Shown: positions 1-60,701 of the stretch, piece after piece | Position numbering within the stretch: the first letter of the stretch is position 1 | How the letters are laid out: every line of letters begins with the position of its first letter | Origin: Candidatus Woesebacteria bacterium GW2011_GWA1_39_21 | GTDB lineage: Bacteria; Patescibacteriota; Microgenomatia; UBA8517 | Length of the DNA stretch: 60,701 bases | Direction of reading: 5' to 3' | Assembly: GCA_000993685.1 (NCBI GenBank) | Contig: LBWP01000018.1 | Coordinates: 1-60,701 of the forward strand | Made by a program: the position numbers and the translations under genes | The notes under the pieces: model-generated | What the model was told of the DNA's origin: nothing | What the model saw: only the letters and a program-made list of their open reading frames with translations | The model's database searches: none

Positions 1-42
1 CCAACAGATAAACTCATAGACGTATTTTAACAGATCATGAAA

Positions 43-864
43 TTATAGAGGTAACGAAAAAAGGATTGTCATAAACGTTGCGGAAATGCTGTATATAAAA
101 AATGCCTTTAAAGTTTTCTTATAACCGACCGATGCTCCAAATAATGTTATAACTATCAAATTAAGTATCGGGGACACGGTAAGAAAAGCGAAGGTGCCCA
201 TATGTGTCATTCCCAAGTCAGATAGAGCCTTCGCTACCGGATAGTTTCCAACAATTGGTCCAAAATACAATAGGAAACCTAATACAATAGAGATAAGGAA
301 ACTTTGTAGTGGATTACCAGCATAATGTTGGAATTCTCTTTCAGGGATAAACGTACGAAGCAAAGCGCCGAGCACTACACCCACACAGACCAAAAATAGC
401 AACCTACCCTGCCGTTTCCAAAAACCATTTTGAGTCTGTGTTTCGTTTACTTTAAAATGCACAAATTCTTTCCTTAAAAAAATGCCTGTTACTGTAAGCG
501 AAGTGAAAATTGCAATTCCGTTTAAAACAGCGTATTTAAGGCCAAAAAGTCCAGAAATTATAAAAAACGATTGCAAATCCCATGCACGTTCAGCAATAAA
601 AAAACTCAAAAGCACACCAGGGTTAAATCCCATTTGGGTCAACTCATGAGCAATCGGCAAAAAAGACATAATGCTAAGCGGTGAAATCATACCTAATATC
701 TGAACAAGCGCGAGTCTTTTCAAACTCATGCCGCCAAAATATTGGGTTATAGTATTTTTATTAATCTTTTTTTCCAGAAAGAAAGCTACTATCGTTCCAA
801 TAATTAGCCAGGGGAAGATAGAAAGTGCATAATTTACAACTGTAGTTAAAAACTGATTATTCAT
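43..864 (-). CDS. Predicted permease (DUF318/ArsP-like), multi-pass membrane protein
   Basis: 273 aa with about 8 hydrophobic segments in two similar halves; motifs GMISPLSIMSFLP and FAFLTVSPILN resemble the DUF318 permease family. Confidence 0.65.
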   Translation of the reverse strand: MNNQFLTTVVNYALSIFPWLIIGTIVAFFLEKKINKNTITQYFGGMSLKRLALVQILGMISPLSIMSFLPIAHELTQMGFNPGVLLSFFIAERAWDLQSFFIISGLFGLKYAVLNGIAIFTSLTVTGIFLRKEFVHFKVNETQTQNGFWKRQGRLLFLVCVGVVLGALLRTFIPEREFQHYAGNPLQSFLISIVLGFLLYFGPIVGNYPVAKALSDLGMTHMGTFAFLTVSPILNLIVITLFGASVGYKKTLKAFFIYSISATFMTILFSLPL

Positions 865-1070
865 TTTTCTGGCAAACCCTAATTACAACTATAGCAAAAC
901 CGCCGGGGTATTTGAGTGTACTATTCTCCCAAGTACACAAGTACATCTCTCTCACTATAAATTCTTTCTTTTCTGAAATTCGGTAGATGGAAGCTGAAGT
1001 GAAATTCTACGGAGTTTTTCTATTGTTTGCCCTTATTCATTTCAATACTTTAATAAGCTCTCTTGGCGTT

Positions 1071-1427
1071 TTATCTATTCCTCTTCACCAATACTCGCCT
1101 ACAAAGTTCCTCATCTTTATCCGACAGCGCGTATATCGGTTTTCCTAATGCCGCAGCATAACCTAGTTCCAAGGTGGAACTATTACCCATATATCCGCCT
1201 TTGTTATAAATATAAACAATATCGGCCATTTTGATTTTGTAGAAGTGATCATGGGTTAAACCCAAAGCAACAAACTTTTTGTAAGTGTTAGATAAATTTT
1301 CCCATTCTTCCTGACCGGAGTGTAAATACGGCTCATAGACGACAGCCCCCAACTTTTTCAATCCAGCCGCAAATTTTCTAATTTCTGGTTTAAATCTTCT
1401 GCTTCCACACATTACAACACTTCTCAT
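1071..1427 (-). CDS. Nucleoside 2-deoxyribosyltransferase-like protein
   Basis: Rossmann-like start (VVMCGSRRF), KIKMADIVYIYNKGGYMGNSSTLELGYAAALGKPIY matches the NDT-like motif. The C-terminus may be frameshifted. Confidence 0.65.
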   Translation of the reverse strand: MRSVVMCGSRRFKPEIRKFAAGLKKLGAVVYEPYLHSGQEEWENLSNTYKKFVALGLTHDHFYKIKMADIVYIYNKGGYMGNSSTLELGYAAALGKPIYALSDKDEELCRRVLVKRNR

Positions 1428-1604
1428 AATTTCAATGTAAACGAATTTTAGTTCACGACGATATAATAAGCAATTTCATTTTTACCCGATTGCCCGCGGA
1501 CTTAATTGGAATCAAGAGTCCCAAAACCGCAGAAATTTCTTTCGCTGTCAAGGGTTTTTAGTTTGCCCATTGTACCTACTTCTTTTAAACAACATCTATT
1601 AGAA

Positions 1605-2231
1605 CTATAAAGGCAGATTTCGGTAAAATTCCAGAAGATTGCTGCTTGATTTTTCATAATCGGAGGAACCAAAGTAAAAGATCGTCCACCCCAAATTTTT
1701 GGCCGCGTCAATATTTTTCTTACTGTTATCGACAAATAAAATCTCCCCATTTTCTACACCGCTTAGTTTCTGTGCCAACAAATATATTTTGGGGTCTGGT
1801 TTTTGCAAATCCACTTTTGATGAATCGATAACTACATCCCAATCGATAGACGGAAGCAAATTCCTATCTCGAATTAGATCCAACATTCCCACGTACATAT
1901 TAGTTAAAAGGCCAACCTTGGAAGTCCGTTTAATCTCGGTGATCACCGGCCACAACGAGGTACTCGGCTGAAAGTAATCCACGTAGTAAGTAAGAAGCGA
2001 AAAGTCGGGTGGAAATTGGATTTTAAATTTTTCAGATAAAATCGGAATCAAAGAATCAACTTCTCTGGTCAAATTTAAATCTTCGTCTTCGTATTTGTCG
2101 TATAATTTGTCAAACTTCTTATCAAACTCCTGCTCAACACCGATCAATTTTTTAAAGTTGCCCCATTTATCATTTCCGCTAAAATCTTTCACAACAACCC
2201 CGCCAATATCAAAATAAACAAATTTAATCAT
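1605..2231 (-). CDS. HAD-superfamily phosphatase
   Basis: Motif I FDIGGV, motif II LLTN, motif III/IV QKPDPKIY...LFVDNSKKN. Confidence 0.9.
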   Translation of the reverse strand: MIKFVYFDIGGVVVKDFSGNDKWGNFKKLIGVEQEFDKKFDKLYDKYEDEDLNLTREVDSLIPILSEKFKIQFPPDFSLLTYYVDYFQPSTSLWPVITEIKRTSKVGLLTNMYVGMLDLIRDRNLLPSIDWDVVIDSSKVDLQKPDPKIYLLAQKLSGVENGEILFVDNSKKNIDAAKNLGWTIFYFGSSDYEKSSSNLLEFYRNLPL

Positions 2232-2364
2232 ATAAAACTATTTTATCATTCCGGTGCTTATTAAAATTACGGAGGGTGATTGATTTATCTCCATCATTGC
2301 AGGTTGTTTTACGGCTACGATATTCGTCCCAAATGGAAGTTCAATCTTTGCCTACACCTAATCT

Positions 2365-3171
2365 TCAAAAATATCTTTCTTTATACTCTTCAACAAATTT
2401 TCCCAATTCCCTTCTTTTATTCCAATCAGTAAGACCACTTGTTTGTAAATTAGAAATAAAGTTACCAATTACATTTATCTTTGAGAGAAGCCCCACAGAT
2501 TCATGAAAAGTTTCTCCGTTATTGTATGCTTGATAATATTCCCGCTGAAATTGATTGAAGACCCCAAAGTTATCACACATCGCAATCTTATCATTAAGCC
2601 AGCTATTAAAGATATATGTCGGATTCTTTCTACGAGGATCGTCTTTTCTCAAAATAGGAATTTCCGGTAAGTTCAAACGTTTTTCTAAACTTTTCTTTTG
2701 TTTTCTTAATTCTTGCTGAAGATATTTATCTTCCTCAATCTGAGGTGAATTTTTTGGAAGTGGATATGGTTGGTTAACTTGTCTTTGTATTTTTTCCAAT
2801 CTTACATCCGAACTAATAATTTCATCATGTGCATATACCCGACCTTTTGGTTTTACTGGAGGGTCTTTCCATAACCGAGGTTGACGTGCCGGCTCGTCCC
2901 CACCCCCTTCGGATACATGATGGCGACTGGCCTTTTTAAGTTCCTCTTTCGTAAAAAGTGACATTTTTCTTTCAGGTGAAAGCTGCGATCTTCTGGCATT
3001 GACCTTGGCTGCAAATTTAGGATCCTCCGCCATAACCCCAAGCCAATAATCTAGTACACGGGTATTATTTACACTCATCTCTTCCCTCTTTGTCCTGCAA
3101 TTTAAGTAGTTAGCCACCTCTTCGACGGCGTTAAAGACTGATCCATCCTGCTTATTTTCTGACTTAGCCAT
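2365..3171 (-). CDS. Hypothetical protein
   Basis: 268 aa open frame, charged, co-oriented with neighbours; no recognisable motif. Confidence 0.6.
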   Translation of the reverse strand: MAKSENKQDGSVFNAVEEVANYLNCRTKREEMSVNNTRVLDYWLGVMAEDPKFAAKVNARRSQLSPERKMSLFTKEELKKASRHHVSEGGGDEPARQPRLWKDPPVKPKGRVYAHDEIISSDVRLEKIQRQVNQPYPLPKNSPQIEEDKYLQQELRKQKKSLEKRLNLPEIPILRKDDPRRKNPTYIFNSWLNDKIAMCDNFGVFNQFQREYYQAYNNGETFHESVGLLSKINVIGNFISNLQTSGLTDWNKRRELGKFVEEYKERYF

Positions 3172-3247
3172 ATTGGAAAGTTACAAAATTCAAAATTATA
3201 GATCCGATTGTAGAACAATGTTGAATATTTTGCACTACAACAGCATA

Positions 3248-4999
3248 TCAAGGTAATTGATCACTGATAACATAGTTATCACAAAAATCTTTAATCGATA
3301 AACTCTCAACCCGGAGCAAATTAAACTCCTTAATCAGGGGGTATCTGCGGTGTCCAAAGCCTGCACACAAAGGGTCGCGACTAAGCTGGTATTTAACACC
3401 CGCATCATTTATGTTTGCAACAATCGCAGAAGGATCGGCCAATCTACACTTCATCGTGGCATCAACAAGATATAAACTGTCTTTAGAAAACTCCTTTGGA
3501 CATTCCGACTGAAATAAGACATTTCCAAATGAATAATCTTGCGACGCAAGCCGCAAGTTAATCTTTTTGATATCGAACGAGTTTTTATAGTAATCACCAA
3601 AGAAAATAAAACGATAAAATGTAAATTTTGGCGAAGGCGTCACCCAGACGACTTTTACACTCGGCTCCACCCTTTCTAATGCCCGAATATAGTTTGTGGC
3701 AATTTTATCCTGGAAAAAGAAGGTATCGTTTTCCTCAATCGGCAAGCGGTAATAATATTGAAAAATAAATCGCGTAAAGAAAAATAGATAAATAAAAGCG
3801 GTTGCCAAAACTGCCAACACCCGGAACTTTTTGTTTTTAATAATTTCAAGTAACGAAACAATTCCATACGCCGAAAACAAGATCAACATCGGAATCAAAA
3901 GCACAGGCCGCATAGAATAAGTTGAGTTTGCAATATCAAAAAAATTGGGTAAAAAACTGGCAGCTACGAGTAACAACAAAAATGTAAGTTTTTTCAAATC
4001 TCTTCGTGCAAGAAAGATAAATCCCACAAAAACAAAAAATAAATCAATTAAATACATCGGGCCTTGTTGCGGAATTTGTAAGTGACCGCTACTTTCGGGA
4101 ACACCGTCAACAAATAAAAATGACAAAGAGGCACCACCCAATGTGGCTTTAATCCGATAGATCAAATTCTCAACTGCTTTATTTTCAATAAATTGTGCAA
4201 GTGGAAAATCAACGCTGTGTGTTCTTGCATAATTTACCTGATTGGAAAAATTCTCGGGGGAAAACTCTGCAATTCGCGCACCGGCCGGAGATTTAGAAAG
4301 CGCCAAAAAATATAAAAACAAAAAGACGGCAGTCAGAATGTTTAGAGAAATAACCGGCTTTACATTTTCTTTGTTTTTAGTAATCAGAGCAAAAACCAAA
4401 AATGAAAACGTGATTGGTAAAAGCAACGTTTTTGCAGAAAAATAACTAAAAAAACCAAAAAGTAAAAATGGCAGAGAATAGAAAATTTTCCAACCGCGGT
4501 TTTTAAGAAAAAGATAGATCGAAATTAAATAAAAAAAAGCGGCGATGATCGCTTCGTAACCTGAACGCGAAAATTGGACCATCCAAGGATTAACGACAGC
4601 CAAAACTAAAACAATTTTGGAAATCTTCTTACCAAAAAGCTCGTCGGCAATCAGGTATAGAAAAACGACTACCCCAACGCCCGCAACAACAAACGGTAAA
4701 CGTGCGGTTGTTTGTGAGAATCCGCTTATCAAATAAATCAGTGCCAAAAAATATGAACTAAATTCACTGTGAATACCACCACCTGTTTCACCAGAGTGCA
4801 GCCCAAAAACTCCAGTTACAACCCCTGGGATGTTTTTACCTGTATTGATTAAGGACTGAGCGTTGAGAATAACATTTGCCTCGTCATTTGCAAGAGCGGG
4901 AGGAAGAACGTTCAAAAAGATAAGACGCAAAAAAATTGCAAGTGTAAAAAAAATCAAGAAAAACAACCTCTCATCAACATTTATTATCCGTTTCATCAA
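3248..4999 (-). CDS. ArnT/PMT-like (GT-C fold) membrane glycosyltransferase
   Basis: N-terminal LANDEA acidic motif, ARLPFVVAG, NPWMVQFSRSGYE, many TM helices and a soluble C-terminal tail. Confidence 0.8.
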   Translation of the reverse strand: MMKRIINVDERLFFLIFFTLAIFLRLIFLNVLPPALANDEANVILNAQSLINTGKNIPGVVTGVFGLHSGETGGGIHSEFSSYFLALIYLISGFSQTTARLPFVVAGVGVVVFLYLIADELFGKKISKIVLVLAVVNPWMVQFSRSGYEAIIAAFFYLISIYLFLKNRGWKIFYSLPFLLFGFFSYFSAKTLLLPITFSFLVFALITKNKENVKPVISLNILTAVFLFLYFLALSKSPAGARIAEFSPENFSNQVNYARTHSVDFPLAQFIENKAVENLIYRIKATLGGASLSFLFVDGVPESSGHLQIPQQGPMYLIDLFFVFVGFIFLARRDLKKLTFLLLLVAASFLPNFFDIANSTYSMRPVLLIPMLILFSAYGIVSLLEIIKNKKFRVLAVLATAFIYLFFFTRFIFQYYYRLPIEENDTFFFQDKIATNYIRALERVEPSVKVVWVTPSPKFTFYRFIFFGDYYKNSFDIKKINLRLASQDYSFGNVLFQSECPKEFSKDSLYLVDATMKCRLADPSAIVANINDAGVKYQLSRDPLCAGFGHRRYPLIKEFNLLRVESLSIKDFCDNYVISDQLP

Positions 5000-5188
5000 A
5001 GTATCTGGCTTAATTATATAATCAGGCTACGAAAAAGGGAGAAGCATCTTACCGTGATAATTAAAAACAGTCTCCTTTTATGATAAGCGATTAGTGAATT
5101 ATTGAGGACAAAAAAGACAGCAGAAAGCACGAACATCTTGAAACATCCGAGCCTTCTACCATCTTTGACATGCGTAACCTAAAACGTT

Positions 5189-5647
5189 TTATCTTGAAAC
5201 AGAGACCGTTGTTCCTTCGGCACTGCAGGAGTCAATTGTGACAATACCGTTATCAACTGTAACCGCGTATCCTGTGGTTGCAGCCGCGCCGTCCGACGGA
5301 TCCAAAGGTACTGATTTAATGTAATTCGCAAGTTCTGTCGACAAATCTAGACAGTCTGCTTGAGCACCAGTACACAAAGTCGCTCCTGTTCCCGTACAAG
5401 TTCCCAACTGATAAGTATTCCCGTTATCAGTCAAGCCACAAGTTGCAAGATCGTTATCGACAATACACTCATGCATCGCTGTAAGAACTTGGTTAACATC
5501 ATTCCATCTTCTTGCGTTTCTCGTGTCAATTAATCTTTGTGCCGGGTTAAGAGCTGCAAAAACTACTACCAAAAGAATCGAAAGAATAGCAACTACAAGT
5601 AAAATTTCGATTAATGTGAAGCCGTGTTTAATTTTAGGCAGATTCAT
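5189..5647 (-). CDS. Type IV pilin, probable major pilin
   Basis: Class III signal peptide KHG|FTLIEILLVVAIL; NP..RL..RN.RR.DV..I helix; several Cys; strong upstream RBS (GGAGGAGGTG). Confidence 0.9.
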   Translation of the reverse strand: MNLPKIKHGFTLIEILLVVAILSILLVVVFAALNPAQRLIDTRNARRWNDVNQVLTAMHECIVDNDLATCGLTDNGNTYQLGTCTGTGATLCTGAQADCLDLSTELANYIKSVPLDPSDGAAATTGYAVTVDNGIVTIDSCSAEGTTVSVSR

Positions 5648-5764
5648 TTACATTTCACCTCCTCCCCCAATGAGATATCACTTTATGTATCTCATGGGAC
5701 CTCGCAGTGAAACAAGTACTTTAAATACGATATCTCACCGCAACTATCCATTACTCATATATTC

Positions 5765-5795
5765 AGTATACACATAAAATGTCTAGGATTGTCAA
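5765..5795 (-). promoter_or_regulatory. Possible sigma70-type promoter for the pilin gene
   Basis: Minus strand TTGACA-19 nt-TATACT about 120 nt upstream of the pilin start; spacer is longer than consensus. Confidence 0.35.
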
Positions 5796-6976
5796 CGGGC
5801 ATCGGAAGCTGACTGCTCACTCCTTGCTCCAACAATAATCTCAACATCGTAGTCAGAACCAGAAAGCGTTGAGCTTGGTGAAGAGACGTTGTAATCGTCA
5901 CTTAAAGCACCAACAATTTGCTCTATCAGCAAACCGGGGAAATCGGTTTTTGTTATAACCTGAGTGTCCCCGTAATTGTACGAATCAGCGTTTCCTGTAT
6001 CAAACTGCGTAAACCCCTCACTTTCCAAAATGGCGACCACATTTTGCGCCTCACCGGCAACTCCGCTTCCATTTTTGATATTAATTTTATACGTTGTTAA
6101 ATCCAATACTTCCGGAGTTGACTGCTGGGTTATCGTTGGTTCTATAGTTTCTGTTGGACTAACCTCTGAAGTTGCATCCGTTTTTTCGGACTTGGGCGCG
6201 AAGAAATTCCTGTAAACCATATATCCAAAAATTGACAAAAAGGAAGCGATCAACAAAATCAAAAACGCTGTCAAAATAACTTTTTTCACACTCGGTGCTT
6301 CATTATCTTCAACTTCAGCCATCTCTTTTGATCCTTGTGAATATGCCTCACCACTCGTGGCCGGCTCCACAGGCGCCTTAGTGTTTATAACATCCTTAAA
6401 ATCTTCCTCTTTTTTGCTTTCACTCAAATTTATGTTTAAGACATCTTTATCTTTTCCCTTCATGTCATCCTTCAGGGCTATTCCTATTATCGGGTTTGCG
6501 TTTCTTGTTTGCGCTATCTCTACAGGTTCAATTGCCTCAATGTCGAGGTTTAAATTGATTTTCGATTTTCTTAACAACTCCGTGACATATTTAACCGGAG
6601 AGAACACAATTATCTCTCTCTCCTTTCCATCAATGGGTTTACTTTTACCAGTCAGGTTAAACTGTATTTCCCTGAAATCCCAATCTTCATCACGCAATAC
6701 TTCCGGAATCTTTTCCCGTATTTTTTCGGCTATCAATCTTCTCTCATCCGTTTCATTTAGGCCGGGGGGAATACTCAAACGCAGCGTGTACGAAAGCGAA
6801 TTATCCAAAAGAACACGCATTTTTTGCGATTGTAGCTTTTCAACAATTTTACTCAGGCAGATATCAAAAGTGTTTGTATCCCAACCGAGTTCAATTCTGT
6901 CATAAAGCGCTTGTTTCCCTCCATCCACTTTCACCCCGGTCAACTTGTCTTTAGATATATAAATAACCGTCATCAT
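5792..6976 (-). CDS. Membrane protein with C-terminal LytR_C-like domain and a possible PilM/GspL-like N-terminal region
   Basis: C-terminal INIKNGSGVAGEAQ...GNADSYNY...DVEIIVG is LytR_C-like; one TM helix; the N-terminal assignment rests on weak resemblance and locus context. Confidence 0.6.
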   Translation of the reverse strand: MMTVIYISKDKLTGVKVDGGKQALYDRIELGWDTNTFDICLSKIVEKLQSQKMRVLLDNSLSYTLRLSIPPGLNETDERRLIAEKIREKIPEVLRDEDWDFREIQFNLTGKSKPIDGKEREIIVFSPVKYVTELLRKSKINLNLDIEAIEPVEIAQTRNANPIIGIALKDDMKGKDKDVLNINLSESKKEEDFKDVINTKAPVEPATSGEAYSQGSKEMAEVEDNEAPSVKKVILTAFLILLIASFLSIFGYMVYRNFFAPKSEKTDATSEVSPTETIEPTITQQSTPEVLDLTTYKINIKNGSGVAGEAQNVVAILESEGFTQFDTGNADSYNYGDTQVITKTDFPGLLIEQIVGALSDDYNVSSPSSTLSGSDYDVEIIVGARSEQSASDAR

Positions 6977-6989
6977 AGATCAAATCATT

Positions 6990-7385
6990 TCAAACATCAT
7001 TCCAATTATTGACTACAATCGTCACATCCCTCGTTACATTGATGCGAACTGCCTTGTAATAACCTTCAACATCCGCACTGACCGTAAAGTCCCAAACGTT
7101 TCCAATGTGTGAATTAAGCGTAACACTGCAGGTATTATCTAGTAAAGACACCACCCCTGCAGAAATGTTGTTGTTCTTACTCAGTTTCATCAAAACATCT
7201 TCCACGCAAGCCTCAACAACGTCTGTGCTACTATTGGCCATCTTGCCAGAAATGGCCGACTGGAGATCGTTGACCGACAACAATGCTGTTGATACACCAA
7301 TTAACAAAACGAGCGCCAAAACAATAAGCACTGTCGAAAGGGCAATATAACCATTTTCTTTTTGCTTATCGGTCTTTCCCAACAT
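6990..7385 (-). CDS. Minor pilin, PilX/GspK-like
   Basis: ENG|YIALSTVLIVLALVLLIG prepilin-like leader lacking Glu5, as in the PilX/GspK class. Confidence 0.7.
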   Translation of the reverse strand: MLGKTDKQKENGYIALSTVLIVLALVLLIGVSTALLSVNDLQSAISGKMANSSTDVVEACVEDVLMKLSKNNNISAGVVSLLDNTCSVTLNSHIGNVWDFTVSADVEGYYKAVRINVTRDVTIVVNNWNDV

Positions 7386-7391
7386 AATTTT

Positions 7392-7970
7392 CTAATCCGG
7401 CCTCAATTCTACAGCCGACTCAAAAGTTTCAGATTTGTTAAGCTCCTCCCTATCCCCAAAGCTTGAAACAGTAAGCGTAAATTTAATATTTTTGGAACCA
7501 TCTTTCGTAAGATTGGAAAAACTCAACTCTGATAGACTGACTTTGTTACTTGTCAAATAACAGGGGTTTGAAGTCGGACAGGTTCCCGAGCTTCCGTAAC
7601 CGATCCTCAATCTTCCATTTGCAACATCGATAATTGTCGGATTTCTATTTACGTCAGACATTGTAAGCGATAATGTCTCCGAAGAACCGCTTGTTGGGCT
7701 GTTTACCGATTTCGCATTTCTTATTTCATAAATAATCCTCGCCGAAGCAAACCTGATATTTTGGTTTACCTCTTGTTGGATATATGATTTCAACCTCCCG
7801 TAAATCAAATCCCATGTAAAATAAACCAAACCGGTTAGAAAAATACTCACAATTGCGATGTATAAAATCATTTCGATAAGAGTAAAACCTCTCTTCAATT
7901 TTGATTTTTGCCACTGGCTCGGAAGAACCTTTGGCTCGGAGAGATTTTTGATTTTTGATTTTTTTTTCAT
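7392..7970 (-). CDS. Minor pilin, PilW/GspJ-like
   Basis: KRG|FTLIEMILYIAIV signal, then RFASARIIYEIRNA. Confidence 0.8.
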   Translation of the reverse strand: MKKKSKIKNLSEPKVLPSQWQKSKLKRGFTLIEMILYIAIVSIFLTGLVYFTWDLIYGRLKSYIQQEVNQNIRFASARIIYEIRNAKSVNSPTSGSSETLSLTMSDVNRNPTIIDVANGRLRIGYGSSGTCPTSNPCYLTSNKVSLSELSFSNLTKDGSKNIKFTLTVSSFGDREELNKSETFESAVELRPD

Positions 7971-9766
7971 GGATTTCTCCAGTATGCAAAAGCAAAACCT
8001 TGCTGCGGGATTATCGCAGTTGTACCTAGAGCTGCACTCCCGTCGGAATTATTCCAAGTGAAATTACCAGACGTGTCCATCAAAATCCGTTTTGCAAAGA
8101 GCAAGCGGGAAGCGTTCGTAAAAACTACCATCGCCTCATTTTTAGCCACCGGATTGAAGTCGCTATCATAGCGCTCGCGGATATCACCGACATTTGGTAC
8201 TACATCAAAATCTGCCTGCATAACCGGAACTGAACCGGGAGTGGCCGCAAACCAACTTAGGTTTTGACCTGTCGCGTCATCATAACTTAATACCCAACGT
8301 GTGGTCAAACCATTGATAAGCCAAGCCGTTGAAACCAACTTTGACCCAGGAAACGGGCTTTCAGCACTCGCATCTAAGTTACGGTATCCAGTCCAGGCAG
8401 AGCCGGACCAATATCCTGCAGTTAAATCATTTCCGGCATCTCCAATCGCGGCATAAGCGATTTGGTTAGTATTGGGATTTGCCGAGACGTCAATATTGTG
8501 AACATCATCATTCACTGTCGGGATGGGGGAAGCAGTGCTCCAGCTACAAGTATAAACTCCACCCGTACATCGAGAATATCTGGCACCGTTTACTCCGTTT
8601 GCTCCACTTGCGTTTCCCCAAACAACCATGGCGTTTCCACTGACCGATTCATAAACTACACCAAAATTGTCAACATCTTGTGATGTATTGACTCTCTCAA
8701 GATCTGTCTCAAGCGCTTTATATGTTCCCGTCCCGGTGGCCCAAGTTGAACCCGACCAATTGTTTACCCCTAAATCTGAACTGTCGTCTGCCCATATCGC
8801 CGTGATATTATTCGAGGCGGTTCTCGGGTCACGAGCAAGGCTCACCCATTGAACAGTCCCCGTTGTTGCCGAAGGATTCGTTGCAAAATTAACAGCAGAT
8901 GTCCAATTTACGAGTCCGCAACCACTCGAGCCAGCCTTTGTCCGATATACAAGCGCGTTGGCAGAAGTTGTATTTTGCGAATAAACAACCACTACATCGC
9001 CGGAACTTGTTTCATAGGCAATATCAAACCTCTTAGTCGTTCCTCCCCCGCCAACGGAAACACTCCACTCATTTGTCCAGGAAAGACCGTTAAAACACAT
9101 GACTTGTAACACCCCAGACGAAGAAACATAACCTGCTATTGCCTCAATTTTCCGCGGTGAAGTTCGTACGGAAAAATATTGTCCAGAGCTACCCGAAACA
9201 GTATTTAATTGCGCTCCAAAACTGTTAGAGTAAGAATTAAACAGGCGATATTTTGGCGTATTCGAAGCGTCGCCATATATTACCAACGCATCCTCAACTA
9301 TTGGTTTTCTGAAATTCGTCAAATAAGTTATATGTGTAATCGAATTGTTTCGCGCCGTCGAAAAATTCCAGTTCACAGTTGATGTAACCTTCATTGTATT
9401 TGCGTCAAGGGTTCCCCCACTTTCAACAATGTTTCCGTTTCCGTCACGATTTACAGCCGAAACAAGAATTATCCGCGTGTATTTGTCTTTAGTGTCATTG
9501 GTTCCGTTAAATTCCCAATAACCGTTTGAATACCATAGTCCCTTTGTCTCTGCGTCTGCAACTAAATTTGACCAGTACTGGTCTTTTATCGACCTCACGC
9601 CTTCAATTCCTTCCTGCGCATAAAGACCGGCATTTGTTTGCTCTTCGCCAAGTTTGTTAACCGAAAAACTGTGTAGCACCAAAGTCATCCCAGAAACTGC
9701 CAGAATAACAAAAATGGCAATTGCTAAAATAACTTCGACAAGGCTGAATGACCTGTTTCTTTTCAT
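7967..9766 (-). CDS. Large pilin-like protein (PilV/GspI-like N-terminus plus ~450 aa extracellular beta-rich domain)
   Basis: NRS|FSLVEVILAIAIF leader, YAQEGIEGVRSI helix, then a W/G/S/T-rich region with repeated WSGSxW-type turns. Confidence 0.75.
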   Translation of the reverse strand: MKRNRSFSLVEVILAIAIFVILAVSGMTLVLHSFSVNKLGEEQTNAGLYAQEGIEGVRSIKDQYWSNLVADAETKGLWYSNGYWEFNGTNDTKDKYTRIILVSAVNRDGNGNIVESGGTLDANTMKVTSTVNWNFSTARNNSITHITYLTNFRKPIVEDALVIYGDASNTPKYRLFNSYSNSFGAQLNTVSGSSGQYFSVRTSPRKIEAIAGYVSSSGVLQVMCFNGLSWTNEWSVSVGGGGTTKRFDIAYETSSGDVVVVYSQNTTSANALVYRTKAGSSGCGLVNWTSAVNFATNPSATTGTVQWVSLARDPRTASNNITAIWADDSSDLGVNNWSGSTWATGTGTYKALETDLERVNTSQDVDNFGVVYESVSGNAMVVWGNASGANGVNGARYSRCTGGVYTCSWSTASPIPTVNDDVHNIDVSANPNTNQIAYAAIGDAGNDLTAGYWSGSAWTGYRNLDASAESPFPGSKLVSTAWLINGLTTRWVLSYDDATGQNLSWFAATPGSVPVMQADFDVVPNVGDIRERYDSDFNPVAKNEAMVVFTNASRLLFAKRILMDTSGNFTWNNSDGSAALGTTAIIPQQGFAFAYWRNP

Positions 9767-9793
9767 TTTTAGAATACTTTTTGGGAAGCAAAA

Positions 9794-10255
9794 TTAATTT
9801 ATCGTCATTCCACCGGCATTGTTGATCGACACCGTTTTTACTCCAACATCGTTGGAAATTGTAATCGTCAAAGCTTGTGACGGCTCTCCCCTCTTCCCAG
9901 GAATACCCGAAAAGCTTATATCGGAGAGTCCTGACACAGTGACTTTCGAAACATCAAAATCTTCGTGATGCGTCGGAGTTGAACACGAGCCGCTGTATAG
10001 ACGAATGTTATTTCCCATTTTACAAAAACCCCATGTTGCACTGCCTTTACTGGCCATTGCATAAGCCTGACTCTTACGAACAGTGGAAACAACTTTATTA
10101 GCTGCGACTTCCAAATTATTCGCTGTCAAAAATCTTGAGATAAATGGTGCCGATGAGGCTGCAATGATCGTGATAATCGCAACAACCAGAAGTAGCTCAA
10201 TTAGTGAAAATCCATTTTTGGTTTTTCGTATGTTGTTCATAACACATAGACTCAC
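9794..10255 (-). CDS. Minor pilin, FimT/GspH-like
   Basis: KNG|FSLIELLLVVAII leader; VRKSQAYAM; C-terminal SINNAGG. Confidence 0.8.
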   Translation of the reverse strand: MSLCVMNNIRKTKNGFSLIELLLVVAIITIIAASSAPFISRFLTANNLEVAANKVVSTVRKSQAYAMASKGSATWGFCKMGNNIRLYSGSCSTPTHHEDFDVSKVTVSGLSDISFSGIPGKRGEPSQALTITISNDVGVKTVSINNAGGMTIN

Positions 10256-10285
10256 ATTCTTTAAAATCAGGTAACACCCGCTCTC

Positions 10286-11359
10286 TTATTGCCCTATCGA
10301 CCCCGTCAGCTCGTAGATCGGTGTAATAATTGATATCGCCACAAAACCAACTGCAATTCCCATAACAACCAGTAAAATCGGCTCCAGAATTGTTGCTAGA
10401 TTTTTACTTAGATCGTCAATTTCATCATCGTAAAAGCTACTCAGGTACAGCAAAACTTCATCCAGCTTCCCAGATTTTTCCCCAACCGAGATCATCTTTG
10501 AAACAATTACCGGGAACTCCCAATATTTTTTATTTTCCATGCTCGTTCCTATATATTTTCCCTTACTTAAAGTCTGGGCAATCTCGTCTAAATCTCTTTG
10601 AAATTTCAGGTTTGAAAGTGTTTCTGACGTCACCCCCAAACTTTTGACAATAGGGACGCCGCTTTTTATCAAGGTCCCAAAATTCCTCGTAAAGCGCGCG
10701 GACTGCGAGTAAGAAACCAATTGTCCAACAATTGGAAGCTTCAAAAGTATAATGTGCCAGGTATATTTAAATTTAGTCTTTTGCGTTACAAACCTAAAAA
10801 TCAAAATAAGCACAAAGATGGAGGCGAAAATTACAACCCCATCTTTCTGCATAACCCTGGCAATAAAAAGTAGAATTCGCGTTGTCACCGGGAGTTCGAC
10901 ATCAAAAGATTCAAAAAATTCAACCAGCCGGGGAAGAATAAAAATACTTAAAAAAGTTCCCAAAACGAGCATCGCAGTCATAATTATTGCCGGATATAAA
11001 AGAGCTGCCTTTACCTTTTTTCTCAATGAATTATCTTTGGAAAGCTGTGCCGCCAAGAAATCCAGATTATCTTCCAGTGTCCCAGATTCTTCCGAAATCT
11101 GAATCAAACTTATATAGAACTGATCAAAAATTCTCGGGTAAACTGAAAGCGCACTTGAAAGCGATTGTCCGTTCTCAATTTCCGCTAAAACGTGGCGGAG
11201 GACTTTTTTAAAGGTGGAGTTTTTTGTTTGCGCCATCAAAGTCTGGATAATTTCCGGAAGCGGAATTCCAGCCTTGTACATTGTCGAAAGATGTTTTGTA
11301 AAAAGGATTTTTTCCTGAAAAGGAATTGATGCCTTTTTATTTATGGCAGACTTTTTCAT
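10286..11359 (-). CDS. pilC: Type IV pilus/T2SS inner-membrane platform protein (PilC/GspF)
   Basis: Two T2SSF domains: LSTMYKAGIPL...EESGTL and GEKSGKLDEVL...LEPILL. Confidence 0.92.
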   Translation of the reverse strand: MKKSAINKKASIPFQEKILFTKHLSTMYKAGIPLPEIIQTLMAQTKNSTFKKVLRHVLAEIENGQSLSSALSVYPRIFDQFYISLIQISEESGTLEDNLDFLAAQLSKDNSLRKKVKAALLYPAIIMTAMLVLGTFLSIFILPRLVEFFESFDVELPVTTRILLFIARVMQKDGVVIFASIFVLILIFRFVTQKTKFKYTWHIILLKLPIVGQLVSYSQSARFTRNFGTLIKSGVPIVKSLGVTSETLSNLKFQRDLDEIAQTLSKGKYIGTSMENKKYWEFPVIVSKMISVGEKSGKLDEVLLYLSSFYDDEIDDLSKNLATILEPILLVVMGIAVGFVAISIITPIYELTGSIGQ

Positions 11360-11362
11360 AGC

Positions 11363-13096
11363 TTATTCTTTTGTCACTCTTAATATTTCGTCTAAAGTTG
11401 TAACCCCCTGTAACATTTTTTTAATACCGTCTTGAAACATTGTCGTCATTCCGTTTTTAACAGCGATGCTTTGGATAACCGATGCATCCTTTTTGTCAAC
11501 AATGGCCTGTTTAATCTCCTCGCCAACCAATAAAACTTCAAAGATTCCAACTCTACCCAAATATCCAGTTTGGTGACAAATATCACAACCTTTGCCTTTG
11601 TATACACGTAACTTGCCGTTTTTGAATTGATCTTTTAGGATCAACTTTAAATTATTGCCATGTTGCGAATCTCCATCGGCGCCCACACTCTCATTATCAA
11701 ACTCCTCAGAAATTCTACACTTTGCGCAAATTCTTCTGACCAGCCTTTGACCAATAATTACATTAACCGTTGAACTAACCAGAAACGGCTCGACACCCAA
11801 ATCCAAAAGTCTGGGGATTGAAGTTGCAGCATCATTTGTATGAAGTGTGGAAAGAACCAAATGTCCCGTCATTGCCGCATTAACAGAAATCCCCGCCGTC
11901 TCTTCGTCTCTTATTTCTCCAACCAACATAATGTCAGGGTCTTGCCGAACAAGGGAACGCAGTCCGTTAGCAAATGTTAAACCGGTTTTTTCATTGACCT
12001 GAATTTGACTGATGCCTTCAATTTCGTACTCGACAGGGTCCTCAATCGTCATAATATTGACTTCTCTTCGGTTGAGGATTTTCAGTATTGCGTACAGTGT
12101 TGTTGTTTTTCCTGAACCGGTTGGCCCCGTTGACAAAATCATTCCGTGAGGTTTTTTGTACGCGCTGGTGAGTTTTTCCAAATCTTTCTCGGAAAAACCC
12201 AAATCGGAAAGCGAATATTGTCGAGATTTTTCTGATAAAAGCCGCATAACGATTTTCTCCCCGTGCGTTGTCGGGACTATCGAAACACGGATGTCAATAT
12301 TCTCACTTTCCGTCTTAAAAGAAATCTTTCCATCCTGTGGAGCTTGGTGTTCGTCCGTCCGTAATTTTGCCAATACTTTGACCCTCGTTACAACCTGGTT
12401 ATGGACATCCTTCGGAAGCTCCATGATATCGTGCAAAATTCCATCAATACGAAATCGGATTAAAGATTTATCTTCATACGGTTCAATATGAATATCAGAC
12501 GCTTTGTTTTTGTAAGCATACGAGATTGTCGTTTCGACAATTTTTATAATCGAAAGGTCATCTTTCGTCTTTTTCGAAGCACTATTTACGCTGTCGTCAA
12601 GAATTGTATGGTATGCAGTCTTAATATCCTTTTCATAATTATTCAAAGCATCTTTGACGTCGTTTTCACCTGCATAATATATCACCACCGGAATACCAAC
12701 CTTTTTTTCAACAAAAGAGACAATCTGGTCGTTATCATAACTACTTGTAGCAAGATGAAGTCCAAACTTATCTTTTTTAAACGCAACTATGTTATTTTTC
12801 TTTGCAACGACTTCTGGAATGACATTCAAAACCTCTGGGGAAATAACTTGCTGGCTAAGTTTAACAAAAGGAACTGACAAGTTATCAGCAATAATTTTTC
12901 CAAGATTATCTTCAGAAATAACATTTTCACCAACTAAAGTTTTGACAAAATCGATGTTATTATTGAGACTTCTTTTGTAAAGGTCCTCAAGTATCTCTGG
13001 GGTCGCGATATCAAGTTCGAGTAAAGACTGTTTTAACTTTCCTGGACTTAGTTTCATACCTACATCAATAGTAGCAAGAAGCGTACCTTTTTCCAA
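11363..13096 (-). CDS. pilB: Type IV pilus assembly ATPase (PilB/GspE)
   Basis: ASDIHIEP, Walker A GPTGSGKTT, TIEDPVE, RQDPDIMLVGEIRD, TGHLVLSTLH, tetracysteine motif, GYLGRVGIFE. Confidence 0.95.
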   Translation of the reverse strand: MEKGTLLATIDVGMKLSPGKLKQSLLELDIATPEILEDLYKRSLNNNIDFVKTLVGENVISEDNLGKIIADNLSVPFVKLSQQVISPEVLNVIPEVVAKKNNIVAFKKDKFGLHLATSSYDNDQIVSFVEKKVGIPVVIYYAGENDVKDALNNYEKDIKTAYHTILDDSVNSASKKTKDDLSIIKIVETTISYAYKNKASDIHIEPYEDKSLIRFRIDGILHDIMELPKDVHNQVVTRVKVLAKLRTDEHQAPQDGKISFKTESENIDIRVSIVPTTHGEKIVMRLLSEKSRQYSLSDLGFSEKDLEKLTSAYKKPHGMILSTGPTGSGKTTTLYAILKILNRREVNIMTIEDPVEYEIEGISQIQVNEKTGLTFANGLRSLVRQDPDIMLVGEIRDEETAGISVNAAMTGHLVLSTLHTNDAATSIPRLLDLGVEPFLVSSTVNVIIGQRLVRRICAKCRISEEFDNESVGADGDSQHGNNLKLILKDQFKNGKLRVYKGKGCDICHQTGYLGRVGIFEVLLVGEEIKQAIVDKKDASVIQSIAVKNGMTTMFQDGIKKMLQGVTTLDEILRVTKE

Positions 13097-13100
13097 GAAG

Positions 13101-13487
13101 TCATTTACCTTGCGCGTTTTTCTTTAAAAGAAGTGCTTTGATTTTTTCACCTAAAACTTTCATTGAAAGATCTGTTTTTACAATGTAATCATCGGCACCA
13201 AGTTTTGTAACTCTGACTATGTCTTCGCTTTGGCTTAAATTGGACGAAACAAGAACGGGAACATTTTTCCAGCGTTCGCTTTTCTTCAAATAATCGAGGA
13301 TCATAAAGCCATCGGTTTTGGGCATGATCAAATCCAAAACTATAATGTCGGGATCAAACTTCTCGATGTTTGCAACAAGTTCATCACCATCGGCAACACT
13401 TAGGACTTCATAACCTTCACGCGTCAGCTTTACTTTATAAGCGTTTGCAAGTAATTTATCGTCTTCAGCAACAAGAATTTTAGTCAT
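13101..13487 (-). CDS. Single-domain response regulator (receiver)
   Basis: ILVAEDD, IVLDLIMPKTDG phospho-Asp, YIVK. Confidence 0.92.
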   Translation of the reverse strand: MTKILVAEDDKLLANAYKVKLTREGYEVLSVADGDELVANIEKFDPDIIVLDLIMPKTDGFMILDYLKKSERWKNVPVLVSSNLSQSEDIVRVTKLGADDYIVKTDLSMKVLGEKIKALLLKKNAQGK

Positions 13488-13528
13488 ACAAAACCTGTGT
13501 AAATTTTGCTATCAAACGATAGGCAAAA

Positions 13529-13897
13529 CTACATTCCTATCGTTTCTTTTATCTTCTGGATTACATCATCCAAACTCCAGTTAGTTTTCACCAAATAGTC
13601 ATAAGCTCCCCGTTCTTTGCTTTCGTGGATCTTTTCCGCGTCATCCAAGTTAGAAAGTATTATTACAGGAGCCTTAGTCCCCTCGGCCAAATTATACTTT
13701 TCCAAAAGTGTAATTCCATCCATCTTTGGTAAGATGATATCCAAAAGTATCAGATCAAAATTGTCCTTAAGCGCCAGATCCAGCCCGGATTCTCCATCGG
13801 TTGCAGATACAACATCGTAACCGCTATCTTGAAGCTTTTTTGTCAGTACCGACAAAATCATTTGTTCATCTTCAACGATTAATATTTTTTTGTTCAT
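13529..13897 (-). CDS. Single-domain response regulator (receiver)
   Basis: ILIVEDE, ILLDIILPKMDG, YLVK. Confidence 0.92.
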   Translation of the reverse strand: MNKKILIVEDEQMILSVLTKKLQDSGYDVVSATDGESGLDLALKDNFDLILLDIILPKMDGITLLEKYNLAEGTKAPVIILSNLDDAEKIHESKERGAYDYLVKTNWSLDDVIQKIKETIGM

Positions 13898-13946
13898 CTT
13901 AGTTTTCTAGTCAAAGACATTTACGATTAATTTAAAATACGACACC

Positions 13947-14357
13947 TTAAGTTTTCGCCGCGCTTTCTTGCGGGGCAACCAAATACGATTTTATTATTTT
14001 TGTAATTTCATCCAATCGGTAATCGGCTTTGAGGATGTGTCTTTTAACACCCCTCTTAAGCAGGGCTTGTACTTTTTGATCGCTCGCGGAATTAGAGACA
14101 ACAATCACGGGAATATTTTTCCATTTTTCATTCTGGTTGATAATATCCATAAAAGCCAAACCTGTCGTGTCGGTTAAATAATAATCTAGCCATATTAAAT
14201 CCGGCAAATCCCCCATCGTTTTCAAATAATCAACAGCTTGACTCACCTTAGTACACAAAAGAACTTCAAACCCTTCCCGCTGAAGCTTTTTTCCAATAGC
14301 CTGTAGAAGCAGAGCCTCATCTTCGATAACCATGATTAAATTGTTCAATTGGCTCAT
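13947..14357 (-). CDS. Single-domain response regulator (receiver)
   Basis: IMVIEDE, IWLDYYL, HILK. Confidence 0.88.
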   Translation of the reverse strand: MSQLNNLIMVIEDEALLLQAIGKKLQREGFEVLLCTKVSQAVDYLKTMGDLPDLIWLDYYLTDTTGLAFMDIINQNEKWKNIPVIVVSNSASDQKVQALLKRGVKRHILKADYRLDEITKIIKSYLVAPQESAAKT

Positions 14358-14421
14358 GAGTTTATTTTATCATAAGTTCAAGAGAACCACGCATTTGTGC
14401 GTGGTATTACGAAAAGTGAAA

Positions 14422-14558
14422 ATGACATCCTCCCCGCCTTAAAAGGCGGGGTTTCCCCAAGGAGGATGACATATAAGCAAAGCTTAAGATTTTATCAAAA
14501 GCAAAGCTTAACTCTGTTTGCACATTTTCAGAGTTCAATCCTGCCCGCTAGCTTGCGC
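14422..14558 (-). mobile_element. IS200/IS605-type mini-element family B, right-end portion
   Basis: Reverse complement of 20029-20201 without the 35 bp duplication; hairpin CCCCGCC-TTTTAA-GGCGGGG followed by AGGATGTCAT. Confidence 0.75.
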
Positions 14559-14656
14559 AAACTACCACGGGCTAAAGCCCATGGTATTTTGTCTACAAGA
14601 TTGGATTCTTGCTTCATCCACGGACTTAAGTCCGTGGTTTTCGCAGATAAATTCAA
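14559..14656 (-). mobile_element. IS200/IS605-type mini-element (PATE-like) family A, copy 1
   Basis: Near-identical to 41718, 44344 and 54965; two hairpins (CCACGGGC/GCCCATGG and CCACGGAC/GTCCGTGG); no ORF. Confidence 0.8.
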
Positions 14657-14675
14657 ATAAAAAAATCAAACGGCA

Positions 14676-16184
14676 CTAGCTGATCGACACTTCGCCTACC
14701 TTTGCGGGAGTCCCGGTAGCAGGCAGTGTAAACCAAAATACCGTGCCCTTTTGAACATCGCTATCAAACCAGATCTTTCCGCCGGAAGACTCAACGATCG
14801 CTTTTGCCAAATATAGTCCAAGTCCGGTTCCGTCTGTTTCTATTTTTATAATATTACTGCTTCTGAAAAACTTCTCGAAAATTCTCTCTTTTTGATCTTC
14901 AGGTATCCCAAGTCCATTATCAGACACTTGAGAAACAATCTCATCTGCCCTTTTGGAAATCATCACCATAATTTCTCCATTGTTTTTTGTGTATTTTATT
15001 GAGTTAGTTAAGAGGTTCATATAAACATTTCTGATTAATCTTGGGTCGACGTTAATCAGAGGCAAATCTTCGTGGATTGATATCACAACACTGTGACCCT
15101 TCTCTTTTATTTTCGGTGTCAACTCAAAAACCACATCTTCAACCAGCTTCCTTAAATCGGTTGGTTTGGGGTCAATAATAATTCTTCCAGATTCGATCCG
15201 GGAAATATTCAAAAGCGAATTAACCAAATCAATCATCCTTTGGTTTGATTTGTAAATGTTGTTAATCAGATCTACTTGTTCTTTGGTTAACGATTGTTGA
15301 TCATCGAGTAAAAGTTCCGCAAACCACTTCGTCGCCGAAAGTGGGGTTCGAAGCTGATGTGACGCCAAAGAAATAAATTCCGTCTTCATTTTATCAACCT
15401 CTTTTTCCTTGGTAATGTCACGAAAAACATTAACACCTCCGACAACCAGGTCATGGGCAATAAGCGGTGTGGCCGTGATAGAAACCGGAATTAATCTCCC
15501 GCCCTTGCTTTTGTACAAATTAGAATTCTCATAAATTCTTCTTTTGGAAAAGAGTGCTAGTCTGATCGGCCTTTCGCTAATATCCATCTCCTGGTTGTTC
15601 TTTCCAATCATGGTGATTTTTTTCCATAAAAAATCACCCATCAATTCCTCTTCGCTAAAGCCCAAAATGTTCACTGCCTGCTGGTTAACGTAAATCACTT
15701 CACCTTTATCGTTGACACTAATCACTCCATCGCCAATACTTTGTAAAATCTCCTTTGAACGAATCCTATCTTCTTCAAGTTTTCTGATTTCTTCATTCTT
15801 TTCCGACTTTTTAATTTTTTCTTCGGTGTAATCTCGACCAATCAAAACAATTTTGTCCTGATAGCTAAAAAGCTTCAGATTGAGATATTTTTCGGCGCCA
15901 TTTTGCGCCTTCATAACCAGGTCAATTTTAAACGATTCACCCGCCTGCGGCTTTCCAATTAACGAGAGCTTTTCGAAATTTTGCTGGTTGAGAAAAATCT
16001 TAAAACTTTTTTTTGTAATCGAATTCACATCGCTACTTGCTAGATTACAAAACGAGGCGTTGACAAAAACAATGTTTAACTTGGGATCCAACACAACAAC
16101 AACGTCGGTGATATTATCAACGTAAAATTTTAAAAACTTTCTATTGAAGGCGGACTCATCTAAAAACAAAGAGTTGATACTCAT
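14676..16184 (-). CDS. Cytoplasmic PAS-PAS sensor histidine kinase
   Basis: Two PAS-like segments, H-box ASHQLRTPL, N-box NLLTNSIKY, DNGLGIP, GTGLGLYL; no TM helix. Start placed at MSINSLF. Confidence 0.92.
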   Translation of the reverse strand: MSINSLFLDESAFNRKFLKFYVDNITDVVVVLDPKLNIVFVNASFCNLASSDVNSITKKSFKIFLNQQNFEKLSLIGKPQAGESFKIDLVMKAQNGAEKYLNLKLFSYQDKIVLIGRDYTEEKIKKSEKNEEIRKLEEDRIRSKEILQSIGDGVISVNDKGEVIYVNQQAVNILGFSEEELMGDFLWKKITMIGKNNQEMDISERPIRLALFSKRRIYENSNLYKSKGGRLIPVSITATPLIAHDLVVGGVNVFRDITKEKEVDKMKTEFISLASHQLRTPLSATKWFAELLLDDQQSLTKEQVDLINNIYKSNQRMIDLVNSLLNISRIESGRIIIDPKPTDLRKLVEDVVFELTPKIKEKGHSVVISIHEDLPLINVDPRLIRNVYMNLLTNSIKYTKNNGEIMVMISKRADEIVSQVSDNGLGIPEDQKERIFEKFFRSSNIIKIETDGTGLGLYLAKAIVESSGGKIWFDSDVQKGTVFWFTLPATGTPAKVGEVSIS

Positions 16185-16251
16185 AGGGCAGCTGTCTTTA
16201 AGTGTACATAGACGTGCCAACCACGTCCAGATGTTTTTGTGAGTTTAGATA

Positions 16252-16632
16252 TTGGAAATAAATAACAATTATGTAAAATTATCCTTAAAGATGGTCAGAT
16301 ACAAAGAATACGTCAAAAAAATGCTCGATGAAAACGAGTCTTTGTTTGAACAATTTCGGACTGTCCACGATAAATACGCCCGGGACGACGTTAAGTATCA
16401 AGCACAATTAAACCAAATCGGCGAAAAAGTGCTTGAGGTTGTTAAGGAATACGAAAATCGAGTTTGCGCAAATACCGAACGTAGTTATTCGCAATATTCG
16501 GCAAATTTGGCTGAAAAATTCCAAAACGAAATCCGACGAGTTTTTCCGATGTTTGATTTTATCGGTGTCAAAATTAAAACGGTGCGTTCAGCCCCAAATG
16601 TTTCACCATTCAAACTGAAAAAACTTCTTTAA
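16252..16632 (+). CDS. Hypothetical protein
   Basis: 126 aa helical ORF filling the gap between the kinase and the MFS gene. Confidence 0.65.
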   Translation: MEINNNYVKLSLKMVRYKEYVKKMLDENESLFEQFRTVHDKYARDDVKYQAQLNQIGEKVLEVVKEYENRVCANTERSYSQYSANLAEKFQNEIRRVFPMFDFIGVKIKTVRSAPNVSPFKLKKLL

Positions 16633-16711
16633 CTTAGAAACTCAATTTTCAATTTCAAAAAATAGATGACCTCAGTTTAACTAAACATCATTCCTGTATA
16701 TAATTATTTCA

Positions 16712-17908
16712 ATGACCAAGGTGAAATTTAGAAGTTATTTTTCAGGGCTCACCAAAGACAGCTATTATCTTGCCTTAACTTCACTTTTTTCCGATATTTC
16801 CTACGAAATTTTGTATCCGGTACTTCCTATTTTTCTGACGCAGGTTTTAAAGGGCAGCGGAAGCATTGTCGGTTTTATTGACGGAGTTGCACAAGCTTCG
16901 CAAAACATTATCCAGGGATTTTCGGGAACAATTTCTGATAAATTAAATAAAAGAAAACCTGTGGCTATCATCGGTTATTCTTTAAGCGCTTTAAGTAAAC
17001 CATTCATCGGACTTTCAACAGTTTGGCAGCAGGTTTTGGGAGCCAGGTTTTTAGACCGCGTCGGCGCCGGAACACGTTCCGCTCCGCGCGACGCATTAAT
17101 TGCTGCATCTGCCGGCGAGGAAAACAGAGGCAAAGCTTTCGGGATTGAAGGCATCGGAGACAATTTAGGCGCTTTTTTGGGACCGATATTGGGAGTAATT
17201 CTTCTCTATTCATTTAACCTGCAAATCCGTCAGATTTTTTACGTTGCATTCGTCCCGGGACTTTTATCTGTTGTCATGATACTTTTGGTAAAAGAAAAAG
17301 CTGTAGTGGAAAAGAAGAAAACCGAACTGAAGTTGTCACCTAAAAACTTCAGCAATAATTTTTGGAAATATATCGCCGTAACCGCAATTTTCGGGCTGGG
17401 AAACTCCAGCAACGCATTTTTAATTTTGCAGACAAAAGACATCGGTGTAAGCCTTGAAACAACAATAATTATTTATGCCTTTTTCAATCTGGTTGCAGCT
17501 CTGGTGTCATACCCATCAGGCTATTTGTCAGACAAATTCGGACGTAAAAAAATCCTTCTTTTTTCATTCTTAATCTTTATTGCAAGCTACTTGGGTTTTT
17601 CTGTCAGCAAAAATGTTTTCCTGATCGGATTTTTATTTATCCTCTATGGCATTTACCAGGGAATATTTCGGTCTGTCGGAAAGGCATTTGCAACCGACTT
17701 TGTTTCGCCAGATCTAAGAGCAAGCGGTATTGGATGGTATTCAGCAACCATCGGTCTTACAGGACTTATCGCAAGTATTGTCGCTGGCGAGCTTTGGGAC
17801 CGCGTTGGGCATCCGTCAGTCTTTGTTTTCGGAACTGTATTTGCAATTCTTGGGACACTTGCGTTTGTCGCTTTGGTTCCTCAGAAAAGTAATCCACGGG
17901 TTAATTAA
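16712..17908 (+). CDS. MFS transporter
   Basis: About 12 TM helices; GTISDKLNKRK and GYLSDKFGRKK MFS loop motifs. Confidence 0.9.
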   Translation: MTKVKFRSYFSGLTKDSYYLALTSLFSDISYEILYPVLPIFLTQVLKGSGSIVGFIDGVAQASQNIIQGFSGTISDKLNKRKPVAIIGYSLSALSKPFIGLSTVWQQVLGARFLDRVGAGTRSAPRDALIAASAGEENRGKAFGIEGIGDNLGAFLGPILGVILLYSFNLQIRQIFYVAFVPGLLSVVMILLVKEKAVVEKKKTELKLSPKNFSNNFWKYIAVTAIFGLGNSSNAFLILQTKDIGVSLETTIIIYAFFNLVAALVSYPSGYLSDKFGRKKILLFSFLIFIASYLGFSVSKNVFLIGFLFILYGIYQGIFRSVGKAFATDFVSPDLRASGIGWYSATIGLTGLIASIVAGELWDRVGHPSVFVFGTVFAILGTLAFVALVPQKSNPRVN

Positions 17909-18067
17909 TATTTACTCTTAAATTCAGCTAAGCGAATTTATTTTATTGATATAAACAAGTTTTTCATTGGTTTGCTATACGTTTAGCTGAGACTTGGGTC
18001 TTTGCCAACTTCATGATAAAATAAATCACCGCTTGATATAACCCTGTGGTTTTTATGTCTAAAAAAT

Positions 18068-18173
18068 ATGATATCCTCCACAGACTTAAGTCCGTGGTTT
18101 CCCTTGAGGGAGGATGACATATCAAGTTCAATTTCTCCGTCGAGTCAGACTCGACGGTTTCCTTGAAATTGCT
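18068..18173 (-). mobile_element. IS200/IS605-type mini-element variant C
   Basis: Hairpin CCGTCGAGTC/GACTCGACGG (18137-18157) plus a family-B-like right end ATGTCATCCTCC...CCACGGAC-TTAA-GTCTGTGG-AGGATATCAT. Confidence 0.6.
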
Positions 18174-18218
18174 ATAGAAATTTAAAAAATTTATACATCG
18201 ATTTCGTCAGAAATTGCT

Positions 18219-19949
18219 ATGGGAAAAATATTAAAAACATTTTATAAATTCTTTTTCAAAAAGAGAGCTTGGGCTATCTTTTTTATAGGTTTAATATTTG
18301 TTTCTCCCGCCATCGAAAGTTTTTCTCCGTATTTTTACAAGTTATTTGTTGATGCTATCCCCTCATATGACACCAATCTCATCATGAGAATTCTTATTAC
18401 CTACCTTGCAATCAGGATCATTGCTACGATCATTGATATTGTAAAGATGCAGGTCGGAGACATATTATCTGTTGATGCGGGAGCGGAAACTATGTCTTCA
18501 ATATTCTCCCATGTTCATAAACTTGATTTTGCATTCCATAGCTCAAAATCATCCGGATCTTTAATCAGTGCTTTTAAAAGGGGTGACGGCGCGTTTTGGA
18601 ATTTTTATTTTGCAATACACTTCCGAATTGTTGATGTATTAGTCCGATTCATTGTACTCCTCTACTTTTTTAAGAATCTGAACACTCAGATATTCTTAAT
18701 GATTCTTGTCACCTTCGCTTTGACTTCAACCATAACCGCAGTGTTTGTGAAATACAACATAAGGGCCCGAAAAAAAGTCAACGAATACGAAGACGATATT
18801 TCAGGCGTTATTGTTGATAACATGATCAACTTCGAAACCGTAAAACTTTTTTCAAAGGAAAAATGGGAACAAAACAGGCTGGAAAACATTCAATCGTTCT
18901 GGAGAAAAGCTGTCTGGAAATACATCTACACCTGGAGAGGTTTTGATCTTGCGATGGGAATCGTAATGAACGCAAGTATCTTCTTAATCTTAGTTTACTC
19001 GCTCAAAATGACGATGAATAAAACATTTACAATCGGTGATTTCGTTCTTGTTACAAGTTTTTTACAAAGTTTCTATTCACACTTATTTGATCTTGTTTTC
19101 GGACTCCGAGACATCGCAAAAAGCTATGCTGACATTCATAAGTATTTCAGCATTTTGGATAATAAAGTTCAGATTACAGACCCGGAAAATCCAAAAGTTA
19201 TAAAAAGTGTTAAGGGAGAAATTGAATTTAAAAACGTTAATTTTGCCTATGACAAACATTCAAACAAAGCCCTGAAAAATATTAAATTGAAAATCCGTCA
19301 GGGACAATCAATTGCCTTGGTTGGACGGTCCGGAGCGGGTAAAACATCGTTTATAAAGTTACTGCTTCGTTTTTTTGATCCTGATTCAGGAAATATCATC
19401 ATCGACGGACTAAATCTTAAGAAGATGACAAAAACGTATCTCCGAAGTTTATTCGGAGTTGTACCGCAGGAGCCGATCCTTTTTAACAGCACAATTTTAT
19501 ACAACATAAAATACGGAAAACCAAAGGCTACAAAAGCAGAAATAACCGCAGCTTCAAAAATGGCTAACATTTACGATTTTATTGAAAGTCTTCCGGAAAA
19601 ATACGAAACACAAGTCGGAGAACGCGGTATAAAACTTTCGGGTGGACAAAAACAAAGATTGGCGATCGCCAGAATGATTCTCTCCGACCCCAAAATAATT
19701 ATCTTTGACGAAGCAACATCACAGCTTGATTCTGAATCGGAAAAGTTGATTCAGGAAGCTTTTTGGAAAGCATCAAACGGAAAAACTGTAATTATCATTG
19801 CGCACCGCCTCTCAACAATTCAGAGAGCCGACAAAATAGTCGTTTTAGAAAGAGGTAGAATCGTTGAGGAAGGGTCGCACCAGGAGCTTTTACTTCGAGA
19901 CAAAAGTCTCTACTCTCATTTCTGGGAGCTGCAGGTAAAACGTGAGTAA
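18219..19949 (+). CDS. ABC exporter, fused TMD-NBD (MdlB/ATM1-like)
   Basis: 6 TM N-terminus; GRSGAGKT, LSGGQKQR, IIFDEATS, IAHRLST. Confidence 0.93.
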   Translation: MGKILKTFYKFFFKKRAWAIFFIGLIFVSPAIESFSPYFYKLFVDAIPSYDTNLIMRILITYLAIRIIATIIDIVKMQVGDILSVDAGAETMSSIFSHVHKLDFAFHSSKSSGSLISAFKRGDGAFWNFYFAIHFRIVDVLVRFIVLLYFFKNLNTQIFLMILVTFALTSTITAVFVKYNIRARKKVNEYEDDISGVIVDNMINFETVKLFSKEKWEQNRLENIQSFWRKAVWKYIYTWRGFDLAMGIVMNASIFLILVYSLKMTMNKTFTIGDFVLVTSFLQSFYSHLFDLVFGLRDIAKSYADIHKYFSILDNKVQITDPENPKVIKSVKGEIEFKNVNFAYDKHSNKALKNIKLKIRQGQSIALVGRSGAGKTSFIKLLLRFFDPDSGNIIIDGLNLKKMTKTYLRSLFGVVPQEPILFNSTILYNIKYGKPKATKAEITAASKMANIYDFIESLPEKYETQVGERGIKLSGGQKQRLAIARMILSDPKIIIFDEATSQLDSESEKLIQEAFWKASNGKTVIIIAHRLSTIQRADKIVVLERGRIVEEGSHQELLLRDKSLYSHFWELQVKRE

Positions 19950-19972
19950 AAAAATTGTCAGTTAATGGTTAT

Positions 19973-20201
19973 AACAGCGTTCAAGAAAACCCCACCCTTC
20001 AGGGTGGGGATGACCCGCCTGCTTAGCTTGCGCAAGCTAGCGGGCAGGATTGAACTCTGAAAATGTGCAAACAGAGTTAAGCTTTGCTTTTGATAAAATC
20101 TTAAGCTTTGCTTAAGCTTTGCTTTTGATAAAATCTTAAGCTTTGCTTATATGTCATCCTTCTTGGGGATACCCCGCCTTTAAAGGCGGGGAGGATGTCA
20201 T
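19973..20201 (+). mobile_element. IS200/IS605-type mini-element family B, full copy with an internal 35 bp tandem duplication
   Basis: TTAT target, left hairpin CCCCACCC-TTCA-GGGTGGGG, right hairpin CCCCGCC-TTTAAA-GGCGGGG-AGGATGTCAT; 20077-20111 repeated at 20112-20146. Confidence 0.78.
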
Positions 20202-20743
20202 TTAAAATTGACGCTGAAGTCCAAATTTGGGGGAAGCAGCGTTTTATCGTCGAGCGTTGAGTTGTTAACTTCGTTTTGTAAAACACTGATCCCCTCATCT
20301 ATCTTTTTGAAATTTGGATCTTCCGCATATATTGACGGTTTATATTTTTGATACGGAGAATACGACGGGGTTGGCGGTGCAACTAAAACATTAATCGTTC
20401 TAACCGGTGCCTTTCGGATAAATTTAACGTAAAGCGCTGCTCCGATAACAACAACCATAACCAAAACGCCGACAAGTCCGGCAACTTTTTTTGGTGTCAG
20501 GTTCGTGGTCAGATCGCGAATGTCAAATAACTTCTCTGTTTGTTGGCCTTCAAAGGCAGGCGGCTTTGTTCCGGAAACTTTTTCGCCAGCTGGATTGTCA
20601 TTTTTCTTCGGCCCGTTTACAACAAACGAAACTCCTTCATTGACCAAACCTTTAACTGCAACAGAAAGTTTCGGATCAGACTCCTTCGGTATTTCTGGAG
20701 GAACGGGAACGTTATTTTTAACTTCTTGTTTAACTTCAACCAT
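20198..20743 (-). CDS. Hypothetical single-pass membrane protein
   Basis: 181 aa with one TM helix (VAGLVGVLVMVVVIGAALYV) and a Pro-rich tail. Confidence 0.65.
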   Translation of the reverse strand: MVEVKQEVKNNVPVPPEIPKESDPKLSVAVKGLVNEGVSFVVNGPKKNDNPAGEKVSGTKPPAFEGQQTEKLFDIRDLTTNLTPKKVAGLVGVLVMVVVIGAALYVKFIRKAPVRTINVLVAPPTPSYSPYQKYKPSIYAEDPNFKKIDEGISVLQNEVNNSTLDDKTLLPPNLDFSVNFK

Positions 20744-20748
20744 ACATC

Positions 20749-21582
20749 TTAGTTTTCGGAAACTTTTATCTCATTGATAATTTCTTTTGTTTTTATAATC
20801 CTGTCAATAAAAACTGCCATTACCTTGTTCAAAATTGAAACTGACCCGTTGTAAACGTTTAAGCTGTACTTTCCTTGCGCCTTAGCAATTTGCATATCAC
20901 CCTGGCCGAGTAGTTTATTCAATTCTTCCGCTTTCAACCCAATTTCCGAAAACCAGCGGTCAATCGTACTGATTTTTTGATTGCTAAGCTTGTAGGCCTC
21001 TCTGTTTTCATTTTTTATTTTCTCTGTCAGAACGTTAAGATCGTTGTATAGCCCACCATATCTTAATTCATAAGTATCAAACTTTCCCCGCGCGATGTAA
21101 TACAAATTCTCATACAAACCTTTTTGAAAAGCATTGACCCGATCCTCAACCTCTTTGGATTTTGCCGATAATTCGGTAAGGACGTCATCCTCGTAATATT
21201 GGTTTCTGTGGTCAGTTAGCCAATTAATCTCATCATTTAATCTTGATGTATAGTCGCTCTTGTTCTGGTCTGACATTGTGACCAAGCTGTCGTCCATTTT
21301 TGAAATAAGGGAGCGGTAGTAATAAATCAGAACATTATCTCGCGCCACAAGCATTTGTTGCAGGTCCTTCTGCAAATTTTCTTTTGAGGTTAAGGTTCCG
21401 TACTGATCATACTGTTTTTTAGAAAGTACATATTTGTCGTGGAGTGATAGGTATTCGTCATACTTCTGACGGTAATCGTTATAAACTTTTGCGAACTGCT
21501 CGCGCGAGGCATTTTGTGCAGAAACCTGTTGCGCAAAAACAAAATACAAGACAAAGGCAACAAACAAAGTAATTTTTTTCAT
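20749..21582 (-). CDS. Hypothetical secreted coiled-coil protein
   Basis: Signal-peptide-like N-terminus followed by all-helical sequence. Confidence 0.65.
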   Translation of the reverse strand: MKKITLFVAFVLYFVFAQQVSAQNASREQFAKVYNDYRQKYDEYLSLHDKYVLSKKQYDQYGTLTSKENLQKDLQQMLVARDNVLIYYYRSLISKMDDSLVTMSDQNKSDYTSRLNDEINWLTDHRNQYYEDDVLTELSAKSKEVEDRVNAFQKGLYENLYYIARGKFDTYELRYGGLYNDLNVLTEKIKNENREAYKLSNQKISTIDRWFSEIGLKAEELNKLLGQGDMQIAKAQGKYSLNVYNGSVSILNKVMAVFIDRIIKTKEIINEIKVSEN

Positions 21583-21585
21583 ACT

Positions 21586-23595
21586 CTAATACGCAATTCT
21601 TATTTTACCTCCAGTATAGCTCACAACGAAAGAGTTTAATGATTTAATCTGGACTTTATAAAGGTTTCTTCCCTTCCATAGTGGTATCACACCCGTTGTG
21701 ACAATCTGGTATTCAGAATTATTAGTCGTTGCCATCTCGCTTCCATTGACGCCAATTTTATTCGTATCATCCCAAAGACGGACAAACGCTTGTCCGTTCC
21801 CGTGGTCAACTTTCAGAGAAGCTTCCCAAGACACAGTTGCATCTTGGCCGTAGTCGTGAACCAGGTCAATATACGTTGCCGTGTCATCAATCGTATACCA
21901 GTCGGTCGAAGTTGAATCATATGTTGAACCCATCGGAATATAAGTTACCCCAGATTTAACCGAGGTTTGCGTTTTCGCAACTTCACTCTTTTGGATTATT
22001 GGTGTAATACTTGAAATTACTTGTTTAACTTCTTTTTGAATTTCCGCTTTACAAGCGTCTCCACAAGAATCCGGGTTGTTGTTTTGACTCGAGGTTTTTT
22101 CAGACATTACCGGTTGTTTTGGGGAGTCGGCTAATTGTGAAAGTTTGGTTTCAACTCTACCAAGTCTTTCAAAAAAATAAAAAAAGGCCGAAGCGAAAAC
22201 AACAACAGCCACAAGTGAAGTTGAAATAATTGCAAGTTTTTTATTCATGGCAGGAAACATGTCATCAGCTTCTTGGTACTTTCCTTCTTTTCGAAGTTGC
22301 TCCCGCTTTTGTGCCAACTCCAGTATCTGTTGCGGAATCTCAATTTTTTCTGTCGTTACCTCGGCCAGTTTTAGTCCCAAAACCGTGTCAAAATCCAAGA
22401 CCAATTCGTATTTATCGTTTGCCGGGATATTGCTTTTAACCACACTCCATAAAGTCGCCAAAGCTTCAGGGGTGTTCAAATCGTTGCTAAGCGCATCTGA
22501 AAAACTTTTTGTATACTTATCGACTTTTTCCAGCTTACCTTCAGAAAGCGATGTTCTTTCGCGATTTGTCCGCAAATTCGAAATAATGCTTCTTAAATTG
22601 TTAAGTGCGGCCGTCGCAGAATCCAAAGCCTCGTAAGAAAAATTCAAACCTTTTCGGTAGTGTGAGTTCAAAATTAAATAGCGAAAAGCCATTGGATCGT
22701 AACCCTTTTCGACCAGCTCCGAAACGGTCACGATATTGCCAAGACTTTTACTTAATTTCTCACCTTTTTTACCCAACAACCAGGCATTATGAAGCCAAAA
22801 GTTGGCCGTGCTTTTCCCAAACGCAGCATACCCCTGTGCAATTTCGTTAGTATGATGAATTCCAATATGTTCAATTCCACCTGTATGAATATCAAAATTA
22901 CTGCCAAGAAATTTTGTCGACATCGCGGTACATTCAATATGCCAACCCGGATAACCAGCTCCCCAAGGGCTGTCCCATTTCATAATATGCTCGGGATGAC
23001 CTGTCACCCATAAAAAGAAATCCCAGGGGTTTTTCTTTTCGGGATCATCGGCAACGTCCTCACGCTTAACCTGCTTTTTCAAGTCCAATTTAGCAAACTT
23101 GGCATAATCTTTAAATTTTGAAGTATCGAAGACCAAACCCGTCTTTGTTTTATAGGCGAAACCTTTTTCTTCAATTTTTTTGATCAGATCAATCTGCGCA
23201 TCAATGTTGTCGGTTGCTCGGCACAAAACATCGGGTCGTTTAATATTTAATTTATCAATGCTATCCAAAAACTGCGCGGTATACTTGTCAGCAATATGCC
23301 AAACCGAAATCCCCTCGACCTTCGCCCGTTTTTCCATCCGATCCTCGCCAGTATCGGCTGCCCCAAGATTGTCACCGGTCATGTGACCGACATCGGTAAT
23401 ATTCATTACCCATTTCACTTGATACCCAAGGTGGCGCAAACCGCGCACGAGTAGATCCCATTGAACAAAGGCGTACATATTACCAATATGTTGATTCCAA
23501 TAAACCGTCGGCCCACAAGAGTAAACTCCAGCACTCGCCGGCTTGATTGGCTCAAATTCTTCAAGTTTTCGATTCAGAGTGTTATAAAGCTTCAT
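21586..23595 (-). CDS. cysS: Cysteinyl-tRNA synthetase (22261-23595, 3'-truncated) fused in frame to a membrane-anchored hypothetical protein (21586-22260)
   Basis: YSCGPTVY, HIGN, PGWHIEC, DIHTGGIEH, KLSKSLGN. After KYQEADD the sequence switches to MFPAMNKKLAIIS plus a TM helix. Confidence 0.9.
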   Translation of the reverse strand: MKLYNTLNRKLEEFEPIKPASAGVYSCGPTVYWNQHIGNMYAFVQWDLLVRGLRHLGYQVKWVMNITDVGHMTGDNLGAADTGEDRMEKRAKVEGISVWHIADKYTAQFLDSIDKLNIKRPDVLCRATDNIDAQIDLIKKIEEKGFAYKTKTGLVFDTSKFKDYAKFAKLDLKKQVKREDVADDPEKKNPWDFFLWVTGHPEHIMKWDSPWGAGYPGWHIECTAMSTKFLGSNFDIHTGGIEHIGIHHTNEIAQGYAAFGKSTANFWLHNAWLLGKKGEKLSKSLGNIVTVSELVEKGYDPMAFRYLILNSHYRKGLNFSYEALDSATAALNNLRSIISNLRTNRERTSLSEGKLEKVDKYTKSFSDALSNDLNTPEALATLWSVVKSNIPANDKYELVLDFDTVLGLKLAEVTTEKIEIPQQILELAQKREQLRKEGKYQEADDMFPAMNKKLAIISTSLVAVVVFASAFFYFFERLGRVETKLSQLADSPKQPVMSEKTSSQNNNPDSCGDACKAEIQKEVKQVISSITPIIQKSEVAKTQTSVKSGVTYIPMGSTYDSTSTDWYTIDDTATYIDLVHDYGQDATVSWEASLKVDHGNGQAFVRLWDDTNKIGVNGSEMATTNNSEYQIVTTGVIPLWKGRNLYKVQIKSLNSFVVSYTGGKIRIAY

Positions 23596-24317
23596 ATTTT
23601 AAAATCAATATACTTGTACGGATACTGCCGCCCCAGCTCAACTCTATGATACCATTCTTTTTTGACAATTAGCATTCCAAGAACTATCGCAAAAAGATTT
23701 TCATATCTTTGACTTCTGTGCGACAATATTGCTCTGAATTTCGTGATTACCTCAAGCAATGTCAGCTTTAGTTCGTAATCAGCATCAACTAAATAGTTTC
23801 GGACTTCACCAGGCACAAAATGCCGTGCAATTTGCGGATAGAAGGTTGTCCACACCAAAACCGGTCTTGATTTTTGGTCTAATTTGGAAACGATTTCTTT
23901 AACTTTCAGACAGAGTTTGATGTGGTCCGGATGACCCGTAGCGCCACTTGGATCATAAGTCACAACAACTGCCGGTTTAATTTTCAACAGACACTTTTCA
24001 ACAACTTTGCACCAACCGTTTCTTGACTTTAATTTCCCGTCATCAAAATCTGTAAGGATCAAATTATCTACACCCAAAATTCGCGTAGATTGCAAAAGCT
24101 CCTCACTTCTAATTTCTTTAAGCGATTTACCTTTGGGATTAATACTAATTCGTCCGGCTCCTCCTCTTGTTAAAGTCAAAAGGTGTGTTTCAAATCCCAA
24201 TTTCTTGGCTTTAAGTAAAAGCCCACCCGTTGCAAAACTTTCATCATCGGGATGAGGAAAAACCACCAATAGTTTTTTATTTTCCGCTTTTTTTAAAATC
24301 GAGCAAATATTTTTCAT
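23592..24317 (-). CDS. PIG-L/LmbE-family N-acetylglucosaminyl deacetylase
   Basis: VFPHPDDESF, IRSEEL, YDPSGATGHPDH, HRSQ. Confidence 0.88.
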   Translation of the reverse strand: MKNICSILKKAENKKLLVVFPHPDDESFATGGLLLKAKKLGFETHLLTLTRGGAGRISINPKGKSLKEIRSEELLQSTRILGVDNLILTDFDDGKLKSRNGWCKVVEKCLLKIKPAVVVTYDPSGATGHPDHIKLCLKVKEIVSKLDQKSRPVLVWTTFYPQIARHFVPGEVRNYLVDADYELKLTLLEVITKFRAILSHRSQRYENLFAIVLGMLIVKKEWYHRVELGRQYPYKYIDFKI

Positions 24318-24328
24318 CTTCAGTAACG

Positions 24329-24350
24329 AAAAAACCCAGCGGAAGCTGGG
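24329..24350 (-). terminator. Intrinsic terminator-like hairpin
   Basis: Minus strand CCCAGC-TTCC-GCTGGG followed by TTTTTT. Confidence 0.5.
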
Positions 24351-24488
24351 TGAATTTCGTCAAGTTAAACCAAAACCTAATGGTCTAACTCGACGGGCAA
24401 AAACAACAAGAAAAATTTATTGTCATAACTTTGACGTCATTCTAACGAATAATTTTTACAATTTCAACTATTTCCTTCTAGCGGTAAC

Positions 24489-24944
24489 CTACTGCTTACT
24501 TTTTCTGATCTCTGGTCCCGTTTCGCCCTTGGCTGTTCCCGGCCTTCCGCGCATCTGACCCATCTTTGGTTTTGAGGTTAAAGGAATAACAGGTTTTTCT
24601 TCCAAACTCTCACCAGGACCAACAATTTTAAACTGACGCTCAACCTCTTCATTCCAAACCCTTCTTTTTTCCTGATCTTCAGTCTGTACTTTTTTCAGTT
24701 CCTCGTTCAGCTGCTCTTGTGTTTGAATAAACTTTCGTTGTCTATCAATTTTGTTCTGTTTTTCAATTTCCTCACTTTCTGTTTTTTGCTGCATCGCCTC
24801 GGCGATCGGATCCGGTTGGCTGGAGTCCACATTTGCGCTAATTTGTGCTGCGGCACTTTCACCAAACTTTTCCACTTCCTCAAATGCCGACCCAACGACT
24901 CGGTTTACAAGATGATCTTTTTTTTGTTTGTGTTTGATATCCAT
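24489..24944 (-). CDS. Hypothetical protein, Q/E/K-rich
   Basis: 151 aa ORF co-oriented downstream of recR. Confidence 0.6.
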   Translation of the reverse strand: MDIKHKQKKDHLVNRVVGSAFEEVEKFGESAAAQISANVDSSQPDPIAEAMQQKTESEEIEKQNKIDRQRKFIQTQEQLNEELKKVQTEDQEKRRVWNEEVERQFKIVGPGESLEEKPVIPLTSKPKMGQMRGRPGTAKGETGPEIRKSKQ

Positions 24945-25004
24945 TTTGAACTTCGCTTGCCCCGTTAGAAGTCTTTAAACTTTCTAATGGGGGTTTTGAT
25001 TTTT

Positions 25005-25616
25005 CTATTGCATTTCCCTTCTTCCTAAAATTGCTTCGTTGAGTGTCGTCTCGTCCGCATATTCCAAATCCGCTCCTGTTGGAATTCCCATTCCAAGCCT
25101 GCTAATTTTGAGTTTTGAATTTTGAGTTTTGAGTTTGGCGCTAATATACATTGCTGTCGCATCACCTTCCATTGTCGGGTTCATTGCCAAAATAATCTCT
25201 TTAATTTCCCCATCATGACTTTTAAGACGGCTAAAGAGCTCACCGATAAAAATTTCATCCGGACCAATATTTTCCAAAGGATTTATCACCCCATGAAGAA
25301 CATGATACAAGCCCCGGTATTTGCCGGAACGTTCGAACGCCAATAGATCAATCGGCTGCTCAATTACCATTACAAGCGATATGTCTCTTTGCGTATCTAA
25401 ACAAACCGGACAAGGATCAGACTCGGTGACGTTTCTACAAACCGAACATAAAACCGTATTCTTTTTAAGATTTGTTAAACTTTCTGCAAATGAATCAAGT
25501 TCCGTTTGTGGAACGTGCAAGAGGTAAAACGCAAGCCGTTGTGCGCTTTTCGGTCCAATTCCCGGGAGCTTTTGAAAAGAGTCGATCAAATCAGTTACAG
25601 CTTTAGGTATTTTCAT
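25005..25616 (-). CDS. recR: Recombination mediator RecR
   Basis: LPGIGPKSAQRLA, CSVC...CPVC, YHVLHGVI, Toprim EIILAMNPTMEGDAT, LEYADETTL. Confidence 0.96.
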   Translation of the reverse strand: MKIPKAVTDLIDSFQKLPGIGPKSAQRLAFYLLHVPQTELDSFAESLTNLKKNTVLCSVCRNVTESDPCPVCLDTQRDISLVMVIEQPIDLLAFERSGKYRGLYHVLHGVINPLENIGPDEIFIGELFSRLKSHDGEIKEIILAMNPTMEGDATAMYISAKLKTQNSKLKISRLGMGIPTGADLEYADETTLNEAILGRREMQ

Positions 25617-25660
25617 ACTTATTGATTTTATTGCATGTTTAGTATATATTCCAGAACAAG

Positions 25661-25993
25661 ATGGAACTCCAACCATTAGACGATACGAAAGAACGACGGT
25701 TTACTTTAGTTGGACCGTCCTGCGTTTCCTGTACTCATGAATGCTGTACTCCAACAAGTGGCTTCGACAATTATGTCATAAATAGCTTTTTTCTAGTTAA
25801 AGGCAAAAATATGCTCCTGCCGCTTTGCATGCATCCATTTGCTCCAATTAGAAGTGAGAAACAACTTGCGCGGGGTAATACTCCAGTAAGCAGTTGCAGA
25901 GTCTGTCTTGTCAAACAGCCAAACTTCGATCAAGATGCTGTTCTTACAGACACAACCGTCGAAAATTTGCAAGCAAATTCCAAAACAAGCTAA
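25661..25993 (+). CDS. Hypothetical Cys-rich protein
   Basis: 110 aa ORF filling the ybaB-recR gap on the opposite strand; CVSC...CC...C...CRVC. Confidence 0.45.
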   Translation: MELQPLDDTKERRFTLVGPSCVSCTHECCTPTSGFDNYVINSFFLVKGKNMLLPLCMHPFAPIRSEKQLARGNTPVSSCRVCLVKQPNFDQDAVLTDTTVENLQANSKTS

Positions 25994-26055
25994 AAGACAG
26001 TTAGCAAAAAATAAAAATGAACGAGCATTATCCGAGTGTAAATTTCAATAGACGG

Positions 26056-26346
26056 TTACATTCCGCCCATTCCCCCAAGAAGTCCTGATAATCCTCCGCC
26101 CTCTTCCATCATTTTCTTTGCGGATTCTTTTTGGATCTCTTTTGAAGCTTTATTGATAAGATCAACAACATCTCTTCTTTCCTGACCATCAATTTCCAAC
26201 TTTATCACTTCCTGAGCCCCGTTAACGACAACTTTACATCCATCCTTTTCTTCACTGTGAGTAATTGCCTCAAGCTTTTTTTTAAGCTGCATTGCTTGGG
26301 AACGCATCTTCATCAAGTTTTGCGCCTGTTTAAATTTGTCAAACAT
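26056..26346 (-). CDS. ybaB: YbaB/EbfC nucleoid-associated protein
   Basis: QAMQLKKKLE...KVVVNGAQEVIKLEID; located between dnaX and recR. Confidence 0.88.
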   Translation of the reverse strand: MFDKFKQAQNLMKMRSQAMQLKKKLEAITHSEEKDGCKVVVNGAQEVIKLEIDGQERRDVVDLINKASKEIQKESAKKMMEEGGGLSGLLGGMGGM

Positions 26347-26414
26347 TGTCAGTAAATTATATCAATTATTGCGACTATCACAAGCACAACAATTAGTAAA
26401 AACCGTTTCCGCCA

Positions 26415-28001
26415 TCAACCAAAAACCTCATCGACCAGCTTTGCAAGATCGGGGTCCTCGGTTTCCGACAAAAGAACCTGTGTACCCGCGCCATTTTGCT
26501 TCGCTTCTCCATCTGTCGCGTCATGTACACCATTAGTAGATTTAGTTTCGTTAACACTCTCAGGTTGAGTCAAAAAACACTCGACTTTAACCGTACTTCC
26601 GGTTACATCCTGCAAACAATCCTCAAGACAAATGTTGTGAGGAACTGATTCCAGTTTTTCTTTATGAAATTTATAAAAGACACCCAAAGACAATGTCTTA
26701 CCATCAAAATTCAGCGGCTTCGAAGCCCTAAGAAGCGCTTCGGTTGAAGCATTTTTAGCTCTGATAACCTGTAACACCTGTTTCCAAACTTCCTCAGAAA
26801 TATTCTCTCCGTTAACTAGCGGGGGGGTTAAGCCATCTGTTTGATAATTAGCGTCAGCGCCGTTTCCACTGTCGTGATTTAACTTTGCATTCTCGTCAAC
26901 AGCGGACCGGGGTCTTTCATTTTTTTTAATCGGAGCCTTTTTATCTTCTTCCCCTCCAATTTCTGAATCGCACCATGCTGCGACGGAAAGATAAAACGGC
27001 ATATAATCGGAAACGTCATTTTGATATTTACCCCAAAATGTTATAAAAATATCGGAAAGGGCAAGTACACTTTGCTTTTCAAATTTGTTAGAAGGATCCT
27101 TTATAAAATCGGAAACGGAAAAAAGCAGATCTTTAAGTTTTGTAACAACCTGCTTGTAGACCACTTTTGCAGGCACACCAGACTTCTCTGCAACATCCAA
27201 AGTCTCAATACACCCCTGAAAATCCTTTTTATAAATTCTTTCGAAAAACTCGTCAATGTTAAAATCAGACTTACTAAAAAGATAATTTTGCGCTTTCTCC
27301 AAGTTATCCAATAGACCTTTAATCGAAACCTCCTCGAGAATTTTTTTGGCATCCCGGAAAGACCCATCGACATTTTGTGCTATCAACTCCAACACCTCGT
27401 TTTTGTACGCAAGTTTCTCTTTAGTAACAACATTGGTCAGTGACTTCACGATTTCGGCAACTGTCGCCTTATTAAAATTTATCCTTACCGTACGCGACTT
27501 GATCGTGTCGATTAGCTTTTCCGGATTTGTCGTTGCCAGAATAAAGACAACATGGCCAGGAGGCTCTTCCAAAGTCTTTAAAAGCGCATTTGAAGCTTCG
27601 GTAGTCAACATGTGAGCCTCGTCGATAACATAAACCTTCTTTTTGGCACTTGATGGAGACAGTTTTACTGAGTCGCGAACCAGTCTGATGTCGTCAATTC
27701 CCCTATGCGACGCCGCGTCCATTTCAATCACATCAATGTTGGTTCCTTTTGTAATCGAAACACACTGCTCGCACTCGTTGCACGGCTCGCCATCTTTTGA
27801 AAGATTGGTACAATTTAAAACCTTCGCAATAATTCGAGCCGCTGAAGTTTTACCGGACCCGCGTGGACCCTCAAATAAAAACGCGTGAGGGATCTTTCCC
27901 GAAGAAACAATTTTTGAAAGCAGATCGCGGACATCCGACAAATCAAGTTCGCTAATTTTTTGCGGGCGGTATTTTAGATACAAAGTTGTCATAAATTCCA
28001 A
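26415..28001 (-). CDS. dnaX: DNA polymerase III subunit gamma/tau
   Basis: LYLKYRPQ, GPRGSGKTS, PCNECEQC, IDEAHML, FILATT. Confidence 0.96.
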   Translation of the reverse strand: MEFMTTLYLKYRPQKISELDLSDVRDLLSKIVSSGKIPHAFLFEGPRGSGKTSAARIIAKVLNCTNLSKDGEPCNECEQCVSITKGTNIDVIEMDAASHRGIDDIRLVRDSVKLSPSSAKKKVYVIDEAHMLTTEASNALLKTLEEPPGHVVFILATTNPEKLIDTIKSRTVRINFNKATVAEIVKSLTNVVTKEKLAYKNEVLELIAQNVDGSFRDAKKILEEVSIKGLLDNLEKAQNYLFSKSDFNIDEFFERIYKKDFQGCIETLDVAEKSGVPAKVVYKQVVTKLKDLLFSVSDFIKDPSNKFEKQSVLALSDIFITFWGKYQNDVSDYMPFYLSVAAWCDSEIGGEEDKKAPIKKNERPRSAVDENAKLNHDSGNGADANYQTDGLTPPLVNGENISEEVWKQVLQVIRAKNASTEALLRASKPLNFDGKTLSLGVFYKFHKEKLESVPHNICLEDCLQDVTGSTVKVECFLTQPESVNETKSTNGVHDATDGEAKQNGAGTQVLLSETEDPDLAKLVDEVFG

Positions 28002-28038
28002 TTGCAGCTATTTGAAAAACCTTGCGACATAAAAACGC

Positions 28039-28428
28039 TCACTCGTGATGTTTTCCTAACAAATGATAAGCCCCGTGAATTAGAAGTTCAATGACTTTTT
28101 CTTCAACTAAAATACCTTCTATACTTGCATCGGCTGCGGCAATGGGATAACAAACAGCAATATCACCCAAGTGCAAAATCTTATCTGGTGGCTCGACAAA
28201 AGGTTGTTTGGCCTCCGCTGTTACAAAAGAAAGAACATTGTGGACCGAGTCTTTTTTGGATAAATACTTCCTGCCCAGATCCATCATCTCATTTTTGTTA
28301 ACAATCAAAATATGAACATCAGATTCGGAAACAATCCCCTGGGAGGCAAAAAAGTCCGCCAACGTCTTTTTTAACTTCGGTGACGAAATTGGGTAACTCC
28401 CTTGTTTTTTAACGTACACTTTAATCAT
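28039..28428 (-). CDS. ybeY: rRNA maturation endonuclease YbeY
   Basis: NVLSF, LGDIAVC, HGAYHLLGKHH metal-binding motif. Confidence 0.88.
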   Translation of the reverse strand: MIKVYVKKQGSYPISSPKLKKTLADFFASQGIVSESDVHILIVNKNEMMDLGRKYLSKKDSVHNVLSFVTAEAKQPFVEPPDKILHLGDIAVCYPIAAADASIEGILVEEKVIELLIHGAYHLLGKHHE

Positions 28429-28509
28429 ATTTAATCCGCAGCTTGTCTAAACCGTTTTTTCAAAAGACGACACAATTGTCACACATCTTTTCACCAACAA
28501 GACAAACCG

Positions 28510-28968
28510 TTACTGAAGTTTCGATTTAACAATTTCCGCAATTCTGGCTCCGTCGGCAGCACCCCCCACCTTTGATTTGACTAGCGCAATTACCTTCCCC
28601 ATATCTTTCATCTCTTTGGCTTGAGTTTCCGTCATCACATTATCAATAATTTCATTCAACTTTCCTTCATCAATTTCAGCCGGCAGGTATTCGCTTAAAA
28701 TTTTTATCTCGCTTTGCTCCTTATCAATTTTTTCCTGAACATGAACGGGGTCGTTTTTAATAAGGGATTTGTAAGTTTCAACTGTATCTTTTCGTTTTTT
28801 TACTTCCCGGCGAACAACGGCAATTTCCTCATCCTGGTTAAGCTCGTGCTGCTTTGCAATAAACTCGTAGTTAAGGGCGCTTAAAAGCATCCGGAGTGTA
28901 GTTAAACGAAGTTCATCATGTGCTTTGAGAGCTTCCCCAATTTGTTTTGTAAGCGAGTCTTTGATCAT
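28510..28968 (-). CDS. yqeY: GatB/YqeY domain protein
   Basis: ALKAHDELRLTTLRML, EYLPAEI, DMGKVI...ADG. Confidence 0.9.
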   Translation of the reverse strand: MIKDSLTKQIGEALKAHDELRLTTLRMLLSALNYEFIAKQHELNQDEEIAVVRREVKKRKDTVETYKSLIKNDPVHVQEKIDKEQSEIKILSEYLPAEIDEGKLNEIIDNVMTETQAKEMKDMGKVIALVKSKVGGAADGARIAEIVKSKLQ

Positions 28969-29444
28969 TTTTTCCGTGTTACACTTTTTCTAATCTTTTC
29001 CGCTAGTTTGGAAAGTTTTTCATCATTGGCACGTTTTGAATTGTGTGAAGATAAATAACCTGGGTATTTATCGAAATATACTTCGGGCATATTACTTTCA
29101 ATAGGTTTCCACTTAGCCATGTCTGCCGTACCATGCATCGGGAAAAGTTTTGAGTGAATATGGTCCACTCCAAATCCTTCAAAAAACATTCCGCAACGAC
29201 CAACATCCGTAAAGTAATTATCCAAAACCTTTGCCGTTTTTTTCGAAGCAATTACTAAATCGGTTAAAACCTTGTCGCTGTTTTCAAAAGGGTATGAAGG
29301 CAGATGTTTTTTTGTAGCAACTACTGTAAAGCCTTCTGTATTTGGAAAGATCGACAAAAAAGCGATATGCTTTTCATCTTCCCACACTTTATGACATGGA
29401 ATTTTTCCTTTGACAATTTTGCAAAAAACGCAATTTTTGTCCAT
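28965..29444 (-). CDS. HIT family nucleotide hydrolase
   Basis: CVFCKI, IFPNTEG, FEGFGVDHIHSKLFP. Confidence 0.88.
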   Translation of the reverse strand: MDKNCVFCKIVKGKIPCHKVWEDEKHIAFLSIFPNTEGFTVVATKKHLPSYPFENSDKVLTDLVIASKKTAKVLDNYFTDVGRCGMFFEGFGVDHIHSKLFPMHGTADMAKWKPIESNMPEVYFDKYPGYLSSHNSKRANDEKLSKLAEKIRKSVTRKK

Positions 29445-29467
29445 TGTATGGAGAGTTTACCACAAAT

Positions 29468-29797
29468 TTATATCGCCCGGTCACTGGTAATACCGGCAAG
29501 CATGTGGATCACCATATGCGGGATCATCGCGGCATCACCGGCATTGGTGGTAATTCTGAAGCCGGATAGTTTTCGTTCGCTTGCAATTTCTGTCACGACT
29601 TTTCTTATATCGTCCCATAAGTAAGGTTCCGCGTCACGGATGTCTCTAATGTGTTGTTTGGGAATAATCAAAAGGTGTATCGGAGCAATTGGCCTGACAT
29701 CCTGAACGACGACAACGCGGTCAGTTACCTTTTCGATACTTGTTTGATCCTGACCCTTAACGATTCTGCAAAAGATGCAATCATCTGTGTCTGCCAT
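29468..29797 (-). CDS. HIT family protein, HinT-like
   Basis: DCIFCRI, DVRPIAPIHLLIIPKQH, MIPHMVIHML (variant of HxHxH). Confidence 0.88.
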   Translation of the reverse strand: MADTDDCIFCRIVKGQDQTSIEKVTDRVVVVQDVRPIAPIHLLIIPKQHIRDIRDAEPYLWDDIRKVVTEIASERKLSGFRITTNAGDAAMIPHMVIHMLAGITSDRAI

Positions 29798-29843
29798 CTT
29801 GGATAAGTATAAATTTATCAAAATTGAAGAACAAGAGGAGAAA

Positions 29844-30851
29844 TTAATTTTCTTGAACTACTTTTAGAATTGCCTTTGCCAATTTGTCCGAATCGTGACG
29901 GATAAGGCTTCTTCGTAAAGTGTCGCTTTGGGATTTTTCGTAGACCGTACTCGAGACAAAATCGCCCCTAACCACTTTTAATTTTTTTGTCTCTTTCAAA
30001 TTGTCTTCTACAGGCTTTGCTTTTTCTAATTTGTACCTTTCTAAAACTTTCCTGGGATATTTTTTACTTTTATTCGCTAAACAGTATTTTATGACACCTC
30101 TTCCCAAATATTTTTCCAGCTCTTGTAAAAAATCAGAACTTTTAAAATTATTTGTCTGTCCGTATTTCGTCATCAAATTGATAACAAATATTTTTTTCGC
30201 GGACGACTTTCTTATTGCTTCGGCAATTCCCGGGACCAAAATGTTAGGGAGAATACTCGTGTAAAGATCACCTGGCCCAAAAACAATATAATCTGTATCT
30301 AAAATTTGTTTTATCGCCTTAGGATTAGGAGTGCACTGCGGAAAAACCTCAAGCTCAACAATTCTACATTTCGCCAACTCCGAATCTTCCGGCTCGTCTA
30401 TAATGTGCTCACCCATCACCTGTTTACCATTTTCATAACGCGCCACAAGATGAGTTTTGTCAAAAGTCACAGGAATAATTTTCCCAGAAACATCTAAAAA
30501 TTCGCATGTTTTTTCGATTGCCACTTCCTGATCTTTGTAGATGTCAGCAAGTGCCGCCATAAACAGATTTCCAAAAGTCATACCGGAAATTCCGGTTCCT
30601 GCGTTAAACCTATAAGTAAACAGTTTACGCAAAAGATCTCCCGGTTTTTCTTCGGAAAGGGCAACAATACACTGTCTTATATCGGATGTCGGTAAAAGTC
30701 CAAACTCATCTCGAAGCACACGGTTACTACCTCCATCATCCATCATCGAAACAATTACTGAAAGTTCAATTTGAGGAAACTTTTTTAGACCTGTCAAAAC
30801 GGTGAATGTTCCCGTTCCGCCACCCACAACTACTATTTTTCTTTTAGTCAT
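29844..30851 (-). CDS. yvcK: YvcK/CofD-like (GlmR) protein
   Basis: GGGTG, DDGGSN, GPGDLYTSILPNI, RHDSDKLA. Confidence 0.93.
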   Translation of the reverse strand: MTKRKIVVVGGGTGTFTVLTGLKKFPQIELSVIVSMMDDGGSNRVLRDEFGLLPTSDIRQCIVALSEEKPGDLLRKLFTYRFNAGTGISGMTFGNLFMAALADIYKDQEVAIEKTCEFLDVSGKIIPVTFDKTHLVARYENGKQVMGEHIIDEPEDSELAKCRIVELEVFPQCTPNPKAIKQILDTDYIVFGPGDLYTSILPNILVPGIAEAIRKSSAKKIFVINLMTKYGQTNNFKSSDFLQELEKYLGRGVIKYCLANKSKKYPRKVLERYKLEKAKPVEDNLKETKKLKVVRGDFVSSTVYEKSQSDTLRRSLIRHDSDKLAKAILKVVQEN

Positions 30852-30932
30852 ACCTCAACCGGCTACGTTCCATATTGTATCATTCAGAATATATTTTTGA
30901 AGATATTTAATAACTATAATATAATTCCGAGC

Positions 30933-31238
30933 ATGAGTGAATTTCTTTGTCGTAACTGCAGATTCGCACAAACCCATAGTGTTGTATTAACTGAGCAACA
31001 ATTTGTAATCGCCTCGAAAGACTTGCATGGGGGCTCTATAGACCCGTCCAAATTGCGTGCAACTAAGCCTGCAAAAGAAATATTTGAGGTTGGTAACATT
31101 ACCAGAAAATGCAACGGTTTAAGACTTTGGCAACGCAAAAAAGTAGACCTTAAAGCTAAGTGTGTAAATTTAAAAGAATACCAGCCGAAACATCAAGAAG
31201 CGCCACAAAGAGGACGGAGATCGATTATTGCAAAATAA
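30933..31238 (+). CDS. Hypothetical basic protein with Cys motif
   Basis: ORF in the yvcK-proS gap; CRNC...C...C; upstream TATAAT. Confidence 0.5.
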   Translation: MSEFLCRNCRFAQTHSVVLTEQQFVIASKDLHGGSIDPSKLRATKPAKEIFEVGNITRKCNGLRLWQRKKVDLKAKCVNLKEYQPKHQEAPQRGRRSIIAK

Positions 31239-32474
31239 TTATCCCTTAAGTCTTCTTACTACTTCATCGAAAGTTTTAAGCTCAGATTCTTTCCCTTTTC
31301 TTTCCTTCCACTCAATTTTGTCCCCCGTCTTTTCTGAAACAACCAACCGCACAGGAATTCCAATCAAATCGGCGTCGGCGAATTTTTCTCCTGCTGAAAC
31401 AGCTCTATCATCCCATAAAATATCAATACCTGCTTCGTGCAAATTATAATAAATTTCTTCAGTTTTGAGTTTTGAATTTTGACTTTTGAGTTCTATTATG
31501 TGAGCGTCAAACGGTGCCACTTGTTTTGGCCAAACAATTCCTTTGTCATCGTGATTAATTTCAACCAAAGTTCCCATCACCCGCGTCGGCCCAATTCCAT
31601 AACTGGCAAACCAAACAGGATTTTTCTTTCCATCGTGATCGGTATATAAAACTCCCATCTTTTCCGCATACATAGTTCCAAGTGGAAAAATGTTTCCTAC
31701 TTCAATTGACCTACTTTCCACAAAATGTCCGTCGCACTTCGGACACTTGTCGCCAACCTTTCCTTGAAAGATTTCCTTGTTCTCGCCGTAGCCGCACCTA
31801 TCACAAAAGTAGATTGTATCCTCACCGGCGTCTGACAATACCTGAAACTCATGGGTATGCCGGTCAGTAAAGACGCCACCAGAAGCTTCAGCAATTCGAA
31901 AATCAAATCCAAGTTTTGAAAAAATCCTACCGTATGCCTCTTTTACTTTTTCATAGTAGTCAAGCATATCGGCCTCCGTTACGTGAGCCGAATACAAATC
32001 CTTCATCATAAATTCGCGGCCCCTCAAAATACCGGATTTCGCTCGCGGTTCATTGCGAAACTTCGTAGAAAAATGATAAACGTAAACCGGCAAATCCTGA
32101 TAGCTCTGAATGTTTTTACGAAGCAAGTCCATAACAATTTCCTCGTGCGTAAAAGACAACGCGTACTCTTTCTCGTTTTGACCTTTGAGCTTGTATAAGA
32201 TTTCTGAAGCTTTGTCCCAACGGCCGGTCTCATTCCAAATTTCTTTCGGATGAAGAAGGGGCATTAGCATTTCCTGCGCCCCAATCGCATTCATTTCCTC
32301 ACGAATAATTCGATTTATCTTTGTTATGACCTTCCATCCCAAAGGTAAAAGTGTCCAACTTCCAGCCATCAGTTGATCAATAAAACCACCGCGAACTAAG
32401 AGTTTGTGATTTACGCTTTCCGCATCTTTTGGAGCAGATTTCTTGGTCTTAGGAAATAACTTAGATTGAAGCAT
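31239..32474 (-). CDS. proS: Prolyl-tRNA synthetase, short form without editing domain
   Basis: MLQSKLF, FRNEPRAKSGILRGREFMMKDLYS, IEVGNIFPLG, YGIGPTR, KFADADLIGIP. Confidence 0.96.
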   Translation of the reverse strand: MLQSKLFPKTKKSAPKDAESVNHKLLVRGGFIDQLMAGSWTLLPLGWKVITKINRIIREEMNAIGAQEMLMPLLHPKEIWNETGRWDKASEILYKLKGQNEKEYALSFTHEEIVMDLLRKNIQSYQDLPVYVYHFSTKFRNEPRAKSGILRGREFMMKDLYSAHVTEADMLDYYEKVKEAYGRIFSKLGFDFRIAEASGGVFTDRHTHEFQVLSDAGEDTIYFCDRCGYGENKEIFQGKVGDKCPKCDGHFVESRSIEVGNIFPLGTMYAEKMGVLYTDHDGKKNPVWFASYGIGPTRVMGTLVEINHDDKGIVWPKQVAPFDAHIIELKSQNSKLKTEEIYYNLHEAGIDILWDDRAVSAGEKFADADLIGIPVRLVVSEKTGDKIEWKERKGKESELKTFDEVVRRLKG

Positions 32475-32520
32475 AAACTATGAAGATTATAACAGTTAAA
32501 AAACCATTAATCGACACTTA

Positions 32521-32592
32521 ATAAACTACCGAGGGCTAAGACCCCTCCCATTCATCTGTGGACTTTTAGTCCACGGTTTTCAGGAAGATTGA
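32521..32592 (-). mobile_element. Internally deleted family A mini-element, copy 5
   Basis: ATAAACTACCGAGGGCTAAGACCC end and TTCATCTGTGGAC-TTTTA-GTCCACGGTTTTC end, flanked by ATAA as in the full copies. Confidence 0.62.
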
Positions 32593-32603
32593 ATAAATTT
32601 GAA

Positions 32604-33740
32604 TTACTTTAATGTGTTTTCTAAAAATCCCTGAAGGCTGCCACCCGCAGAAACTAAACGTCTGACTTCTACAAAAGTTATTAAAGCAAAAAGGGAAAGC
32701 AATGCAATCATTCCTGCGCCGTGAATCGCAGCTTCAACTTTCGGAACAACCTTCTTTCCGAAAACCCGCTCGATAATAATAAAAATAAACCTGCCTCCAT
32801 CAAGTGCCGGAATCGGGAGGAAATTGACGATCGCCAAATTGACAGAAATAATCCCAACAAAATTCACCAACTCCAAAACCCCCAACTTTGCAACCTCGGT
32901 TGTCATCGCATAGATTCCAACTACCCCCGCGATATCTTTCGGCGCCGTTCCCATAAATAAATTTCTTACCATCAGATACAATCCCGAGACAATCTGTCCA
33001 CCCCAGTAAAGTGCATCGCCTATGCCGTAATAGATTCCCAAAAATGGTCTTTGCCACCAAACTGGAAAATACAGCTCCGTATCTGAAATCAAAACTCCCA
33101 ACGGTCCTTCATTTTGGGGAACGTCAACTCTTGGAGTAATATTGACGGTCTTCAAATTTCCGCCACCATCTGGTTGAACTTCAATTGCCATTTCCGTTCC
33201 CTTTCGCAGCTGAACAATTTCAGAAAACTGCGTTACACTGTTTATTTTTATTCCACCCGCCGAAACAATAACCTCGGAAGGTTTCAGCCCTGCCTGGTCT
33301 GCAGGAGAACCGGGTATAATTGCAGAAATTAAAACCTCCCCGGTTTTTCGGGGAACACCGACAAAGCTGTAATAAACCGAAAAGCACAAAACGGCTAAGA
33401 GGAAATTCATCAAAACGCCTGCAACAAGCACAAAAAATCTCACTTTTTTACTTTTATTGATGAAGGCTCGTTCAGGTTTTGTCACACCCTCTTCAGTTTG
33501 TTCGCCGTGCAGGCGCACAAATCCCCCCAGAGGAATTAAATTTACAGAATAAAGCGTCTCGCCAACCTTCTTACCCCAAACTCTTGGGGGAAATCCGATT
33601 CCAAACTCCTCAACCCAAATGCCATTTTTTCTGGCAGCTAAAAAGTGTCCAAGCTCATGAACAAGTACAAGAACTGAAAGCACAACTACAAAACGAATAA
33701 CATCCAGCAAACCCGAAATATTTAAAATGCTCGATAACAT
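32604..33740 (-). CDS. rseP: RIP metalloprotease RseP (M50 with PDZ)
   Basis: HELGH, NLIPLGGFV, PDZ (GSPADQAGL), NFLPIPALDGG. Confidence 0.93.
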   Translation of the reverse strand: MLSSILNISGLLDVIRFVVVLSVLVLVHELGHFLAARKNGIWVEEFGIGFPPRVWGKKVGETLYSVNLIPLGGFVRLHGEQTEEGVTKPERAFINKSKKVRFFVLVAGVLMNFLLAVLCFSVYYSFVGVPRKTGEVLISAIIPGSPADQAGLKPSEVIVSAGGIKINSVTQFSEIVQLRKGTEMAIEVQPDGGGNLKTVNITPRVDVPQNEGPLGVLISDTELYFPVWWQRPFLGIYYGIGDALYWGGQIVSGLYLMVRNLFMGTAPKDIAGVVGIYAMTTEVAKLGVLELVNFVGIISVNLAIVNFLPIPALDGGRFIFIIIERVFGKKVVPKVEAAIHGAGMIALLSLFALITFVEVRRLVSAGGSLQGFLENTLK

Positions 33741-33865
33741 AATTTTCGTCTAACCATAACCATAAAAGTGTAACACACAAGCCATCAATGCCAAATAAGA
33801 ATATCAATTTTTGTTTGAAAATAGTTTAATGAAATATCTGAAACACATCTGCTATAATTTCAGCC

Positions 33866-34141
33866 ATGAAAGAAAAAGTTCATGAATATAAAATCACTTT
33901 CTCACAACGGTTCAATGATCTGCTTCATGAACAAGCTGTTGATGAGAATGTATCCCCAGCCGAAATTATCAAGCGTGCAGTGGCGTACTACTCATATCTG
34001 AAAGGTGTATTACGAGATAATCCCAACAACGAATTGATTATTCGAGACAAAGTCGTACATACCCAAAAAGTTATACTTTTCCCTGAGTCGTTTTTTAAGA
34101 ATATGTTAGACAAGCTTGATTCAAACAAAAAAACGGATTAA
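33866..34141 (+). CDS. Ribbon-helix-helix (CopG-like) small protein
   Basis: YKITFSQRFNDLLHEQA...SPAEIIKRAV fits a beta-alpha-alpha pattern. Confidence 0.55.
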   Translation: MKEKVHEYKITFSQRFNDLLHEQAVDENVSPAEIIKRAVAYYSYLKGVLRDNPNNELIIRDKVVHTQKVILFPESFFKNMLDKLDSNKKTD

Positions 34142-34511
34142 ATCTGAAGTAACTCCTCTTTCTTTTTCTCCCCAGTCATTTTTCCCTGTCTTCAGTCGTC
34201 ATCGGAGGAAAAGAGATGCGGATAATTTGTCCGTCAACCGAAGGATTCATTCCGACATTTGCGGCCAAGATTCCCTGTCTGATTTCTCCGATTATCGACT
34301 TGTCCCAAGGGTCGATGACTAAAGTTTGATGATCCGGCGTAGAAATACTAGCCAGTTCTTTAATCTTTAATTTTTGTTGACCACCATAAACAACAACACT
34401 CAAATCATCAACCAAAGCTGGTGTTGCTCTTCCAGTTCGCAACGATCCAAGATCAGAAGTCATCATGGAAATAACTTGGTTCATCTTGGAGCGTATCGAG
34501 GCTTCATCCAT
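34138..34511 (-). pseudogene. frr: Ribosome recycling factor with internal deletion and frameshift
   Basis: LRTGRATPAL...IDPWDK...NPSVDGQIIRISFPPMTTEDRE then stop; the RRF C-terminus GEKKKEELLQI follows in another frame (34138-34179). Confidence 0.85.
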
Positions 34512-34557
34512 ATATTCTAAAGAATATTATATCGGTTGCTACACACCTTTCAAGAAG

Positions 34558-35007
34558 CTATTTCCCTAACTCGATTTTCATTACTTTTCCCAACTTGCAA
34601 TTTTCTCCGGTTTTGGCGATGACTTCTTTAATTAAATCCGAGACTTTTTTTGAAGGGTCTTTGATAAATTCCTGATTTTCAAAATCTTTTTCCCCCATTG
34701 AGGCAACCTGCATCGCAAGATCCCTCCCCAACTGTTGAAACAATTCATTGCGTGCCACAAAATCCGTCTCACAAAAAATCTCGGCAATACCAACAACTTT
34801 TTGCGTGTGGTGTGAATAGGATGATAAAATACCGGATTTTGTTTCGCGTCCAGTCCGTTTTGCCGCCTTTTCGAAACCTTCCTTCTTCAAAATTTCGGAT
34901 GCTTTTTTGAGATTACCTTTTTGTTCCTCCAAAACCTTTTTAACACGAATAACCGGGGCACCTGTTTCTTCTCGAAGCTTTCTTATATCATCAATTGATA
35001 TTTTCAT
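34558..35007 (-). CDS. tsf: Elongation factor Ts, short form
   Basis: IRKLREETGA, CETDFVARN, AMQVASM, KTGEN. Confidence 0.94.
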   Translation of the reverse strand: MKISIDDIRKLREETGAPVIRVKKVLEEQKGNLKKASEILKKEGFEKAAKRTGRETKSGILSSYSHHTQKVVGIAEIFCETDFVARNELFQQLGRDLAMQVASMGEKDFENQEFIKDPSKKVSDLIKEVIAKTGENCKLGKVMKIELGK

Positions 35008-35013
35008 ACTTAT

Positions 35014-35781
35014 TTAGTTTTTCTCTTCACTTCCGTTGGCGACTTTTTTACTTTTTTTATCTTGGTTTTTCACCCCGTTCGCAGCTTTACTAATTTGTAA
35101 CTTCCCTTTACCTTCCATAATTGCTTCTCTGACAAGGTCAAGCACATAATCAAGTGCCTTTTTTGCATCGTCATTCATCGGGATCGGATATGTTACAAGC
35201 GTCGGATCACAGTTTGTATCAACAACCGCGATCGTCTCTATCCCCTTGAAGTTTGCTTCCAAAATCGCACCCCTTTCTTTGCGGATATCAATTACTATCA
35301 GAAGATCGGGCAAACTTTCCATTTGGAGAATGCCGGAAAAATATCTAGTAAGCCTCTGGATTTCACGATCAATTAAAAGTTTTTCTTTTTTTGTGTACCT
35401 TGAGAATTCTCCACTTTCTAGACCTTTTTTGAGTTTCGCCAATTTCACACCGGATTTTTTAATTTGCTCAAAATTAGTTAGTATTCCACCCAGCCACCTT
35501 TCATTGACATAAAAAACGCCGCATTCCTTCGCGACTTCTTCAACCTTGTCTTTGACCTGCTTTTTTGTTCCAACGATGAGAATTTTTTTACCTTGTTTTG
35601 AAGCTTTTTTTATTTCTTCCAAAGCTGCCTCCAAACAATTTTTTGTCTTCGTTAAGTCAAAAAGGTGAACATTTTTCTGACTGCTGTAAATGTATTCCGC
35701 CATTTTCGGATTCCAACGGCGAACTTGATGTCCGAAATGGGCACCCCCCTGAATTAGTTTTTCAAGCGAAATCTTCTGCAT
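35014..35781 (-). CDS. rpsB: 30S ribosomal protein S2
   Basis: GAHFGHQVRRWNPKM, VGTKKQ, RWLGGILTN, VDTNCDP, PMNDDA. Start placed at MQKIS. Confidence 0.96.
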   Translation of the reverse strand: MQKISLEKLIQGGAHFGHQVRRWNPKMAEYIYSSQKNVHLFDLTKTKNCLEAALEEIKKASKQGKKILIVGTKKQVKDKVEEVAKECGVFYVNERWLGGILTNFEQIKKSGVKLAKLKKGLESGEFSRYTKKEKLLIDREIQRLTRYFSGILQMESLPDLLIVIDIRKERGAILEANFKGIETIAVVDTNCDPTLVTYPIPMNDDAKKALDYVLDLVREAIMEGKGKLQISKAANGVKNQDKKSKKVANGSEEKN

Positions 35782-35915
35782 AAAATAGAAATATAAAGCT
35801 CGATACGAAAATGCCTTCTTAATTTCGTCCACCAGCCGGAAGCTTTATCCTAACCCTGAGCCAGGTTGAAAGATCCAGAAGGCCAGGCTGATGTGATTAA
35901 AACTGTGTCATTATA
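35782..35915 (-). promoter_or_regulatory. Possible structured rpsB leader with -10 box
   Basis: Minus strand TATAAT at 35910-35915; GC-rich CAGCC...GGCTG stem in the 5' UTR. Autogenous S2 leaders are known in other bacteria. Confidence 0.35.
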
Positions 35916-36162
35916 CCGAAAAACTTTATTTAACACAATAACTCAATCTAACTGAGATTGTTGGAAAATACCGCGTCTCAATCAAAAAGATTTTATTGCC
36001 CGCTACTGTGCTCTAAATCCGGTGAATGCTAGTGATAAACGGATAAAAAGATACACCGATAAAATTGATTATCTGAAACTTAGTCTACAAGTTGTAAGGT
36101 AAGAAGGCTTTCATCCTCAGTATTTAAAGTAAAGAAAGGCCAATATTGAGGTAAAGTAGAGG

Positions 36163-36951
36163 CTATTTTACCCCTTCTACCATGTTTTCTATTAAATTTG
36201 CAATCGTTGCTGGACCAATACCTCCAGGAACAGGAGAAACAAACGAGGCTTTGTCGTAACAATCCTTTGCGATATCGCCAACGGGTGAACCAACGTCAAT
36301 CAAAACCACGCCTTTTTTAATCATTTCAGGTTTTATCAGAGATGGACGTCCTGTTGTGCTTACAACAATGTCTGCCTGACGTAAAAGTGTTTCATATCCA
36401 GAACTTGCCCGACCGATCTCAAATAGATTTTTAAAACCCATTTCTTTAAATTTCCCGGTTATTTTTTTACCCTCAAATCCATAGGCGCCAACAACAGCCA
36501 CTTTCAAAGATTTATCTTGTGACCCGAGAGCGTCAAAAACTGCACGGACAACCGGAGCCGTAAACATACTGTCTTTTCGCAAACCATCAACATCTTTATT
36601 TCTGTCGATTGCGTAGATCAAATCATTTCTATCGTCTTTGGAAAAGTTGTCAGGAAGAGGAAGCTGAATCATAACGCCATGCACCGTCTTATCACTATTT
36701 TTATCCCGAATCATTTGGGCTATCGTCTCCGTCTTTGCCTCGGATTTCAAATTTATTATCTCCAATTCCGCCCCAATTCTCTCTGCAGCTTTCTTTTTTA
36801 AGTGTTGATAAAGTATCGAACTCTGATCGTCACCAATAATTAGCGAGACCAACTTTAGTGTTATTCCTTTTTTTTTCAAAGATGAAACCAAACCCTTCAG
36901 TTTTTCTTCTTTTTCCTGAGCATATGCTCGTCCGTCAAAAAAATCCGTCAT
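36163..36951 (-). CDS. folD: Bifunctional methylenetetrahydrofolate dehydrogenase/cyclohydrolase
   Basis: HGVMIQLPLP, KDVDGL, ADIVVSTTG, VLIDVG, SPVPGGIGPAT. Confidence 0.93.
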   Translation of the reverse strand: MTDFFDGRAYAQEKEEKLKGLVSSLKKKGITLKLVSLIIGDDQSSILYQHLKKKAAERIGAELEIINLKSEAKTETIAQMIRDKNSDKTVHGVMIQLPLPDNFSKDDRNDLIYAIDRNKDVDGLRKDSMFTAPVVRAVFDALGSQDKSLKVAVVGAYGFEGKKITGKFKEMGFKNLFEIGRASSGYETLLRQADIVVSTTGRPSLIKPEMIKKGVVLIDVGSPVGDIAKDCYDKASFVSPVPGGIGPATIANLIENMVEGVK

Positions 36952-37101
36952 AAGCGTATTTTAACATTTCTCGACCCCGATTGTGATAAACTAAAAAAAT
37001 AGGTATTTCAAAAAGTCTCAATGAGATATATTCATATAAACACCTCACGGGATCCCGAGAGGTAGCCTAAAGAACTTATCTCTGGGAGGGGGTGATAAAA
37101 A

Positions 37102-37359
37102 ATGTATAAAGTCCAGAAAAAAGATGGCATTTTGGAGGATTTCGACAGAGGAAAAATTATCAGCGGCCTGGTGAAAGCCGGGGCGTCGGCAGAAGAAGCT
37201 GAAAAAGTCGCGTTGGAAATCGATACTTGGTTACCAACCGCAGCAGTGGATAACGTTGTAAATTCCCTTGATATTAGAGTTAAAGGCCTGAGTATCCTAA
37301 AAATGATCAATCCGCAAATCGCGGAAAAATTCGACGGTTATCAAAAGACCGGCGAGTAA
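37102..37359 (+). CDS. Stand-alone ATP-cone domain protein
   Basis: VQKKDGILEDFDRGKI matches the ATP-cone N-terminal motif; 85 aa with no other domain. Confidence 0.8.
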   Translation: MYKVQKKDGILEDFDRGKIISGLVKAGASAEEAEKVALEIDTWLPTAAVDNVVNSLDIRVKGLSILKMINPQIAEKFDGYQKTGE

Positions 37360-37493
37360 ATCAAGATTGTTGAAGAATTAAAGGTTTCATTTTAAAGAAG
37401 CGCTGTTAATTGTCACAAACTGCCTACGGGTAAAGTGCCATTGAGGTTGTCATCCTTCAGCCAACAAGTTTGTCAAACGATAATCTCGATAAA

Positions 37494-38816
37494 TTAAACC
37501 GGAAATTTACGGCAAAGTGAGACCACCTTTTTATTAATATCATTCAGCAGTTTGTCTTTTTCAATTCTTTTATAAAAACCGGAAACGAACGTTTTGCGAG
37601 CGTCTTTTTCGGAAGGGGTCTGAATATTTGAATATTTTTGAATTATTTCATAAATCCAACCAGCGATCAACTTCATTTCCCTTTCCTTCATTCCTCTTAC
37701 AGTTAACGCAGGCGATCCCATCCGCAGACCTGATGGATAAAAAGGTGTAGCCGTTTCATTAGGAACCGTATTGCGGTTGACAACTATTCCGGCTGCCTCC
37801 AGTGCCCAGGCGACTACCCAACCGTTAGTCTTATTTTTGCGCAAATCCAGAAGGACCAAATGTTTATCAGTTCCATCCGAAACCACATCCAAACCTTTTT
37901 CCGAAAAATATTTTGCCAACTCTTTTGCATTTTTAACAGTTTGAAACGCATACTTTTTAAACTCCGGTGTTTTTGTTTTTTCCAAAGCCACTGCAATTCC
38001 GGCAATTGAATGTAGATGCGGTCCACCCTGCAACCCAGGAATTATTGAAAAATCAATTGCTTCTTCAAATTCTTTTTTACAAAATATTATTGCGCCTCTC
38101 GGGCCGCGCAGAGTTTTATGGGTCGTCATCGTCACAAAATCTGTATAGGGAAATGGCGATTTACAAGCACCGGCTGCAATCAACCCCGCCTCGTGAGCTA
38201 TATCTGAAAGATAATACGCCCCAACTCTGTGAGCAATTTTCGATAATCTTTTATAATCAATTTCCCGGGGGTATGCTGTCCCACCGGAAATCATCATTTT
38301 CGGTTTGTATTTTATTGCTTGTTCTTCAATCGCATTATAATCCAAAAGCCTCGTAACCGGATCAAGTTTATAAAACTCAACATTATAAATCTTTGACACC
38401 AGGGTTACTTTTTTGTCGGGAAGTTGCCATCCGTGAGACAAATGCCCCCCGTCAGGCAGATACATCGACATAATCTTATCGCCTACTTCCAAAACGGCAT
38501 TATAAACCGCCAAATTTGCAGGACATCCCGAGTGTGGTTGAACATTAGCCGACCATTTGTCAGGAGATAATTGAAAAGCCTCAAGCGCCCGATCTTCGCA
38601 TAAACTCTCCACCTGATCAACTATTTCATTTCCCTGATAGTAGCGGCGCCTTGGTTGTCCCTCCGCATACTTATGCATCAAAATCGATCCGACAGCGGCT
38701 CTCACTTCGGGGTATGTATAATTTTCCGAAGGGATCATCATAAGCGTATCGCGTTGACGTTTCTCCTCTAACTTAATCAATCTGAATAACTCATCTTGTT
38801 TTTTCATAGATACCAA
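37494..38816 (-). CDS. glyA: Serine hydroxymethyltransferase
   Basis: MIPSENY, KYAEG, RYYQG, GGHLSHG, TTHKTLRGPRG, GLQGGP, SGLRMGS. Confidence 0.97.
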   Translation of the reverse strand: MVSMKKQDELFRLIKLEEKRQRDTLMMIPSENYTYPEVRAAVGSILMHKYAEGQPRRRYYQGNEIVDQVESLCEDRALEAFQLSPDKWSANVQPHSGCPANLAVYNAVLEVGDKIMSMYLPDGGHLSHGWQLPDKKVTLVSKIYNVEFYKLDPVTRLLDYNAIEEQAIKYKPKMMISGGTAYPREIDYKRLSKIAHRVGAYYLSDIAHEAGLIAAGACKSPFPYTDFVTMTTHKTLRGPRGAIIFCKKEFEEAIDFSIIPGLQGGPHLHSIAGIAVALEKTKTPEFKKYAFQTVKNAKELAKYFSEKGLDVVSDGTDKHLVLLDLRKNKTNGWVVAWALEAAGIVVNRNTVPNETATPFYPSGLRMGSPALTVRGMKEREMKLIAGWIYEIIQKYSNIQTPSEKDARKTFVSGFYKRIEKDKLLNDINKKVVSLCRKFPV

Positions 38817-38924
38817 TTAAAACTTAGCACTGCTACCGCACTGTATAAACGTTTCGCTTTGCCCTTTTTTCTTCTTTTTTAGTGAGGCTAAAATCTTATC
38901 CATAAAACTTATTATAACGAATTA

Positions 38925-39809
38925 TCATCTTTCATGCTCTGTATTAATTCTAGGCCTAACCAAACCAAGATTTTCCCAATCTTTATACATTTTTTCTCTA
39001 AGTTGTCCTTGTTCAGAAAACCCTTCCTTAATTCTAACCTCTCTTTCTAGTTCGGCATCCCTGCTTAAACGGGAATAAGGGACCCTGCCTTCATCATTTG
39101 CTTTATCAGCTATTTTTCGAAGTGTAGAATAATTAAAATTTTTCAACAAATCTGTCGCCAATTCACGAGTGGGCTCCTCCGTCTTCATTTCCAATAGTAA
39201 ATCTCTAACTATATCAAAGGTTACATTCCAGGGATCCTTAAATGCATCTACCAAACATACCTTATCTTGCCACTTTTTAACTAAAGATAAATAATTTTCC
39301 CTAATTTCCCTGTATGTTTCTATAGGTACATCATCTCTCCAGTTTCTAACTCCTTCTTTAATTTTTGCCATTCTAACTCTTACGATAGATTCCTCTGCAG
39401 GCAAATCCAAATAGTAAGTTCTGTTTGGGTACCACATAAAAGGTTTTTGAGTTGCCTCAATATAACCAGGATCAGCCCCATCACTAGCTTGAAGTGCTAT
39501 CGTTGACCACCAATCTCTATCTCCAATGGAAATACCTGTCGGATTTTCTTCCAACCACGGTTTAACCTTGTTTACCAACACTTCGTTTCTTGAAGCTGAA
39601 AACAGAAGAACATTTGTTGTGGCGTCCATATTTCTAAACTCTGATGTAAACAAAACACTTCTTATAGCTTCGCCAACTGGAGTTCCACCTGGTTCTCTAA
39701 CACGCAATATCGGTAACTTTGCATACTCCTCAAGAAGATAACCCAACAGAGAAGCTTGTGTAGTTTTTCCTACACCTTCAGGACCCTCTAAAACAATACT
39801 CTTTGCCAT
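38925..39809 (-). CDS. tmk: Thymidylate kinase-like protein with C-terminal extension
   Basis: IVLEGPEGVGKTTQ, REPGGTPVGEAIR, LLFSASR, GDR; about 80 extra C-terminal residues. Confidence 0.85.
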   Translation of the reverse strand: MAKSIVLEGPEGVGKTTQASLLGYLLEEYAKLPILRVREPGGTPVGEAIRSVLFTSEFRNMDATTNVLLFSASRNEVLVNKVKPWLEENPTGISIGDRDWWSTIALQASDGADPGYIEATQKPFMWYPNRTYYLDLPAEESIVRVRMAKIKEGVRNWRDDVPIETYREIRENYLSLVKKWQDKVCLVDAFKDPWNVTFDIVRDLLLEMKTEEPTRELATDLLKNFNYSTLRKIADKANDEGRVPYSRLSRDAELEREVRIKEGFSEQGQLREKMYKDWENLGLVRPRINTEHER

Positions 39810-39895
39810 ACAAATTACCTTAAAACCCAAATAATATTTGAAACACTTTGGGACTTTACTTTCCCCTACCGCTAATATAATAGTAAAAAGAAGAA

Positions 39896-40795
39896 ATGTT
39901 GCAATACCAAAATTTACTCTCCGACATTTTGGAAAATGGTGTTGTCGAACACCACGAACGCACGGGAACCGGCACCAAAAAAGTCTTCGGAAGACTTTTA
40001 ACATTTGATCTTTCCAAAGGCTACCCGCTTTTAACCACAAAAAAAATGTTTACCAAAGGAATTATTTACGAACTTCTTTGGATGATCTCAGGAAATTCTA
40101 ACATTCGTTACCTTGTCCAAAACGGAGTCAATATTTGGAATGAATGGCCGTATCAAAATTATTTGAAAGCAAACAAACTTGAAAGAAAATTTCCGATGTA
40201 CGGCCAAAAATGGTTGGATGAAAAAAATAACTTTATCGAAAAAATAAAATCCAACGGAAAATTCGCTGAAAAGTGGGGTGAGTGCGGGCCTTTTTACGGT
40301 GTCCAATGGAGAAATTTTTCCGGCGTTGATCAACTGTCAAATGTCATCTCAGAAATCAAAAAATATCCCGGAAGCCGAAGGTTGATCGTCAATGCATGGA
40401 ACGCACCGTTAATTGACAAAATGGCGCTTCCGCCGTGCCATGTGATGTACCAGTTTAATGTTTCTAAAAATAAACTCTCGTGCATGATGTATCAACGCTC
40501 GGTTGATACTTTTTTAGGTCTTCCGTTTAATATCGCCAGTTACGCACTTCTGACTTTAATGGTCACTCAAGTTACAGGATATAAACCTGGAAATTTGGTG
40601 ATGGCGCTTGCAGACACGCATCTATATTTAAATCACGTTAAACAGGCAAAGGAGCAGATCAAACGCAAACCATATAAGTTACCAAAGATGAAACTCAATC
40701 CCAAGGTTAAATCGCTTTTTGATTTTAAATTTGAGGATTTTGAACTTGTAAATTATAAATTCCATCCACCCATCAAAGCTGATATTTCGGTATAA
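39896..40795 (+). CDS. thyA: Thymidylate synthase
   Basis: RTGTGT, YPLLTTKK, SRRLIVNAWN, MALPPCH, YQRSVD, GLPFNIASY. Confidence 0.97.
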   Translation: MLQYQNLLSDILENGVVEHHERTGTGTKKVFGRLLTFDLSKGYPLLTTKKMFTKGIIYELLWMISGNSNIRYLVQNGVNIWNEWPYQNYLKANKLERKFPMYGQKWLDEKNNFIEKIKSNGKFAEKWGECGPFYGVQWRNFSGVDQLSNVISEIKKYPGSRRLIVNAWNAPLIDKMALPPCHVMYQFNVSKNKLSCMMYQRSVDTFLGLPFNIASYALLTLMVTQVTGYKPGNLVMALADTHLYLNHVKQAKEQIKRKPYKLPKMKLNPKVKSLFDFKFEDFELVNYKFHPPIKADISV

Positions 40796-40802
40796 TGATA
40801 TT

Positions 40803-41294
40803 ATGATAATTTCCATCATTGCAGCTGTAGCCGAAAACAACGTCATTGGAAATAAAAACAAACTTCCATGGCAACTGCCGGCAGACCTTAAACATTTTCA
40901 AGAAACGACAACGGGCCATTGCATTATCATGGGACAGAATACTCATGAATCAATTGGTAGAAACCTCCCCGGAAGGACGAATATCATTTTGACTTTTGAC
41001 GAAAACTACAAAAGCGAAGGCTGCATCATCGTTACTTCGATTGAAAAAGCGCTGCGTGTTGCCAGTGCAAAAAAAGAGCCGGAAGTTTTTATCATCGGTG
41101 GGGCTTCCGTCTATAAACAATTCATCGGGGTTGCGAACAAGTTGTACATCACAAAAATACACCACAATTTTGACGGTGACACATTTTTTCCCGAAATCGA
41201 ACCTAATAAATGGAAATTAATTTCGGAGGAAAAACACGAAAAAGACGAAAACAACCCCTATCCTTACAACTTCGAAGTCTACGAAAAAATTTGA
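40803..41294 (+). CDS. folA: Dihydrofolate reductase
   Basis: VIGNKNKLPWQLPADLKHF, IMGQNT, LPGRTN, FIIGGASVY, DGDTFFP. Confidence 0.96.
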   Translation: MIISIIAAVAENNVIGNKNKLPWQLPADLKHFQETTTGHCIIMGQNTHESIGRNLPGRTNIILTFDENYKSEGCIIVTSIEKALRVASAKKEPEVFIIGGASVYKQFIGVANKLYITKIHHNFDGDTFFPEIEPNKWKLISEEKHEKDENNPYPYNFEVYEKI

Positions 41295-41295
41295 T

Positions 41296-41676
41296 TCAGT
41301 CTCTAGGAGCTTTATCCATTGGAGGTAAATCGCTATGCAGTCCATCGGTATGTTCATGATGCATGCATCCAAACACATCGTGATACCATGCCCCATGTTC
41401 CGGACAGTTCTTTATCTGCCATGGATTCTCTTCATGTTTTGTAGAACTACGAAAAGCCTCAAGGTCACCATCGCGCAAGGCACCAAGTCTCTTAAGAAGA
41501 CTGTACTGCCTCACCTTTTCTTCAATAGGAAGATTGGGATTAATTTGACCACTACCATTAAAATCTAAACCGATTGTCGTCCTGACGCTCTTAACATCAA
41601 CGTTTTTATCCGAATAAATGAAGCGTCTTTCAAGCTCCTCAAGTGACAAAATTTCCACCGCCTCGGCAGACATCAA
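41296..41676 (-). CDS. Hypothetical protein with C-terminal Cys/His cluster
   Basis: 126 aa; CPEHGAWYHDVFGCMHHEH. Confidence 0.5.
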   Translation of the reverse strand: MMSAEAVEILSLEELERRFIYSDKNVDVKSVRTTIGLDFNGSGQINPNLPIEEKVRQYSLLKRLGALRDGDLEAFRSSTKHEENPWQIKNCPEHGAWYHDVFGCMHHEHTDGLHSDLPPMDKAPRD

Positions 41677-41717
41677 CTATCACAATAATCGCTTGAAAAA
41701 AATAATCGCTTGAAAAA

Positions 41718-41816
41718 ATAAACTACCACGGGCTAAAGCCCATGGTATTTTGTCGACGAGATTGGATTCTTGCTTCATCCACGGACTAAAGTCCGTGGTT
41801 TTCGCAGAGAAATTCA
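41718..41816 (-). mobile_element. Family A mini-element, copy 2
   Basis: 99 bp, two hairpins, flanked by ATAA; an adjacent 17 bp tandem duplication lies at 41684-41717. Confidence 0.82.
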
Positions 41817-41851
41817 ATAAATTCAAGAAGAAAATTAAATAGATTTCCGGA

Positions 41852-42238
41852 TTATTTCTCGTTCCAATCAATTCTTGTTCCACCCCTTGAGGCTTCTTTT
41901 GAGGAAAAACACTTTGAGTACCTTTTTTTTAGTTTCAAAATATTCTCAAACAAAACCTCCTCGAAATTCCAACCGTAGAAATTGCAAATCATAGCCAAAT
42001 ACCACATCGTATCGCCAACGTTCTCACGAACGCCGGCAGTTTGGTCATTTTTGTGAAAGACGGTTTTCTTAATGCACCCCGCCAGATCTCCAGCTTCCCC
42101 CGTAACACCCAAGCCCCAATTCACAATCTCGTCTTCCTTTTTCTGATAATCCACTTTCGCAGTAGTTTTAACCAGCTTTTGATATTTTTTCAGAGACAGA
42201 GTCTTTGATTTCATAATCTGCTTATACCTCCAAGACAA
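41852..42238 (-). CDS. MazG-like nucleotide pyrophosphohydrolase
   Basis: LGVTGEAGDLA...ENVGDTMWYLA...NILKLKKRY. Confidence 0.88.
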   Translation of the reverse strand: MSWRYKQIMKSKTLSLKKYQKLVKTTAKVDYQKKEDEIVNWGLGVTGEAGDLAGCIKKTVFHKNDQTAGVRENVGDTMWYLAMICNFYGWNFEEVLFENILKLKKRYSKCFSSKEASRGGTRIDWNEK

Positions 42239-42316
42239 CCATCCTTCTTACCTCTTACTTCTTATTTCTATCTTCATGCTTCTTACGTCTTATTTCCGAC
42301 TTCTTACTTCCTACAA

Positions 42317-44332
42317 CTAGTTTGGTTTGCGCCAACTTGCCCATTTACATTTGGGGTAACGGCTACAACCAAAAAACTTCCTCCCTTTTTTTGTATTTTT
42401 CAAAACGACATCTCCATGCTTGCACTCGGGGCATTTCACACCAACTTTATTCACATATTTCCCTGTATATTTACATTCTGGAAAGCGACTGCAGGATAAA
42501 AACTTGCCAAATCTTCCCAAACGGATAATCACCTCGCCCTTTTTGCACTCTGGACATTTTTCTCCCGTCTTTTCCGCTTCAATTGCAACTCTTTTCGCTT
42601 TCTTGTCAACTTCTTCTAATCTTTTACTAAATGGTTTATAAAAATCGGAAATTAACCGCACCCATTCTTCATTTCCATTTGCAACCTTATCAAGACTTTC
42701 CTCCATTGACGCCGTAAATTCATACTCAAAAACGTTGGGAAATTGAGAAACTAAAAAGTCGTTAACCGCAAAACCAATTGAGGTCGGAATAAATTTCCCT
42801 TCTGTTTTTTCAACGTAATTTCGAATCTGAATTGTGTTGATTGTCGGGGCATAAGTCGAGGGACGGCCAATTCCTAACTTCTCAAGAATTTTAATAAGAG
42901 CTGCTTCAGTGTATCTCGCAGGAGGTTGTGTAAATTTCTGCTGTGGAACAACTTTTACGAGGTCCAAAGGTTCGTCGGAAACAACTTCGGGAAGTTGTGC
43001 TTCAAACTCCTCAGCACCAGGCGATTTTTCTTTTGTCGACTTTTCAAAAAGTGTTTTCCACCCATCAAACTTCATCACCTGACCAGAGGCTCGAAGAAGG
43101 TACTCGGATGAAACTAACGCTTTAGCTTTCGCAAGTACGTCAATTATTGTATTGTCGTATACACTCGCCGCCATTTGACAGGCAACAAAGCGTTTCCAAA
43201 TCAGAGCGTACAACATTTCACCTTCCCTTTCATATCGACTGTTTTTCATCTCGTGTCTCGAATTGAGATTCGTGGGCCTGATTGCTTCGTGTGCCTCCTG
43301 CGCAACTTTGGAGGTGGTTTTGTAAAAGCGTGGTTTATCGGGCAGATATTTATCACCATACTTCGACCTGATAAAACTCCTGACTTTCGTTACTGCCTCT
43401 TGTGCGATACTCGTCGAATCGGTTCGGTGATATGTGATTAGTCCTTCTTCATACAAAGATTGGGCAACACTCATCGTTTTCTTTGATGACCATCCAAACA
43501 ACCTTGACGCCGCTTGTGTCATCGTTGAAGTTGTAAAGGGTGGGTAGGGATTTTTGTGAACTTCCTTTTTGGAAACCTCCAAAACTTTATAATCCGAAGT
43601 TTTAAGGTCTCTTACAACTTTATCGGCTTGGTCTTTATTTATTATTTCTGCTTTTTTATCTTTTATTTTGCTTAGCTGTGCGGTAAATTCAACCGCACTC
43701 GTTTGGTTGTTCATTTGTTTGAGCTGACAAAAAATCTCCCAGTATTCTTCGCTTTTAAATACCTGTATCTCACGTTCCCTCTCAACGATCAATCTGACAC
43801 ACACTGTCTGAACACGTCCAGCAGAAAGTCCGCGCCTAATCTTTTTCCACAAAACCGGAGAGAGTTTGTAACCTACCAATCTATCGAGGACACGTCGGGC
43901 AATTTGCGCATCAACTAAGTTTTTATCCACATTGCGTGGGTTATTTATGGCGTTTTCAACAGCGCTCTTAGTGATCTCATGAAAGACAATCCTGCGGATT
44001 TTTCCATTCTTTTCCGATTTTTTTGGCTTATCCCCAACTGCATGCAACTCATCATAAACGTGACTGGCTATTGCCTCGCCTTCCCGGTCAGGATCTGTAG
44101 CAATAAAAATATGGCTACTTTTTTTTGCGGCGGATTTTATTTTGGCAATATTAACAAGTCTTTTTTCAACAACTTGATAATCAGGCTTAAAATCGTGTTC
44201 AATGTCGATCCCAAGTTTACTCTTCGGCAAATCCTTAATATGTCCAGATGTCGCCTCGACAGAGTAACCGCTCCCCAAAAAACGGGATAAAGTTCTTGCT
44301 TTAGTGGGACTTTCTACAACAATTAAATCCAT
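42317..44332 (-). CDS. topA: DNA topoisomerase I (type IA)
   Basis: IVVESPTKA, ATDPDREGEAI, SAGRVQ, ITYHRTDS, EAHEAIRPT, GIGRPSTY, two C-terminal zinc ribbons. Confidence 0.97.
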   Translation of the reverse strand: MDLIVVESPTKARTLSRFLGSGYSVEATSGHIKDLPKSKLGIDIEHDFKPDYQVVEKRLVNIAKIKSAAKKSSHIFIATDPDREGEAIASHVYDELHAVGDKPKKSEKNGKIRRIVFHEITKSAVENAINNPRNVDKNLVDAQIARRVLDRLVGYKLSPVLWKKIRRGLSAGRVQTVCVRLIVEREREIQVFKSEEYWEIFCQLKQMNNQTSAVEFTAQLSKIKDKKAEIINKDQADKVVRDLKTSDYKVLEVSKKEVHKNPYPPFTTSTMTQAASRLFGWSSKKTMSVAQSLYEEGLITYHRTDSTSIAQEAVTKVRSFIRSKYGDKYLPDKPRFYKTTSKVAQEAHEAIRPTNLNSRHEMKNSRYEREGEMLYALIWKRFVACQMAASVYDNTIIDVLAKAKALVSSEYLLRASGQVMKFDGWKTLFEKSTKEKSPGAEEFEAQLPEVVSDEPLDLVKVVPQQKFTQPPARYTEAALIKILEKLGIGRPSTYAPTINTIQIRNYVEKTEGKFIPTSIGFAVNDFLVSQFPNVFEYEFTASMEESLDKVANGNEEWVRLISDFYKPFSKRLEEVDKKAKRVAIEAEKTGEKCPECKKGEVIIRLGRFGKFLSCSRFPECKYTGKYVNKVGVKCPECKHGDVVLKNTKKGRKFFGCSRYPKCKWASWRKPN

Positions 44333-44343
44333 AACAGGTTAAG

Positions 44344-44441
44344 ATAAATTGCCACGAGCTAAAGCCCATGGTATTTTGTCGACGAGATTGGATTCTTGCT
44401 TCATCCACTGACTAAATCCGTGGTTTTCGCAAAGAAATTCA
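44344..44441 (-). mobile_element. Family A mini-element, copy 3, slightly degenerate
   Basis: 98 bp match to the other copies with a few substitutions in the hairpins. Confidence 0.78.
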
Positions 44442-44511
44442 ATAAAAATTGCAATTCAGAGTTTAAAATTTTTAATTTTAAATTGTATTTTTGCACTTTG
44501 AATTTTGCCTT

Positions 44512-45594
44512 TTAAATTTTCTTATATACTCCTGCACCCACCTCTTTTACCATTCCTTTTAATCTCATCGAAACGATAACAGAGCAAATGCGTGAGATAT
44601 CAATTTGAGTTATTCTAGCAATCTCGTCAAGATGCAAAGACTCACCTTCTAAAATTTCGAATATCTTTTTCTCTTCAGGATTTCCAGGTAAAATCTTCGA
44701 TACTTTTTCCTTATCTACTTTAACTTCTAAATCCAATTCGTCAAGAATGTCTTTAGTCGAAAAGGCAAATTTCGCTCCATTTTGTAAAAGGTAATGCGGT
44801 GCTTCAGAGAAAACTGAAGTGATTTGCCCCGGAACTGCAAAAACAGTTCTTCCCTGCGCTGCTGCATGGGAAGCCGTCAAAAGCGTTCCGCTTTTTTTCA
44901 ATCCTTCGACAACAATAATTGCTTTTGCCAACCCGGAAACGATACGGTTGCGCGACGGAAAATTAACAGGCAACGCCGGATAGCCAAGGGGGTACTCGGA
45001 AAAGACAACGCCGTTTTCGGAAATCATCTTTGATAATGATGCATTTTCTGGCGGATAGATGTTATCAAGACCGCTCGCAACGACAGCAATTGTTCTTCCC
45101 CCCGCAGACAAAGCACTTTTATGCGCAATCGTATCAATTCCCCTGGCAAGCCCCGAAACAATTGTTATTCCAACGCTAGCCAACTCGGTAGAAAATTTCT
45201 CCGCCACCTCACGCCCGTAAGAAGTCATTTTTCTCGTTCCAACAATTGCTACTGCATTCTCGTCATTTTTCGACCAAGTTCCCCGATAATACAAAACAAC
45301 CGGTGAACCATCTAAACCCTTGAGGTTTTCGGGATAACATTTACTTGTTCTTGTTGTGAATTTAATACCAAGTTTGTCGAGCCTTTTAATATAACTTGCT
45401 ATATCAAACTTTTCTCGGTACTCAACAAACTTGTCAACAAGGGAATCTCTTAAACCGACTTCGGAAAGTTTCGCTTTTTTCAGTTGCCAAACTTTCTCGG
45501 CACTTTTGAAATAATTAAGAAGCAGGTCTGTCCGTTTCGGTCCAAAATCAGTAAATGAATACAGGGCCGCCAGGTAATGTTTTTCGCTAATCAC
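44512..45594 (-). CDS. dprA: DNA-processing protein DprA
   Basis: AIVGTR, IVSGLARGID, FPSRNRIVSGL, SGTLLTA, FAVPG; dprA-topA synteny. Confidence 0.95.
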   Translation of the reverse strand: MISEKHYLAALYSFTDFGPKRTDLLLNYFKSAEKVWQLKKAKLSEVGLRDSLVDKFVEYREKFDIASYIKRLDKLGIKFTTRTSKCYPENLKGLDGSPVVLYYRGTWSKNDENAVAIVGTRKMTSYGREVAEKFSTELASVGITIVSGLARGIDTIAHKSALSAGGRTIAVVASGLDNIYPPENASLSKMISENGVVFSEYPLGYPALPVNFPSRNRIVSGLAKAIIVVEGLKKSGTLLTASHAAAQGRTVFAVPGQITSVFSEAPHYLLQNGAKFAFSTKDILDELDLEVKVDKEKVSKILPGNPEEKKIFEILEGESLHLDEIARITQIDISRICSVIVSMRLKGMVKEVGAGVYKKI

Positions 45595-45656
45595 TTTAGT
45601 AAATTAATTACATTCAAGAAAAGAAATCTGTTCTAATTAATATTTATACCCTAAAA

Positions 45657-47285
45657 CTACGATTTCTTAAACCAAAAATCGAATATTTGTCGCGCAATCG
45701 GTCCCGCAGCTTTAGAACCTTCTCCACCTTCCTCAATCAAAACGGTGACCACAATCTGCGGATCATCAAACGGAGCGAAAGCGGTAAACCAGGCATTTGT
45801 TTCTTCCACAGCGCCAAGCTGTGCAGTTCCCGTTTTACACGCTACTTCAATCCCGTTTTTGTCCTTAAAATCGGCAAAGGTGTAACCTGTTCCACCTGTG
45901 GAACAAGCCGCCAACATCCCCTCTTTCACCGTTTGAATATTTTCATCTTTTATATTCAGGTCGCTACAAATTTCACTTTCCGACTTGGTATCATCAACAA
46001 TCCGCGGGACGCACAGTTTTCCACCATTGGCGATCGCTGAAAGTGCATTGTGGATTGCAATCGGCGTCACTTCAAGGTCGCCTTGGCCAATTGACAAATG
46101 ATAGGTATTTCCCAAAAACCAACGCTCGCCCTTAGTTTGCTCTTTCCACTGCGGATCGGGGACCAAACCGATTGCCTCTCCGGGAACGTCAATCCCGGTT
46201 TTTTGCGCCAAACCAAATAGTTTCGACCACTCAACAAGCTTTTCAATTCCCGTTAGCTCACCGACTTTATAAAAAAAAGTATCTGTTGAACGCGCAATTG
46301 CACGGACGACATCAATACTTCCCTCCAGTCCACCGTATTGTGTAAAATACCAGTTCGAAAAAGAGTAACTTCCGTAAATCGTCGAAAAACTGACGGCACC
46401 TGTGTCCTGATAATGATAATTTTTATCAATCGCCCCACTTTCTAAAGCAGCCGTTGCAACAATTGGCTTATATATCGAACCCGGAGAATATTTTCCCGAA
46501 ACAGCTCTGTTAAACAGCGGCAAATCTTTATCGCTCAAAACTTCAGAAGCTTTCTTAGAACTGCTTAAAAAAATATTTGAATCGAAACTTGGAGAAGAGT
46601 AAAGCGCAAGGATCTCCCCCTTCGCATCGCCGACAATAATCACACCCCTAACACCAGTTAGTAACGTAGAAACATATTCTTGAAGTGGATAGTTGATTGT
46701 TGTTTTAATGTCCTTTCCTCTCACCGGATCCTTTTGTCCAAGATCGCGCACGTAAGAGCCGTCCGCATTTACCTCTAACAGTTTCTCGCCATCAACTCCT
46801 CTTAGTCCGCAGTCATAATATTCCTCCAATCCAGACCTTCCTACTTCGTCTGTTGCCTGATGTGCACCCTTACCGATACAGGCGGTGTCAGATTTATTAA
46901 CTTCGGATTCATTCACCAATCCGACGTAGCCTGTAATATGCGCCGATGAAGCTTTTAGTGGATAGTCCCTCTCCCAGGTGTCAACGTCAGAAACCCTCTC
47001 CGCCCCATCTGAAACGCTATCGGAAACATAGTAACCCTTATCAGGTTTGTATAAGACAAACTCGTTCTCTTTGTCGTTTTTTACCAAATATTCACCTCCA
47101 CGCGCAAAGATCTCTCCTCTCGGGGCTTTAATGATAACTCTTCTTAACCGGTTGCCATTAGCCAGCTCCTTATAATAATTTCCACGAATTATCTGAAGCT
47201 CGAACAACCTGACAAGCAGTATCGAGAAGGAAAGAATTAAAACAATCCGAATTATAAGAATTGCCGTTTTTGGAATCATAGTCAC
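45657..47285 (-). CDS. mrdA: Class B penicillin-binding protein (PBP2-like)
   Basis: N-terminal TM, APRGEI, PGSIYK (SxxK), STD (SxD), KTGTAQ. Confidence 0.9.
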   Translation of the reverse strand: MTMIPKTAILIIRIVLILSFSILLVRLFELQIIRGNYYKELANGNRLRRVIIKAPRGEIFARGGEYLVKNDKENEFVLYKPDKGYYVSDSVSDGAERVSDVDTWERDYPLKASSAHITGYVGLVNESEVNKSDTACIGKGAHQATDEVGRSGLEEYYDCGLRGVDGEKLLEVNADGSYVRDLGQKDPVRGKDIKTTINYPLQEYVSTLLTGVRGVIIVGDAKGEILALYSSPSFDSNIFLSSSKKASEVLSDKDLPLFNRAVSGKYSPGSIYKPIVATAALESGAIDKNYHYQDTGAVSFSTIYGSYSFSNWYFTQYGGLEGSIDVVRAIARSTDTFFYKVGELTGIEKLVEWSKLFGLAQKTGIDVPGEAIGLVPDPQWKEQTKGERWFLGNTYHLSIGQGDLEVTPIAIHNALSAIANGGKLCVPRIVDDTKSESEICSDLNIKDENIQTVKEGMLAACSTGGTGYTFADFKDKNGIEVACKTGTAQLGAVEETNAWFTAFAPFDDPQIVVTVLIEEGGEGSKAAGPIARQIFDFWFKKS

Positions 47286-47428
47286 TTACCCCTATCAGCC
47301 AAGAATATGTCGAACTGCGCTTATCGTCAAGTTATCCATAAACGTTGCAGGTCAACACAACCCTGTCTGGTAAAAATAGTTACGGCTAAGTTACAAGTTC
47401 AAGTCAAAGTAGGTTGAACGCCAAATTT

Positions 47429-48523
47429 CTAAAGACCCTTCGTAACTTTTAATTTTGACATTAGTGTGGGGTGTTCCAAAAGGTACGCGCATCCTCTGAC
47501 AACACAGGTTAGAGGGTCGTTTGAAATATACACCGGCATTTTCGTTTTTTCGGAAACTAACTTATCAATTCCACTTAGCATTGAACCGCCACCTGCCATA
47601 ATAATCCCCTTTTCCATAATATCAGAGACGAGCTCTGGTGGCGTTTCTTCTAGTGTGGCGGTAATGTTGCCGATAATTTGCTGAGCAACGGGAACTAAAG
47701 CTTCTCTAACCTCGGATGTTGAAATTTTTATGGATTTTGGCAAACCCGTTTCCAAATCTCTTCCTCGAACAATATGAAACTTTTCCTTCATTTGAGAAAA
47801 GTTTCCCAAAGAAATTTTTACGTCTTCCGCCGTAACTTCACCCATCAAGAGGGAATATTTTAACTTAACAAAATTTGATATTGCTTCGTTCATCTCATCG
47901 CCGGCGGTTCTAATTGAACGGCCAACAACAATTCCGCCTAAAGAAATTACAGCCATTTCCGACGTTCCTCCACCAATATCCACAATGAAATGTCCTGTAG
48001 CATTTTCTACTTCTAAACCAGCGCCGATTGCCGCCGCCATTGGCTCTTCAATCAGGTTTACCTCGCGCGCACCTGAACCCAAAACAGCATCTGATACAGC
48101 CCTTCTTTCAACTTCCGTGACACCTGAAGGAATTCCAATTGCAACTCTGGGTTTGGGAATTTTCGGAGCAGATCCAGACGATGCACTATGCACTTTTTTT
48201 ATATAGTGAGACAGCATCGCTTCTGCCGCATCAAAATCGGCAATTACGCCGTCTCTTAAAGGCCTAATAACCTCGTAATTTGCCGGAGTCCGGCCCAGCA
48301 TCTTTCGCGCATCGGCGCCGATTGCGATAATTTCTTTAGTCTTCTTGTGACGTGCTACAACCGAAGGTTCACGAACGACAATTCCCTTGCCTGAAACCCA
48401 AACCATGGTGTTGGATGTACCCAGGTCGATACCGATGTCGTACGAAACTAAGGACCAAAGTTTGTCAAGTTGTTTAAAGATTTCCGGCACAAAAAAGTTG
48501 TACCTTTTAAGTTTAATATCCAT
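47429..48523 (-). CDS. mreB: Rod shape-determining actin homologue MreB
   Basis: DIGIDLGT, EPSVVA, IEEPMAAAIGAG, DIGGGT, LEETPPEL, GGGSML. Confidence 0.96.
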   Translation of the reverse strand: MDIKLKRYNFFVPEIFKQLDKLWSLVSYDIGIDLGTSNTMVWVSGKGIVVREPSVVARHKKTKEIIAIGADARKMLGRTPANYEVIRPLRDGVIADFDAAEAMLSHYIKKVHSASSGSAPKIPKPRVAIGIPSGVTEVERRAVSDAVLGSGAREVNLIEEPMAAAIGAGLEVENATGHFIVDIGGGTSEMAVISLGGIVVGRSIRTAGDEMNEAISNFVKLKYSLLMGEVTAEDVKISLGNFSQMKEKFHIVRGRDLETGLPKSIKISTSEVREALVPVAQQIIGNITATLEETPPELVSDIMEKGIIMAGGGSMLSGIDKLVSEKTKMPVYISNDPLTCVVRGCAYLLEHPTLMSKLKVTKGL

Positions 48524-48754
48524 CTTTCGAGGTCGTAAATTAATTAGAAAGTATACTAACTAACACACCTTTTTAGTATAGCCAATCAAAATTATTCACA
48601 GTCATCCTGCTGACCTCGCAACTTGGTTTAAAAAAACAATGATTTCAAACTATCTCTGTCAACCACCCTCAACTTATCTGTAGTATATTAGATATACAAT
48701 TCCCAACGCTATGTAATCAAAAAAGTTCGTTAAACCTAAACAAAGCTTAAAAAA

Positions 48755-50917
48755 ATGAAGTTAAAAAATATCATCAACATCCTTTACCAAATCCTGTTTT
48801 TTTCCGTTCCTTTAGTCTTGTACCCTTTCACCTCGGAGCTTTTTGAATTTAACAAATTAATCGTCGTCTATATTCTGACTTGTTTGATTGCGCTTTTATG
48901 GGCGTTACGCTGCATTTCTGAAAAACGTTTGATTTTTAAAAAAACACCTCTTAACGTCGTAATAATCGTATTTTTAGTAAGTCAGCTCGTATCAACCTTA
49001 TTTTCAATTGACATCCGTTCGTCAATTTTTGGTTATTACGACAGGTTTAACGGTGGTCTGCTTTCACTTACGGCATACGCCGTCCTGTACTTAGGTTACG
49101 TCTCCAACATGTCAAAAAGGCAGACGGCACTCTCGTTAAAAACGATACTTCTTTCAACGACGATCTCCTCAGTGTACGGAATCTCCGAACATTTTGGGGT
49201 TGATAAGAATTTATGGGTCCAGGATGTGCAAAACCGTGTATTTTCAACCTTTGGTCAACCAAACTGGCTGGCTGCTTGGCTTGCGGCAGTAATCCCGGTC
49301 GGATTATTTTTTAGCCTAAAAACCTTCGAAAACAAGCACGAAGAGGAAAGTGGCAAGCAAAAATTTCGTTTCCAAAAAACGATTCCCTACATTTTTACAT
49401 CCCTTGCGTTTCTGACACTACTTTTTACAAAATCGCGTTCTGGAATATTGGGATTCGCTTTTGCCGACATTATTTTTTGGATACTGATACTCAAACACGT
49501 TTTCAAAGATAAACCAAGACGTGTTACGACACTTAAATTATTTATTGTTAACCATCTTATATTTCTGTTTGTCACCATCTTCGTCGGCACACCATGGACA
49601 CCGAATATTTCAAAACTTTTTAGAACAAATTCTCTTAACAATACAGAGGCTGAATCTGCCGTTAATGAAGCTGCCGTAACTCCAGCACTGGAAACAGGAG
49701 GCTCAAGTTCCGCGGAAATCAGAAGAATAGTTTGGCAGGGAGCCTTGGACGTCTGGAAAAACTATCCGCTATTTGGATCCGGCGTAGAAACTTTTGCCTT
49801 CTCCTACTATAAATATCGTCCAGCTTCTCACAATCTCGTCTCCGAATGGGACTTTTTGTATAACAAAGCCCACAATGAATATCTGAATTTTATGGCAACA
49901 ACAGGGACAGTGGGAATTCTGGCATACCTTCTATTAATCGTTCTTTCGCTCGCGCAAATTTCCGGCTTCAAATTAATAACTTCAAAACCCAATTTAAAAA
50001 ACGACAACCAGCAAGACAAAAATGAACAGCATAATGCACTAGAGATTAGGAATTTAAATTACGCGTTGTTGGCAGGCTACGCCTCAATCCTCATCACAAA
50101 TTTTTTTGGTTTTTCCGTTGTTCCCATCAGCCTGTTATTTTTTATTTTCCCGGCGTTTGCTTTGTCAGAACAAGGCAGCGATCGCGTTGAAGAGTATCGG
50201 TTTGATTTCAGAAAATTTAACAGCTTACAAAAACTGGCTGGTATTATCTTAGCCTCTTTTACCCTTTTTCTCATTTACTCTGTCTTCCGCTATTGGTATG
50301 CCGACATTTTATACAACCGTGCCCACCTGTTTTATAAGTCGGGACGGTTGATTGATGCTGTAAACACGATTGGCTCGGCGATCAAACTTTCACCACACGA
50401 GGCAATATATCAAAATGAACTTGCCAGCAATTTTGCGGAGGTTGCACTTGTTTACAACAAACAGGATAGTAAAGACAATGCAAAAAAATTTGCCGGTAAT
50501 GCAAAAAAAATTGTCCTTCAGGCAGAGTCGTTATCGCCGTCAAATTTAAACATCCTAAGAAACCACGCGCGTATCGCAATTAATCTTTCAGAAATTGACC
50601 CCGATCAGATATTAGATGCAAAAAATACTTTGCTTAAAGCCCTCGACCTTGCCCCCACCGACGCAAAACTTTATTTGAATTTGAGCATGGTTTACTACCG
50701 GATTAATGACACCGATAAGGCAATTGAACTTCTGGAAAAAACAATCGAACTTAAGACAAACTACAGAGATGCAAGATATGCATATGCAGTAATTTTGTCA
50801 GAAAAAGGTGAGATTGAAGGCGCGAAAGCGCAACTAAAATACATTCTCGATACGATTGACCCAAATGATGAAAATGCACTCAAAGAATTGAAAAATCTAG
50901 ATTCAACTGCAAATTAG
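48755..50917 (+). CDS. O-antigen ligase (Wzy_C/WaaL-like) membrane protein with C-terminal TPR repeats
   Basis: STFGQPNWLA, FTKSRSG, IRRIVWQGA, PLFGSG, KAHNEYL; TPR-like helices at the C-terminus. Confidence 0.85.
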   Translation: MKLKNIINILYQILFFSVPLVLYPFTSELFEFNKLIVVYILTCLIALLWALRCISEKRLIFKKTPLNVVIIVFLVSQLVSTLFSIDIRSSIFGYYDRFNGGLLSLTAYAVLYLGYVSNMSKRQTALSLKTILLSTTISSVYGISEHFGVDKNLWVQDVQNRVFSTFGQPNWLAAWLAAVIPVGLFFSLKTFENKHEEESGKQKFRFQKTIPYIFTSLAFLTLLFTKSRSGILGFAFADIIFWILILKHVFKDKPRRVTTLKLFIVNHLIFLFVTIFVGTPWTPNISKLFRTNSLNNTEAESAVNEAAVTPALETGGSSSAEIRRIVWQGALDVWKNYPLFGSGVETFAFSYYKYRPASHNLVSEWDFLYNKAHNEYLNFMATTGTVGILAYLLLIVLSLAQISGFKLITSKPNLKNDNQQDKNEQHNALEIRNLNYALLAGYASILITNFFGFSVVPISLLFFIFPAFALSEQGSDRVEEYRFDFRKFNSLQKLAGIILASFTLFLIYSVFRYWYADILYNRAHLFYKSGRLIDAVNTIGSAIKLSPHEAIYQNELASNFAEVALVYNKQDSKDNAKKFAGNAKKIVLQAESLSPSNLNILRNHARIAINLSEIDPDQILDAKNTLLKALDLAPTDAKLYLNLSMVYYRINDTDKAIELLEKTIELKTNYRDARYAYAVILSEKGEIEGAKAQLKYILDTIDPNDENALKELKNLDSTAN

Positions 50918-51043
50918 CCTCAAATAAGGTAAAATAGGAAAACAAGGTAAAATGACAAGATGGTAAAAAGGTAAAAGTATCATAAATAACTTATTTTTGT
51001 TTCTTCTTTTACACTTTTACTCTTTCAGCCTTTCACATAACGT

Positions 51044-51568
51044 ATGATTCAAAAAATCGTTTCCGTAAAGGATCCGACACTTCGGATACCTTCAAAAAAT
51101 ATTACTAGGTTTGATAAAAAAACATATAAACTGATCAACGATCTGAAAGACACATTGGTTATCCAAAACGATCCGGTTGGGGTGGGTCTTGCTGCGCCAC
51201 AAATCGGCAAGAACCTGCGTGTTTTTGCAATTAAACCGGACGCAACTGTAAAGATTATCGCCAATCCCGAAATCATCTCTGTGGCAAAAGAGGCAAAAGA
51301 TTTAATCGACCACGACACCAAACTGATGGAGGGTTGTTTATCGCTTCCAAATTTATACGGTCCGCTCAAACGTCCAAGCACAGTTAAAATCAACTATTTA
51401 GACGACAAAGGAGAGAAGGTCACTAAGCTCTTTAGTGGATTTGAGGCACAAATTATTCTTCACGAGATCGACCATCTAAACGGGATTCTTTTTATAGACC
51501 GACTTCTCGAACAAAAAAAACCGTTGTATGAACTTGTCAACGGCGAATGGGAAAAAGTTGAAATATGA
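51044..51568 (+). CDS. def: Peptide deformylase
   Basis: GVGLAAPQIG, EGCLS, HEIDHLNG. Confidence 0.97.
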   Translation: MIQKIVSVKDPTLRIPSKNITRFDKKTYKLINDLKDTLVIQNDPVGVGLAAPQIGKNLRVFAIKPDATVKIIANPEIISVAKEAKDLIDHDTKLMEGCLSLPNLYGPLKRPSTVKINYLDDKGEKVTKLFSGFEAQIILHEIDHLNGILFIDRLLEQKKPLYELVNGEWEKVEI

Positions 51569-52539
51569 AAATTGTTTTTTTTGGAACACCCAATTACGTT
51601 GTACCAGTTTTAGAGGCGCTTCACAAAGCTTTGAAAAATCGTGGTGAGTCACCAATTGCAGCCGTTGTAACGCAGGAACCAAAACTATCAGGTAGAGAAC
51701 AGCAAAAAACTTTCTCGCCGGTTGACGCCTGGGCATACCAACACAAAAAGCCGATTTACTTCAATCCAATGGACATCGTAACAGAAAATATTGACGCTGA
51801 AATTGCAGTACTAGCATCTTTCGGAAAGATCATTCCCGATGAGGTAATTAAATATTTTAAGTATGGAATCATTAACATTCACCCGTCATTACTACCACAG
51901 TGGCGTGGTGCTTCACCGATCCAAGCAACAATTGTCAGTGGCCAAAAAGAAACCGGTGTCACTTTTATGAAATTAGATCCGCTTTTGGACCACGGAGAAA
52001 TAATTTCCCAATTTAAAGACGAAGTATTTGATACCGACAACAATGAAAGCTTGCGCACAAGATTGTTTGAAAGAGCCTCCAATGTTTTAGTCGATCTAAT
52101 TCCCGCTTATACCAGCGGAAAAATAAAAACCAAACCCCAAGAGCACGACAAGGCAACTTTTACAAAACAGCTCAAGAAAGAGGATGGTTTCATTCCACCA
52201 AAATATTTGGAGGCAGAGTTAAGTGGAAAAACCCGACGCGATAAATGGGAAATTTCCTGGATGAAAGTTGACAATAAACCTTATTACTCACAACCTACTG
52301 TCTACAATGTCTTCAGCTTTATCCGTGCAATGGAACCATGGCCCGGGGCTTGGACCTCCGTAAAGGTTGGCAACGACACGTCACAAGCAAAAAGATTAAA
52401 AATTTTAAAAGCGCATCTTTCGAACCTACAAACCACAACTAACGGCCCACAACTCATGCTTGACGAAGTCCAACTTGAGGGCAAGTCACCAGTTTCCTGG
52501 AGGCAATTCACGGAAGGTTACCCAAACGCTAAATTTTAA
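51565..52539 (+). CDS. fmt: Methionyl-tRNA formyltransferase
   Basis: IVFFGTP, INIHPSLLPQWRGASPI, ETGVT, LDHG; def-fmt synteny. Confidence 0.95.
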   Translation: MKIVFFGTPNYVVPVLEALHKALKNRGESPIAAVVTQEPKLSGREQQKTFSPVDAWAYQHKKPIYFNPMDIVTENIDAEIAVLASFGKIIPDEVIKYFKYGIINIHPSLLPQWRGASPIQATIVSGQKETGVTFMKLDPLLDHGEIISQFKDEVFDTDNNESLRTRLFERASNVLVDLIPAYTSGKIKTKPQEHDKATFTKQLKKEDGFIPPKYLEAELSGKTRRDKWEISWMKVDNKPYYSQPTVYNVFSFIRAMEPWPGAWTSVKVGNDTSQAKRLKILKAHLSNLQTTTNGPQLMLDEVQLEGKSPVSWRQFTEGYPNAKF

Positions 52540-52608
52540 TAACAACTTCGGCTTCTTACTTTTCGAATGCAAGAGTCGGACGCTCTTGATCAACTTCGCA
52601 CAATGATC

Positions 52609-53181
52609 TTACTTAACTTTCCAAAAAACTTTTGTCAGCCTTTCCTTGTCGTTCTTTGTAAGTTTGACACTTGAATCTTCTGTCAACTTATTTGGAACCA
52701 AAAGCAGATGAAGGGGGTTATTTTTAAGAGGGCACCACCTAACTTGCCATTCAGCATATTCAATTCCACTTATATGGGCTAAATATAGATGGTCATTACT
52801 CCTTGCCATTCTTCTGCCTGTAACTGCATTAACTACCATATTCATATCGATGTCCTTTTCTTCAATTCCCAAACTTCGGGTGAAATCGATGTGAGCCGAT
52901 TTGCCGAGGGGAAATCCGTTTATACAATCAATTCTGTCTGTTTTTGTAAAATCAAAATGGTTCCATTCCAAACGGTTTACGGATAACACCCCAACAGCAA
53001 AACCGACCTTGTCTGCCATTTGTTGAGTTATTCTCATACCTTCCTCTGGTAAGTAAGGTTTTACCCTTTCATACATTTCTCTATATTGCCACCAATACAG
53101 CGCATTACCCTCACCATCGAGTCGATAATTCGTCCGATTTACAAGGCCACCCCGTCTTTCGTTCATATTATTATAGGTCAT
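52609..53181 (-). CDS. Hypothetical protein
   Basis: 190 aa ORF, AT-rich codon use, convergent with fmt. Confidence 0.6.
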   Translation of the reverse strand: MTYNNMNERRGGLVNRTNYRLDGEGNALYWWQYREMYERVKPYLPEEGMRITQQMADKVGFAVGVLSVNRLEWNHFDFTKTDRIDCINGFPLGKSAHIDFTRSLGIEEKDIDMNMVVNAVTGRRMARSNDHLYLAHISGIEYAEWQVRWCPLKNNPLHLLLVPNKLTEDSSVKLTKNDKERLTKVFWKVK

Positions 53182-53219
53182 ATTATAATGCAGATGCTCC
53201 CGAATTTGAAGTGCACTTT

Positions 53220-53471
53220 TTAAATGAAGGAAATATTCTTATAATCCCCGATACTTCCAAAGTTTTTAATTCTTTTAATACACTTTGCACAGAGGCGCAT
53301 TTGTTTACTTTCGCCATTGATAACAACTGTTTTCTTTTGTAAATTGATTCTGAATAATCTCGGTGTAACTGGAGCACGTTTCTTCCAGCGTTTTCCGGCA
53401 ACACCGCGCCCGTGAGTTCGCGAACTTCCCATGACATTTTTCTTGTGACAAATCTGACAAACGTATGACAT
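53220..53471 (-). CDS. rpmB: 50S ribosomal protein L28
   Basis: CQICHKK...R.FRINLQ...LCAKCIK. Confidence 0.92.
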   Translation of the reverse strand: MSYVCQICHKKNVMGSSRTHGRGVAGKRWKKRAPVTPRLFRINLQKKTVVINGESKQMRLCAKCIKRIKNFGSIGDYKNISFI

Positions 53472-53605
53472 AAAACAAACTCAAAACTTAAAGGTCAAAA
53501 TTCAAAATTAAATGATTTCTAATTAAAAGCTTTGAATTTTACACTTTGAGCTTTGAGATTTTAATATTATACTAATAAAGTAATTCTTTAGCAAAGGAAG
53601 AATTT

Positions 53606-54250
53606 ATGCAAATCATCTCTGCAATTTTAGCGTTTGTCATCGCCATCACTATTCACGAAGCTTCCCATGCTTGGATGTCCGATCGATTAGGCGACCCAAC
53701 TGCAAGATTGATGGGAAGGCTATCCTTCAATCCCTTGCGGCATCTTGACCTATACGGGACAGTTTTAATCCCGCTTTTTTTAATCTTTATCGGATCCCCT
53801 TTTGTCTTTGGCTGGGCGAAACCGGTAATGTTTGACCCTTACAATTTAAGAAATCCAAAAAAGGACGGTGCCTTAATTGCCCTCTCGGGGCCTGCCTCAA
53901 ACATGCTTTTGGCAATTGTTTTAGCTGTTGTTTTTAATCTTATAAATAATCCGTTTTTTCCATCAACATTTCTGAAAATGCTTTTAACGGACATAATTAC
54001 TATTAACGTTGCTTTAGCTATTTTCAACCTAATACCAATTCATCCGCTAGACGGTGGAAAAATCTTTATCGGAGTCTTGCCTGACAAAGACGCCGCCGAG
54101 GCGGAGAATTTCATGAATCGATTCGGTCTAATTCTTCTTCTTATTATTATCTTTCCTCTTTTTGGAAGGACATCGGCGCTAAACGCTTTTATTACCCCGA
54201 TCGTCAGTTTGATACTGAAGATTCTCATACCGGGTTCCGGAATGGTTTAA
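53606..54250 (+). CDS. Site-2 protease family (M50) zinc peptidase
   Basis: HEASH, GRLSFNPLRHLD, GWAKPV, AGP-like SGPASN, NLIPIHPLDG. Confidence 0.92.
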   Translation: MQIISAILAFVIAITIHEASHAWMSDRLGDPTARLMGRLSFNPLRHLDLYGTVLIPLFLIFIGSPFVFGWAKPVMFDPYNLRNPKKDGALIALSGPASNMLLAIVLAVVFNLINNPFFPSTFLKMLLTDIITINVALAIFNLIPIHPLDGGKIFIGVLPDKDAAEAENFMNRFGLILLLIIIFPLFGRTSALNAFITPIVSLILKILIPGSGMV

Positions 54251-54316
54251 CATCAAAAAAGCAGTAGCTTCAAATAATTTTCAACTGGCAGATGTTGCAT
54301 CGCCGTGTTACTATTA

Positions 54317-54518
54317 GATTGACCCTGTTTGGGGAATATTTAAGGGAAAGCTTTTTCCTCATCAAAAAAAGCTATTCTGGGTCCTCGATTCACTCGGGGT
54401 CGGCAGGAACGTTTCTGCCGGGGACGAATTGTCCATTGCCTGTGGGCTTTGGATTGAGTCTACCCACCTCGTTCATACGGGGAAAAACTTCACCTTATCC
54501 CCCCATACAGGGTCATTC
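54317..54518 (+). ncRNA. Putative 6S-like rod-shaped ncRNA (~200 nt)
   Basis: End-to-end pairing GATTGACCCTGTTTGGGG / CCCCATACAGGGTCATTC, TTTTTCCTC / GGGGAAAAA, CTCGATTCA / TGGATTGAG, with a central bubble; G-U pairs favour the + strand. Confidence 0.5.
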
Positions 54519-54719
54519 ATTTCAGAGTAAAAGGGCGAGCGAGTAAAAGAGTAAAAGTAAAACACAAGACAGAACTATTTATACACCCTATTCATCCACA
54601 ATTATCTTGCTTCAAGGATCACACAATTTTTGATATAATCTCACTATCGGATTTGTTTTTATAGATTCCCGCCTGGGTTTACTCCGTTTTTTTATGGGGG
54701 GGGAATGACAACCAAAAAT

Positions 54720-54790
54720 GCCCTTCTAGCTCAATGGCAGAGCGACGGTTTTGTAAACCGCTGATTGGAGTTCGATTCTCCAGTAGGGCT
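54720..54790 (+). tRNA. tRNA-Thr(TGT)
   Basis: Cloverleaf; anticodon arm CGGT-TTTGTAA-ACCG; T-arm TGGAG-TTCGATT-CTCCA; one acceptor-stem mismatch. Confidence 0.9.
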
Positions 54791-54794
54791 CAAC

Positions 54795-54879
54795 GCTGAG
54801 GTGGCGGAGCGGCCAATCGCACCAGACTGTAAATCTGGCGCCCGGACGGGCTACCTAGGTTCGAATCCTAGCCTCAGCA
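54795..54879 (+). tRNA. tRNA-Tyr(GTA)
   Basis: GCTGAGG/CCTCAGC acceptor, CCAGA-CTGTAAA-TCTGG, long variable arm, CTAGG-TTCGAAT-CCTAG. Confidence 0.95.
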
Positions 54880-54944
54880 CTCCTTGCAGTCGTGTTGAGT
54901 CTAGTCTTGATAGTGCACAAGTAATGAATTGCATTCGTGCACGG

Positions 54945-54963
54945 CGAATCCTAGCCTCAGCAC
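54945..54963 (+). repeat. 19 bp direct repeat of the tRNA-Tyr 3' end (att-like)
   Basis: CGAATCCTAGCCTCAGCAC at 54862-54880 and again at 54945-54963. Confidence 0.85.
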
Positions 54964-54964
54964 A

Positions 54965-55063
54965 ATAAACTACCACGGGCTAAAGCCCATGGTATTTTGT
55001 CGACAAGATTGGATTCTTGCTTCATCCACGGACTAAAGTCCGTGGATTTCGCACATGAATTCA
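54965..55063 (-). mobile_element. Family A mini-element, copy 4
   Basis: 99 bp, two hairpins, flanked by ATAA. Confidence 0.82.
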
Positions 55064-55151
55064 ATAATAGCTTAATGCTGACAGCTAATGGCTTATAGCA
55101 ATAACAGTTAAATCTGATAAGGGTGGATGGTTAATTCGTTAGTTTGAACAG

Positions 55152-55415
55152 TTGAGACAAAATGTCAAAATCGGAAAAGCCAATAATTTATACGCAAGGT
55201 ATGGCAAAGTCGTGGTTAAACGAATCGGGTTATTGTCAAGAAAAATGACTTTATTAAAGGACGAATACTATTCCCCGCCTAAACATCTAAGAAATGGTTT
55301 ATATACTTTTATTGCAATGGTAGAAACTGCCGAAGGTATGGAACTAAAACCATTTTCGGAAGTTCTTCAACAAAAACAAAAAGATTGTGGTTTACCTGAA
55401 AATCGTCTTAACTAG
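55152..55415 (+). CDS. Hypothetical protein
   Basis: 87 aa, TTG start, ends 15 nt before queA. Confidence 0.35.
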   Translation: MRQNVKIGKANNLYARYGKVVVKRIGLLSRKMTLLKDEYYSPPKHLRNGLYTFIAMVETAEGMELKPFSEVLQQKQKDCGLPENRLN

Positions 55416-55430
55416 GATAGAGAAGTATAG

Positions 55431-56438
55431 ATGAACATCTCAAAATTTGACTACCTTCTCCCCCATGAACTGATTGCCCAAAAACCAGCCAATCCGAGAG
55501 ATACCTCAAAACTATTGCTTCTGGATCGCAACACGGGTGAAATCAAACACACCATCTTCCACAATATTACAAATTATTTTAATAAAAATGATGTCCTTGT
55601 TTTTAATAAATCAAAAGTCTTCCCCGCCAGATTATTCGGACAGAAAAAAACCAAAGGTAAAGTCGAAATTTTGATCCTGCGCTTTTTAGGAGATTCCACC
55701 TGCGAAGCTATCACCAAACCAGGACTATTTCTCCATGACAAAATTAAAGTCGAAGATCTCGAAGGAGAAGTTATACAAAGAAATGGTTATATCACTCACA
55801 TCGGGTTTTCCGTTCCCGAAGATGAACTGAAGCGAAAAATAACTGTTTATGGCCACACGCCGATCCCGCCGTACATTGGCAAAACCGACATGAGCGAAAA
55901 AGATTTGCGCGAAAAATATCAAACCGTTTATGCAAAACAAATCGGTTCTTCAGCGGCACCGACAGCTGGACTCCATTTTACAAAGGAACTTCTGAAAAAA
56001 ATTGCTAGAGAAAAAATACGGAGCGAATACGTAACTCTTCATGTCGGATTGGGCACATTTGCATCGGTTAAAGAAAAGATCGTTGAAAAACACAAAATTC
56101 ATGAAGAGTATTTTGAAGTAGATGCAAAAACACTAAAAAAGTTAAACCAAGCAAAAAAAGATGGTAAAAGAATTATTGCAGTTGGAACAACTATCTATCC
56201 ACCATATAAATTTAAATTTGTCGATGGCTTGATTACCAACTTTCATTTGCCAAAATCAACGCTTTTGATGTTGGCCAGTGCATTTGTGAGTTACCCAAAT
56301 ACCAGTCACAAATTCGTTGATTTTGGGTCTAGTTCACTGGAGCAAGCATATTCCGCTGCGATTGAGAAGCAGTATCGTTTCTTCTCATTTGGTGACGCAA
56401 TGTTTATTCAAACTGCGCCAAAACCGTGGACTTTTTGA
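55431..56438 (+). CDS. queA: S-adenosylmethionine:tRNA ribosyltransferase-isomerase QueA, with an apparent in-frame deletion
   Basis: FDYLLPHELIAQKP, VFPARL, PIPPYI, YQTVYA, SAAPTAGLHF, LHVGLGTF, TNFHLPKSTL, YRFFSFGDAM. Confidence 0.93.
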   Translation: MNISKFDYLLPHELIAQKPANPRDTSKLLLLDRNTGEIKHTIFHNITNYFNKNDVLVFNKSKVFPARLFGQKKTKGKVEILILRFLGDSTCEAITKPGLFLHDKIKVEDLEGEVIQRNGYITHIGFSVPEDELKRKITVYGHTPIPPYIGKTDMSEKDLREKYQTVYAKQIGSSAAPTAGLHFTKELLKKIAREKIRSEYVTLHVGLGTFASVKEKIVEKHKIHEEYFEVDAKTLKKLNQAKKDGKRIIAVGTTIYPPYKFKFVDGLITNFHLPKSTLLMLASAFVSYPNTSHKFVDFGSSSLEQAYSAAIEKQYRFFSFGDAMFIQTAPKPWTF

Positions 56439-56509
56439 GAGTATATAGGCAAGACTGTAAAAGAGTAAAAGAAAAAACAATTGTTTTTATCAAACGGTTT
56501 AGATAAATA

Positions 56510-57508
56510 TTATCTTACAATTTCCGGCTGTCCGATATTTCGGATATAGGTATTGAAACGCTCTTCTTTTACAACACCGTTTTTATTTAACGTAAGTCTT
56601 ACCAACATTCCTTTTTTGGTGTCTTCACTCCACATTTGGTCGAAAACCAAATTGCCAAGTGAATAGTAAACAAGTTTATTATTTTTTAAATCACAATTAC
56701 CTTCAACTAAATTGCCGGACATGTCAAAACAACTTACATTTTGTACCCAGTGCGGATGATGTCCAGCAATGATATCAGCACCTGCCTTTACCATTTCACT
56801 TGCCCATTGGCGTTGGTTTACGTTTGCCTTGGCTTTATATTCATCACCCCAGTGAACTCCAACAACTAAAAGATCCACTTGAGAAGCAGACTCTCTAATT
56901 AATTGATAAACATTTTCAGTGAGGATATTGGATGTAAAATCAAAACCTAAAAACCCGAGTGTCAAATCGTTAATTTTTTTTATCACCACGGGTGAAATCA
57001 AATCGGTCCGGTTGTTAATCCCCACATATGAAATCCCGGCTTCTTTTAAATGTGTAATTGTTTGGGAAAGACCATCCTCCCCGTAATTCAAAGAATGATT
57101 ATTGGCAAGGTTAACAATATTGATACCTGCACTTTTTAGTCCATCCAACATCATTGGTGGTGCGCAAAAAACCATACTTGAGCTTGTCTTCGGACAATTA
57201 TTAATAATTGGAGTTTCAAGGTTTACAAAAAAAATATCAGCACTTTTAGTAAGGTCGGATATCTTCACAAAAGGATACACCCCGCCGCTGTTTTTTTCTG
57301 AAGTTTGGGCAACCATTCTTCCGAGCATCACATCTCCGCCAAGAAGTAGCGTTAAATCATTTTTTTCTGTTTCCGCTATTTTCGAATCATCAGCTACACT
57401 TTTTATTGGATCGGGTGTGTTCATGTGTGGAAGATTATAACGCACTAAAGTTGTAAATGAAAAAAATAGCAGCAAAAACAAACCGACAGTTAATGCAAAT
57501 TGCTTCAT
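56510..57508 (-). CDS. CapA family (poly-gamma-glutamate synthesis-like) metallophosphoesterase
   Basis: GGDVML, VNLETP, NLANNHSLNYG, VHWGDEY, AGHHPHWVQ, YSLGNLVFDQ. Confidence 0.9.
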   Translation of the reverse strand: MKQFALTVGLFLLLFFSFTTLVRYNLPHMNTPDPIKSVADDSKIAETEKNDLTLLLGGDVMLGRMVAQTSEKNSGGVYPFVKISDLTKSADIFFVNLETPIINNCPKTSSSMVFCAPPMMLDGLKSAGINIVNLANNHSLNYGEDGLSQTITHLKEAGISYVGINNRTDLISPVVIKKINDLTLGFLGFDFTSNILTENVYQLIRESASQVDLLVVGVHWGDEYKAKANVNQRQWASEMVKAGADIIAGHHPHWVQNVSCFDMSGNLVEGNCDLKNNKLVYYSLGNLVFDQMWSEDTKKGMLVRLTLNKNGVVKEERFNTYIRNIGQPEIVR

Positions 57509-57526
57509 TAATCTATTATACGAAAG

Positions 57527-58393
57527 TTACAGAGCAAGAAGAATTGCAGTTACGATCAACAATAACCCTAGACCAATGCCGATATAAGTTGGTGCAGAGT
57601 ATCCAGCATTTGGTAATTGGACGGAAGCTGTTGGGGTTGCTGTTGGCCGCAAGGTCGAAGTAGGAATAACTGTTACTGTACCAGTTGGCGTAAGCGATGG
57701 TTTAACGGTTGGTGTTGGTGTCGGAGTCTTTGTTGGAGAAGGAGTTGCTGTTGGCTTTATTGTCGCAACAGGCTGCGTTGGAGCGGGGCTTCCCTGATCA
57801 TTATTTACGGTAAATGTTGCCATTCCCGTCGACGGATCGGGGATATTGAGGATGTCCTGTCCATTTGACTTCTGTGTAATAATACTTTGGCTTGGGTCAA
57901 ACCTTAAGGAAAAGGGGTTTGTTTGTGGAATCCTATCTACGGACAATTTGAAAGTTGCCAAAAGTGTATCCGATTTGGTTGAATACCCCGTTGCCCCGAT
58001 ATTTGCACAGGCAATGTCGATTGCGATATTCTGCCCCTCTGTCGTTACCGACTTTGTTGGACAATTCCAATCACCGGATTTTTCAATCACCTGATTTATC
58101 TCAATGCCCGAAGCAACAATCTCAGGAGATGTTCCGCTGAAAGGATAGACTAATCGCATCTTAATCGAGGAAATGGAAACTCCCGAAGTGTTGAAGTAGA
58201 CGCTGACAGGTAGACTGTCTCCGACTTTAAAACTACCCGAAGTGGGAAAAAGCGAAACGCGCGCCTGGCCCCCGGGAACCGCTGCCTTTTCGCGTAAATC
58301 TTGCTGCTGTTTAACCAAAATAACTCCCGCATAAACACCAACAGCCAATACGATTATCGCAAAAATAGAAGCGGCAATGCTTTTTTTCGACAT
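57527..58393 (-). CDS. Surface protein: N-terminal TM, cohesin-like domain, Pro/Thr linker, LPxTG-like (LPNAG) motif and C-terminal TM
   Basis: Beta-rich VGDSLPVSVYFNT...LATFKL...LRFD segment; PTATPSPTKTPTPTPT; LPNAG followed by a hydrophobic tail. Confidence 0.7.
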   Translation of the reverse strand: MSKKSIAASIFAIIVLAVGVYAGVILVKQQQDLREKAAVPGGQARVSLFPTSGSFKVGDSLPVSVYFNTSGVSISSIKMRLVYPFSGTSPEIVASGIEINQVIEKSGDWNCPTKSVTTEGQNIAIDIACANIGATGYSTKSDTLLATFKLSVDRIPQTNPFSLRFDPSQSIITQKSNGQDILNIPDPSTGMATFTVNNDQGSPAPTQPVATIKPTATPSPTKTPTPTPTVKPSLTPTGTVTVIPTSTLRPTATPTASVQLPNAGYSAPTYIGIGLGLLLIVTAILLAL

Positions 58394-58524
58394 GTGGATA
58401 TTAACATTTAATCATTTTTGCCTCGCAAAAAACAAGGGGTAATTAACAAAAGGAAACACTGAGTTATTCCTAGATTTGAAATTAAATACAAAACTAATTT
58501 AGGATCTTCCCCTAAAAACCTTTG

Positions 58525-58596
58525 AGCCGACGATGGGAATTGAACCCATGACCTAGTACTTACCAAGTACTCGCTCTACCACTGAGCCACGTCGGC
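58525..58596 (-). tRNA. tRNA-Thr(GGT)
   Basis: GCCGACG/CGTCGGC acceptor; AGTAC-TTGGTAA-GTACT; ATGGG-TTCAATT-CCCAT. Confidence 0.95.
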
Positions 58597-58727
58597 TTTT
58601 AAAATTTCGTCTAACGCTGATGCGTCGCGCAGACATTTGAAATTATACCAGTTTTTGCTTTCCTTGATACGGTAAAACAAAGTAGTAATTGGAAATTGAT
58701 TGGTTAACTGATAGAATAGCTTGTCGT

Positions 58728-58919
58728 ATGGCAAAAAAAGGTGCACGGGAATTGGTCGGGATGATCTGTTCAGTTTGCAAGTCACAAAATTATGTGACCG
58801 AACGGAATAAGGTCAACATGGCTGAAAAGTCTGAAGGCTCATCGAAACTGCAGATTAAAAAATTTTGCAAAAGGTGCATGAAAGTCACGCTTCACAAAGA
58901 AACGGCCAAACTGAAGTAA
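58728..58919 (+). CDS. rpmG: 50S ribosomal protein L33
   Basis: MAKKGAREL...CSVCKSQNY...KN-like...KKFCKRCMKVTLHKE. Confidence 0.92.
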   Translation: MAKKGARELVGMICSVCKSQNYVTERNKVNMAEKSEGSSKLQIKKFCKRCMKVTLHKETAKLK

Positions 58920-58924
58920 ATTTA

Positions 58925-59224
58925 TTATTCTACGGAGTCGATTAAAGAGGTTTGTGGATCAGGGTTGTCGAATTGCCCCTCAAGTTTAGCTTTTATTTCT
59001 TCTCTTGATACTCCTAACCCATCATAGATTCCAAGATTTTCTGCAGTTTTTGTTGGATCAAATATTACTCTAACGTCTCCCGAAGTTTGTTTTTTGTGAA
59101 AACTGTCAATTGTTTTTGTAATCTCGAAAGCTCGTTTAATTCTACTTTGGATATCCGGCGTTATTGATCCCAAAAAAGGAGTCTGGTTTTTTATTTCTGT
59201 CATAAAAAATAAATTAAGACTCAC
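58925..59224 (-). CDS. Hypothetical protein
   Basis: 99 aa AT-rich ORF, overlapping the upstream ORF by 11 nt. Confidence 0.5.
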   Translation of the reverse strand: MSLNLFFMTEIKNQTPFLGSITPDIQSRIKRAFEITKTIDSFHKKQTSGDVRVIFDPTKTAENLGIYDGLGVSREEIKAKLEGQFDNPDPQTSLIDSVE

Positions 59225-59558
59225 CCTTACTTACCCTCTGACATGGTTGGAGTCCTCGTTTATCGTGATGAGATATTCCAAGATTCTCATCTACAACATG
59301 CTGATCTAATTTTTGTTGAAGATCCAATTGTGTTTGAGCAGCATTCTCAATACTTACGGTTCTATCACTTCCTCCATAATTGTCACTCAGATCTCCTTGA
59401 GTTAAATGCTTACCTTCACTGTGAAATCCACCAGCAATAAAATGAACTATATCTTCTATTCTATCCCTTGCTGCCTGTCCAGTAGTAACACCACCTTGCA
59501 AAGCGGTACTATTACTAAACAATCCTTTTAACTTGCCAACAATGTCTCTTTCAGCCAT
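59214..59558 (-). CDS. Hypothetical protein
   Basis: 114 aa ORF preceded by an AT-rich promoter-like region. Confidence 0.55.
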   Translation of the reverse strand: MAERDIVGKLKGLFSNSTALQGGVTTGQAARDRIEDIVHFIAGGFHSEGKHLTQGDLSDNYGGSDRTVSIENAAQTQLDLQQKLDQHVVDENLGISHHDKRGLQPCQRVSKGES

Positions 59559-59708
59559 AGGGCGGAATTATATCATATCTTACGTTTAAACAATATAAAA
59601 AAAACTTTAAAATATATATTTAATTTCAATCTCTATTTTTATCTTCCAACCGACTTCATATAAAATATTCGTTTTATCCGACTTTTGAGATATAATGTCT
59701 CTTATATT

Positions 59709-59742
59709 AGGGGTGTCGTTCAGTGGCAGGATAGCAGTCTCC
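59709..59742 (+). pseudogene. Isolated 5' half of a second tRNA-Trp
   Basis: AGGGGTG-TC-GTTC-AGTGGCA-GGAT-A-GCAGT-CTCC, stopping after anticodon position 35; the matching acceptor 3' strand CACCCCT-G is at 59963-59970. Confidence 0.7.
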
Positions 59743-59766
59743 CCTTCTGCCTTGCACTTTGAATAT

Positions 59767-59837
59767 ACGGGTGTGATGAAATGGTATCATGGCGGTCTCC
59801 AAAACCGCTCTTCCAGGTTCGAATCCTGGCACCCGTG
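59767..59837 (+). tRNA. tRNA-Trp(CCA)
   Basis: ACGGGTG/CACCCGT acceptor, ATGA/TCAT D-stem, GCGGT-CTCCAAA-ACCGC, CCAGG-TTCGAAT-CCTGG, discriminator G. Confidence 0.95.
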
Positions 59838-60002
59838 CAACTACTGCGGGCAGGCAAAACCCGTGACGAGAGTTCGATGACACCCTTCGCGGCTCGAAAA
59901 TTCGTAAGAATTGAGATAAAGTGAAGTAAGACATATGAAATTTACTAATTTCATATTCTCCCCACCCCTGCAAAATAATCTCGGAAGATATATACTGTCA
60001 TC

Positions 60003-60140
60003 ATGCAAAAGAAACAAATAATTGTGGTTTTTGCAATTGCACTTGTAATAGTTATTCTAATCTACTTTGTATCACTAATATTATCAGTTAATAACCAGTG
60101 TCACCCATTACTAAGAGCGTTTGGAGAAAAGTGTTTTTGA
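60003..60140 (+). CDS. Small membrane protein (45 aa, below the ORF-track cutoff)
   Basis: MQKKQIIVVFAIALVIVILIYFVSLILSVNNQCHPLLRAFGEKCF: basic N-terminus and one TM helix. Confidence 0.5.
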   Translation: MQKKQIIVVFAIALVIVILIYFVSLILSVNNQCHPLLRAFGEKCF

Positions 60141-60230
60141 AAACTTTCCTCTATTAAAAAGTTCCTGCATAGTTCACTGCCCCTGCTGAGAAAATTTAGC
60201 TTCATTTCTCTAATGATATAATGAAAAAAT

Positions 60231-60614
60231 ATGATTTATGCTTGTACAAATTGCGGCCGAGAAAAGTCCACCTTAACAGGATCTATTTCCGCAAAAGAAA
60301 GATATATTTCCGAACGGGTTAAAAAGGTTATTGCACTTAGTAATCAAAAAAGATTACCCCTACTGTTTATTTCGGGTAAATATGGATTGATTTCCGCCGA
60401 TACAAAAATTCCTTACTATAACCTCCGCTTAGAGGAAAGCTCCGTATCTACTTTGGTTAAACTAGCAATCAAACAAGCCAAAGATCTAAAAATTTCCAAG
60501 TTAATTTTCTATGCAAAACCTAAAGACGATAAACTTAAACTTTATTACGATGTAATCGAAAAAGTTTGTAGTAATTTAGGAATAAAAGTAGATTTTGTCA
60601 CACTAATAGAATAA
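60231..60614 (+). CDS. DUF6884-like protein
   Basis: C..K......AKERY...LFISGKYGLISAD..IPYYNLRL resembles the DUF6884 pattern; family assigned from memory of the motif. Confidence 0.55.
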   Translation: MIYACTNCGREKSTLTGSISAKERYISERVKKVIALSNQKRLPLLFISGKYGLISADTKIPYYNLRLEESSVSTLVKLAIKQAKDLKISKLIFYAKPKDDKLKLYYDVIEKVCSNLGIKVDFVTLIE

Positions 60615-60701
60615 TTTATTTGAGCGTAAAAAGTTCGTAATTATTTTACAAGTAATAATTGATTTGTATACTTTCTCCTTCGTTTTCACTCAGGATCTTC
60701 G

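Follow-up and report, generated by a model that had tools for sequence, protein, structure and literature searches.

Gene-less repeats in a groundwater Woesebacteria contig as probable IS200/IS605 mini-elements with ends that fit the IS608 guide/cleavage rule

Introduction

The closest described systems to the repeats analysed here are IS608 and IS606, in which the subterminal hairpins also lie on a single strand and each has on its 5′ side a 4-nt guide that pairs with a cleavage tetranucleotide (PMC3201880, PMC5934647). In IS608 the guide is the tetranucleotide on the 5′ side of the hairpin foot, and the cleavage positions are about 19 nt before the left hairpin and 10 nt past the right one (PMC3201880; for details of the pairing, PMC5934647). 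IS606 has TTAT as its target, and a mini-IS606 with both ends and no gene persists in an H. pylori strain whose only IS606 remnant is devoid of the transposase gene (PMC2993954). Gene-less IS200/IS605 mini-elements are therefore a kind already known, and the PATEs of haloarchaea, too, consist of the left and the right end of IS200/IS605 elements joined together (PMC4615843).

Here we describe eight gene-less repeats in a 60.7-kb stretch of DNA (the whole of it being referred to as the window) from a groundwater member of the Woesebacteria, within the candidate phyla radiation (CPR). They are very probably non-autonomous deletion derivatives of IS200/IS605 insertion sequences (mini-IS or PATE) that keep both ends for a Y1 (HUH) TnpA, and these ends fit the published cleavage-site rule unusually cleanly. 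They differ from IS608 and IS606 in hairpin sequences and in host, as well as in their right ends, which are TCAT or TTAT versus TCAA; in relation to genome size, their copy number is much higher than that of the mini-elements of IS608/IS606, and no full-length partner was present in the contigs examined.

Results

Architecture of the repeats in the window

A first-pass annotation of this DNA had listed eight ORF-less mini-elements with subterminal hairpins, and its families and coordinates were reproduced for 8/8 elements, all with GC-rich subterminal hairpins and no ORFs. Seven of them are on the minus strand. The features are as follows:

14386–14405, minus strand: possible solo hairpin (ACCACGCA/TGCGTGGT), past the B1 right end at a distance of 17 nt and only possibly a member of the family
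14422–14558, minus strand: B1, family B; right 137 nt, with the terminus ...GGAGGATGTCAT at 14422
14559–14656, minus strand: A1, family-A mini-element; left end at 14656, target TTAT at 14657–14660
18068–18173, minus strand: C, a 106-nt variant; left guide GAAA and hairpin CCGTCGAGT/ACTCGACGG
19973–20201, plus strand: B2, complete family-B element of 229 nt; target TTAT at 19969–19972
32521–32592, minus strand: A2, degenerate family-A copy of 72 nt; target TTAT at 32593–32596
41718–41816, minus strand: A3, intact family-A element of 99 nt; target TTAT at 41817–41820
44344–44441, minus strand: A4, family A; target TTAT at 44442–44445
54965–55063, minus strand: A5, family A; target TTAT at 55064–55067

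The homology of many unrelated Logan contigs stops at 14422, 19969, 41717/41820 and 18175, giving independent support for the boundaries of the elements, and the B1 boundary at 14422 was borne out by 5–12 contigs per run. The window contains ten perfect GC-rich hairpins with a stem of at least 7 bp; seven are inside the elements and an eighth is situated 17 nt from B1. Compared with shuffled sequence, the top strand folds much more stably (z = -6.0 for A3 and -4.95 for C). Copies diverge from each other by 5–13 %, and a contig depth of about 25 to more than 100 times the single-copy depth indicates a high copy number.

The intact copy A3 reads, from its TTAT flank, TGAATTTCTCTGCG, AAAA, hairpin, ATGAAG ... 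AATA, hairpin, TAGT, TTAT, and the complete copy B2 contains a 35-nt internal tandem duplication. Copy A2 has lost its interior and the right-end guide and has one mismatch in the left-end hairpin, which in A4 is damaged in the window and undamaged in assemblies L001 and L002. Defects expected to block cleavage are present in several of the window copies, namely the guide of A5, the hairpin of A4, the deletion of A2, the flank of C and the truncation of B1.

Guides and cleavage sites

Left ends have the layout TTAT, 12–15 nt, AAAA, hairpin, ATGA, so that the guide AAAA, the 4 bases that precede the hairpin foot, fits the TTAT target in the flank, 12–15 nt upstream. For the right end of family A, the guide is AATA and its match is the TTAT at the terminus, 8 nt from the hairpin. 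The right ends of B and C consist of GAAA or GATA, hairpin, AGGATG and TCAT (in detail, GATA, hairpin, AGGATG, TCAT in B2 and GAAA, hairpin, AGGATA, TCAT in C), with the guide matching TCAT, 10 nt from the hairpin. As with IS608/IS606, the predicted left cleavage site is outside the element, 16–19 nt from the hairpin, the right one is inside it, at 8–10 nt, and AT follows directly after the left hairpin. Judging from the sequence, the architecture of the elements matches that of IS608.

The agreement with the IS608 guide/cleavage rule, already proposed by the first-pass annotation, extends to 142/147 guide:cleavage base pairs in 27 elements, including compensatory changes and a matching third-base change. 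The pairs fall into classes combining AAAA, AACA or AATA with TTAT, GAAA or GATA with TCAT, and AGAA, AGCA or AGGA with CTAT, which also take in the pairs of IS608, AAAG with TTAC and GAAT with TCAA; a third-base G is confined to positions facing G:C pairs. Moreover, the two bases 3′ of each hairpin covary with the guide/cleavage pairs, fitting the base triplets expected from the IS608 crystal structures. The identification as non-autonomous IS200/IS605 elements obeying this rule is thus supported by likeness to tnpA-bearing insertion sequences (see below), by the compensatory variation in the 27 elements and by the published geometry of IS608.

The earlier description of individual ends needs some correction. 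TTAT does precede the five A copies and the full B copy, but not all have AAAA beside the hairpin, since the left guide of A5 is mutated to AAAT, and the distance of 17–19 nt from TTAT to the hairpin is 16 nt in A2. The AAAA given for the right ends of family A is valid if two more T-A pairs are counted as stem; with the hairpin foot at CCATGG the guide is AATA, and both obey the rule. Likewise, the poor fit reported for the left end of C (GAAA/CTAT) holds for the window copy only, whose 5′ flank is CTAT (18174–18177): the guide GAAA predicts TCAT, and this is the flank of the family C copies in runs X1, X7 and X16.

Insertion sites and orientation

Seven of the eight left ends are preceded by TTAT, that of B1 being visible only in other assemblies; with a background of 0.0074 TTAT per position, the probability of the window flanks is around 1e-14. 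All 20 distinct, independent insertions in other CPR contigs (20/20) are also preceded by this tetranucleotide. Whereas A copies terminate in TTAT, B and C terminate in TCAT, and family B thus shows TTAT on the left, TCAT at the right end and unrelated sequence beyond, with no target duplication. No terminal inverted repeats were found in the elements.

The orientation bias noted from the seven minus-strand elements became stronger with more sites: the top strand of the element is on the G-rich strand at 22/26 sites (p = 2.7e-4), with GC skew as a stand-in for replication direction that runs together with gene direction, making the strand bias inseparable from a gene-direction bias.

In two related species, with 22 kb of conserved synteny, there is no element at dprA-topA, downstream of mazG or between rseP and the tRNA synthetase gene, and the A2 site is empty in the relative L068; the relatives lacking elements at the same gene junctions are species about 70 % identical in TopA. 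We infer from this that the elements spread within this Woesebacteria lineage after its split from those relatives. The empty sites proposed for verification by the first-pass annotation exist as gene junctions in these species, but not at nucleotide level, as neither an exact empty site nor an excision joint nor an unambiguous circle junction turned up in the assembled contigs, which drop rare variants. Among assemblies that share at least 99.5 % identity with the window across long stretches, there were no presence/absence differences at seven of the eight sites, A5 being outside their coverage. With the same element in every covering assembly at seven sites and copies 5–13 % apart, the earlier qualification of the family as "recently active" is unsupported.

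Relation to transposase-bearing elements

Searches of the window with Pfam, on 30 of the 71 ORFs with a length of 100 aa or more, and with tblastn along its full length brought up neither a Y1 transposase nor a TnpB. Likewise, neither TnpA nor TnpB turned up in 442 kb of sequence from this population and other related CPR bacteria, in contigs that overlap heavily and represent only part of the genome. All the loci with the left-end motif, 30 from metagenomes and 11 from genomes, were mini-elements. The transposase that the first-pass annotation had placed outside the window was thus not found in these contigs. The left end of the mini-elements matches that of tnpA-bearing insertion sequences from elsewhere, those of the IS200 group encoding a 142-aa Y1 TnpA ("ISSod23 family") from Vibrio, Alteromonas, Geovibrio and a multi-copy insertion sequence from the same aquifer project.

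On a Vibrio plasmid, the sequence upstream of the annotated tnpA reads TTAT, TCTGTGGATACAG, AAAA, CCACGGG TTTA CCCGTGG, ATGAATG, and the left-end motif is also upstream of an annotated tnpA on an Alteromonas plasmid. The Geovibrio element has seven copies scattered over one genome and another on a metagenome contig; the flanks end in TTAT, there are two tandem pairs, and the right end reads AGAA, hairpin, GTAT, CTAT. The multi-copy element from the aquifer project has CTAT at 4/4 sites and the guides AGCA/AGGA. Left ends are superimposable on those of the mini-elements (TTAT, 13–14 nt, AAAA or AACA, CCACGG...CCGTGG, ATGAATG), the right end, hairpin + 4 + 4 nt, has the geometry of family A, head-to-tail tandem copies are also shared, and one copy of this family comes from the same aquifer project. 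In contrast, the ISSod23-like elements have a tnpA gene and right ends with CTAT and the guide AGAA or AGGA. No such element was found in a Woesebacteria contig. These similarities suggest that the 142-aa ISSod23-like IS200 TnpA is the likely transposase family.

The right end of B and C is, by its sequence, of the TnpB/omega-RNA type, its hairpin corresponding to the 3′ stem of the omega RNA of TnpB. The motif CCCCG-N10-CGGGG-AGGANGTCA is present in more than 120 viral contigs, and in 72/131 motif matches an ORF of at least 150 aa, in most cases of 300–450 aa, ends near the hairpin; one of these 72 ORFs was inspected and contains TnpB motifs. Additionally, B-type mini-elements align end to end with the Rfam model HgcC (RF00062) with E values of 1e-7 to 1e-2, at about 28–38 bits, below the Rfam gathering threshold of 50; B1 matches the full model with 33.6 bits and B2 scores 27.2 bits. 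The order of the model (first hairpin, GAUGA...UGAAC, last hairpin, GAGGAGGUCA) fits the B-type mini-elements, while the known HgcC members are archaeal. Family A produced no Rfam matches. The metatranscriptome runs of the same studies yielded no aligned contigs, a blank that carries no weight for or against transcription.

Discussion

It is distinctly possible that the repeats, although mini-elements in origin, are now immobile relics in a genome without TnpA, kept because they are small and intergenic. Such a state has a precedent in H. pylori Shi470, with mini-IS605 and mini-IS606 and no functional full-length element (PMC2993954), and agrees with the lack of TnpA and TnpB in the window and the 442 kb of contigs, with the uniformity of the near-identical assemblies, and with the divergence among copies, 5/8 of which are defective in the window in hairpin, guide, flank or end. 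However, family A is 84–88 % identical to copies at non-orthologous sites in a member of the Woesebacteria only about 70 % identical in TopA, which implies continued constraint or transfer rather than free decay; intact copies with perfect hairpins and matching guides persist (A3, B2), and the contigs examined are part of the genome. A further reading has the elements, particularly type B, retained as structured RNA genes, HgcC-like or omega-RNA-like, possibly as guide RNAs that read into flanking DNA for a TnpB encoded elsewhere. We consider this unlikely, despite the alignment across the whole HgcC model, a B/C right end of the type at the 3′ end of tnpB, where the omega RNA ends, strong sequence conservation across genera, and the expression in Halobacterium of a PATE-derived RNA and sotRNAs, whose over-expression improved growth (PMC4615843), since TnpB was not found in the sequences searched, the HgcC scores are below threshold, family A has no match, and transposition at the DNA level accounts for the conservation of guides, cleavage sites and flanks.

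REP or REPIN-type repeats spread by a domesticated RAYT (TnpA-REP) resemble the elements in being high-copy intergenic hairpins recognised by a Y1 HUH enzyme via a 5′ tetranucleotide (PMC3333891, PMC8266576). Such an origin is very improbable here. A REP consists of one palindrome, or of two in inverted orientation, has a 5′ motif of the GTAG type and flanks a RAYT gene. In the window elements the two ends are asymmetric, lie in direct orientation and have separate cleavage sites, and the hairpins lack a conserved GTAG on their 5′ side; the left end aligns with genuine IS200 left ends that precede tnpA, and TTAT is the fixed target before every insertion, the CTAT flank of C in the window apart. 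Least credible are ordinary MITEs, with terminal inverted repeats, target duplication and a DDE transposase, or intrinsic terminators multiplied by recombination. The TTAT at both ends of family A could be read as a 4-bp duplication, but terminal inverted repeats are absent and the left flank and right terminus of B/C (TTAT versus TCAT) show no duplication; read from the bottom strand, the left-end hairpins run into TTTT and have terminator-like scores, but this T-run is a consequence of the AAAA guide and points away from most genes.

For mini-elements of the IS200/IS605 type, a TnpA dimer supplied in trans would bind the hairpins on the single-stranded top strand, exposed as lagging-strand template, and would cut on the 3′ side of both the flanking TTAT and the TTAT or TCAT at the terminus, freeing a single-stranded circle to be pasted 3′ of another TTAT. 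Present mobility would hinge on a TnpA in the host. The terminal TTAT of family A would recreate a target at its own right end, which would explain the head-to-tail A-B pair at 14.4–14.66 kb.

The first-pass annotation had spoken here of a "composite copy 1", but the pair is not a hybrid element: in L047, L049, L050 and L052, assemblies of the same population, a complete A with its intact end ...GGTAGTTTAT directly adjoins a complete B. The window is 59 nt short between TAGTTT and TAGCTT, with the final 2 nt of A1 and the first 57 nt of B1, including the left-end hairpin CCCCACCC/GGGTGGGG, missing from it. At the other end of the series, the right end of A5 adjoins a 19-nt copy of the 3′ end of tRNA-Tyr.

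Structure and boundaries of the mini-elements

The eight gene-less elements (minis) reported in the first-pass annotation were all found at their positions (8/8), and belong to families A and B and to a variant, C:

14422-14558, minus strand, B1, family B
14559-14656, minus strand, A1, family A
18068-18173, minus strand, variant C
19973-20201, plus strand, B2, family B
32521-32592, minus strand, A2, family A
41718-41816, minus strand, A3, family A
44344-44441, minus strand, A4, family A
54965-55063, minus strand, A5, family A

Imperfect palindromes, subterminal and all on one strand of the element, occur near its two ends, and no inverted repeat was found between the ends of any one of the eight. 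In the orientation of the element (top strand), the 4 nt located 5′ of the hairpin foot constitute the guide, and the cleavage site is the flanking tetranucleotide at the left end and the terminal one at the right end. In variant C the right end resembles that of B, but the left-end hairpin is different.

Layout of element ends, top strand (a slash marks the element boundary)
Family A (99 nt), left: TTAT / TGAATTTCTCTGCG AAAA CCACGGAC-TTTA-GTCCGTGG ATGAAG ...
Family A, right: ... AATA CCATGGGC-TTTA-GCCCGTGG TAGT TTAT /
Family B (229 nt in B2), left: TTAT / AACAGCGTTCAAG AAAA CCCCACCC-TTCA-GGGTGGGG ATGACC ...
Family B, right: ... GATA or GAAA CCCCGCC-loop-GGCGGGG AGGATG TCAT /
Vibrio plasmid IS, left: TTAT / TCTGTGGATACAG AAAA CCACGGG-TTTA-CCCGTGG ATGAATG...
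Geovibrio IS, left: flank TTAT / GCGGTCGAAGACAG AACA CCACGC-TTTTAA-GCGTGG ATGAATG ... tnpA
Geovibrio IS, right: AGAA CCCCGGG-TTTA-CCCGGGG GTAT CTAT /

The window contains ten perfect GC-rich hairpins, seven of them inside the elements and an eighth 17 nt from B1, and the top strand of the elements folds more stably than shuffled sequence (z = -6.0 for A3 and -4.95 for C). The depth of contigs from public groundwater runs rises over the elements from around 15 to several hundred or more, and many unrelated contigs stop matching exactly at 14422, 19969, 41717/41820 and 18175. This loss of homology provides an independent demarcation of the element boundaries, and it reveals a TTAT flank common to the copies. 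Some details of the earlier description were amended: the guide of A5 is AAAT and not AAAA, the distance from TTAT to the hairpin in A2 is 16 nt instead of 17-19 nt, and the right-end guide of family A, given as AAAA, becomes AATA when the hairpin foot is taken as CCATGG.

Two perfect GC-rich hairpins outside the listed elements, at 24334-24351 and, 17 nt from B1, at 14386-14405, may be solo ends or terminators; the former is preceded by AAAAA and surrounded by an outer stem, ACGAAA...TTTCGT, resembling a left end.

Target site and tandem insertion

The tetranucleotide TTAT precedes seven of the eight window copies and 20/20 sites elsewhere; with a background frequency of 0.0074, the proportion in the window is far beyond chance. 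Elements B and C are flanked by TTAT on the left but terminate in TCAT on the right, and nothing is repeated past the right end. The pattern is that of insertion 3′ of a fixed tetranucleotide without target duplication; family A alone would be compatible with a 4-bp duplication.

The A1/B1 locus was also found in four assemblies of the same population (L047, L049, L050 and L052, with 99.5 % or more identity to the window across long stretches), where a complete A directly abuts a complete B with the junction ...GGTAGTTTAT/AACAGTGTTCAAGAAAACCCCACCC..., so that the terminal TTAT of A doubles as the target TTAT of B. Such a tandem is predicted by the transposition model. In the window, 59 nt are missing between two near-identical hexamers, TAGTTT and TAGCTT (14556-14564, compared with L047:2288-2340), namely the final 2 nt of A1 together with the initial 57 nt of B1; one contig from the public sequencing run X1 likewise has the B left end undeleted. 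The first-pass annotation had described A1 as a composite copy, a reading that does not hold given the full A and full B of the four assemblies: the window hybrid reflects a true deletion or else an error or collapse in assembly, and is not a third element type. In circular forms, the expected junction would be GGTAGTTTAT/TGAATTT in family A and, in family B, GGATGTCAT/AACAG.

Covariation of guide, cleavage site and third base

According to one account of IS608 (PMC3201880), its left cleavage site, TTAC, is situated 19 nt 5′ of the left hairpin and its right cleavage site, TCAA, 10 nt 3′ of the right hairpin, and the 4-nt guides, located 5′ of the hairpin foot, are AAAG for TTAC and GAAT for TCAA. 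In the crystal structures, as described in a second source (PMC5934647), guide position 1 pairs with cleavage position 2 and guide position 2 with cleavage position 1, and A+42 and T+43, the two bases 3′ of the hairpin, act as a third strand on both pairs. The pairing of guide position 4 with cleavage position 4 is our own reading of the two published IS608 pairs (G with C, T with A).

Across 27 elements, 142 of 147 guide:cleavage pairs were of the Watson-Crick type. Variation was compensatory and defined three classes, with AAAA, AACA or AATA accompanying TTAT, GAAA or GATA accompanying TCAT, and AGAA, AGCA or AGGA accompanying CTAT, to which IS608 adds AAAG with TTAC and GAAT with TCAA. Within the same set, a G among the first two bases 3′ of the hairpin appeared almost only opposite a G:C pair, as AG at TCAT-type ends and as GT or GA at CTAT-type ends, and A or T stood opposite nearly all A:T pairs. 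The pair counts and the covariation of the third base bear out the earlier proposal that the ends follow the IS608 rule. The left end of C (GAAA with CTAT) had been singled out as a poor fit, which is true of the window copy only, because copies elsewhere carry the predicted TCAT: six contigs in three runs read GA past 18175, resulting in TCAT/AGCAATTTCAAG GAAA, and the hairpin of this end is followed by AG, not AT. The elements offer a natural test, base triplets included, of a rule derived from the structures of one H. pylori element, with the TTAT, TCAT and CTAT classes each paired with the predicted guide and third base. This clean natural covariation is, together with the link to HgcC and a high number of copies in a CPR genome, the main value of the elements.

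Insertion sequences with similar ends

A 34-nt left-end query matched Vibrio plasmids just upstream of an annotated IS200/IS605 transposase (TnpA) gene. Homologs of the 142-aa Vibrio TnpA are very widespread, and are assigned to the "ISSod23 family" in one source. The left-end motif was likewise situated upstream of tnpA (annotated, or identified by Pfam PF01797) in L057, L058, L060-L067 and L192-L200, the likeness being at the level of a motif of around 30 nt plus geometry, with no long alignment. A Geovibrio genome contains at least seven IS copies at different places, which fix their ends exactly, and these copies share the family A geometry, with 14 + 4 nt on the left side and 4 + 4 nt on the right. 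Two tandem pairs occur in this genome, in which the CTAT of the first copy is the flank of the next. Additionally, a multi-copy IS from the same aquifer BioProject as one contig of the window population is flanked by CTAT at 4/4 sites and has the guides AGCA and AGGA.

Five of the six non-tandem Geovibrio copies (L060-L065) are directly after a terminator-like GC-rich hairpin with a T-run ending in ...TTTTTAT, so the TTAT target is often provided by the tail of an intrinsic terminator.

The right end of families B and C

Rfam searches at gathering thresholds retrieved only tRNAs. Under permissive settings, B1, B2 and six further minis of the B type, from different loci, aligned to the whole HgcC model (RF00062, positions 1-130) with 27.2-38.3 bits, below the gathering score of 50; B-type elements also matched sot0042 weakly. 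The left end of the short minis corresponds to the first HgcC hairpin plus GAUGA...UGAAC, and their right end to the last hairpin plus GAGGAGGUCA. Earlier work already linked HgcC through this hairpin to haloarchaeal PATEs and to the sotRNAs from the 3′ end of tnpB (Gomes-Filho et al., PMC4615843). The present elements tie this old orphan Rfam family to mini-IS elements and extend the architecture to CPR bacteria.

More than 120 viral contigs contained the motif CCCCG-N10-CGGGG-AGGANGTCA; in 72 of 131 matches the hairpin was close to the end of an ORF of at least 150 aa, mostly of 300-450 aa, and the sole ORF inspected, in viral contig L072, showed TnpB-like motifs by eye. The commonest guide and cleavage pair in these matches was GAAT with TCAA, as in IS608. 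This likeness, with that found in Rfam, indicates that the right ends of B and C are a GAAA/TCAT variant of a TnpB-type right end. The CPR-type right end (GAWA...TCAT) had two matches in viral contigs, neither beside tnpA or tnpB. Metatranscriptome runs X21-X24 had no match on window 14300-20300, genes included, and are hence uninformative on element RNA.

Distribution, orientation and mobility

A degenerate pattern of the A hairpin identified 11 loci in metagenome-assembled genomes (Woesebacteria, WWE3, other Patescibacteria and non-CPR), and a left-end pattern identified 30 metagenome loci. Together they represent 20 distinct insertion sites, all of them minis of 100-300 nt after TTAT; the left-end pattern retrieved only minis, and no full-length element, from the metagenome and genome collections. 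Family A copies from Woesebacteria GW2011_GWA1_38_8 are 84-88 % identical to those of the window, about the same as the window copies among themselves (87-95 %). A family A 23-mer had no match in the genome collection, the source genome being absent from the species representatives, or masked; neither did family A match plasmids, nor the left-end pattern viral contigs.

Loci L015 and L046 are labeled as from a Gammaproteobacteria MAG. However, L015 shows synteny to window 11.7-15 kb, with 67-70 % identity over gspE, three response regulators and a histidine kinase, and is therefore a Woesebacteria-like contig in the wrong bin. The labels of L011 (Melioribacter) and L012 (Omnitrophota) may be similarly misplaced.

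The window has a G+C content of around 39 %, a negative GC skew of the plus strand nearly throughout and a majority of genes on the minus strand. Seven of the eight copies are on the minus strand, as previously noted, placing their top strand on the G-rich, leading-strand sequence, and in other contigs the top-strand flanks had positive GC skew at 15 of 18 sites. The pooled bias (22/26, p = 2.7e-4) is inseparable from the bias in gene direction.

Proteins identical to the TopA of the window occur on groundwater metagenome contigs, and the closest named relatives by TopA are Candidatus Woesebacteria, at around 70 % identity, which makes the host a CPR (Patescibacteria) bacterium of an aquifer. 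Two relatives at about this TopA identity keep the order queA...dprA-topA...folA-thyA...frr-rseP over 22 kb, in which no A, B or C copies were found, and their dprA-topA, mazG-downstream and rseP-synthetase spacers are short and element-free. In a relative with synteny to window 11.7-15 kb, a B-type mini occupies another junction, and there is none at the A1/B1 place. These absences and different placements suggest that the insertions are lineage-specific. The suggestion of recent activity was not sustained: every same-population assembly covering any of seven of the eight sites (all except A5) carries the element there, and no presence/absence polymorphism among strains was seen at these seven. 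No excision or empty-site joints were found at element boundaries in Logan contigs from eight DNA runs, where rare variants are hidden by the contigs. The window lacks 233 nt at 22258/22259 and 181 nt at 34177/34178 relative to other assemblies; these differences were rejected as empty sites, not being element insertions.

One contig of run X1, of single-copy depth, joins 14656 to 14422, with the B right end directly abutting the A left end (...GGAGGATGTCAT/TTGAATTTATC...) and TCAT joined straight to TTGAATTT, with no TTAT between. It may represent a B-then-A tandem elsewhere in the genome or the junction of an A+B unit, and was absent at a stricter likeness threshold of 92 %.

Nature of the elements

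The anatomy, the homology of both ends to real elements and the target specificity, together with the compensatory variation of guide, cleavage site and third base, the tandem insertion and the strand bias, identify the elements as non-autonomous IS200/IS605 derivatives (mini-IS, PATE, HgcC-like). Gene-less minis of this group are an already known kind of element, of which these are new examples. Hairpins scattered through a genome could also be REP or REPIN sequences mobilized by a RAYT. Nevertheless, known REPs and REPINs consist of single palindromes or of inverted doublets, have a conserved GTAG-type motif on the 5′ side and flank a RAYT gene, whereas the ends described here are direct and asymmetric, their 5′ motif is AAAA or GAAA, and no Y1 gene is nearby. 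The terminal inverted repeats and target-site duplication of a classical MITE were not observed, and a reading of the hairpins as terminators is likewise rejected on anatomy.

The Pfam-scanned ORFs of the window are housekeeping or otherwise ordinary genes (topA, dprA, thyA-folA, tsf, type II secretion and pilin genes, two-component regulators), with no transposase or TnpB among them. Neither the window nor 442 kb of related contigs, which overlap heavily and cover only part of the genome, yielded a TnpA, nor was one found by tblastn of the window and loci up to L056 with approximate IS608/IS200 probes and then with real TnpA sequences. CPR genomes are typically of around 1 Mb, and the puzzle is one of tens of copies in a likely small genome against no visible transposase. 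We consider it improbable that streamlined CPR genomes hold about a hundred HgcC-like minis without a resident transposase, either moved by a transient TnpA from a phage, plasmid or host bacterium or co-opted as bacterial equivalents of archaeal HgcC/omega-type RNAs; were co-option true, they could be, for example, flank-reading guide RNAs for a TnpB encoded elsewhere.

Assembly differences and sequence variation near the elements

The minis break Woesebacteria metagenome assemblies, with several contigs ending or rearranging at copies, and the window's own deletion spans two of them; their annotation would therefore aid genome curation. Copy A4 differs at six positions from L001:9884-9992 and L002:49-157, with near-identical flanks and with the left-end hairpin intact in both, which suggests gene conversion between copies or repeat mixing in assembly. 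In L005:1-843, the A4/topA side is joined to a wholly different left flank, with the break within the left end of A; 70 nt upstream there is a solo left end of the B type (TTAT/AACAGCGTTCAAGAAAACCCCACCC...). Copies may have recombined here, or the assembly is chimeric.

A short tandem repeat (AAGCTTTGCTTTTGATAAAATCTT) in the AT-rich core of family B has one, two or three units across assemblies, as seen at window 20062-20148 and at the B1 locus in L047, L050 and L052; in the window copy B2 it is duplicated over 35 nt. In variant C, the core of the right-end outer stem (GGAGGATGACATAT, 18104-18135) is several-fold more abundant than the rest of the element and in other contigs adjoins different hairpins (CAGCGGGC..., CACGGGC..., GCGAATT...), so hairpins appear to have been exchanged between conserved flanks.

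The 233 nt absent at 22258/22259 are present in L047:10006-10238 and L048:6575-6807, with a different 200 nt in L051:4183-4382. This segment, which is not A, B or C and varies by assembly, parts a 220-aa ORF from cysS elsewhere, and its absence results in a single fused 669-aa ORF in the window (21586-23595). The 181 nt absent at 34177/34178 lie inside frr (L002:10304-10484), leaving a ribosome recycling factor of 111 aa, where that of L002 has 184 aa; either an error of assembly or a deletion in the strain may account for this.

Directly adjoining the A3 right end is a 17-nt tandem duplication (AATAATCGCTTGAAAAA, twice; 41684-41717), whose unit is single-copy in contigs of runs X1, X3 and X7. 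The 3′ end of the tRNA-Tyr gene (54862-54880) is duplicated as a 19-nt copy (54945-54963), 64 nt downstream of the gene and directly adjoining the A5 right end. A related Woesebacteria contig has three copies of the same 17-19-mer around 190 nt apart (L070:102-118, 294-310 and 486-504), and these copies look like attachment-site scars of an integrative element.

Follow-up and report, generated by a model that had tools for sequence, protein, structure and literature searches.

The window, i.e., the whole stretch of 60,701 nucleotides of Candidatus Woesebacteria DNA analysed here, carries at 59709-59970 an intact tRNA-Trp gene nested among the separated pieces of a second tRNA-Trp. This nested arrangement is real and is not an assembly artefact. 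The outer gene is probably the resident ancestral tRNA-Trp, now a pseudogene broken twice, with the inner gene as its functional replacement lodged within it, and the nested gene as such represents a scar. Compared with its ancestral form, the outer gene has received two insertions, one from 59743 to about 59846/59855 and the other at 59879-59956, the latter corresponding to a structured element, hereafter designated as TLI, that has relatives at other tRNA and tmRNA genes. The features of the locus are as follows:

59691..59696, plus strand: -10-like TATAAT (inside GAGATATAAT), presumed promoter of the old tRNA-Trp gene
59709..59742, plus strand: outer tRNA-Trp, positions 1-35 (acceptor 5' strand, D arm, mutated anticodon-stem 5' strand, loop CTCC)
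59743..59766, plus strand: spacer of 24 nt, leader of the inner tRNA (sequence reading)
59767..59838, plus strand: inner intact tRNA-Trp(CCA), including discriminator G (ARAGORN, Rfam)
59839..59846, plus strand: trailer of the inserted segment, 8 nt (sequence reading)
59847..59878, plus strand: outer tRNA-Trp, middle part (CGGGC AGGCAAA ACCCG TGAC GAGAG TTCGAT)
59879..59956, plus strand: TLI, ORF-less structured element of 78 nt, in the T loop between positions 59 and 60
59957..59970, plus strand: outer tRNA-Trp, 3' end (T60, T-stem 3' strand CTCCC, acceptor 3' strand CACCCCT, discriminator G)

Integrity of the locus and origin of its two tRNA-Trp genes

The whole 671-bp intergenic region is spanned, with 99.7-100% identity, by five independent metagenome assemblies that came from different projects and different assemblers. 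Population variants of this region are just two, 59821 G/A and 59978 A/G, the former being the sole SNP in the inner tRNA, where it falls at T-loop position 57 and is neutral. The first-pass annotation had raised the concern of a collapsed or mis-assembled cluster, and some short contigs do end within the region (L006 near 59977, L010 near 59805). Yet with an identical arrangement in the five assemblies, and a like architecture with a different sequence in L013, the probability of a chimeric or collapsed tRNA cluster is close to nil.

The protein encoded just upstream (59214-59558, minus strand) is present on 22 contigs and has two homologues only. In L011, whose upstream protein is 82% identical to that of the window, the orthologous site is occupied by a single clean tRNA-Trp, while L013, a neighbour at 60% identity, has the nested architecture of the window. 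A clean outer-type tRNA-Trp was also found at the same place in L183, which came from an rpmG-anchored sample of relatives, so that the comparison of sister genomes proposed by the earlier annotation yields one intact outer-type gene in each of L011 and L183. The upstream flank of the window aligns with that of L011 through the promoter, and GATATAAT occurs at equal distance upstream of the clean tRNA-Trp of L011 and of the 5' fragment of L013. The TATAAT at 59691-59696 was not listed by a sigma-70 consensus scan because a good -35 is absent; this box presumably now drives the entire nested transcript.

The outer pieces, which had been singled out in the first-pass annotation, can be followed one by one in the alignment with L011. 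The 5' part (59709-59742) is a good tRNA-Trp 5' half, reading from position 1 to 35; its start is 23/24 identical to the tRNA-Trp of L011, the differences clustering at positions 24-28, and its anticodon-stem 5' strand is GCAGT vs CGGGT in the intact type. An anticodon-3'/variable/T-arm piece is present as claimed, its extent having been set too small: it actually covers 59847-59878 and comprises the complete old anticodon arm with an altered loop, the variable loop TGAC, the T-stem 5' strand GAGAG, and TTCGAT, which represents T-loop positions 54-59 (23/24 identical to L011 over 59855-59878). The 3' end (59957-59970) is 13/14 identical to L011, was found by a repeat scan to pair 7/7 with the outer 5' end, and keeps its original downstream context, the flank after 59970 aligning with the post-tRNA flank of L011 (GATATATACT and the start of a small membrane ORF). 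Once 59709-59742, 59856-59878 and 59957-59970 are joined, the product matches the L011 tRNA-Trp at 63/71 positions and the L183 one at 59/71. By these alignments, which lie far above chance, the outer pieces are shown to belong to one ancestral resident gene.

Signs of decay are found along the same gene. Numbered along the joined 71 nt, the eight differences with L011 are at 19, 24-28, 47, and 61, where 47 and 61 are positions 50 and 64 of the standard tRNA numbering. The combination of G50->A and T64->C leaves an A·C pair, while a single change of either kind would keep pairing. The outer anticodon-stem 5' strand no longer pairs with the retained 3' strand, and the three anticodon-stem mismatches and the one T-stem mismatch (A50·C64) that had been counted in the joined sequence are indeed there. 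In the second copy of the loop, TCTCC has become CAGGC, and the GCA once read as part of a mosaic with a decayed tRNA-Cys sits in this old Trp anticodon arm; the idea of a tRNA-Cys remnant was rejected. Equivalent outer pieces are more decayed in L013, L087, and L044.

Several complementarities accompany the first insertion. As noted earlier, ACTGC at 59843-59847 is the complement of GCAGT, the altered strand in the outer 5' part, and the sequences on either side of the inner tRNA pair with each other (CTGCC/GGCAG, TTGCAC/GTGCAA); in L087, these flanks form a 10-bp inverted repeat. In inverted orientation, the spacer at 59743-59766 imperfectly repeats the outer D-arm segment (CTGCC..CAC..TGAAT vs GTTCAGTGGCAGG), with which it pairs in the MFE fold. 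An inverted copy following the 5' fragment is clearer in L181 and weaker in L013. The GCAGT/ACTGC complementarity, and the pairing of sequences around the inner tRNA seen in the window as well as in L087, go beyond a pure decay model, which does not explain them.

A complete and distinct tRNA-Trp had been reported behind the 24-nt spacer, and both ARAGORN, as tRNA-Trp(cca), and Rfam recover it at 59767-59838. Its score against the Rfam tRNA model (RF00005) is 61.7 bits (E 6.5e-13, threshold 29 bits), and it has the CCA anticodon, the A1-U72 pair, and the G73 of a tRNA-Trp. Inner and outer tRNA-Trp are just 45/71 identical. The inner gene is 65/71 identical to the tRNA-Trp of L185, all six differences being compensated and located in the acceptor stem, and it shares 94.6% identity over 56 nt with L044/L093; no match was detected in IMG/VR. 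In L044, the inner-type tRNA is paired with a TLI-bearing outer-type fragment (TCTTTCCACCCCTG). The inner tRNA is the normal tRNA-Trp type of the related genomes L185 and L044. It lies downstream of the old promoter, the 24-nt spacer offering it no separate one. Among the readings first offered, that of one tRNA-Trp replaced by another is supported by the outer type being intact in L011 and L183 and the inner type being used by L185 and L044.

The possible reading of the outer gene as an interrupted or split tRNA

Another reading of the locus would have the inserts removed, or the pieces joined in trans, so that the outer tRNA-Trp is still made. The 7/7 acceptor pairing, the pairing flanks of the inner tRNA, and the new anticodon stem that GCAGT and ACTGC could form all speak for it, as does the U found before the T-loop site, a base that also precedes the 5' splice site of group I introns. 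Such introns have been described in tRNA anticodon loops and from tmRNA T loops (bioRxiv 10.1101/2020.01.27.920355), and the inserts of the window lie likewise in an anticodon loop and a T loop. Yet covariance models for group I and group II introns gave no hit at E<=10 in 59500-60200, and Intron_gpI gave none at E<=1 in nine TLI-family loci. The inserts have no catalytic core and no terminal G, the last base of the T-loop element being a U, and with 78 and 113 nt they are far too small, below known self-splicing introns. The insert at the anticodon site is preceded by a C. The first-pass annotation had pointed to this C at the 35/36 site and to the lack of a clear group I core, and covariance search and sequence concur with it on both counts.

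The joined product does not make a convincing tRNA either. With introns of up to 300 nt allowed, ARAGORN called the inner tRNA only and not the outer gene, which Rfam failed to recognise as well; the joined construct was called only at the very lax setting -ps70, as 'tRNA-?(ccaa)' with three anticodon-stem mismatches. Taking ACTGC as the partner strand would place a C at position 37 and leave an extra arm of 20 nt. The locus already has an intact tRNA-Trp inside, L013, L087, and L044 show decay of the outer parts, and among about 21 TLI copies not one occupies a complete tRNA; removing the inserts does not restore the host tRNA, as the host copies are fragments. The doubly interrupted tRNA whose intron carries a tRNA, proposed in the first-pass annotation, was rejected on the missing core, the broken stems of the joined sequence, and the decayed relatives (L013, L087), and continued production of an outer tRNA-Trp by splicing or trans-joining is very improbable.

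To our knowledge, no splicing endonuclease is known in the Woesebacteria-like group. The locus resembles archaeal multi-intron, split, or permuted tRNAs in having non-canonical interruptions, including one in the T loop, and flanks that form helices. It differs from them in its bacterial host (L33 gene, TATAAT-type promoters, MreB/PBP genes) and its degenerate exons, and no bulge-helix-bulge was visible at the locus in the MFE or centroid fold.

The TLI element and its family

The 78-nt insert at 59879-59956, with the hairpin that had been described at first, found with 10 bp by the repeat scan, interrupts TTCGATT of L011 as TTCGAT, element, T, with no target duplication. The AT common to both junctions makes an insertion point at 57/58 or 58/59 possible too. 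The element scores 103.9 bits with covariance model R1 and consists of P1 (CUUCGC/GUGAAG) with a P2 hairpin with a GUAA loop inside it, a linker GUAAGAC, and a terminal hairpin (AUAUGAAAUU/AAUUUCAUAU). All copies follow TTCRAT (TTCGCT in one case) and end in ...CAUAU. The window insert opens with GACACCC, for which the GGGTGTC/GACACCC pairing reported earlier was found again by the repeat scan, and most other copies start with GACGCCC, GGCGCCC, AGCGCCC, or CACGCCC. The common fold comprises P1, GAC, a two-part inner hairpin with GA/GA flanks, ACAAA, P1', GUAAGAY, and the terminal hairpin, a CAC/GUG helix taking the place of GUAAGAY in one subgroup. P1 is supported by covariation (three pairs changed on both sides, 19 cells), its five core pairs show no unpaired cell, and pairing holds in 97% of cells vs 24-45% in slid controls. 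The invariance of the terminal hairpin is a product of the search pattern, which required this hairpin. The two end structures are unlike each other. A small ORF starting at the hairpin ATG (with GAGG before it) was rejected, loops of 3-8 nt breaking the frame in 6/18 copies, as was an internal guide by which the element would pair with the T loop (TCGAA/TTGAA vs TTCRA), no consistent covariation being seen. Likenesses to a hammerhead, a k-turn, or group II domain V/VI were weighed by eye and dropped.

The hairpin of the L013 copy shares its stem with that of the window and differs in the loop. Related copies were searched by a pattern scan of metagenome contigs, which brought the family to light, followed by a tighter scan of GTDB genomes. 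The first metagenome pattern was too AT-rich, most of its 118 hits being due to chance, and the GTDB scan added members in Candidatus Woesebacteria and 'Patescibacteria group' MAGs. Two complete genomes, OY970314.1 and DATDRP01, are among those with TLI. The taxonomic placement of the family and of the window follows the names borne by these MAGs and by the nearest L33 homologues. The family comprises about 20 independent Woesebacteria/Patescibacteria loci, where it occupies remnants of Pro, Arg, Trp, Ile, Leu, and Ala tRNAs and of tmRNA, and each copy is followed by T, the T-stem 3' strand, the acceptor 3' strand, and the discriminator of that tRNA or tmRNA. The fragment that harbours a copy is in every case directly preceded by an intact tRNA or tmRNA of its own kind, and 0 of about 21 copies was found inside an otherwise complete tRNA or tmRNA gene. 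With no Rfam match for the inserts at E<=10 (59500-60200) or at E<=1 in nine family loci, TLI is apparently an undescribed family of conserved elements.

The signs of mobility come from comparisons between loci. The Trp-associated TLI of L042 is 91-93% identical to the Leu-associated copies of L096/L120, that of L013 (Trp) is 86% identical to L057 (tmRNA), and the window copy (Trp) is 82% identical to L039 (Arg), while the copies of the window and L013, both at Trp, share 70% identity. Mobility is therefore indicated, since TLI subtypes cross tRNA identities; the element is missing from the close relatives L011 and L183. All-against-all ORF clustering revealed no protein family common to TLI neighbourhoods (integrase, transposase, TnpB), and no recombinase or transposase family appeared in the Pfam listings for L001-L013 and L181-L187. 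The window holds a single copy, by both blastn and model R1. No enzyme that could move TLI was found beside any locus, and mobility is put forward from comparative patterns, by which TLI appears to behave as a small non-autonomous mobile element.

Two layouts can be distinguished. In the window, L039, L087, L119/L064, L168, and L028, there is no repeat and the T-stem 5' strand abuts TTCRAT. A longer TLI unit is found in L042, L013, L052, L057, L096, L120, L044, L097, and the tRNA-Pro loci, with a terminator in the Trp, Leu, Ala, and tmRNA units, the tRNA-Pro units having a short left arm and no terminator. Where the fragment still matches the adjacent gene, the longer unit is flanked by a 15-bp repeat (T60 to C74). 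A tRNA-3' direct repeat is present in L042, L013, L096, L097, L079, and L176 as well as at the tRNA-Tyr of the window; at the window tRNA-Trp, positions 60-73 of the outer gene occur once, without direct repeat. The left arms of repeat-flanked units are shared between units, and an imperfect inverted terminus of 9-10 nt occurs in 4/8 terminator-type units.

These repeats suggest another origin, in which TLI never enters T loops itself and is instead an arm of a miniature unit that entered site-specifically at the tRNA 3' end, by tyrosine-integrase-like or casposase-like recombination, and duplicated positions 60-74; in the window, a deletion between the TTCGAT of the tRNA and that of the unit would have followed once the inner tRNA had freed the outer gene. 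Perfect or near-perfect 15-bp repeats (T60 to C74) at Trp, Leu, Ala, Pro, and tmRNA loci are in line with such a scar, as are the homology beginning directly past the discriminator in Trp, Leu, and tmRNA units and, in four loci, a left terminus (ATATAGAAAT) that is an imperfect inverted copy of the right one (ATTTCATAT). Other tRNAs in relatives have short units between repeats of 17-20 nt (T-loop class) or 37 nt (anticodon class), and 15 bp is also the length of the casposase duplication (PMC5137440). Against it, no integrase or Cas1 gene was seen beside about 25 loci, and about 20/21 units are miniature rather than in mixed states of decay. The compensatory changes of P1 would be needless for double-stranded arm sites, a T-loop crossover between tRNAs would produce dead hybrids, yet Trp and Leu units are 91-93% alike, and the same deletion would be needed many times, as the window and 6-7 other loci lack a repeat. 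No copy of TLI is found in IMG/VR or GenBank phages: members were absent from IMG/VR by the hairpin, core, and second-family end patterns, whose matches came down to a gut-phage hairpin without relation to TLI, a single GC-rich phage family, and a stretch of coding sequence in L267. On balance, we consider an integration scar at the tRNA 3' end unlikely.

Fragments made by integrases at tRNA genes, with attL/attR repeats and with sublocations in the T loop and the anticodon loop, share with these loci an intact tRNA beside a 3'-end duplicate that starts in the T loop or anticodon arm, as well as 5' fragments upstream of the complete copy, and reflect recent, lineage-specific events. In Caldiarchaeum, 5' tRNA fragments upstream of a reconstituted gene figure in a model for how tRNA genes are disrupted (PMC3293823). 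Here, by contrast, no integrase was found and merely 24-190 nt separate the repeats, the T-loop insert of the window is without any repeat and has as its arm a covarying hairpin structure, and the complete copy lies inside the old gene and not kilobases away. Palindromic mini-elements of the IS200/IS605 type (PATEs) offer another comparison. Like these PATEs and MITEs, TLI is short, ORF-less, hairpin-rich, strand-specific, and variable in internal length, and in the window it lies 3' of a fixed motif, TTCRAT, with no target duplication. It differs in its dissimilar end hairpins, the right one abutting the junction, in targeting T loops only and not every TTCRAT, and in the low copy number seen (one in 60.7 kb), with no TnpA or TnpB seen. 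Casposons, finally, generate a 15-bp duplication beside the tRNA T-psi-C region and reuse their site, giving rise to arrays, and casposon mini-elements can integrate in vitro (PMC5137440, PMC4779613). In TLI relatives, however, the duplicated segment lies wholly within the tRNA (positions 60-74), while the duplication of the A. boonei casposon overlaps the tRNA by 5 bp only and bacterial casposons are intergenic (PMC5137440, PMC4779613); most TLI copies are without clear terminal inverted repeats, and no Cas1 or PolB was seen near the loci. None of the nearest described systems fits every feature.

The conserved fold raises the further question of a selected RNA. A tRNA-like minihelix with an expanded T loop could be formed jointly by TLI, both strands of the T stem, and the acceptor 3' strand, joined at some loci by an acceptor-5'-like strand, and could act downstream of tRNAs as a processing, stability, or decoy element, for which the outer pieces of the window would have been kept. 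This would agree with the covarying fold and its conserved unpaired GAC, AA, GUAAGAY, and tandem GA, with the retention of the element at orthologous tRNA-Pro loci despite differing intact tRNAs, and with the fold of the window (z = -3.1). A left-arm 7-mer also matches the T-stem 3' strand of the fragment (GGAGGGA/TCCCTCC, GGGAAGA/TCTTTCC, GAGGGGA/TCCCCTC), but descent from a real tRNA already predicts T-stem complementarity. At many loci, an intrinsic terminator separates the tRNA from the module, with no evident promoter, and there are fragments that have diverged from the neighbouring tRNA (L120, L070) or that are cut short (L052). L011 and L183 do without the element, and the sense fold is barely more stable than the antisense (12/20 copies, mean -1.3 kcal/mol). 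A selected minihelix seems, accordingly, a distinctly improbable account.

Probable history of the locus and similar scars at other tRNA genes

Under the preferred reading, a broken resident gene and its replacement, we infer the order of the hits, the movement of TLI, the insertion of the inner gene, and the expression and processing of the transcript. TLI would have hit the T loop of the resident gene as a simple insertion without target duplication. The other hit, whose breakpoint follows anticodon base 35, would have placed in the old anticodon arm a stretch of roughly 105-113 nt consisting of a short leader, a complete tRNA-Trp of the related-genome type, and an 8-nt trailer. With transcription starting from the old promoter, the inner tRNA would be released by the action of RNase P at one end and RNase Z (or exonucleases) at the other, and the outer pieces would be by-products that are never rejoined. 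Because a hit on a single-copy essential tRNA would be expected to be lethal, a pre-existing second copy or a simultaneous rescue would be needed. Replacement may have come first and left TLI a dispensable T loop to enter, an order that would account for TLI being seen solely in fragments; or TLI and the tRNA-bearing segment may have arrived together. More tentatively, TLI and small cassettes bearing a complete tRNA, which enter the anticodon or D region of the cognate gene, might bring about serial in-place replacement of single-copy tRNA genes, with the conserved fold as the substrate of an insertion mechanism acting on DNA or RNA, a possibility that we regard as doubtful.

In these genomes of about 1 Mb, most tRNA genes are essential and present in one copy, yet their turnover seems rapid: old copies are broken and new ones, sometimes those of other lineages, are put behind the same promoter, as it appears. 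If mobile, the T-loop element would be a new kind of tRNA-targeting parasite, whose fold hints at a novel insertion mechanism. The TLI family lends itself to a new RNA/DNA motif model, and the tRNA fragments are useful markers of lineage history in Patescibacteria. Both tRNA finders and island finders will misread such nested loci.

The layout with a 5' fragment, a short spacer, and an intact tRNA was also found in L013, L087, L028, L181, and L185. A census took in 54 Patescibacteria tRNA genes, at loci mostly chosen for carrying TLI; a 3' duplicate was present within 450 nt of 12 of these genes, and a close 5' fragment at 4. The 5'-fragment layout and short repeat-flanked 3' units are shown to recur at Trp, Ile, Pro, Tyr, and Thr genes, and these loci expose what may be a frequent in-place replacement of tRNA genes in Woesebacteria-like genomes. 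In L181, the closest relative by L33, the tRNA-Thr(TGT) comes with a perfect 20-nt 5' fragment and, after it, the inverted copy of this fragment, as well as a similar 3' unit, while a 5' fragment is present at the tRNA-Tyr and a 37-nt duplicate of the 3' half at the tRNA-Thr(GGT).

The window itself offers a second case. Downstream of its tRNA-Tyr (54795-54880) come a hairpin-bearing insert of 67 nt and a second copy, 17-19 nt long, of the 3' end of this tRNA. Model R1 rejected this downstream unit, which is missing in L011, as a TLI member, and we treat it as a second, related family whose right end is GCACGGCG, joined to AATCC. The same unit occurs in L185 after an identical tRNA-Tyr, together with an older tRNA-Tyr 5' fragment behind the promoter, and the L185 genome additionally bears a tmRNA-linked TLI.

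Acceptor stem of the inner tRNA-Trp and the downstream reading frame

The intact inner tRNA-Trp of the nested locus was compared with its counterpart in L185, a related genome.
Window 59767-59838: inner tRNA-Trp
L185 7031-7102: tRNA-Trp
Positions 8-65 are identical in the two genes, whereas six acceptor-stem positions differ, every one of them compensated (ACGGGTG/CACCCGT in the window versus AGGCTTG/CAAGCCT in L185). In its acceptor stem, the inner gene of the window is similar to the dead outer gene: 6 of the 7 pairs are shared. Directly 3' of tRNA-Trp is a small hydrophobic ORF, whose position is kept in the window and in L011, the sister locus with a single clean tRNA-Trp; it belongs to no Pfam family.
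Window 60003-60140: small hydrophobic ORF
L011 ca. 9744-9520, minus strand: small hydrophobic ORF

Duplicated segments at tRNA-Tyr and tRNA-Thr genes

Duplicated tRNA segments also occur at other tRNA genes.
Window 54881-54964: unit 3' of tRNA-Tyr (54795-54880), a 67-nt insert followed by a duplicate of the tRNA 3' end
L181 700-960, minus strand: tRNA-Thr(TGT) with a 5' fragment and a 3' unit
L181 3200-3390, minus strand: tRNA-Thr(GGT) with a duplicated 3' half
In the window, the tRNA-Tyr duplicate (CGAATCCTAGCCTCAGCAC) is perfect over 17-19 nt, and the insert includes an acceptor-5'-like segment (GTGTTGAG), a T-stem-like stretch (TCTAG), the sequence TCTTGAT, and a hairpin (GTGCAC..GTGCAC). 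The tRNA-Tyr of L185 is identical to that of the window and is followed by a homologous unit; the orthologous gene of L011 has no such insert-plus-duplicate unit.

In L181, the closest related genome by L33, a 20-nt perfect copy of the 5' end of tRNA-Thr(TGT) lies upstream of that gene and is followed by an inverted copy of itself (GCCGGCATAGCTCAGTGGTA..TAGCCACTGAGC..TATGCCGG). On the 3' side are a short hairpin unit, ending in GCACGGCG|AATCC, and a 17-20-nt repeat. This hairpin unit represents a second family of T-loop elements, which has the left junction TTCGAT|AGCGC in common with TLI, the ORF-less T-loop element family. At tRNA-Thr(GGT), a 37-nt duplicate of the 3' half, 66 nt downstream, spans the 3' strand of the anticodon stem to the discriminator and includes an intact T arm; next to nothing separates the two copies. 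This duplicate is an att-like repeat of the anticodon-loop class.

Coding potential and distribution of TLI copies

In its 3' part, TLI has what looks like a ribosome-binding site and, after it, a start codon (GAAGTAAGACATATG, window 59923-59975; GAGGTAAGACATATG in other copies), but this part is probably non-coding, because hairpin loops of varying length break the reading frame across copies.

Two TLI copies in L064 (2182-3502), 100% identical and spaced by 1.1 kb, each carry the same tRNA-Pro fragment, with a Nudix-like ORF between them; this arrangement reflects a segmental duplication or, alternatively, a unit that carries cargo. Four GTDB records (L168, L169, L170 and L175) are titled 'uncultured Gammaproteobacteria' and have TLI loci. 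Their TLI region (ca. 160 nt displayed) is identical or near-identical to Woesebacteria/Patescibacteria MAG loci, L175 matching L174 (UBA8517) and L170 matching L097. These four bins are probably mislabelled.
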